Source of the DNA: Neoconidiobolus thromboides FSU 785
Lineage: Eukaryota > Fungi > Entomophthoromycota
Reading direction: 5' to 3'
DNA length: 38,960 nt
NCBI GenBank assembly: GCA_025603075.1
Contig: MU626437.1
Coordinates: forward strand, 1 to 38,960
Position numbers and translations under genes: made by a program. Positions 1 to 38,960 of this stretch are shown here, in pieces (the stretch's first letter is position 1; every line of letters starts with the position of its first letter). The notes beneath the pieces were generated by a model, which saw only the letters and a list, made by a program, of their open reading frames with translations, was not told the origin of the DNA and ran no database searches.

Positions 1-95
1 ATCTTAGTCACATAAACTAAGACCTTTCGACTTATAGTGTAGTCAACCCAGCAATAGCTGTTCTTGACTCCAAACCCTGAGTACCAGATTTCACA
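1..95 (+). mobile_element. 3' end (U5) of a solo LTR, truncated by the window start
   Basis: Identical to 15725-15819 and, from TTAGTCAC onward, to 38841-38932. Ends in the ATTTCACA terminus of that LTR family. Confidence 0.85.
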
Positions 96-699
96 GTATA
101 GTAATTTTAGAGACAACAACCTTTGTGTTGTGGGTTACAATACTATAATTATTTTTGTTTAAATAAGCTAATAAGAAATAGTTCAAAACAAATACAAATA
201 TTTTAAATTAAAAATTATCAATATTTTACAGTCATCAAAAAAAGTAAAGCAATTACTCAAAAATTATCTATTTTAATAGTATAATATTGTTTATTTATTT
301 TAACTATTTTTTTATTTAAATTCAGGTTTGCAATACTTATATATGGCATTTTTATTGATAGTTTTATCAAAATTTAGTTAAAAGCTGCTATTGCTATTGT
401 TTGAACCATTTTATAATTTGTTTATGTCACCAATAATAGTCCATTTTTATAAAAGTCCTGCAATATTAAATATAAATTTACTATCACTACTCATAATAAT
501 TAAATACAGAAATACTGCTGTTAGTCCTATTATTATCATAGTATTCCATATTTTGCTTACTTTTGATTAGGCTATTACTAGAAATTTTTCCACCAATTTA
601 TAAATTTTAACATTGACTACCCCCATGTTGTGAAAATGCTGCATTAAATTATGAGTTAAAAACTAAACTAATCAAAAAAGTTTGAAAGCTAAAATTTTA

Positions 700-1800
700 C
701 ATACTAAAAGCTTTATGGAATAGTAAATAAAATTATATAGCCAGAAAAGTTGGATTTACCAACGCCCAAAAACCCTATCAAAAATTAAAATTACTAACTA
801 ATATTAGAATTACCGTATTTAATATCAAAGGGTTAAAAAGCATATGATAGCATTGGAGACATGATTAATACTATGTCATATTCATCCCTATATTCATTAA
901 TAAGGACAGACATTTGACTAAAATATTCATCCTTACTTTAAGGATTATTGATAACGAATGGTTTTTTTCTTTAATTGTTTTTAGCTGTTTATATATGTAT
1001 ATATATTCTTATACGCTTTTGTTTTAGTAAAACGGTTTTCAAATACAAGCCGTGATGTTCATTCTATCTTATCTTTAGGTCTTCTTCAGAGTTGCCAAGT
1101 TCATCGAATTGATTAAATAAACTTTTGGATTTTAGCTTTTTTTTATCAGCTTCATTTTCCATATATGCAGAGATAGTCTAATGTTTAACAGTCTTTTGGG
1201 CTGATGATATGATTTGCTTGGATCCGATGGATAACAAATTTGTATCTTTGTTGGCAGCGTTTTTCCCAGATGTATCCTTATCCAAAGTATCCAAGCACTT
1301 TCCATAAAAGTCAGGAACAGCACTCTGGACGTTGCTCGCATTGTTTGCAATAGATTTACTTGGATTGGTATTTTTATTTGAATACTTATTGCTCAAGAAA
1401 TATAAACCCTTTTCTTTTTTTTGCAACTGTACAAAGTCTTCTTGGTAGAAACATTATTAATTTCCTTTTTTTTGGATATAGTACCAAAGTCATCACTATG
1501 ATTTGATTGATTAAGTTTTGCCTTCTTTGTCTTCCCTGCCTTCCTCACCTTTTATTCTAGCTAGCCATAAAAACCTATAGAGTATAGATATTAGGCTTTT
1601 TGAGCTCTGCGTTTTTGTCTCCATTAAGCATCTCACTGCCTCTTGAAAAACAACACTTATTTTTAGAATCCTTAATACCACTTACTATTTTACAGTCAAT
1701 TTTAGAAGACTCAAATAAATTATCTTTTCGGAAATTTGAAAATAAATGCTAGAAATTGTTAACTTCTCACACTCAAAATTCTTATACTTATCATTGTTCT
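700..1800 (-). pseudogene. Possible decayed coding sequence (frameshifted K/N/S-rich reading segments)
   Basis: Locally higher GC and several protein-like minus-strand segments in different frames (ORF 1178-1426; KSKSLFNQFDELGNSEEDLK; SKDEYFSQMSVLINEYRDEYDIV), broken by stops and frameshifts. I could not build a clean spliced model or recognise a family. Confidence 0.3.
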
Positions 1801-1978
1801 TTTTTATGGTTATTGATTTATAACATATTGTTTAAAAATGCACTTGTTTTTAATGTTAAAGTGTCAAATAAATTAACAAAAGAAACTTAAGAGAAAGCTT
1901 AATTTTTGAGTTTTGATAATTTTTAAATCTGAGATTATTTGAAAGCTAATTTTGAAATCAAAATTTCAATCAAAAATT

Positions 1979-4319
1979 ATGTTTTTTAAAATCTTAACTA
2001 CCAAATTTTCTAATTTTCAAAAAGTAGTTCAATATTCAAAAAAACAATCCACCAATTTAAGATTTGTTCAATTCAATAGCTTACATTACAGGACTCCAAT
2101 AGAAAATAAGATGATCGAAGATCCAAGTAAAGAAACTTATAAAGATTGGCCTAAAATCATAGAAGGTCAAGCTACTGTTTTATTCCCTAGTGAAAACGAA
2201 GTATTTTATAATCCAGTTCAACAATTTAATAGAGATATGTCCATTGCAGCTATACAAACTTGGTTAATTCAATTAAACGAACAAAAGAAAGAAAAATATA
2301 TTAAAAAATTTGGAGAAGAAGGTAAATTTATTTTTATAATATAAAATCAAAATGGTGTGCTTACTTTTTTATTAATTTCAATTATTATTATAGAAAAAGA
2401 GAATGTAAAACTTTATTTAAAATAAATTGTATTTCATATTTAATTTATTAATAATTTAGTTCATCCCATACAAACCTAAATTATTTGAAGCTTTGGCCGC
2501 TACTGGTTTACGTTCTATCCGATATCATAAAGAAATTGAAGGTATTGGAAATATCCTAGTTAATGATCTTGAGCCCCAAGCAGTTGAAGCAATTAAAAGA
2601 AACTTAAAGTTTAATAAAATTAATGAAGAAGATGTAACACCAAACTTAGGGGATGCTATGTAAGTTTTAAGAATTATTATTATTAGATTTTAAATATTAA
2701 ATTAATATTTTTTTAATTAATTAGTGATGTACTCTATGCTCATCGCAATCCAACAAAAAGATTTGATTGTATTGATTTAGATCCCTATGGCTCTGCTTCT
2801 CCTTTTATTGATGGCGCTATTCAAGCTATTGCTGATGGAGGTAGTTTTTTGATTTTATTAATGTTTTTTCAAAATAAGAGCTATAATTTTATTCTTAAAT
2901 ATTTTAGGTATTTTATGTGTTACATGTACAGATTTAGCTGTATTAGCTAGTACTCAGCATACTGAAGCTTGGTAATTTTTTATTTTAAATTTCAATTTTA
3001 ATTTGATTAATATTAACAATGATTATCAATAGTTTTGCTAAATATGGTGGTGTACCTGTGAAGGCCGGCTTTTGTCATGAAATGGTAAGTTTAAATTTAG
3101 TTTTGTTTTTACTAAAAAAAATTAACTCTGTTCCATTCCATTCAGGCACTACGTCTTGTTATTCATTCATTACAAACTTCAGCATCTCGTTACAAACGTT
3201 TAGTTACGCCCATCTTATCTTGTTCCATTGATTTCTATGTAAGAATTTTTTTTAGAGTCACTACATCGCCTGCTATGGTTAAACAGTATGCTAGGTAATT
3301 ATAAACTTATTTATTTATTAAATAATTTTATAAATTTTATATAGTAAAACTTCAGTACTTTATAAATGTTCTGGGTGCGGTTCATTTGAACATAATCCCA
3401 TTGGTAAATTAACCCCAAATGGAAAAAACATTAAATTTGGAGTAAATCAAGGACCTAACGTTAGTCCTAACTGTGAACATTGTGGATTTAAAATGCATGT
3501 AAGCTAATTTTATTTTATTTTATTTTAAAGTTTAAATATTTATAATAATCTGTATTATTTAGATTGGTGGCCCAATGTATAATGGTCCGCTTCATGATAA
3601 AGAATTTGTGTCTAAGATGCTTACCTTTGTTAAAGAGAATAATGCTAAATTTCATACTCATAAAAGAATGGAAGGTATGTTAACAGTGATTTATGAGGTA
3701 ATAAGCTTTTCTTAAATTAAAAGACAAAAAGAAGTATTAACTGAAATTTAATAGGAACTGGATTTACCACTTCTTTATATTCCATCAGAGTTAGCAGCTA
3801 TATGTCGAGCTCAAACACCTAATATAGTAACTATTCGATCAGCTATTCTAAATGCTGGTTATAAAGTATCGGCCTCCCATTGTGTACCTGGATCCTTTAA
3901 AACTAATGCTCCTAACGAAGTATTATGGGAAGTTATAAGAGCATGGGTAAATTATATATATACTCTTCTTCGCTTCAACATATATATTAATCTACCTTTA
4001 TAACGTAGGTGAAACTTAATCCAGTTAAATTAGCCAATTTTCCAGCTGGTGCACCAGGATTGAGGATTTTGGATAAAGAAAATAAATTACAAATTAGTTT
4101 TGAAAAACACGATGAAGCGGATCCAATTAGTAGAAATATTAAATTAGTTCGATATCAAGTTAATCCAGAGAAAAATTGGGGACCAAAGGCAAGACATAAG
4201 AGGAAAACGTAAGTGAATGAGATTAATTATATTTGAAATTTTAAACTGATGGATATTTTTTAACTAGGGAAATAGAGGTCAAGGAAGAAAATGTGAAGAT
4301 GGTGGAAAAGGAAGTGTAG
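1979..4319 (+). CDS. TRM1: tRNA (guanine-26-N2,N2)-dimethyltransferase, 12 exons
   Basis: Spliced model 1979-2321, 2394-2404, 2460-2659, 2725-2840, 2908-2971, 3033-3084, 3146-3294, 3345-3498, 3563-3697, 3755-3946, 4009-4208, 4268-4319, all GT-AG. Trm1 motifs: [47 protein letters not shown], CxxC...CxxC and NWGPKAR. Confidence 0.95.
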
Positions 4320-4976
4320 AGGTTAATATGCTAATTTAATAGCATGTATAGAATGGTGGGAAAGAAAGATTAATAAATTAGTAGATTAGTTATAGAAATT
4401 CCATAACATTTTTTACATTTGATATTTCTATGTTCAAGGAAATGGAAAAATCAATTAGATTAATTAATAAGATTCAATCAAGTTATATAAATATTTTTTT
4501 ATTTTTAATAATTTAATTTTTGTGATCATTGTTATTTCTCATTAAGCGCTTAAGGCGCACGATACACATTATAGTAAAAAGTTACCATTTAGTCAATGGA
4601 GTCCCAAAAAGTTTAAACTAATTAAATTGATTGATGACCAAAAAATTATATTCGAAAGTAGCTGATTCGTTAAAATTTATGAAGACTATTCATAAAGTAC
4701 AACTTATTGGCCATAACATATGTATATGAAAAACCCTGTTTAAGAGGTCAACTATAACTGCTTTTATTGAAAAAATTTAAATCAGCTACCAGGTTAATAA
4801 AATGTCTATTGTTTAATAAGTTAAATTAAAGATGCTTTAAAATAAACTTTGTTGAATCAATAACTTGCACATTTTCTATAATTTCATTCATACAAATTTG
4901 AATTCTTGTTTTCAAGTATTTAAGCCACAAAACAAAATTTAAAGTTTATTTTTTATTTTTTATTTTTTTCTTCTCA

Positions 4977-7900
4977 ATGGAAATAAGTGATATATTTGAA
5001 CAAAAAGGAATACGAGAGATTCAAGAAATCAAAAAAGAATGGGAGTAAATGTTTATTCTGTTAATAAAAATAACAAAAATAATACTTACTTTTTAGAGAA
5101 AAGGTGAAAAGTAATAAACAGAAATTACAACTGGAAACATTGTATATTAAAACTTAGATTATATATTAAATTTTATTTATTAATTAAATTTATTCTTTAT
5201 GATAGTAAAGAACATCAAACGATATTAAACAATCATGTAGATATGAATCAATTTTATAATGTTTCGTGTCAACTACCAATAATAGTTAATGAAATTCGTA
5301 GTGTTTATTTTCAAGATAATGAAAATGCATTACAAAAACAGAATATTCTGGAACAAAATGAAGGTAAGTTTTATAACAGATTATATTATTTTTCAAGATA
5401 TAAAAAAGGTGAATTAATTAATTATAACATATGTTTTATAGATGATCAACTGTTACTCTGTTCAGCTAAAAACATAAAGGAATTATTAGAAGCGCCAGAA
5501 CAAGTAAGTTAAAAATTTATTGAAATAATTAATAATAAGTACCTTTTAATTGACTTTACACTTTCTTACTTATTATTAGATTTGGAGTTCAATTGAAAAT
5601 TATCACTTTCTTGATGCTAGTAAATTGTATCTTGAAAATGAAACAAGATATCAAGATTTGAAAAAAATTCAATTGTTTAATCAATCCATGTTAATCACGG
5701 TAATATTTTATTTCTAGAATTTTTACATATAAATATCGAAATCAATAAAATAATAATTTATATAGAATATATTTCCAGTCATTCAAATTCAATATGATAT
5801 ATTAAAAAATGCAGCTTCATCAACAATAACAAAAGGGAAACAAGAATTAAAAAAAATTAAGTTGGATATTAAGGTAAATAATATATAATAATATAAAATT
5901 AATATAAAATTAATTTAATTATTAATAATGTTTACTTTTTACAGATGATTTATGAAATTTTTAAATCGATAGAATTAATTGAATTTAAGTCAATGAATGA
6001 ATTGATATTAATTTATTTAAGTGAAAAAGAAAGTAAATTATTACAGTTTGTATCCAAAGATAATATAACACAAAGTATACAACAAATATTAAATAAAATT
6101 GAAGAAATAATATTCCAATTAATTCAATTTTTATTAATTTATGGAAGGGAATTTGTATCTACAAAAGGATTAATTTCCATTAAAAAATCAATGAATGAAA
6201 TTGAAGAAATTAGTAATATTAATTTAAACTCAATATCAAAACAATCAAAAATATTTGATATTATAGATTTTAAAAAAATTATATTGAATTGGTTACAAGT
6301 ATTTTTACAAAAATTAAACAAAAATATAAATAAAAATTCAACAAATTCAATGAATCAACTGTTATTATTTAAAACTTTTTGTATGGAATATAAAGTCAAA
6401 TTAAAGACGGTAAGTAATTTATTTTTTTATAATTCAAATATCAATATTTTTGTTTTTATAGTTAAATATTTTAGTACCAAATTATCTGGATTTATTATAT
6501 TCAATAGTAATATTACCTAATTATATTATTATTTTAAATAATCAATATGAAATATTTTATCAAAATTATTTAAAATCAATTAAAAGTATTCAATTTGATG
6601 AAAATCAAAATCAAAATGGTAATAATTGTATTCTATAATTTAATGAATTTTATTTTATTTTATTTTTTTAGATAAGCAATTAAATTTATTTAATAATTTA
6701 CAATTTAATATTAATGAAGATATAGTTAATTTAAAACTAAATTTATTAAATCAATTTAATCAGTTTCAATTTAATGATTTATTAAATAATTATAATAATA
6801 TTCGAAATACACTAAATGAATTTATTAATGAATTTAATAATTTATTTTTAAATTCAACTATGATTTATAAACAGTAAGTTCTTATTATAATAAGTTTAAT
6901 CAATATAAATTGAATAATATTTATTATTTATTATTATTTAGATTAGATAAATTAACAATTGAACAATATTTTATTATTTATTTAAATTGTTTTGAAGAAT
7001 TAAATAATCAAATTGAATATTTAATTAAAAATTCAAATCAATTGGAATATAGTAAGTTAACTATTATTTATTTTATATTAATATTTTATAATTAACAATA
7101 TTACTGCTTTTTAATAGCTAAAGATATTTGTTATAGTCAATTATTAAACAAAATAATCGACGAATATTTAAATTTTGATAATATAAATATTAATGCTTTA
7201 AATTATTACCATTTGAAAGAAGAGGTAATTAATCATAATATTTTTATTAATAATTTATATTCATAAATTAATATAATTTCAAATATTAGCAAGAAATTAA
7301 AATACAACAATTAATAACTAAATCGAATGAAATCATAGTATTATCCTATAATAAATTAATTGATTATACTATTAATGAATATTCTAATATATTAATTCAA
7401 CAATGGTATAATCAATTACCTATTATTGATGATTTTAATATACCATCTCATTTTACATTTGGTAAGTTTGTTATATTCTATTGTATATTATATGATATAT
7501 TATATATTATATTAATAATATATTAATACTTTTATTTTTAATTATTATAGTTGATCAACCAATTTCAGAATATAATTCCTTTCCAACATTAATAACACAA
7601 CAATTATTTAATGTGTTAATTAAATTCAATCAATTTGTTGATAGTAATTTTCAATTAAATACTAATAAGGTAAATAAATAGTAAATAATAAATAATAGAT
7701 AATAACTAACCTTAATATTCTGTATAGTCTATTCTTAATAAATTGTTTCATCAATTAATGTTAAAGTTTAATGAACAATTAATTAGTTCAATATCATTAT
7801 CATCAACAAAACAATTAATACAAAATGAGTCTAAATTAAGTAATTATCAATTCCAATTTTTATTAGATTTAATAGCTTTAAATTTAATAACATCTAAATC

Positions 7901-8245
7901 AATTGAATTTAATAATATATTAAAACTATTAAATGATATTAAATTTAGTCCATTGCCTAATGAAAATATATTAAATCATTTGATATCAAATGCAAAGTTA
8001 AGTTTATATAATGTTAAATTATTATTATTTCCAATTACTTCAATTAATTTGATTGATGAATCAGTAAAGTAAGTTATTTATTATATATTACAAATTAAAT
8101 ATTATTTATTATTTATTATTTATTACAAATTAAATATTATTTATTATTTATTATTTATTCTTCGTTGTTTATTAGATCCATTCCAAATACTAGTATAACG
8201 TCATTAGCGCCCCCATGTACTCGATTTACTATATTAGAACTTTAA
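4977..8245 (+). CDS. COG1: Conserved oligomeric Golgi complex subunit 1 (Vps51/Vps67 family), multi-exon
   Basis: N-terminal IFEQKGIREIQE; IKELLEAPEQ|IWSSIENYHFLDASKLYL across an intron; last exon 8176-8245 gives SLAPPCTRFTILEL*, matching the COG1 C-terminal P..RF.LL motif. Internal exon borders in the very AT-rich middle were only partly resolved. Confidence 0.8.
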
Positions 8246-8330
8246 ATAATAAAAATAAAAATAAAAATAAAAAGTACTATTTTTTGAATATTTTACATAA
8301 ATTTTATTTGTTACTTAATAATTTTCCAAA

Positions 8331-9974
8331 TTAAGCTTGATTAGAAGGATAAGCCCAATCACTGATAGGAAGGAAGGATTCTTTAATTGTACGAACAGAT
8401 ACGAATCTATATAATAAATTCATGGAACCAGCTTTATCATTAGTACCAGAACCTTTAGCACCACCAAATGGCTGTTGACCAACAACAGCACCAGTACATT
8501 TATCATTAACATAGAAGTTACCAGCAGCAGATCTTAAACCATTAGTGGCTAATTTAATAGCATGACGATCATTAGCAAAGATAGCACCAGTTAAAGCATA
8601 TTCTGTAGTATCTTCAATTACTTTAAACATTTTTTCAAAATCATTTTGTGGATAAACATAAACAGTTAATACTGGGCCAAAGATTTCTTCTTTTAATGTT
8701 TTGAAGTTGGGGTCTTTAGTAACAATAACAGTGGGTTGAATAAAATAACCTTCAGAATCATCATAAGTACCACCAGTTAATATTTCAGCATCTGGTGAGG
8801 ATTTAGCGTAATCAATATAAGATTTAATTTTATCAAAGGAAGCTTGATTAATAACAGCAGTCATGAAGTTAGTAAAATCAGCAACGTCACCTACTTTAAT
8901 TTTAGCTACTTCACTTACCATTTTAGCTTTAAATTCTTCAAATAAATTATCTGGACAATAGAGACGAGAAAGTGCTGAACATTTTTGACCTTGATATTCA
9001 AAAGCAGAACGAATACTTTGAGGAACAATTGCATTAACATCTGCAGTTTTATGAATTAAATGGAAATTTTTACCACCAGTTTCACCAACGATACGTGGAT
9101 ATGATTTATATTTATGAATATTATTACCAATTTTTTGCCATAAATTCTTAAATACATGAGTTGATCCAGTGAAATGAAGGGAAGCAAATTCAGGGTGATC
9201 TAAACAATCTCCAACGATTTCGGGTGCTGGTCCTGGAATAAATTGAATGACACCAGCTGGTAATCCAGCTTCAGTAAAGATCTTTTGAATAAGATAATTA
9301 GAATAAGCAGCAGCAGGAGCTGGTTTCCAAACAACTACATTACCCATTAAAGCAGGAGCAGCTGGAAGATTACCACCAATAGCAGTAAAATTGAATGGTG
9401 AAACAGCTAATACAAAACCTTCTAAAGCACGATATTCAACACGATTCCAAACCCCTGGTGAATTTTTTGGTGGTTGTTGAGTGTATAACTCTTCAGCGTA
9501 TTTGCAGTTAAATCTTAAAAAGTCAGCTAACTCAGCAGCTGAATCAATTTCGGCTTGCCAAGCATTTTTACCTTGACCAAGCATAGTAGCTGCATTAATT
9601 TGGTAACGGTATTTCTTAGAAACTAAATCAGCAGCCTTCATGAAGATAGCTAAACGATCATAAAATGGCATATCTTCCCAATCTTTTTTAGCAGCTAAAG
9701 CACCCTCAATAGCCTTTTGAGTTAATTCACGAGAAGCATGATGGAAGTTACAAAGGATAGTTTTATGATCCGTTGGACAACGTTGAGCTTCAGTTTGATT
9801 ACTACGTACTTCTTCACCATTAACAATACATGGGACATCAAATGGAGCTTGAGAACGCATTTCTTTGAGTGCATTACTAAGAAGTTCACGCTCCTTACTT
9901 CCTGGAGCGTAATCATTCATAGGTTCATTTTCAATAGCTGGGAGTTTAAAGGTTGCAAGTTGTGCGGTAGCCAT
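8331..9974 (-). CDS. PUT2: Delta-1-pyrroline-5-carboxylate dehydrogenase (ALDH4 family), intronless, 547 aa
   Basis: QAEIDSAAELADF, SPFNFTAIG, FTGST, GETGGKNFH, FEYQGQKCSA (catalytic Cys), EEIFGP and GQQPFGG...GTNDKAG. Confidence 0.97.
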   Translation of the reverse strand: MATAQLATFKLPAIENEPMNDYAPGSKERELLSNALKEMRSQAPFDVPCIVNGEEVRSNQTEAQRCPTDHKTILCNFHHASRELTQKAIEGALAAKKDWEDMPFYDRLAIFMKAADLVSKKYRYQINAATMLGQGKNAWQAEIDSAAELADFLRFNCKYAEELYTQQPPKNSPGVWNRVEYRALEGFVLAVSPFNFTAIGGNLPAAPALMGNVVVWKPAPAAAYSNYLIQKIFTEAGLPAGVIQFIPGPAPEIVGDCLDHPEFASLHFTGSTHVFKNLWQKIGNNIHKYKSYPRIVGETGGKNFHLIHKTADVNAIVPQSIRSAFEYQGQKCSALSRLYCPDNLFEEFKAKMVSEVAKIKVGDVADFTNFMTAVINQASFDKIKSYIDYAKSSPDAEILTGGTYDDSEGYFIQPTVIVTKDPNFKTLKEEIFGPVLTVYVYPQNDFEKMFKVIEDTTEYALTGAIFANDRHAIKLATNGLRSAAGNFYVNDKCTGAVVGQQPFGGAKGSGTNDKAGSMNLLYRFVSVRTIKESFLPISDWAYPSNQA

Positions 9975-10184
9975 ATTTTTTTAATAGTTTTAATCTAAAA
10001 AGACTTATTGTGAATTGAAGATTATTGACTCATTTTATATCCATTCCAATGGAATATTTATTCTTTTTCGAAGACTTTATTGTTATTTTAGGCATTCTCA
10101 TTGGTTACGTTTGATCCCACAAAAGATATGTGATTTCAGCTAGATTTTTTATAAACTCTTACTATTAAGTAAATTTTAAATGTT

Positions 10185-10276
10185 AATTGGGCATTTTTTA
10201 TTTCTTATTTTAAGTGTTAAAAACCATAAATTTTTCTATTTTTATATTCATTAAATGTGAGTTAAAATGCCCAATC
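10185..10276. repeat. Short inverted-repeat-bounded element (MITE-like or regulatory) upstream of PUT2
   Basis: GGGCATTTT (10189-10197) and AAAATGCCC (10264-10272), flanked by AATT and AATC. The symmetry is 12 bp if the flanking ATT/AAT is included. Single copy in the window. Confidence 0.45.
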
Positions 10277-10530
10277 TATGTTTAAATTGAGTCAATATTA
10301 AGGGACTCTAAGAATAGTTAAATCACAGTGCTAGTTTCCCACCATGATGTCATGTGATTGGTATTAGTGAATTTTTATTCATAGTTGTTAACCTATTAAA
10401 ATCATCATCAGATAAAACTTAAGTAGGATTATTCATAGTTGTAAAATAATAATAGATATAATAAATAAATGATAGAAGGTACTAGATTTTATTAATTCTA
10501 TTTCTTATTATTAAAAAAGATAACAATAGC

Positions 10531-11389
10531 TTAAACAAGTACACCATTATATTTAGCCTTTGGATATTTCTTCAATAAATTAGGCCATTGAACAATAAAT
10601 AGATCCGTAAAATAATATAATATTTTACCCGATAACGAAAGAGTATTTACTCTAGCAAAAGATTCAATATAAACCAATTTTAATCTTGACTTAGGATGAA
10701 TAGTCTAAAAAAAATTAATATTATATAACTTTAAAATATTCCAAAATAAAATTACTGATATAAACTTAGCTAACAAAAATAAAGGTACACAAGAACCAGG
10801 TCCATTACCGAAGATCTAGGACATTTAGAATTACAATTGAAACATTTTTTTATATTAATTACATATTCTGGCTTTTCATAAATCAAAATAGAAAAACAAG
10901 AAACTAGAGTTTTGAATGTGGAAAATGGAGTTGTAATCCAAGACTGTCCAACTTGTCTAGCACGCGGTATAGTATATAGTTTATACTAAACAATTAGATC
11001 ATCTATTAAAAAATTAAACAACTTAAATAATACCTTACTGTATTCTACTTGAGTTTCATTTTCAAAATCAATGATTTTGGATAAACTTAAACTATCACCT
11101 TCACCTATTAAATAGGTTCTTGGTGTATAATTAGATATTTGTAAACTTTTTAATAATTCGATCATTTCAGCGGTATGACCGCCTGAACGAAGGTTAGTTT
11201 AATTTTAAATGATAAATACAGTTACTTACCTGAACCTAAGAAACATAATGTTTTAATACTATTTTGAGTAGTTTCGGTTTTTGAGCTATTTTTTATTAGA
11301 CTTGGTATTGGGACATTGTTTTTCAAAAAGTATAAGATGATTGTTATTAATACTATTATAATCAATAGAATTATTAGTATGATTTTCAT
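10531..11389 (-). CDS. ALG14: UDP-N-acetylglucosamine transferase subunit ALG14, 5 exons
   Basis: N-terminal hydrophobic anchor MKIILIILLIIIVLITIILYF, then LGS|GGHTAEM, IPRARQVGQS, NGPGSCVP, VYIESFARVNTLSLSGKIL and FIVQWP. The donor of intron 2 is ambiguous. Confidence 0.93.
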
Positions 11390-11556
11390 ATTATAAATGG
11401 AATTCTTAGAGTTTATAAAATCTATGACTATTATAAATGTTGAAATTTCAAGTCAAGTTTATTGACCAATAATTTCCAAAAGAAAAGCTAAGTGAAATTT
11501 CGAAAATCATTAACATCCAAAAATCAATTAAAAACAAAATCATTCTTTCATCAAAG

Positions 11557-12625
11557 ATGCTTTCCACATTCGTTAAACCACAAATATCTAAGTTGCCGTT
11601 TTTAAATTTTAACAAACGATATATCAATACATTAAACTTATCTTATGACTTATATAAATCCGAGAATAGTCAAGGAAATATTATAATCTTACACGGTTTA
11701 TTTGGTAGTAAACAAAATTGGCGAAGTTTATCTAAAGCAATAAGTCAAAATGTTTCTCAAAATGTATACACAATAGATTTAAGAAATCATGGAGATTCAC
11801 CCCATAGTGAAAGTATGGAATATTCTGAACTATCAGCCGATATTATTAAAGTTATCGAAGATACTAATATTAATGAGAACATTACGTTAATTGGTCATAG
11901 TATGTAAGAATCTCTTTAAGTTCTTTTTGACAATACATAATTGATATCAATTTTTTATACTTAGGGGTGGTAGAGTAGCTATGAATTTAGTATTAGAACA
12001 ACAATATAAAAAAATAGGAAACAAAATTAATAAATTAATAGTAGTTGATGTTGGTCCCTATCCTATGGATATTGGTACTAGTTTTAATCATTACATACAA
12101 CAAATGAAAAAAATTGAAGCTAAGAAGATTAATAAACAATCAGAAGCTGATGCTATTTTAAATGAAAATGGAATAACAGTAAGAATGATAATAATATAAT
12201 TATAACGATTGATTTTATTAATATTTCCTTATATTTAGGATATTAATATACGTCAATTTTTATTAACTAATTTTAAAAAACAAACAAATGGTACTTATAA
12301 ATTTCGAAATCCTTTGTTAGTTTTAGAAAATCAATTACCAAGGTTAACTAAATTAGATGAAAAACTATTACAACAAAAATGTAATATGAAGACTCTTTTT
12401 ATTGCTGGTAGTAAATCAAATTACCTTCCCCAAGGTAGTTATGAAAAATTAAATCAATTATTTGTTAATTGTGAATTAAAATATTTAGATGCTGGACATT
12501 GGGGTAAGTTGAATATAATATAATATAATACTGGAATTAACTTTATTTTAATATCGTTTTATCTAGTTCATTCCCAAAAACCAAAAGAGTTTTTAGATTT
12601 AGTAACAAAATTTGTAAAAGCTTAA
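11557..12625 (+). CDS. ABHD11/YbfF-like alpha/beta hydrolase, probably mitochondrial, 4 exons
   Basis: Exons 11557-11903, 11965-12178, 12239-12503, 12567-12625. Motifs LHGLFGSKQNW, DLRNHGDSPH, GHS(M)|GG nucleophile elbow and AGHW|VHSQKP. The N-terminus is basic and presequence-like. Confidence 0.9.
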
Positions 12626-12707
12626 AATAATAAAATTAATTTTCTATATTCTATTTATTTATTTATTTATTTATTTATTATTTGTATTATAAATTAATTC
12701 TATTTTT

Positions 12708-14372
12708 TTATTCTTCTAGATCAGAATCTTCCTTTTTGTGCTTTGGTAAATCTATTGTATTCTTTTTCATATCCACAATAACTGTTTTAGTTTTAGGCTC
12801 ATGTGGGAATAGATCACCTCTTTTTGACTTTCTGGCATCTCTAAAAATCTTTTTTCCTTGTGAAGATGGAAAAACAGAATTATAAATATTACCATCTTTA
12901 TCACATAAGTTCATTAATACATGAGAGCCTTTTTTTTTAGGATGATCTAAAATACGACTCCAATATAAAGATTGATTTAGCCACTCTTGATCATTTTTAG
13001 CATTTTCAATATATTCCGGTTTATTTCCTTTTTGAATAATTAAATATGAATAATTACTATGCTCTACATTGGACTTGCTACTTTTAGCATCCATTGTAAA
13101 TTTAGGTCGTTGTACTTTTTGTTCAAAATGACACCATCTAGTTGTTCCTTTTTTAGGACAAATATTTGAATGTGGACAAGGTGCAAGGATATAGCATGAT
13201 TCCATTTCGTTTGTATTTAATAATTCTCTTGCTTGATTAATAATTTCAAATCCTCTTGTTGTTCCTTTTTCAATAATAACTACTGTATCTCGACTCCTTT
13301 CAATTAACTCCAATATCGCTTTTTGTCGTAATATATCTGATGGTAACTCCCCTAAGGAATAGGCTGCCATTACAATATCATATTTTTCTTCATTTGGGTT
13401 GTAGGAAAAATGTCTCTCTAACCTTACCTTACCTTTAAAACTATCTTCTTGATCGTGGTTCACTAAAAAAATAAGTATAAATATAAATATAGATATAAAT
13501 ACAAATATAAATAAACCTACATTTTATCAGTTTTTCAGCCGTTTCAAGCATAGCTTCTGATAAGTCCACACCATGATAATATTCTATATTTTCACTACCA
13601 AATATATCTTTTGCTGCCCTAAAATACTTTTGTTAAACCAAAGTCTTTTAGATATATATAATTATTACCATAAAGATGTACCAGGTCCAGTACCAAAATC
13701 CAGTATACGTTTTGGTTTTAATTTGGGTGCTCTTACTTGTAATTCGGATAAAACTTTATGTGTACAACCATAAAATCCAGGCATAATAGCTGCAATATAA
13801 GCTAGAGTTTCATTTTTATCATAAGTCAATAAATGTGGTTTACTAATTGGTAAATTAGGACGTTGATGTTGTTCTAAATATTTTTATTATTTTATTATGA
13901 GTATTAATGGATAAAAACTTACTTTGAATTAATTTAGCAGCACGAGTAATTGTATTTGAAGTTGGTAATAAAGAACTATATGAAGTAAATATTTTCAACG
14001 CGTTATGTTTAATATCTTCCATACTTCCTTCTGTTTTATTTATTAATAAATGGAAAGTAAATCTTTTAAAAAAACATTACCTTTTATTAATTTTTGAATG
14101 TTAGTTTTAAGACTTATTGGTATCTCTACCATCCTTGCTCCTGATTTACCAAACTTATTTTGATAAGTACCTCGCTGTATCTCTTCAGGCTCTTCCACAA
14201 TATCTTTTAAATTGTTTTCCACTTCCATTTCTTCATACCATTCCCAACTTGGATCTCCCTTTGGTGGTAATACCCCTTTACTTTCATCAAATTTTAAAGT
14301 TTTACTAAGAGTGTTACTCTGAGTTATTAAGCGTAATTGCTGGAATCTAAAATTGGATAATATTGGTTTCAT
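12708..14372 (-). CDS. RSM22: Mitochondrial small ribosomal subunit Rsm22/METTL17 methyltransferase-like protein, 5 exons
   Basis: Presequence-like N-terminus, LDFGTGPGT SAM motif, YHGVDLSEAM, IIEKGTTRGFEII, APCPH..CP...WCHFEQ and ARKSKRGDLFP. Confidence 0.92.
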
Positions 14373-14559
14373 TTTTTATAAAAATAAAAGATTAAGATAA
14401 TCTAAAATCTAAATTTTGATCTTGAAGTTTTTTTGATAAATTTAAGCAAAGTTTAAATTCCAAGCTTAAAACCAGAGTAGTTTGGAGTTAAATGTTTTTG
14501 ATGCTTTTAATTTGTAGTCAATTTCTTCAAATATGAACTTGAAAGCTACAGTTCTTTCT

Positions 14560-14660
14560 ATATGGAGATGTATTTTTTCATTTATTTTACGAGCAATCTT
14601 TCTGCTTAAATTGTGCTTAAAATGGAAAAAGTGATGAAACCAAAAAAAAAACATACTTAT
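14560..14660 (+). mobile_element. Degenerate copy of the GGGGATG MITE
   Basis: ATATGGAGATGTATTTTTT...GCTTAAAATGGAAAAAGTGATGAAACCAAAAAAAAACAT aligns with the family consensus. The right TIR is decayed. Confidence 0.75.
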
Positions 14661-15356
14661 CTTTAAATTTATGTTATTTTTTTGATTAAAAGTAAAAAAA
14701 TGACAGGTATCAACTGTAAGCTATTCTAAAGTCATTACCTTCATTGCGTATATACCCGGTATGCACCACAAATTTGCAACTAGACCATGATAGATATACT
14801 CATATTATTTGTTCAAGGATTTCAAGTCAAATGAAGCAGTTTGTAGTAATATTTTATTTTTAGAATTTTAAATTTATGACTACTATAACTAATGCCAATA
14901 CTAAATACTTACATGATAAGAGTACATTATCATCTATCATTTGGTTGTAACTTGCTTTAGTTAGTAATACTAAATAGTGCAACTAACAAAATACTTAAAA
15001 AAGATCTTTATGTGTAATATCCTATTTTTTTCTAATAAACAGTTGATATAAAATTTATCCCTTTTAGCTTACTCCCAAGAGATTGCATCTACTAGAGATT
15101 TAAACAATTCCCAGACAGGTCTAGAAAGGAGCCAATAGTAATAATATTAAGATTTATCAAGGAGTTGTTTCTATAATCCACACTTGATTATGTTAAGAAG
15201 AAGTAAATTCTAAAGGTAATTTAAGCTGAGTAAAAATGAACTAAAAAAACAATGTTTGAACCTTCTGTACTTTTTATCCATGGTTAATTTTAAATAAGGT
15301 GCTTCACAGCAATACTTTTTTACTGATTATGCTTAAAATTATATTAGCTTCCAGCT

Positions 15357-15819
15357 TGTGAAATATCGCTTTGTCAGTTCATGGTTAATTATAGCATAAC
15401 AATCGCCTAAGCTGCTGTGTTCTCGAGTTCAGAGGAAATCAATCCCACGTTCTTAGTTTGATTTACTATGAGAATTTCTAGCTCCATCCCAAAGAATATC
15501 ATCTTCTCATTTTGATATTTATACTTTTCAGAGTATAAAAGAGTTTACAGAGTATAGTTGTTCGAGACTTTTTAACTGAATTATTCCCTGATATCTCGAA
15601 CATTTAATAAAGCCATTAAGTTTTCTTAATAGTATTTTACATAGACTTTACATTAATATTGTCTATTCTATTTGTCTTATATAGTTTGTAACCTATTATG
15701 TCCTATTCCTCATAATCCAAGTCTATCTTAGTCACATAAACTAAGACCTTTCGACTTATAGTGTAGTCAACCCAGCAATAGCTGTTCTTGACTCCAAACC
15801 CTGAGTACCAGATTTCACA
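15357..15819 (+). mobile_element. Solo LTR, 463 bp
   Basis: TG...CA termini with inverted ends TGTGAAAT/ATTTCACA, TATAAAAG at 15534 and AATAAA at 15606. About 94% identical overall to 38470-38932 by hand count. No PBS, PPT or matching TSD in the flanks. Confidence 0.85.
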
Positions 15820-15896
15820 CCTATAATATAAAAAGGTTATAAAATCAGAACAATCTATATGAATTTTTAGACATTGTTATTATTTCTGTGATAAAT

Positions 15897-16002
15897 ATAT
15901 GGGAGTGTTTTTTTTGGCTTCGTTATTTTTTCCATTTTTAAGCGCTACTTAAGCGGAAAAATTACTAGTAAAATTCTTGAACACAAAAATACATCCCTAT
16001 AT
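15897..16002 (-). mobile_element. GGGGATG MITE copy (coordinates include the ATAT flanks)
   Basis: ATAT-GGGAGTG ... CATCCCT-ATAT; the interior aligns with the copy at 16273. Confidence 0.88.
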
Positions 16003-16272
16003 GTTGTTTTTTATATATCACTAATAACTTTTTAGTAAAATAACTAGAAAAAATTGATACTTTATTTAAGCTGTTTTAAATATAAAAATATAATATTCTA
16101 AGTTAATAATAAATAAAATTTTATTTCCCATTTGTTTATTTTTGTTTTTTATAATACTATTAAAGCTAACTTTTATATAGATAAATAGCTTTTTAAAGCT
16201 CGTAAAAGATAACTATCAACTACTTTTATAATTGCTTTGTTTACAATAAACACATCTACAGCCAATTGGTTT

Positions 16273-16379
16273 ATATGGGGATGTTTTTTTTGGCTTCATT
16301 ATTTTTTCCATCTTTTAAGCACTATTTGAGTGGAAAAATCGTTAGTAAAATTCTTAAACAAAAAAATACATCCCCATAT
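16273..16379 (-). mobile_element. GGGGATG MITE copy with perfect TIRs
   Basis: ATAT-GGGGATG ... CATCCCC-ATAT, 107 bp. It is the reverse complement of 16913-17019 with 2 mismatches. Confidence 0.92.
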
Positions 16380-16520
16380 ATATAATTTTAAAAAAAGCAA
16401 TGGTTTTTTTTCTGTAGTTATAATGATAATAATAAATGACTTTTTTATGAATATTTGATATAGACTTTAGCTTATTTTTTAACTCATTAATAAATTTAAA
16501 TTTGACAATTCGTACAACAA

Positions 16521-16604
16521 TATTGGGATGTATTTTTGTATTTAATAATTTACTAATAATTTTTATTAATTCAATAAAAATTCTACTAATCTACAACTCA
16601 TATA
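16521..16604 (+). mobile_element. Degenerate, internally deleted MITE copy
   Basis: TATTGGGATGTATTTTTGTATTTAATAATTTACTAATAATTTTT matches the left half of the consensus. The right end CAACTCATATA resembles the CACTCTCATAT variant end. Confidence 0.55.
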
Positions 16605-16789
16605 AAAAAATAATTTAAAGCTGCTAGGTATTATTGCTTTTTAACAAAGAGTTTATTTTTATAGAATTAACTAAAGTTTTAAAATACAGAATGTCTAAAA
16701 ATGGATGCAAAAATAAAACAGTTTGGATATCCTAAATGCCTATTTTTTATTTTAAAGGTTATAATTTTAAAGTCTTGCCACTAGTAATA

Positions 16790-16862
16790 GGGGTAGTAGC
16801 TCAATCGGTAGAGTACTCGCTTTGCATGCGAGGGGCACGGGGATCGAAACCCTGCTACTCCA
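16790..16862 (+). tRNA. tRNA-Ala (anticodon UGC), intronless
   Basis: Acceptor stem GGGGTAG/CTACTCC with the G3:U70 alanine identity pair; anticodon arm CTCGC-TTTGCAT-GCGAG; T6 terminator immediately downstream. Confidence 0.95.
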
Positions 16863-16912
16863 TTTTTTATTTATGAAATCTTAATCAACTTCCTATAGCA
16901 TTGATATTATAT

Positions 16913-17019
16913 ATATAGGGATGTATTTTTTTGTTTAAGAATTTTACTAACAATTTTTCCACTCAAATAGTGCTTAAAAGATGGAAAAAATAATGAAGCC
17001 AAAAAAAACATCCCCATAT
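16913..17019 (+). mobile_element. GGGGATG MITE copy 50 bp downstream of tRNA-Ala
   Basis: ATAT-AGGGATG ... CATCCCC-ATAT, 107 bp; inverted near-identical partner of 16273-16379. Confidence 0.92.
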
Positions 17020-17556
17020 GTTAATAGCTACTGAAGTTGTTATATATACTATTAGTTTAAAAATGTATTATAAACAATAATTATGTTACCTTAAATAAAG
17101 TTGAAAACGATTTAAATTATTGATATAATATCATATATTTATTAGTTGTTTTAAACTATACCTATTATATTGATTATTTATGTTATAAATGTTATACAGG
17201 TAAATCCTATAATTAACTGTATTTTGATAAAAAAAGGTAGTAAAATGAATCTAACTACACTAAAGACTTAAAGGTATTTTTGTTTTAGAATTAATAATAA
17301 TAAAGCTAAATATAACCTCTTATTGGCTTTAATCATAGATTGAATTGGTGCAAAAAATTAAGTCAAATCTTTTCAATATTTATTGACATTTACTTTGATC
17401 AATCTTTTTGTTTATATTTAATTTAGCCTTTTTATTATTTAAATAGTTAATTGTTTGTGTTTAGAAGTATGTTTATTGTAAAAATATTTAATCAGTATAA
17501 TGGAATAAAAAAGATAGAAATAACTAAATGAGTGATAACACAAGTAAACAAAAGTC

Positions 17557-18927
17557 TTAAATATCATCGAGTGAAGGGTAACCCGCTGCTATAGCTGTTG
17601 AACTAGTCAATTTAACTATTTCACTTTTTGGTTCTGATACGCTTTCCTCAGACTCTTCTTCTTTTACTTTAGGGTCATACATCGCATTTACTTTCTTTAT
17701 GATTTCTTTTATTATCAACACATGATTGATACGCTTCTGTTTATCATCCACGTCTTTTTCTTTCTTTTCTTCCATACTTTCTTCGTTATTCAATTTATTT
17801 TCTTTACTCTTCTCTCCCTTCTTAATATCTATGGCTTTCATGTTTGAGATAAGGCCATCCAGTTCGTCGTCAACTAGCTCTTCACTTGTCAATTCTTTAG
17901 CTTGAGAAGGCTCTTTACATAAAGGATTAGCATTCATCATAGTGTACATGTTAGGATCGTAATTCTGGAATTGAGGTTGAGAAGTATTCAACATTTGGTT
18001 ATTGTTGAACTCGTTATTATATTGGACAGGAGCAAACAACATGGAGTTCATATGTTGTTGATCCATCGAAGTAGTATTGGTATCGAAATCTAAAGAGGGA
18101 TACATCACGTTATTATTGTTATTGAAATATTCCGTGTTATTCATAGCCATTTCATTCTGGTTATAATTATAACTATTATCATAGCTTAAATGAGGAGGAG
18201 AAAGGGAAGAAGAGTGTTGATTCAAATTATTCAAATAATCCAAATCGAGCCCATTGGAAGCATTAGTCTGTAGCTGAGTCATAAACTCATTAAAATAATT
18301 AATATCAAAATTACTCTGTAGATTATTATCCATATTAAAGTTGTCCATGTTGTTAAACTTCATATTATTGAGCATTGCCTCCATATCATTATTATACTCT
18401 GGGTTTATACTTTTATTCTGTACTGTAGATACAAAATCACATAACTGTTGGTTTGGAAAATAAAAGCTTTGACTTTGTGGCGATGATATCAAATTATCTG
18501 ATGATGCCGATAATGGGGAAATATCCCTATACATCATATTATTGCTATAGGGATCCAAAAATCCATTCGTAGTATTATATATATTGTTCTCAGCAGCCAC
18601 ACCATTGTTATTGAGTTTGTTGCTATCTTTATTATCACCATGAAGCTTCTCATGTTTCTTGAGGTCTTGAGGCCTCTTGAATGCCTTGCTACAATGGTTA
18701 CACTTGTAAGGTTTATATGCGATGTGTACTTTGAGGTGAGAGGTGATATGGTCTCTTTTAGTCGTTTTTACGTCACAACCATCCCAGTGACAATCCAAGC
18801 AAAGGTTATTGGTACTCTTTCTACCAATATGACTCTCTGTAACATGCTTCAATAGAATTTCTTCATTGTTAAAAAATCCATTGCAGCCTGTCCAGCGGCA
18901 AGGTAAAGCTTCGTTGAAAATATCCAT
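17557..18927 (-). CDS. RIM101: pH-response C2H2 zinc-finger transcription factor PacC/Rim101, intronless, 456 aa
   Basis: Three N-terminal fingers with the PacC signature ([59 protein letters not shown]), an Asn-rich middle and two YPSL motifs. Confidence 0.95.
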
Positions 18928-18995
18928 GTTATAAGTTTTTAATAAGTTAAAATACTAAATAAAAAAATCCTTTTTAACTTTGTTCCCTAAGCATG

Positions 18996-19216
18996 AATCT
19001 TGGCACCAAGATTTCTGTCTACCGCCAATCAGCTTACAAATGTTATTTGGAACGCCAAGAAAGCTATTGATTATTTTTATGATTTCATTTATTGAACAGC
19101 CAATGATATAGCTCACTATCGGCTATCTTTAAATATTTATTGGTTTCTATTTATAGGCTTGATATCCGACTAGAAAGTTGCTAGGTTGGTGATAAAGTTA
19201 AGATTTGATACTTGGC
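18996..19216. promoter_or_regulatory. Cluster of PacC/Rim101 consensus sites (GCCAAG) in the RIM101 promoter
   Basis: CTTGGC at 18999-19004 inside the palindrome AATCTTGG-CA-CCAAGATT, GCCAAG at 19054-19059 and CTTGGC at 19211-19216. CCAAT boxes at about 19025 and 19100. Confidence 0.7.
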
Positions 19217-22200
19217 ATTAGAGATTTATTACAGGTAGAGCTGATTTTATTTTATTTTATGCTAGTACTACTGTCCAAATTCAAAGTCAATCATTGTATT
19301 CAAATTCATTTTAATTTAAGGGTGCTTCTTTAAACTGGCGTGCTTTTTGTTTTGGAAAAGACCCTTTCTAAATGCCTGTTTTTTAAATGGAAAAAGTAAT
19401 TTGACATTTTGGAAGAAATGATTGGGTGGAAAAAATCAACTTAGTAGCTAATAAACTGCGAAAAGTTTAGTAAACATTAATAGAATTTTAAGTAGCGAAA
19501 TTAGTTTTAAGCTTAGATTTAAAAATACTACAGTATAATTAAACTCAAAATAAAAGTTATATTCTGCATAAAAAATATTGAAACATTCTGATGGTTTGTT
19601 TGTGCAAAAGTAACTTTAATTTCAAATTTGTTTATTTCAATCATTATAACCAAGTAGTACACTAACAAATTATATTAAAAGGATCATAAATGAACTAAGA
19701 AAACAAAGATAAGCTAATAGCAATAGGGTTTTTGTACAAAAGCGATAAATTAATAACAAAACTAAATGTTAATTATTTACATAAACTATAAATAATATAT
19801 TAGTTTTTATTTTTAGAGTCCTTTATTAATAAACAGTGTTAGTAAGAAGATCAAGCAAAGAATCATGTATGGTTTAACTAATTGATGTATGAAAGTTAAA
19901 TTTGTTTATTATTTATTGTTATCAAATGATTCCTTTTTATTTTATTTGTATTTTATGAAAGTAAATAATGGATATAAAAAATCTAATATTTAAATTCATT
20001 TTAAAATATAAAAAAGACTTTAAGATTTTTAATAAAACAATGAAATCCATTATCTAAAGTGAAATTTGTAATGTTAATATAGTATTAATATATTTCAATA
20101 TTTAATTTAATAATAATAATACTTTAAAAAGCAATGTTTAATTTAATATTGCGCTTTAAAACTTTATTCGATTAAAAATTATTATATAATATATGATAGC
20201 TTTGATTTATTTTATAGTTTTAACTAAGAGGAATTTTACACTTACATTTTATAAAGACTAAATATGATAAAAATTTATTTATTAAAATTATGTCATATTA
20301 TATCCCAAGTTTTTTTTAAATCTAAAGGTTGAAAGTTTTGTGTTTTTATCAGTTAAAGTTATATATATGAGGGGTTACTTGAGGTGAGTAAAGTTAAAGA
20401 ATGAACAATTTCTATAGAATGTCGTGGATTTGTCTATAACGGGATGGTTAAAAACATTTAAAAGGACAGAGATATTAGACATAAACAAATTCCGTAAACT
20501 ATTAAATAGTTTTACCAATACTTAATGATTAACTTAAAAATAAGCTTGAAATGTGACAATGTTTTGACAAATTAAAGCATATCAACTGTTAAATATTTGA
20601 CAATAAAACTTTACCATGTAATGCTATAACTTAGCGGGAAAATAAATGAGGCAAAACAATATAAACTTCGAGAAGCAGACAGCTAATTACATTAATAAAA
20701 AAGTATAAAACTTAGTAATTTTTTATACGGTATTTGGTTTATCCTAAAATTTGCTAAGGAGCTTTAATGATATAATCAGCCGTTTTAATAGAAAAATTCA
20801 AGTTGGGGTAAATTTTTAGCTTATTATCGAAATTATTATAATTATATAATAAAATGCCATGTAATTATTTAAATAATAACTTGACTATTTATTTAATAGA
20901 ACGATTAACAAATAACTCCATTAATAATATGTGCTATCACAATTTATTAATTGTGCCGTGTTACTAATTAATGATATTTTATTTTACAAAACAAATTTTG
21001 AACTTTTATCAAATAAAAGTTTCTATTTATAGCTAAATTTTAAGCTATTCTTGTTTTATAATTTAACAACTTATTTTCTAAAATTTACTATTATTACCCA
21101 AGCAAAAACCCTTAGCTTTAAGTTTAGGGTAATTGTATATAGCCGTTTTATAAAATATTCATTACTTCTTTATATATATTTAAATAATAGCATTGAAGCT
21201 TGTATATCACAACTCTCTTATCTTATACACCGTAATCCATTTAAACCATAAGAAACATTGATATAATTTATTATGATTTTATCAATTCTATATTTAGATA
21301 AACTTTATTTTCCATTATACTCAAGTTAAAAATAATTTTTATATTTTTGTACCCTTTGATTTTCTATTGTATTCAGTTAGCTTATGGCAGCAAACGTTCA
21401 ATTAAAAGTTGAATGAGTTTTGTTGCAGCAAAGTTCATTTTGTTTAGAAATACAACCAACTTATTATAAAGTGGTTATAATAAAGTTATAGTTGTGGACT
21501 GAGCATTAAGTTATAATAATATTAATAATAATGATTTCATTTTATTTTTAGAATGAAAATAATAAAATAATAAAATAATAAAACATAGGGCAACAGTTAA
21601 TATAATTTGATGCACTTGGCTATTTAAAGTTTATACTTAATATTTTATCTCGGCAAAATAACAAGATCAATAACTTTAGTAATACAAATAAAGTTCTAAT
21701 TTTTAACCAAGCATAAAAAGGTAAGCATATTATATATGTGGGATGATGCAAATACAAGTTATAGTATAACAAGGTCTAGAGTATTAAAACAAATTTCTTT
21801 CTCTTCGGGGAAGCAAATTCATTTGAACCCTCAAGAATAGTACCACGAGTTGCTGAAAAGTATCAAATTCTATGGAATGGTTCCATAAATGGGCTTTTTT
21901 TATAACCAAAACAGATTTCAACTTAACCCAAGATCTAAACAATATTTTTGGGCATGTCTAAATAGTCAGTAGCTTATAAAACGGTTTCATTTATTAATTA
22001 CAAACATACTATCTTTTAATTGGTTGATATGGTTTCAGTTGATCTTAACTCGATATCATTTGATTGAACCTTAGTTTATAGAATTTTATTTCAAATAAGA
22101 GCCACAAATCATAAGAACAAAAAACATGTTTTAATGTCTTTATTGGTAGATTTAAATTAACTAATCAAGTAAATGAACTAACTTCAAGATTGGTACCGCT

Positions 22201-22961
22201 AAGTTCATTCAATATTCATTGAAATTAAACTAAACAAAGCAATAGGTAAAACTTAATAGTGGACGCTTGAATTCTTTAAATTAAATATAGCCTTAATGTA
22301 AAATTTTCATTTAAAAAAAACAAAGCTTTATTATTTTATTATTAAATAAACAAAACCTTAAGCTTTTAATAGCTGTTTTAATAAATGAATTTACACCACA
22401 TGATTCATAAGAAAGATCTCATTAATCCGGGTTGAAACTGGTTTTATAAATGGTTGTAATCAACCTTGAACATTTTAGAATTTTTGAGATTGGGAATTAA
22501 ATAAGTTTTGTAAAAATATTTATGATTTTTGTTGAAATTGTTTAGTCTTCTTCAGTAGTAGCTTCTATTTTCTGCCTATCTTATGAATCCTTAAGGAGTA
22601 CCTTAAACTTGTACCTAACTTGTGATTTTGTAACTGTAAAACTATATTCTTCAGGCTGCCGCATTAACTGAGATTACACAAATCAACTTCTTACTTAAAA
22701 AGTTACGGAATAAATTTTCCAAAAATTTTCAATATAGAAATAATAAAAGTTCTTATCAACTCCCTTCTTAATTTTAAGTTCACTATCCTTAAATAACATT
22801 TCCCCCTATATTTGTTTTTATTTACTTTTAATTTATTAGCTTTTTTTATTTCTATTTGGGATTCAAGTTTGACTTATTTTTTAATCGTATATAAATAACT
22901 CCAAATTTCAATTTCTTTTTTTTTCACTTTTATTTTTTCTAAAATTTAATTTGAATTAAAA

Positions 22962-24458
22962 ATGACCACAATATCAGAGCAATCTATATCGCACAACCTT
23001 TTACTCAAAGCAAAAAAGAATAGGAAATCAATTCAGACTAGTTCCTTCTTACAAAAAATTCAAGAAGATGAACTGACAACAACAACTATTCAAAAGATCT
23101 CAACTTCACCAATTTTATCTCAACCAACGAACACCATTTATAAAGACCCTATAACTTCAGCAAGAACTTCTCGTCCTTCTTTACCACTTTCACGTTCAAA
23201 GAGTTTAGATAAAAGAGATTTAACCATCAATCCCCCACTACCACGTTTTGGTCACTCTCTTATTACCAAACAACCTCCTGTGATGCGAGCTTCACTCCAA
23301 TCAAATCCTTCTTATTCCTTAAGTATGAATCAGATGAGCTCTGAGGACATGTCTAAAGAACGTATTTCAAGATGCAGGACACGCAAAACATTGATGAATA
23401 TACCAAGTTTCCAAACGATTCATTCAATTGTGGAAGTGGAACATCGATTTGTTAAAACAAAACCATTACTTTCTTATAAGCGTTGTTTATTAAAGCAAGG
23501 GGTTATTATCAAAGATAATGGGAAAACACAATCTAATCGACAATTTTTTTTATTTAATGATATCCTTGTTTATGGAGCTATATTAACAGAGGAACAATCA
23601 AAACAATTTGGTAAAGAATTGTTTAAACAAATAACGGTATCTTTGGGCAATTTATGGATAGAAACCTGTGTTGAGAGTGATTTAGCTTTATGGATGACTA
23701 CAGAGAAAGAACATTTTAAAGTTTTATTTTTAAGCTTAAAAGATAAAAAGGAATGGTTTGAAGCTATACAAATGGCACTTTATGAATATCGTAACCGACC
23801 ACGTAATAAATCTTTACTCCACCATGATAATGATCCCAATGATTCTTTAAGTTCAAGTATGGCTCATTTTTTTAAAGCTCTATCGTTACCTGGATCCCCA
23901 GTAGTAAAAACTTTACGTGGTTGGACAATGTCTAGAAAACTTAGTTTCACTTCAGTGACTAGTGAAGATTCTGCTTCAAGTTCTGTTTCTTGGATCCCTG
24001 ATAACCAAGCTGAAAACTGCATGGTTTGCCAAGAGACCAAATTTTCAATAATGGTACGTAAACATCATTGTCGTTTTTGTGGACTTATCATCTGCTTTAA
24101 ATGCTCCCATTATCAGTTATCAAACGGTAAAAAAATCCGCTCTTGTTCACCTTGTCATCAAAAGTTAAGTAAAGGTGTTCTAGAGAATAAAGCAAGTGCA
24201 GACAAATTAAATGCTTCTCTTCTTAAACCCACTCCAAGAACGACGTATAGAACCAATTCTTCAGAAACTATTAAATCTCCACCAAATTCTGATAAAACTT
24301 TACTGCCTCGTTCAAGTCCCATTAGTACCGGTACATTATCTGATTCTGGTTCTGAACGTACTTTCGGGTCAAATCATTCTAACAAGCCTAGCACTAGTCA
24401 ACAACGCGCCCATCATATTTCCCCTCTTAATCCCTCCCATCCCGCTCATGGGTCGTAA
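22962..24458 (+). CDS. PH- and FYVE-domain protein (PLEKHF/Phafin- or FGD-C-terminus-like), intronless, 498 aa
   Basis: PH start CLLKQGVIIK...RQFFLFNDILVYG and end KKEWFEAIQMA; FYVE WIPD..CMVC...RKHHCRFCG..CFKCS..RSCSPC; S/T/P-rich termini. Confidence 0.9.
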   Translation: MTTISEQSISHNLLLKAKKNRKSIQTSSFLQKIQEDELTTTTIQKISTSPILSQPTNTIYKDPITSARTSRPSLPLSRSKSLDKRDLTINPPLPRFGHSLITKQPPVMRASLQSNPSYSLSMNQMSSEDMSKERISRCRTRKTLMNIPSFQTIHSIVEVEHRFVKTKPLLSYKRCLLKQGVIIKDNGKTQSNRQFFLFNDILVYGAILTEEQSKQFGKELFKQITVSLGNLWIETCVESDLALWMTTEKEHFKVLFLSLKDKKEWFEAIQMALYEYRNRPRNKSLLHHDNDPNDSLSSSMAHFFKALSLPGSPVVKTLRGWTMSRKLSFTSVTSEDSASSSVSWIPDNQAENCMVCQETKFSIMVRKHHCRFCGLIICFKCSHYQLSNGKKIRSCSPCHQKLSKGVLENKASADKLNASLLKPTPRTTYRTNSSETIKSPPNSDKTLLPRSSPISTGTLSDSGSERTFGSNHSNKPSTSQQRAHHISPLNPSHPAHGS

Positions 24459-25038
24459 TCTATGTTTATTTTTTAATTATATTGCTTCAAGTTTACAAGC
24501 AAAAAAAAGTTATATTAATTAGTTGAGTTAATTATTTTATACAATAAATAAAAAATATATTTATAATGACTTTTATTTAAATTTTATGTTAATGTTAAAG
24601 ATATTGACAATAGGACTGTTTTTAATAGCTGGAAGTAAATCGTTGTTAATTTTTTAACTGTTATGGTTGCACATAAAATAAATTTTAGTATTAAACCTAC
24701 TAAAAATAAGTAGTAATTTAAGATAGTTTAAACAACTATGTTTAAACCTTAAAAAAATAGAAACTTTAATTCAAATTAACTAGTTAAAACAATAGCAGCT
24801 CAATAAAAAAGTACTAACAATTTTAATCACAGCTTCTTGTTTTACACTACCAATTATAGCCCTAAAAGTGAAGAACATAACAATAAAATGGTATAACTAT
24901 TAACGTTTAACTAAAATTATAATCACATTTTAAATGTTATTAAATAGTTTAAGGAGATGCTATTTAATTAGATTCATAAATTGATCCATTTTTTATGAAA
25001 ATAAGAAATTCCCCCTTTTTTATTTATATTTAATTAAA

Positions 25039-25141
25039 ATATGGGATATGTTTTTTTTACTTGTGTTTATTAATAAGTTTTTTGAAAATCTATATTGTAT
25101 AATAAATGGACAATATAAAGTATGACATCCTTATCCCATAT
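25039..25141. mobile_element. MITE-like element of a second GGG-ended family
   Basis: ATAT-GGGATA ... TATCCC-ATAT. Perfect inverted symmetry extends 16 bp (25033-25048 vs 25132-25147). Size is similar to the main family but the interior does not align well. Confidence 0.6.
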
Positions 25142-27054
25142 TTTAATATTTGTCTTTTAAGGGATTTATATTTTAAAAAAGAGTTATTAAACTTAAAGTA
25201 AGGAGTTAAAGAAAGTATTGTTTTATAGTCTAAAACTATTTAAAAAGTTAATACTTAGTTTATTAAGATGATTATCGGTGTAGAAATAAATTAAAATACA
25301 CAAAATTATTTTAAATATAATAACATAATAAAAAATCTGAAACCGAAATTATAGCTTTTCATATAGTTTTTTAATCAAAATAGGGATAAAACGAATCTAC
25401 TATTAAAAAAATACTATTCAATGATTTAGGAGTAAAACCTCACCAGTTAGTAAACCTAGTATGATAATCTTTTTTCTATAGCAGTTATTCAAATAGTAGT
25501 TTATTTTTAATTATTTTTGTGGATTAAAAAAAGAGTTGTAAACATTTCTATATACTAATATGAACTTCTATCTATTGTCATTGATAATATGCTTATTAAT
25601 AATAAATAAAAATCATATTTAAATAACAATTTAACTGTATTTTATGTCCCAAAAAACATCTAAAAAGATTTATGATCGATTCTAATTATATTAAGCTTGA
25701 TTTTTTATCTTTATTTCTTATTAATATTCATTTTTTCAAAGTAGGAGAAATAGAAAGAATAATAATATATATAAATTCTGCTATTATTACAACATAATAT
25801 TATTCTACTTATTAAGTCTGGCATTTTGTCTTTATTTTCTATTTTTATTTTAATATGCTTTTTTACTATTGAATAGATATAAGGAATAATAATAAATAAC
25901 AATTTCGTAACTATTATTGTGGTATAACACTATTTTATCTATTTGCTGTTTATATTAATTTCAATAACCAAATGGTTTTAAATCATAGTAAAAAAATTGA
26001 TAAAATGAAGTACAAGTATATATCAAATAGTTTTGGAACTTGGACTATTAACTGGTAAGGCTTTAATATCAGTTTTTTACATATAATTACTAGCTTTGTA
26101 AGATATAACAAAAACAGTTAAAGCATGACAATTTAATGAATATAACTACCATTCACTTAATATTTCAGAATTAAAACACCTGGGGTTTTGTACCTTTCAA
26201 GGTATTAAAAAGCTACCATTCACCAAAAGTAGTAATAACAAGGCAAGTGGTATATAGATAAAGTATTATATATATGCTTTTTGTTGTTTATAGTTATTAA
26301 TGCAAGAAGATTTAATTCTCGTTATATAGAAAAAGAAGGTCGACTATTTTATTAAAAATTAAAAAAGCCTTAAGTAATTTAGGTTTGTCCGGTATCGTTA
26401 TTAAAGAGAAAAAAGAAAATGTTAAGTTAAAGGTTTTAAAATTCAAATCATGAAATTCCGGATATCGGACATTGTCAGCTTTATAATTTAAAACGATTTA
26501 ACCATTTATTGATAATTAATCATATAATTTTTATACCACATTGTTCCATTTTACAATTTATAAAATAACAACTCGACAGCATGATTTGAAATTCAATGAA
26601 TGCTTTCATTATAACGCCTTAATGGGAGTTATACTTAAAATAAACAGTTATTAGTGGAGGATGTTTAATTTTAATTGCATAATAAAGGCATAACTGATAT
26701 AAAATAATAATTCAACAGAGCAACAAAGTTAAAGCTTTGATTATTTAATCACTTTATCATCCTTTAATAGGTGCTTTTTATCTTCATATACTGTAGTTTG
26801 CAATACTATGTATAATAAGCAAAGCAAGCTAAAAGTAAAAGACAATAAACTCTCAGTTTAAGCCTGTAAATTTTTATTAAAACTACTAAATTTAGCAAGT
26901 GCCAATCCTGGGGATGAGAAATACTTTAAAGAAGAATATAAATTTAAAGAATAAAAAATAAAATAAAATGAAATGAAAACTCAATCTTATTCACTTTTAT
27001 TTAACTTTTCTCTTTTCCTTTGACAATCTAATACAGTCCAATTAAAAAAGAAGA

Positions 27055-27927
27055 ATGAGCAAAGTAAAAGTATTCCTAAATGTCCACGACTTGGAGCCCT
27101 CACGTAGCGTGGAGTCCAATTTAGTTCCAAAAAAAGGATTATTAATAATTCGTGGAATATTATCTTTATTTCAATTTATAGTTTTGGTTTTATTAATTGT
27201 ACAAAACTATAATAGTCCATTAACCTTTGGTATGTTTCTGACAAATTTTGGGTTCTATGGTTTATCGATTTATATCTGGGTAAATATATTAACTAATTTA
27301 TTGAAACATATGAACTAACGTATAAATTCATCATAGTGGTCCTTTTATTTAAGCGTGCGCGCTGTCCGACACACAAAAAGATACCAACCATTTGAAACTA
27401 CACACTATACAATTCATTTCATCTATCAGTTGCTTTATGAATCTATGTTGATCTATCACTTCATCATATCTATTATTTACTGGTCATTATTAGCTAACTC
27501 TGAGGTCTCTACACTCCCTTCTTTAGCATTGTTTTTAACCATTGCTCGTCATCTCTTTAATTTTGTCTTTATGCTGATTGAATTCCTTTTCTCGAGAAAT
27601 ACTGTCTATTTTTCTCATTATCCAATACTTTTGCTGTTTGGGATTCTTTATATTTGTTTAGCTCTTTTAATCCATTCTATGTAAGTTTTATTATGTCGTT
27701 TATTCAATTATCTAATTGCTGATATATCTCTTTATAGCAATGATGTCTGGGCATATCCCTTTTTAGATTATAAGAAATCTCCACTAACATTTGGTTTAGT
27801 TATTGGTGGTATCTTTATCTTTAGTTTACTCTATTATTTATTGTTGTCTTATCTTCATAAATTGAGGGATAGATTGTTTGCTAAAAGATATGTTAAAGTG
27901 AGTTCTATGGTTACAAGAGAGCCTTGA
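27055..27927 (+). CDS. FAR-17a/AIG1-like (rolling stone-like) multi-pass membrane protein, paralog 1
   Basis: Exons 27055-27279, 27337-27680, 27738-27927. Motifs LLIIR, FLTN, IYWSLL, ARHLFN, IEF and WAYPFLD; about six hydrophobic segments. Confidence 0.82.
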
Positions 27928-28979
27928 CAATATAATTAATAATACTGATAGTGATTACTTTTTTACGTTTTATTAATTAAATCTTTAGTAAAGTTGATTT
28001 CTTTAAATGAAAATTCCATTTTTCGATTTTTTAAATATGAGTATATTTTTGCATAAATTGTTAAAGAATTAGTGATGTAAGTAGTTAAATACAGTAGCTA
28101 ATTAATTAAATGTTTTTAATATATTTTATTCTAAAGATATATTCTCATAATTTTTTCTCACGTATAACTTTTCTAAGTTATTTATAAACATAAGCCGGTG
28201 CTATGAAACTTAGAATCAATTAAACCATGTTTAAAAGCAATTAACACTCCATTATTATTTGTTAAACAAAACAACTTTAACTAACTTAATAAAATGATAA
28301 TAGATAATAAAATATTATAAAGAACAAATTTATTAATTAATTTATTTTATTCCTTCAGCTTATATTTCCTATCAATAAAAAATTTGTTTAATAAAAAATT
28401 TTAAGCTATTGTAATACCAATTGACCCTCCTAAAGAGCTTTAAATTTTTTCCACATGTACACCATTTAATTTCACAAATCCGAGTTCTAGTATACAACTA
28501 AAGTAAAAAGTATACATAAACATAATAACGTTAATAAAGAAATTCATTATCATCATCACATCGTAAACTCCAGTCTTTTTTTTAATTATTTTTAAATAAA
28601 ATATCCGTATGTTTCAACTAAACACTAAAAAACAACACAATGAATTACTAATACTATTGGATTAATTAACAATTTAATATTACTAGATCCTTAATTTTGC
28701 CATAATATAGCTTATATAAATAATCTAATTGTAAAATAAAAGCATAAGCTTCACTACAAAAAAAGAAAATAAACTTCAAATAGATATGCTGATCTCAAAT
28801 GTTAAATTCAACATGTCTGTCATTTATAGACCCACTAACAAAACTACTAATTTGAAAATCACTTTCTTCTTAATTATTATAAATTATTGATATAATAAAA
28901 CTAAGTTTAAAGATATAATTAATAATAATAATAACAAATAATATTTTACTTCTTAAACCCATTTAACAACTGCTAGTTT

Positions 28980-29900
28980 CCAAGTTTGCTATTTTTAATA
29001 TCCTTTAATCAAAGTAATCTAGCCTAGTAATAGGAAAGCATACTTAAATAAACAGTTAAATTTTCAATCTATCAACTCTTATACTTATAAAAAGTATCTC
29101 GAAACTTTTCCAAAAAGACAAATAATTCCTCTCTTTCACACTCTTCATCACACTAAATACCATTAACAAAAACCTTAAACCAACTACGGTTAATTCAAAA
29201 GCGCTAAATCTCGATGAAGTGTATTAATCAACACATTTAATTGAATTTGTCTAAGACCAACTTTCATTACCTTATTCTCGTAATCAACTTCCATCTTATC
29301 CTCTCTCATCCTTATAGTAACTTCATTATCGATTTACATATCTCCAGAAAATGGTCTGACTAAATATTCATCATTTATTTAAAGATGAAAATTTCTTACC
29401 TCGAAAAAAGTTAAAAAAACCAGCTGCATCTTTCAATGTGTTTCTTAGTTAAATAGAAAAAATAAATTCAGCTTCTGAATAACTAAATTCTAATATAAAT
29501 CTTTTACTTCATCTAACAATACTCCTAAGGATAAAATGTAACTCGTTCTGTCTATTTTGCTAGTTTGAAACCTTTGCAGGCCTCTAGCTTTTTTAGCTCT
29601 TTGAATAAGTTATAAAACAAAAGTACTATTTATATAAATAGCCTTATTAGTTTCATCTCTTACAATATTGATATTTATATAAAATAGAAATTACGACAGT
29701 CAAATAAAATCACTTGGTTCTCTAATTTAAAAACTTCAACATGATTAAATCAAAGAACTTAGGATGTTGCTTTTATCTAGGTTGATCTCATGTAGTAAAC
29801 AGCTTAATATCACATGCTCCCAGGCTAGAATTGACAATACTTCATTTCTTGGCTAAAAATGCTTGAGATTAATATCTTTGGGGCGGGGTTTGAGCTTTAG
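28980..29900 (-). pseudogene. Possible decayed gene or transposon remnant
   Basis: GC-richer stretch with protein-like minus-strand segments (EVLSILAWEHVILSCLLHEINLDKS; DEYLVRPFSGDM*IDNEVTIRMREDKMEVDYENKVMKVGLRQIQLNVLINTLHRDL) broken by stops and frameshifts. Family not recognised. Confidence 0.3.
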
Positions 29901-30280
29901 AGGATCTTTTAGAGAATTGAAATAAAGTTGGATTCTAAAATATTTCTCACACAGAAAAGAAGTAAGATTGTTTTTTCAATAAAAAATCAAATGATTTATG
30001 GTTTTCTTCTCATACAATTTCAAATTTTCCTTCAAAATGACGTAAAAAAATCCCTTATTTCAATATAAATAAATAATTATAAATTGGTGGACATTATAAT
30101 ATATTGATTTCATTAATTAAAATATGATATCTATTTTATTTACGTTTTAATTTGTCAAATTTTGAAAAACGGATTTTTTCCCCTAAAAGTTGAGAAATAT
30201 TACGAGATTTTTATTATTAGATATTTTCATAGCTAGTTTAATATTTTCAAAAAAGGAGAAAAGTTATTGGTTACAACAGT

Positions 30281-30387
30281 AAATGGGGATGTATTTTTGT
30301 GTTTAAGAATTTTAATAGCAATTTTTCCGCTCAAATAGTGCTTAAAAGATGGAAAAAGCGATGAAGTCAAAAAAAGCATCCCCAAAT
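30281..30387 (+). mobile_element. GGGGATG MITE copy with non-palindromic AAAT direct flanks
   Basis: AAAT-GGGGATG ... CATCCCC-AAAT, 107 bp; the interior aligns with the family. Confidence 0.9.
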
Positions 30388-30706
30388 TCTACTTTTAAAT
30401 TGTTTAAAAATTTTCAACCAAACCTATTATCTAAAAAAACACAGTAGAAAATTTGCTGTCATTATACATTTTATCATATTTTTATTTCAAAAAATAGTAG
30501 ATGACTATTCATGAAAATATTTAATAGCATAATTTTATAACTTATAAAAATGTACATATACAATGATGAAACATTGAAGCATTAAAATAGGAAAATCTTT
30601 AATTTAACAATTTATTATTATAATATAAAATTTTATCAAGCCTCAATAAAAAACACAATTAAATAAATGAGATTAGTAAACAACAACAGAGCACCCATCC
30701 TTATTA

Positions 30707-31514
30707 TTACAACTGAGTAATAACATCCATATTTTTTGTTTTTCTCCTGCCAAAACAATCTCTTGTATGATGAATTGCCACAAAAATCGAAAATATAACT
30801 ATACAAAGGATCAAACTACCACATACTACTCCAGCAAACAAACTAGGATTTTCAATATAATTTAAAAAGAAATAGACCCAAATGTTATATCTATAAAAAA
30901 TATATTAATACTAAAATTACTAATAATATATATAAATTTTACCTCAAATGAAATAGTAGTGCATAAGGTAAATAGATCAAAAGAGTCATTAAAACAAATG
31001 GAAGATAATTAAAAAAGATAGGATTACAGCTTAAAAGCACTTCCAATATCATAGTTAAAAAACTAATTCCATGAAAACTAATAGCTAAAAAATAGTCTAT
31101 AGGTAAACTATTAGGGCCCAAAGCCTCACTTGCTAAGAGTGACCAGTAAATCAAGAATATCAACGTTGTCAATGTAAAGCAAGTCCCGTACAGCCAAAGA
31201 TAACCAAATTTTAACGTCCAATGAGTATTTTCGTAGGGGATATATGATTGCCTCGATAAATGATATCTTAATGATACATAAAATGATATTCCCATATAAA
31301 CTGTTAAACCATAATATATCAAATTTGATAAATACATTACAAAACTTAGCGGCTGTTGATAGTTGTAGATGATATTAATGACGTGGACTATAATCATGTA
31401 GAAAAATATTATACTACGGATGAATAGTAAGACAGTTGGGGACACATAATTGGAGGTTACTGTGAGTTCTCCATGATATTCCTCTAAACGTAAGATGCTA
31501 CGATATTTTAGCAT
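30707..31514 (-). CDS. FAR-17a/AIG1-like membrane protein, paralog 2
   Basis: Exons 31514-30943 and 30890-30707. Motifs LLFIR, YLSN, IYWSLL, SFHGIS, ILE and WVYFFLNY. The ATG at 31514 is preferred over the ORF-track start at 31577. Confidence 0.82.
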
Positions 31515-32996
31515 TATTATATGTTGAAACTGGGAAAGAATTGTTGTAATGAGATAAGATTTAAAAAGATAAATCAATGAATATATATAAAAATGACACT
31601 AATTTATATTTTAAGTGGATTCTAGGTTTCTCCAAGTTTTAAATAATCATTATCTCAAGTCAATTTTAAGGGGAAAAGATGGATAAAAAGCTTGAGTAAC
31701 AAACTTTAAAGCTTTAAAAATAAACTACTTGGTTCGTTTTTTAATAGTTTTTCACCTTTTTTTAGTCGAGTTTTTGGGGTAGATATAATACACTCAATTG
31801 CTTTATAAAGTAGTTTTTTAATTAAAAATTTTAAAATCGATTCAAGTAGAAGTTCACTTGAACTTTGAAGTTTGAAAGATCAAAAGTTACGTGCAATGAA
31901 AACCTAAATGAAATTTTTCAAATTTATAGTAAATGATAATTTATAAATTAGATACTTGATAAATATATTCAGGTATAGAAAAGTAAACTAGAAAATATAA
32001 CTTTTTTATATTTTCATACTTTTGTTTTCAAACCAGCTTTTAAGAGCATAATTTATAAACTAAGCGTTAATTTGCTAAATTTAGATGCAAGTTGATTAAG
32101 CCTTTAAGTTAAATTAAGTTTAATCTATATTTTTATGAAAATAAAATGCTAAGAAAAAAAGAATTTTTATTTTCAAACCTTGATTAATTTGATTCTTATT
32201 TGATATAGTTAAAGAAGTTGAATCTTTTTATACTTAGGTAGGAATTGAAAGATTGAAAAGTAGTGTTAATTGAAACTATAAAAACTTAATTTGTTTATCT
32301 TTGATACAGTACTTTCATAGAATTAATATTATTAATGATGGTAGTATAATTGAATAATTCGTTAAAGGTTTAAACAGTAGCTATTGTTTTAATAAAATTG
32401 TAACAAAGCTATAAAAATTAAACATATTTAAACATATTAAACACATTTAAAACAAAAGCTTAGAAAATAATTATAGTAAACTAACAATAGCATATTTTCA
32501 TATTTTTATCCTTTATTACTATATCTTATTTAGCTTTTCATTTATTTATGCTTAAATATTATGTTTTTTGTATAGTCTTATTGTATTTGATTGAGAGCTG
32601 CTAAATGATTATCATTTATACTGTATTACAGTTATTTATTTGCATTATCATCTTTGACAATATTAATCTATAAAAGTGTTCTATCTTTCTTTATAAAATT
32701 AAATTAAATTTCAACTAATAGCAAAAATGATGCAAATTACATCAAGTATCTATTTTGTTTTTCAAACTGATTTAACAAATCCATTAATTTGTAATTCTTG
32801 CAATATAAAATTATTTATAAAACAAATCTACTAATGAATAATACTTTTAGATATAAAATAATTAATCCAATTGTAAAAAGCTCAAATTTTGTCTGTATGT
32901 TAAAACTTATTTTTGACTTAGAGTTAACTAGTCTTTTGCATATCTAATGTTATTATATATATAATAAACATAGCTAAAGCTATGGAAATTTCTAGG

Positions 32997-33070
32997 GCTC
33001 GTATGGCGCAATTGGCTAGCGCGTCCGACTGTTAATCGGGAGGTTACTGGTTCGATCCCAGTTATGAGCG
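32997..33070 (+). tRNA. tRNA-Asn (anticodon GUU)
   Basis: Acceptor stem GCTCGTA/TATGAGC, anticodon arm TCCGA-CTGTTAA-TCGGG, T arm ACTGG-TTCGATC-CCAGT, T-run downstream. Confidence 0.96.
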
Positions 33071-33543
33071 TCTATAATTTTTTGTGTAAAGTATAGCTGG
33101 TTTACATTTATATATGCAATGGTTAACTGTTATTTAAAAATAGAAGTTCAAATAAAGTTTTTATTACAGCCTAAAAATTAAGCTTTAAAAAAACTAAATA
33201 TCTAAATTTAAGTAATTATATAACCATAAAATTAGTCTGAAGTTTCCCAATCCTTTAATTTTGTAAAAGTCGATTATTCACTATTTATAGATTTTAATAT
33301 AAATATTTATTAAAATCTATCAAATTAATATTTCTAGATAAATTCACTGTTTAAGCTCTTATTTGATAATTTTTATATTTTAAATACTTTTGGTGATTTG
33401 GGAAACATGTTCAAGCTTTTTACTAATTTAATTAAAAATTTAGCTAAAAATTATAGTCTATTTAAAAAATTTCATTAAAACTCAATGAACAGCTACTTAC
33501 GATTAAATATAGATGTTTCCCACAAGTTGTGTCCAAGTAAAAT

Positions 33544-33615
33544 TTCTTCATGGTCCAGTGGTTAGGATTTTCCGCTTTCACCGGAACGGCCGGGGTTCGA
33601 TTCCCCGTGAGGAAG
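33544..33615 (+). tRNA. tRNA-Glu (anticodon UUC)
   Basis: Acceptor stem TTCTTCA/TGAGGAA, anticodon arm TTCCG-CTTTCAC-CGGAA, B box GGTTCGATTCC. Confidence 0.95.
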
Positions 33616-33709
33616 TACTAAACATCTGTTTTATAATTGTGCTTGATTTTTTGTATAATTTTGGTTTCTAAAACAACTAGTATGTAAAATATAAATATAA
33701 AAACTGATA

Positions 33710-33814
33710 ATATGGGGATGTATTTTTGTGTTCAAGAATTTTATTAACCAATTCTCCGCTTAAATAGCGCTCAAAAAACGAAAAAATAATGAAGTCAAAA
33801 AAACACTCTCATAT
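33710..33814 (+). mobile_element. GGGGATG MITE copy 94 bp downstream of tRNA-Glu
   Basis: ATAT-GGGGATG ... CACTCTC-ATAT, 105 bp; the interior aligns with the family. Confidence 0.88.
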
Positions 33815-34168
33815 GTTTAAAAATGAGCCTTATTGAAGTTTTTCAATTATACAAATTTATTATTACCTTAAAGTGAATTAATAAATTGTTACCAATCAAG
33901 CAGTAGTTTAATTATAACTAATGTAAAATCTCAAAGATATCAAAATTTGAAGTTAAGCAAACAAAAACATGACTAAAAGAACAATTAATTCAACTCTATT
34001 CAAATTAAGCAACCACAAATCTCTTAAGATTTGATAATTTAAGTTATTCAAAAAGAATAAAAATTACAGATTGTCACACAAGCTCTCGCTTACGAAATTC
34101 AAAGCAAATTATTTTTACATATTTATCTACAAAAATCCAAATCAATAAATAAGAAAAAAAAAGCCAAA

Positions 34169-36171
34169 ATGTCTTCTGAAGATTTAATTTATGACGATGA
34201 TGCCAGTTATGATTTAGAATATAGTTCCCAAAGCGAACTTGGTGAACAAGAATTAAGTTTAGAGAATAGGTATTATGACGCTAAATGTAAGTATTCTTAA
34301 CATTTAATAAATTGTCAGCTCGTGTTTTACTCCATTCTACAATGACATTTTTTTTTTAGCATTGGTAAAAGAAGATCCAAGTAAAGTTATTGATGCTTTT
34401 GAAGAAATTATTAAACTCGAAGAAGGGGATGGACCTTTGTAAGTTGAATCCGGATTTTTATTACATTTTTAAAGTATTTATTCGAATATTTTTAGTACAT
34501 TTAAAAGTACCAAACAATTGTTAAAGTTCACTTATCGTAATGGGGATCTTGAAAAGGTAAAATATTATAATCTATTACATCATTTGTACATGAATAACAG
34601 CAACGGTAAATTAATCTGTTTATTTTTTAATTAAATAGGCCATGTCTTATTATCAGAAAATACTGTCTTTTCCATTAGGTGATGGAGTAGCATCGACTTA
34701 TAAAGATAGTTCTATTAATAATATGGTGGATTTGATATCCAAAAATACAAATAATGAGTTTTTGGATCAATTTTTTAAAGATACTATCAAGGTTCTTGAT
34801 CCAGTTAGAAATGAGGTAAAAAAAGAACAATTGTTTGTTTTGATATGGGATAAAAGTTTAACGACTTTTGTACTTTTAGAGATCATGGATTCGTACTCAA
34901 TTGAAGTTGGCGCATCTTTGGTTAACTCAAAAAAATTTTGATAGTTTAAGAGAGGTAGCTAATATTGAATATTTTAATTTTATAATTTATTATTATTAGT
35001 TATTACCTACTCTCTATAATTTTTGTAAAGATACATCAGGTAATGATGAAGAAAGAAAAGGAACTCATTTATTAGATATTATTTCAATTGATATGGAAAT
35101 TGCTTCTATTTTTAAAGATAATAAAAAATCAAAGGTAACATTATAAATTAAATATAATTAATATAATTAATTATTATTAATATAGAGATTATATGAACGA
35201 GCCTCAAATGTAAAAACAGCGTTTGCTTCACCTAGAGCAGATGGTGTTATTAGAGAATGTGGAGGTAAAATGTATATGAGAGAAAGTAATCATAGTAATC
35301 CAATAATAATTATTAATTATTAATATTATTATTCTATTAGGTAATTATGAATTAGCATATAAAGATTTTTTTAAATCATTCAATGCTTATAATGATGTTG
35401 GTGCCCCTCAAAGATTAAGAATTATAAAATATATTGTATTAACTAGTATGTTATCTAATGCTTTAGTCTCTCCTTTTGATTCACCTGAAATGAGCCAGTA
35501 AGCTGATATAAATTGAGTAAGAGATATATAATTAAGTTATTTAATTTGTTATTTTTAGATATCGTAGTCATAGAGAATGTCGTCATCTATATCAATTGAT
35601 CAATGCCTTTCAAAATAAAGACTCAAAATTGTTTGAAGAAATATTAGCAGGTAAAGGAAGAATAATAGCAATAGTAATAATAGCTTTATTTTTTATAAAT
35701 AGAACATTCCGAATCTCTACAAGACGATCCATTTGTATCTAGTTTCTTCTATCAATTAACACATACAGTACGTACACAAACATTAATTAAAATTTGTAAA
35801 AGTTTTACTCAATTAAAAATTGAATTTATTGCTATGGTAAATTTAATAAATAATATTAATAATAATGATATGAGTTATTAATATTTTATTCTTAGTTATT
35901 GAATCTATCAAGTGAAATTGCAATGGAATTGATAGTGAATTCACTATTAGATGAAGATATCAAAGGTCATATTGATGATGTCAAAAATATGTTGGTATTA
36001 GAACATAAAATGTAAGTTTGTTTTATTTATTATAGTAAATTAATAATTGTTTATTTTCTCTTCTTTTTAAATAGTAAACAAGGAAGTAAACGTAAATCAA
36101 CCTATAAAGAAATATCTAATACTTTAGATAATTTTCAAAATTCAGTAGTCAAAAAATTATCTGCTTATTAA
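34169..36171 (+). CDS. CSN2: COP9 signalosome subunit 2 (PCI domain), divergent, about 12 exons
   Basis: Acidic N-terminus then LENRYYDAK, RKGTHLLDI, GVIRECGGKMYM, DFFKSFNAYNDVGAPQR, SPFDSPE, DDPF...VRTQTLIK and IKGHIDDV. Confidence 0.88.
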
Positions 36172-36335
36172 AGAATGTTTTTGACTGGAATTTATAACGG
36201 TTGTTGCTTAAAGAATAAATTATTAATTTACATGAGTACTGATTAATGTAATTTACTTTCATATTTGAATTTAAGGTTATAAAAAAATAATCAAACATAT
36301 TACTTTTTATTTTATTAACTGATTTAATAAATTTA

Positions 36336-37242
36336 TTAAACTTGAGTCATATTCATATCATTTTGATTACTTTCATAAGGCTCCTTTTCAATATTATCAA
36401 AAGAGTGATCATATCTGCCTTTTCTATCTCTTAATTTATAAACATAGCAATAAATTAATTGCAATACAACAGCTAATACAAGCAAAGCAATAACAACTAC
36501 TGTGAAGGTAATGGGATAGTCAATATAATTTAAAAAGGGATAAATCCAAAAGCCATGACTAAAAATAATAAATAAAGATATAATACAATAATGGTAGACT
36601 TACATCTTATGTACTAAAATAGCCATTGGAAGATATAAATATAATATAACAATCAAGGGTATAAAATGCCAAAATACAAACATATTGCAACATAATATCA
36701 ATTCAATCCAACAGAATACTAAATTCAATGCATGCATAGAAATTGATTGATAAGCATAAACTGGATCTGTTTTAAGTTTAGTATCATTTGGGAATAACAA
36801 AGACCAATAAACAATAGTAACTACTGGGGCTAATAACATAATAGATTGGAACAGTAAAGAATAGATAAAACGAAAAGACCAATGAATGTTATTGAAGGGG
36901 ACATATGTAGGGGCATGAAGATAACTACGTAAAGTGAAATAGGTTGTTATCTAGAAATAATAAAAAGATTAATCATTATTTTTATAAATAAACTAATAAA
37001 CTTTTATTTACTATAAAATACACAGTAATACCAAAGTATGATAAGTGCGTTAAGAATACAAAATATGTGATTGGGATAGCTTTGTTCTTTATAAATAATA
37101 CAATCACTGCTGCTATACAATATAAGGTAAGTATGCTTCTTATTACAAGTAATGTACGAGTTGAAATAAAATTAGATTTGATAGGTCTTTCTGGATGCAA
37201 ATGAGCTACTTTAAAATGACGAATTAAAGCTTGTCTGACCAT
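36336..37242 (-). CDS. FAR-17a/AIG1-like membrane protein, paralog 3
   Basis: Exons 37242-37012, 36950-36604, 36558-36336. Motifs LLVIR, FLTH, VYWSLL, SMHALN, IEL and WIYPFLNY. Confidence 0.84.
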
Positions 37243-37982
37243 CTTGTTTTGTTATAAAATGGCTGAAGAATTAATTAGTTGACTATATTAATAAAAGGAA
37301 TCGGAAAAGTGAAGATTGATTATTTTTAGCTTCATAGCTTTAACTGCTATTACGGAAATTGTATTTTTAAATTTTTTGATTACTAAATTTAGTAAAGATG
37401 AATTTTATTCAAAATTTACGATTTAATTTTAGACTTAATTTTAACAATAGGGTTTTGATGATTTAATTTTGCTCCAAATAATCAAAGGTTAAAATTTTAA
37501 TTATTATTGTTCTGCTCGATCTTTTATATCTTAACTGCTTATTTAATTCAAAACCGAAATCAAAATTAAAATTAAAATAAACACTTCATGATCATTATTC
37601 CCCTTCCTATCGTTCCTTTAAAGTCATCTATTTTTATTCCTCCAGTTGTATATGCCAATAAAAACCTATCCCTTTTGAAAGTTTTTTTTAGATGTACCAT
37701 GAAGTTAAATAAAGACTTAGCAAAAACCATTAGATAAATGTAAATTAAATATTAATGAAGTAATTCATGTTTGAAATCAATACTATTTATTTTTTATAAA
37801 TCATATTACTACTTTAACTAACCTTCATTTATTAATTTAATTTAAATAATATAATATTAGACATATCATTTCATATCAAAATTTTTAAGCTACTCAAAAG
37901 TAAACAAAACATATTCCTAAACACAAATAACTTTTTAAAAACAAACACTATTGAGAAAAGTCAAGCTATATCAAAACATATA

Positions 37983-38056
37983 CGCTCATAACTGGGATCG
38001 AACCAGTAACCTCCCGATTAACAGTCGGACGCGCTAGCCAATTGCGCCATACGAGC
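37983..38056 (-). tRNA. tRNA-Asn (anticodon GUU), identical to 32997-33070
   Basis: Exact reverse complement of the + strand Asn gene. Confidence 0.96.
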
Positions 38057-38124
38057 TTTGAATTCATTAACTTGTTTGTTATATATATATTGCAAAATTT
38101 ATATTGAATAGATTTTAATACAAA

Positions 38125-38229
38125 ATATGGGGATGTATTTTTTATTTAAAAATTTCACTAACAATCTTTCCGCTCAAACAGCCCTTAAAAAATAGAAAAA
38201 GTAATGAAGTCAAAAAAATACTCCCACAT
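38125..38229 (+). mobile_element. GGGGATG MITE copy 68 bp upstream of the minus-strand tRNA-Asn
   Basis: ATAT-GGGGATG ... TACTCCC-ACAT, 105 bp; the interior aligns with the family. Confidence 0.85.
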
Positions 38230-38464
38230 GGGGTTGTCTGGATTGGTTTCATCATTTTATCCAATTTTTAAAAATTTTGTATTTCAAAAACCTCGCTCAA
38301 AATTTTTTATTAAAATAAAAGTATCCAGACACAGTTCTAAATCATTCTATTATAGTTTATACTGTAATTTAGTTGAATTTCTACTAGATCTTAAATACAT
38401 ATTCTTATAAAACTTTATTGAGAAATGTTTATTATTGGCTGCTTTATAAACAACATTGCAGATT

Positions 38465-38932
38465 TGTTATATGAAATATCGCTTTGTCAGTTCATGGTTA
38501 ATTATAGCATAACAATCGCCTAAGCTGTTGTGTTCTTGAGTTCAGAGAAAATCAATCCCATGTTCTTATTTTGATTTGTTATGAGAATTTCTAGCTTCAT
38601 CCAAAAGAGTACTATCTTCTCATTTTGATATTTATACTTTTCAGAGTATAAAAGAGTTTACAGAGTATAATAGTTCGAGGCTTTTTAACTGAATTATTCC
38701 CTGATATCTCGTACATTTAATAAAGCCACTAAGTTTTCTTAATAGTATTTTACGTAGATTTTACACTAGTGTTGCCTATTCTATTTGTCTTATATAGCTT
38801 GTAACCTATTGCGTGCTATTCCTCATAATCCAAGTCTATTTTAGTCACATAAACTAAGACCTTTCGACTTATAGTGTAGTCAACCCAGCAATAGCTGTTC
38901 TTGACTCCAAACCCTGAGTACCAGATTTCACA
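38465..38932 (+). mobile_element. Solo LTR
   Basis: 38470-38932 aligns without gaps to 15357-15819. Taking TG at 38465 as the left end gives an AGATT direct repeat on both sides (38460-38464 and 38933-38937), a plausible 5-bp TSD. Confidence 0.85.
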
Positions 38933-38960
38933 AGATTCAATAAATCTAGATCATTATAAT

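Follow-up and report, generated by a model that had tools for sequence, protein, structure and literature searches.

The window analysed here, a stretch of 38,960 nucleotides from Neoconidiobolus thromboides, carries four tRNA genes, eight copies of a short element with inverted ends, and a separate LTR-like repeat (Table 1). The eight copies, which had been noticed in a preliminary description of the same DNA, were recovered by both blastn and nhmmer, and the repeats in the window are far beyond chance (E-values down to 1e-53). The positional observations of that description hold as well: three of the four tRNA genes (Ala, Glu, and the minus-strand Asn) have a copy within 100 bp, measured edge to edge, and for six of the eight copies the nearest tRNA gene is less than 0.9 kb away. 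For the copy at 33710, the junction between its right end and unique DNA was seen in the contigs of four of four public DNA runs; these contigs are short and end at every tRNA gene and MITE, and this was the one junction seen in them.

Table 1. Mobile elements and tRNA genes in the window (distances are edge to edge).
Feature	Position	Strand	Evidence
MITE copy, diverged, 3'-truncated (model positions 2-99)	14560..14651	+	nhmmer E=1.9e-15; blastn 79% identity
Solo LTR-like 463-bp repeat, separate from MITE family; in mobile-element cluster near tRNA-Ala	15357..15819	+	
MITE copy, full length including 4-bp flanks	15897..16002	-	nhmmer E=1.3e-29; 89% identity to reference copy
MITE copy, full length; 98% identical to the 16913 copy and inverted relative to it; 410 bp upstream of tRNA-Ala	16273..16379	-	blastn, nhmmer
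MITE, 5' half only (~45 bp); 225 bp upstream of tRNA-Ala	16520..16564	+	blastn 87% over 46 bp; sequence inspected
tRNA-Ala(TGC)	16790..16862	+	ARAGORN; Rfam RF00005 58.5 bits
MITE copy, full length, reference copy; 50 bp downstream of tRNA-Ala	16913..17018	+	blastn, nhmmer
MITE copy, full length, AAAT on both sides (non-ATAT duplication); nearest tRNA gene 2.6 kb	30281..30386	+	nhmmer
tRNA-Asn(GTT); nearest MITE 639 bp	32997..33070	+	ARAGORN, Rfam
tRNA-Glu(TTC)	33543..33616	+	ARAGORN, Rfam
MITE copy; 93 bp downstream of tRNA-Glu	33710..33814	+	nhmmer
tRNA-Asn(GTT)	37983..38056	-	ARAGORN, Rfam
MITE copy; 68 bp upstream of tRNA-Asn(-)	38125..38228	+	nhmmer
LTR-like 463-bp repeat, second copy; 415 bp upstream of tRNA-Asn(-)	38472..38932	+	
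LTR-like repeat, third copy, cut	first 95 bases of window		

The element is a MITE, that is, a genuine non-autonomous DNA transposon family of the cut-and-paste type. The element is 97-99 bp long, and its copies are non-coding, numerous, and homogeneous in length; of 44 full copies, 39 have a body of 95-99 bp. The termini of the window copies read GGGGATGT...ACAYCCCC, and the terminal inverted repeats are imperfect (GGGGATGTnTTTTT and its complement). The target duplication is exactly 4 bp long, as identical 4-bp flanks were found in 30 of the 44 full copies and identical 5-bp flanks in none of them. Most duplications are ATAT (24 cases); the six others (ATTT twice, and AAAT, ATAA, AATA, and AAGT once each) also pair up on both sides of their copies. 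Short length (below about 800 bp), lack of coding capacity, inverted repeats, and a target duplication of fixed length are the hallmarks of a MITE, and the element can also fold into a hairpin. The A/T-rich, AWWT-type duplication of 4 bp is shared with Sola elements; for Sola1 and Sola2, target duplications of AWWT, or of ATAT, AAAT, and ATTT, have been published (Bao et al., 2009, as cited in PMC3845634 and PMC3627910). MITEs of Sola1 and Sola2 resemble the present family in being short, non-coding, hairpin-capable, and high in copy number, with terminal inverted repeats and a 4-bp A/T-rich duplication. This likeness concerns the non-autonomous element itself, with its ends and target duplication. 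There is no Pfam model for Sola, and a 2017 survey contained only one record of Sola2 in fungi (PMC5751038). An entomophthoralean fungus with a swarm of roughly 7,600 copies (~3% of the genome) is thus an unusual host record for a Sola-type element. The family also resembles gene-associated MITEs of plants and insects, such as mPing, Stowaway, and Tourist, as it is small, A/T-rich, high-copy, intergenic, and mutually nested. Unlike these, however, it shuns the 5' sides of protein genes and gathers past 3' ends and in the cores of large intergenic regions.

The abundance of the MITE and of tRNA genes was assessed in 239 kb of sampled contigs, and whole-genome pattern counts were used to compensate for the bias of this sample toward tRNA-rich contigs. 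The sampled contigs hold 66 MITE copies, and 20 further tRNA loci, which served as an independent set, added 23 copies; the sequence drawn from the genome amounted to 200 kb plus thirty 3-kb tRNA loci. In all, 50 tRNA genes were sampled. Neither 5S nor U6 genes were present in the 239 kb. The 14-mer TAAGAATTTTACTA, allowing at most one mismatch, has 4,984 matches genome-wide against 158 for a control, and flags 42 of the 66 sample copies and nothing else. By extrapolation from these counts the genome would contain about 7,600 copies, or roughly one per 3.2 kb. For the tRNA genes, a B-box pattern with 438 matches (control, 151) that flags 48 of the 50 sampled genes leads to an estimate of about 300. 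Because so many copies face so few tRNA genes, only about 2% can be tRNA-proximal: if each tRNA gene has ~0.5 copies within 250 bp, some 150 of the ~7,600 copies would lie this close. Marker density is 176/Mb on tRNA-rich contigs and 202/Mb in the genome as a whole, so that the former show no regional enrichment, and the window itself is below the genome mean, with eight copies found vs about 12 predicted for 39 kb. Of 107 high-identity or exact-marker copies on the largest contigs, not one has a B-box within 1 kb, although the power of this count is low (none of 100 exact-marker copies on contigs C1-C4, where only one to three were expected).

Against this background the association with tRNA genes is small but reproducible. 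Outside the window, 9 of 42 tRNA genes (21%) have a copy within 100 bp, compared with 9-12% under matched nulls, a 1.6- to 2.5-fold excess (P ~0.01-0.06), and the independent set yielded a similar picture (5 of 20 loci). In total, about a quarter of the sampled tRNA genes have a copy this close and ~72% do not. Since three of the four tRNA genes in the window belong to the former group, the window is a lucky extreme for tRNA proximity. Comparison with random, shuffled, or matched placement revealed an excess under every null. With random non-genic placement, 7 copies were observed within 100 bp vs 2.2 expected (P 0.003-0.01). Shuffling within regions gave 12 vs 5.6 within 250 bp (P=0.0005), or 9 vs 4.3 with the window excluded (P=0.004), and a null matched on the distance to ORFs gave 12 vs 4.7 (P=0.0003). 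Under the null confined to gene-distal, promoter-free DNA, however, the excess outside the window drops to only 1.6- to 1.8-fold, with 21% vs 12% of tRNA genes having a copy within 100 bp (P=0.059) and 38% vs 24% within 250 bp (P=0.034). This "permissive DNA" null is rough because genes were approximated as stop-free stretches of at least 90 codons. These stretches took the place of a codon-usage likelihood classifier, which did not split genes from noise; stretches of 60 codons fragmented the intergenic regions, with a misleading outcome.

The distribution of the MITE relative to other features places this excess in context. Around tRNA genes the copy density is 1.4/kb for distances of 0-100 bp and 0.73/kb for those of 100-250 bp, vs 1.06/kb and 1.72/kb at the same distances from other MITEs; the MITEs thus crowd one another about as strongly as they crowd tRNA genes. 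MITEs and tRNA genes alike avoid the first 300 bp beside ORFs. On the 5' sides of genes the MITE density is 0.19/kb, whereas at 300-800 bp past the 3' ends it amounts to 0.8-1.5/kb and equals that beside tRNA genes. Relative to the tRNA gene the copies follow no orientation rule: both sides and both orientations are represented, and the distance varies. Proximal and distal copies do not differ in age, as their model scores are similar and exact markers make up the same share of each, and insertion bias and retention are not separable by this means. As a caution, two features that are restricted to the same gene-poor DNA will appear associated in a single window.

At finer scale, the tRNA genes are surrounded by a zone from about -65 to +20 that is free of insertions. 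None of the 50 sampled tRNA genes is interrupted, no insertion in the sample falls at -20 to -40 despite a five-fold enrichment of ATAT there, and genome-wide no MITE end was found between about -63 and the 5' half of any B-box-bearing gene. This empty zone, which includes the ATAT-rich TATA-like element, offers a sequence-level estimate of the DNA that is needed per tRNA gene in N. thromboides. At its upstream edge the insertions pile up. In the sample, 7 of the 19 insertions within 500 bp fall at 68-95 bp; genome-wide, the window from 64 to 164 bp has 9 insertions, of which 7 fall at 68-86 bp (P=0.0007), the peak windows having been picked after inspection of the data. When only new loci are considered, 4 of 6 insertions fall at 68-86 bp (P=0.027 for the position), and the height of the peak relative to the far density has P ~0.08. 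Both the empty zone and the pile-up at -65 to -90 are real features. A target-motif cause of the upstream peak was ruled out, as the ATAT density from -60 to -100 is at baseline. Genome-wide anchored patterns found 9 near vs 7 far insertions upstream and 21 near vs 9 far insertions downstream of tRNA genes, with 16 of the 21 at 22-75 bp.

The most probable explanation, which we favor without regarding it as secure, is that of an ordinary Sola-type MITE that is retained in harmless intergenic DNA, including the flanks of tRNA genes, and is not guided to Pol III genes. Movement into ATAT-like sites would depend on a transposase encoded at another place in the genome, and the copies that survive would mainly be those in intergenic DNA that is gene-distal and free of promoters. 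Because tRNA genes and MITEs both occupy this same DNA, they would often be neighbors. The empty zone most likely reflects the damage that insertions there would do to the TATA-like/TFIIIB region upstream or to the terminator, or else a block on access by bound factors. That the family is not Pol III-guided follows from the location of ~98% of its copies far from any tRNA gene. Two observations run counter to plain retention, namely the persistence of the tRNA-flank excess under every null built, and the narrow peak at the edge of the empty zone, which would not be expected from retention in neutral DNA and is not accounted for by the density of ATAT.

Alternatively, and with distinctly lower probability, a Sola-type transposase may have a weak hot spot beside Pol III complexes, at about -65 to -90 and +20 to +75, while most insertions occur elsewhere. 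Any ATAT-like site would be usable, but accessible or bent DNA outside the TFIIIB/TFIIIC footprint would be favored several-fold over other permissive DNA and would receive ~1-2% of the copies. Such a preference would account for the tRNA-flank excess seen under all nulls and again at the independent loci, for the downstream insertions near the genes, and for the narrow upstream peak that abuts the zone without insertions. The tRNA-MITE spacer DNA is non-homologous among loci, so the insertions are independent, and the proximal copies are no older than the distal ones, which also fits a hot spot. However, the effect is small, its windows were chosen post hoc, and at the new loci the P values for peak position and height are modest. 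Moreover, the full upstream near window is not enriched over the far one, and the density at tRNA genes is matched in promoter-free DNA past the 3' ends of genes. The avoidance of Pol II promoter sides argues against a simple preference for open chromatin, and the well-studied DNA transposons Mu and P occur near tRNA genes at random frequency only (PMC7337890). If the hot spot existed, the MITE would be the first cut-and-paste family with a preference for Pol III flanks. If the narrow pile-up just outside the Pol III footprint reflects insertion bias, targeting of tRNA flanks, demonstrated to date for retroelements, would also apply to a DNA transposon, and ~300 natural sites would be available for studying how the chromatin of Pol III genes affects integration.

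Far less probable is a dedicated Pol III-targeted DNA transposon that is tethered like Ty3 or TRE, or an element co-opted as an insulating tRNA boundary. The retroelements Ty3 and Ty1 and the Dictyostelium elements TRE5/TRE3 and DGLT-A direct nearly all of their copies to Pol III genes by binding TFIIIB/TFIIIC or Pol III subunits, and the spacing, often also the orientation, is fixed (PMC5911963). Like these, some copies of the MITE lie just outside a Pol III promoter or terminator footprint, and the copies within 100 bp of three window tRNA genes and of about a quarter of the sampled ones could be taken to speak for targeting. In contrast to these retroelements, however, the MITE is a DNA transposon without coding capacity, has a mere ~2% of its copies within 250 bp of a tRNA gene and a 1.6- to 2.5-fold excess there, and does not place the great majority of its copies beside Pol III genes. 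Targeting or a boundary function is also at odds with the large share of tRNA genes that lack a copy within 100 bp, the variable side, orientation, and distance, the absence of enrichment on tRNA-rich contigs and, for targeting and at the low power mentioned, the count of no copies near B-boxes on the largest contigs. The headline of the preliminary description, a MITE family that clusters at tRNA genes, therefore does not fit the family, as ~98% of the copies are nowhere near one. From its proposal of a cut-and-paste family guided to Pol III genes, the genuine MITE with a 4-bp A/T-rich duplication and the small, reproducible excess at tRNA flanks remain, whereas the guidance does not. Its other suggestion, co-option as a tRNA-gene boundary, is unsupported because a copy within 100 bp is found at just a quarter or so of the tRNA genes and because side and orientation vary. 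Dada DNA transposons insert into tRNA or snRNA genes themselves, at a specific sequence. The MITE shares with Dada (Kojima and Jurka, 2013, as cited in PMC5751038) that it is a DNA transposon linked to small-RNA genes, but unlike Dada it has no insertions inside tRNA genes or within ~65 bp upstream.

Least probable of all is an origin of the neighborhoods by segmental duplication of tRNA-MITE units or by composite transposition between flanking MITEs, as the position of the window's tRNA-Ala between two inverted, 98% identical copies and the clustering of same-isoacceptor tRNA genes on the sampled contigs might suggest; it was rejected since masked tRNA flanks share no homology except between overlapping neighbors and through a common LTR repeat, the tRNA-MITE spacers bear no relation to one another, also where two genes encode the same tRNA, and the second tRNA-Ala(TGC) of the sample has neither a MITE within 1.3 kb nor flank homology. 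The LTR-like repeat was itself considered as a tRNA-targeted element, as its sampled copies are all within 1 kb of a tRNA gene, but in the genome at large just one of the 11 copies on well-listed contigs has a B-box within 1.5 kb, and this candidate was set aside. LTR remnants, too, are present in the flanks of tRNA genes.

All eight MITE copies listed in the preliminary description were recovered at their sites, both by blastn with a single copy as query and by nhmmer with a six-copy profile, and the four tRNA genes of the window were likewise confirmed (see table). The spacing also held: copies lie 50 bp downstream of tRNA-Ala, 93 bp downstream of tRNA-Glu, and 68 bp upstream of the tRNA-Asn gene on the minus strand, and six of the eight have a tRNA gene no more than 0.9 kb away. 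The stretch 32900-38300 is represented in four public DNA runs, and the right junction of the MITE copy at 33710 was found in all four; their short contigs, which end at each tRNA gene or MITE, showed no empty site and could not have shown one. The window is one entire contig (C180, 38,960 bp) of a eukaryotic assembly of 24.6 Mb (799 contigs, 25% G+C), and its eight copies are fewer than the ~12 expected from the genome-wide density.

Features in the window and at comparison sites (C, contigs of the assembly G000; L, sampled loci)
Feature	Location	Strand	Remark
tRNA-Ala	window 16790-16862	+	ARAGORN and Rfam agree
tRNA-Asn	window 32997-33070	+	ARAGORN and Rfam agree
tRNA-Glu	window 33543-33616	+	ARAGORN and Rfam agree
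tRNA-Asn	window 37983-38056	-	ARAGORN and Rfam agree
tRNA-Ala with two inverted MITE copies	window 16273-17019		
LTR-like repeat	window 1-95		cut copy
LTR-like repeat	window 15357-15819		
LTR-like repeat	window 38472-38932		
LTR-like repeat	C108:9672-10010		
LTR-like repeat	C107:26521-26967		
LTR-like repeat	L023:1927-2387		
LTR-like repeat	L037:57-524		
LTR-like repeat	L039:1855-1952		
MITE adjoining LTR-like repeat	C108:9632-9672		cut
MITE adjoining LTR-like repeat	L037:9-57		cut
MITE terminus and B-box	C12:8864-8989		
MITE terminus	C12:8959-8989	-	
B-box	C12:8864-8874	-	

In an alignment of 42 full copies, each taken with 30 bp of flanking DNA, the body of the element measures 95-99 bp, starts with GGGGATGT and ends with ACAYCCCC. 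The left and right 4-bp flanks agree in 30 of 44 copies, reading ATAT in 24 and AAAT, ATTT (twice), ATAA, AATA, or AAGT in the remaining six, and the fifth flanking base matched in none of the 44 copies examined. Because four bases match, even in the non-ATAT pairs, and the fifth never does, the element is a MITE that makes a genuine 4-bp duplication of its target and strongly prefers ATAT. The duplications published for Sola1 and Sola2 are the same (AWWT/ATAT/AAAT/ATTT; PMC3845634, PMC3627910). Sola has no Pfam model, and Sola2 was recorded once in fungi in a 2017 survey (PMC5751038). The element appears to be an ordinary, extremely abundant MITE, of Sola type by its target duplication.

The abundance of the family was estimated with the 14-mer TAAGAATTTTACTA (at most one mismatch), which tags 42 of the 66 MITE copies in 239 kb of sampled sequence and has no other matches there. 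Genome-wide it gave 4,984 matches, compared with 158 for the reversed control, and the family therefore comprises an estimated ~7,600 copies, i.e., one per 3.2 kb or ~3% of the genome. The B-box pattern GGTTCRANNCC, which tags 48 of the 50 tRNA genes sampled and has three additional matches, occurs 438 times genome-wide vs. 151 for the control; thus, the genome contains ~300 tRNA genes. As each sampled tRNA gene has ~0.5 MITE copies within 250 bp, ~150 copies or 2% of the family are tRNA-proximal. The tRNA genes themselves are strongly clustered: 27 occur in 239 kb (the window plus contigs C108, C107, C2:96-136 kb, and C22:30-70 kb), whereas the genome averages ~12/Mb. They include runs of identical isoacceptors (Asn x4 and Lys x3 on C108, Lys-CTT x4 on C107), whose genes are a few kb apart and have unrelated flanks. 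There is no regional link between MITE and tRNA density: tRNA-rich contigs with 113 tRNA genes/Mb carry 176 MITE markers/Mb, compared with 202/Mb in the genome. With so few copies near tRNA genes and no regional link, the earlier proposal of a candidate Pol III-targeted DNA transposon system clustered at tRNA genes largely fails.

A local excess is nevertheless present. The sample comprised 27 tRNA genes from five contig stretches and a further 23 from 20 independent 3-kb tRNA loci, and tRNA genes having a nearby MITE copy were scored against null predictions. A copy lies within 100 bp of seven of the 27 and within 250 bp of 12, whereas random placement in long-ORF-free DNA predicts 2.1-2.5 (P 0.003-0.01) and 4.1-5.0 (P 0.0002-0.002), respectively. 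Shuffling tRNA genes inside their own intergenic regions predicts 2.8 (P = 0.0095) and 5.6 (P = 0.0005), and matching on nearest-ORF distance 2.3 (P = 0.006) and 4.7 (P = 0.0003). With the window excluded, nine tRNA genes have a copy within 250 bp vs. 4.3 (P = 0.004) and 4.2 (P = 0.008) under the latter two nulls. At the 20 new loci, a copy is present within 100 bp of five tRNA genes and within 250 bp of seven. Since all three nulls were exceeded and the excess was seen again in the new loci, it is real and replicated, at ~2-fold. The excess shrinks under a null restricted to sites on the 3' side of an ORF and no closer to it than 300 bp: for tRNA genes outside the window, 21% vs. 12% expected have a copy within 100 bp (P = 0.059) and 38% vs. 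24% within 250 bp (P = 0.034). In B-box-anchored patterns across the whole genome, 21 downstream copies start at 19-119 bp vs. nine at 319-419 bp, and nine upstream copies end 64-164 bp away vs. seven at 334-434 bp.

We do not read this excess as targeting, because MITEs crowd equally around each other, share with tRNA genes an avoidance of DNA right next to ORFs, are in mixed orientation relative to tRNA genes, and show the weaker excess under the 3'-side null. Against a background of 0.25-0.3/kb, MITE density is 1.06/kb at 0-100 bp and 1.72/kb at 100-250 bp from another MITE, and 1.40/kb and 0.73/kb, respectively, from a tRNA gene; crowding around MITEs is thus as strong as around tRNA genes. 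The first 300 bp beside ORFs are avoided by MITEs and tRNA genes alike. Within 800 bp of protein-coding ORFs in the 239 kb of sampled contigs, MITEs are three times rarer on 5' sides (0.19/kb) than on 3' sides (0.61/kb), the first 150 bp on 5' sides being free of them, and their density 300-800 bp past gene 3' ends (0.8-1.5/kb) equals that adjoining tRNA genes. Copies near tRNA genes are neither older nor younger than distal ones. Duplication of joint tRNA and MITE units was ruled out, as the spacer DNA is unrelated from locus to locus; the tRNA-adjacent copies are therefore independent insertions. In the window, tRNA-Ala is flanked by two inverted MITE copies with 98% mutual identity, far above typical pairs. 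No sign of movement as a cassette was found, the sample's other tRNA-Ala(TGC) gene having neither a flank in common with it nor a copy nearby.

Pol III-targeted retroelements have nearly all copies at fixed positions, owing to binding of TFIIIB, TFIIIC, or a Pol III subunit (PMC5911963). In contrast, the great majority of MITE copies lie away from tRNA genes, and fixed positioning is at best partial. Insertion within tRNA genes, as in Dada, is excluded. De novo Mu and P insertions occur near tRNA genes at random frequency (PMC7337890).

The interval from about -65 to +20 is free of MITE copies at every tRNA gene sampled, and in the whole genome the stretch running from -63 into the 5' half of the gene contains no MITE end (the single match is a palindromic B-box read in reverse), vs. 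~4.5 expected at far density (P = 0.011). This zone is empty despite a five-fold enrichment of the preferred ATAT motif at -20 to -40 (1.65 per tRNA gene in a 20-bp bin vs. ~0.3 elsewhere; 48 tRNA genes from the window and L001-L050), which suggests a conserved TATA-like upstream element of Pol III genes in this fungus. Copies pile up at the edges: of 19 copies sampled within 500 bp upstream, 7 are 68-95 bp away, and of 20 sampled downstream, 6 are 21-50 bp away. Genome-wide, seven of nine copies in the upstream 64-164 bp window are found at 68-86 bp (P = 0.0007), and at loci not seen before four of six (P = 0.027). All these counts are small, and the windows were picked after the data were seen. 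ATAT density fails to account for the pile-up and was ruled out as its cause. A true insertion hot spot beside the Pol III complex seems rather doubtful to us, and the edge effect is weak, if possibly interesting. On contig C12, the spacing of a MITE terminus and a B-box is such that a copy of full length would stop ~16 bp short of the B-box, i.e., within a tRNA gene; a MITE copy may have disrupted a tRNA gene here, or the B-box may be a chance match.

The 463-bp LTR-like repeat yielded 680 first-look candidates genome-wide, many of them 94-95% identical to the window copy at 15357-15819. Contig C180 opens with a cut copy and has a full one 28 bp from its end, and the assembly probably breaks there because of these copies. 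Every sampled copy that could be assessed has a tRNA gene within 1 kb, in many cases with MITEs between; genome-wide, on contigs whose B-boxes are listed in full, only 1 of 11 copies is within 1.5 kb of a B-box. Since the repeat directly abuts a MITE cut at its ~41st-47th base at two loci, LTR elements appear to have inserted into MITE copies, and mobile elements would be nested beside tRNA genes.
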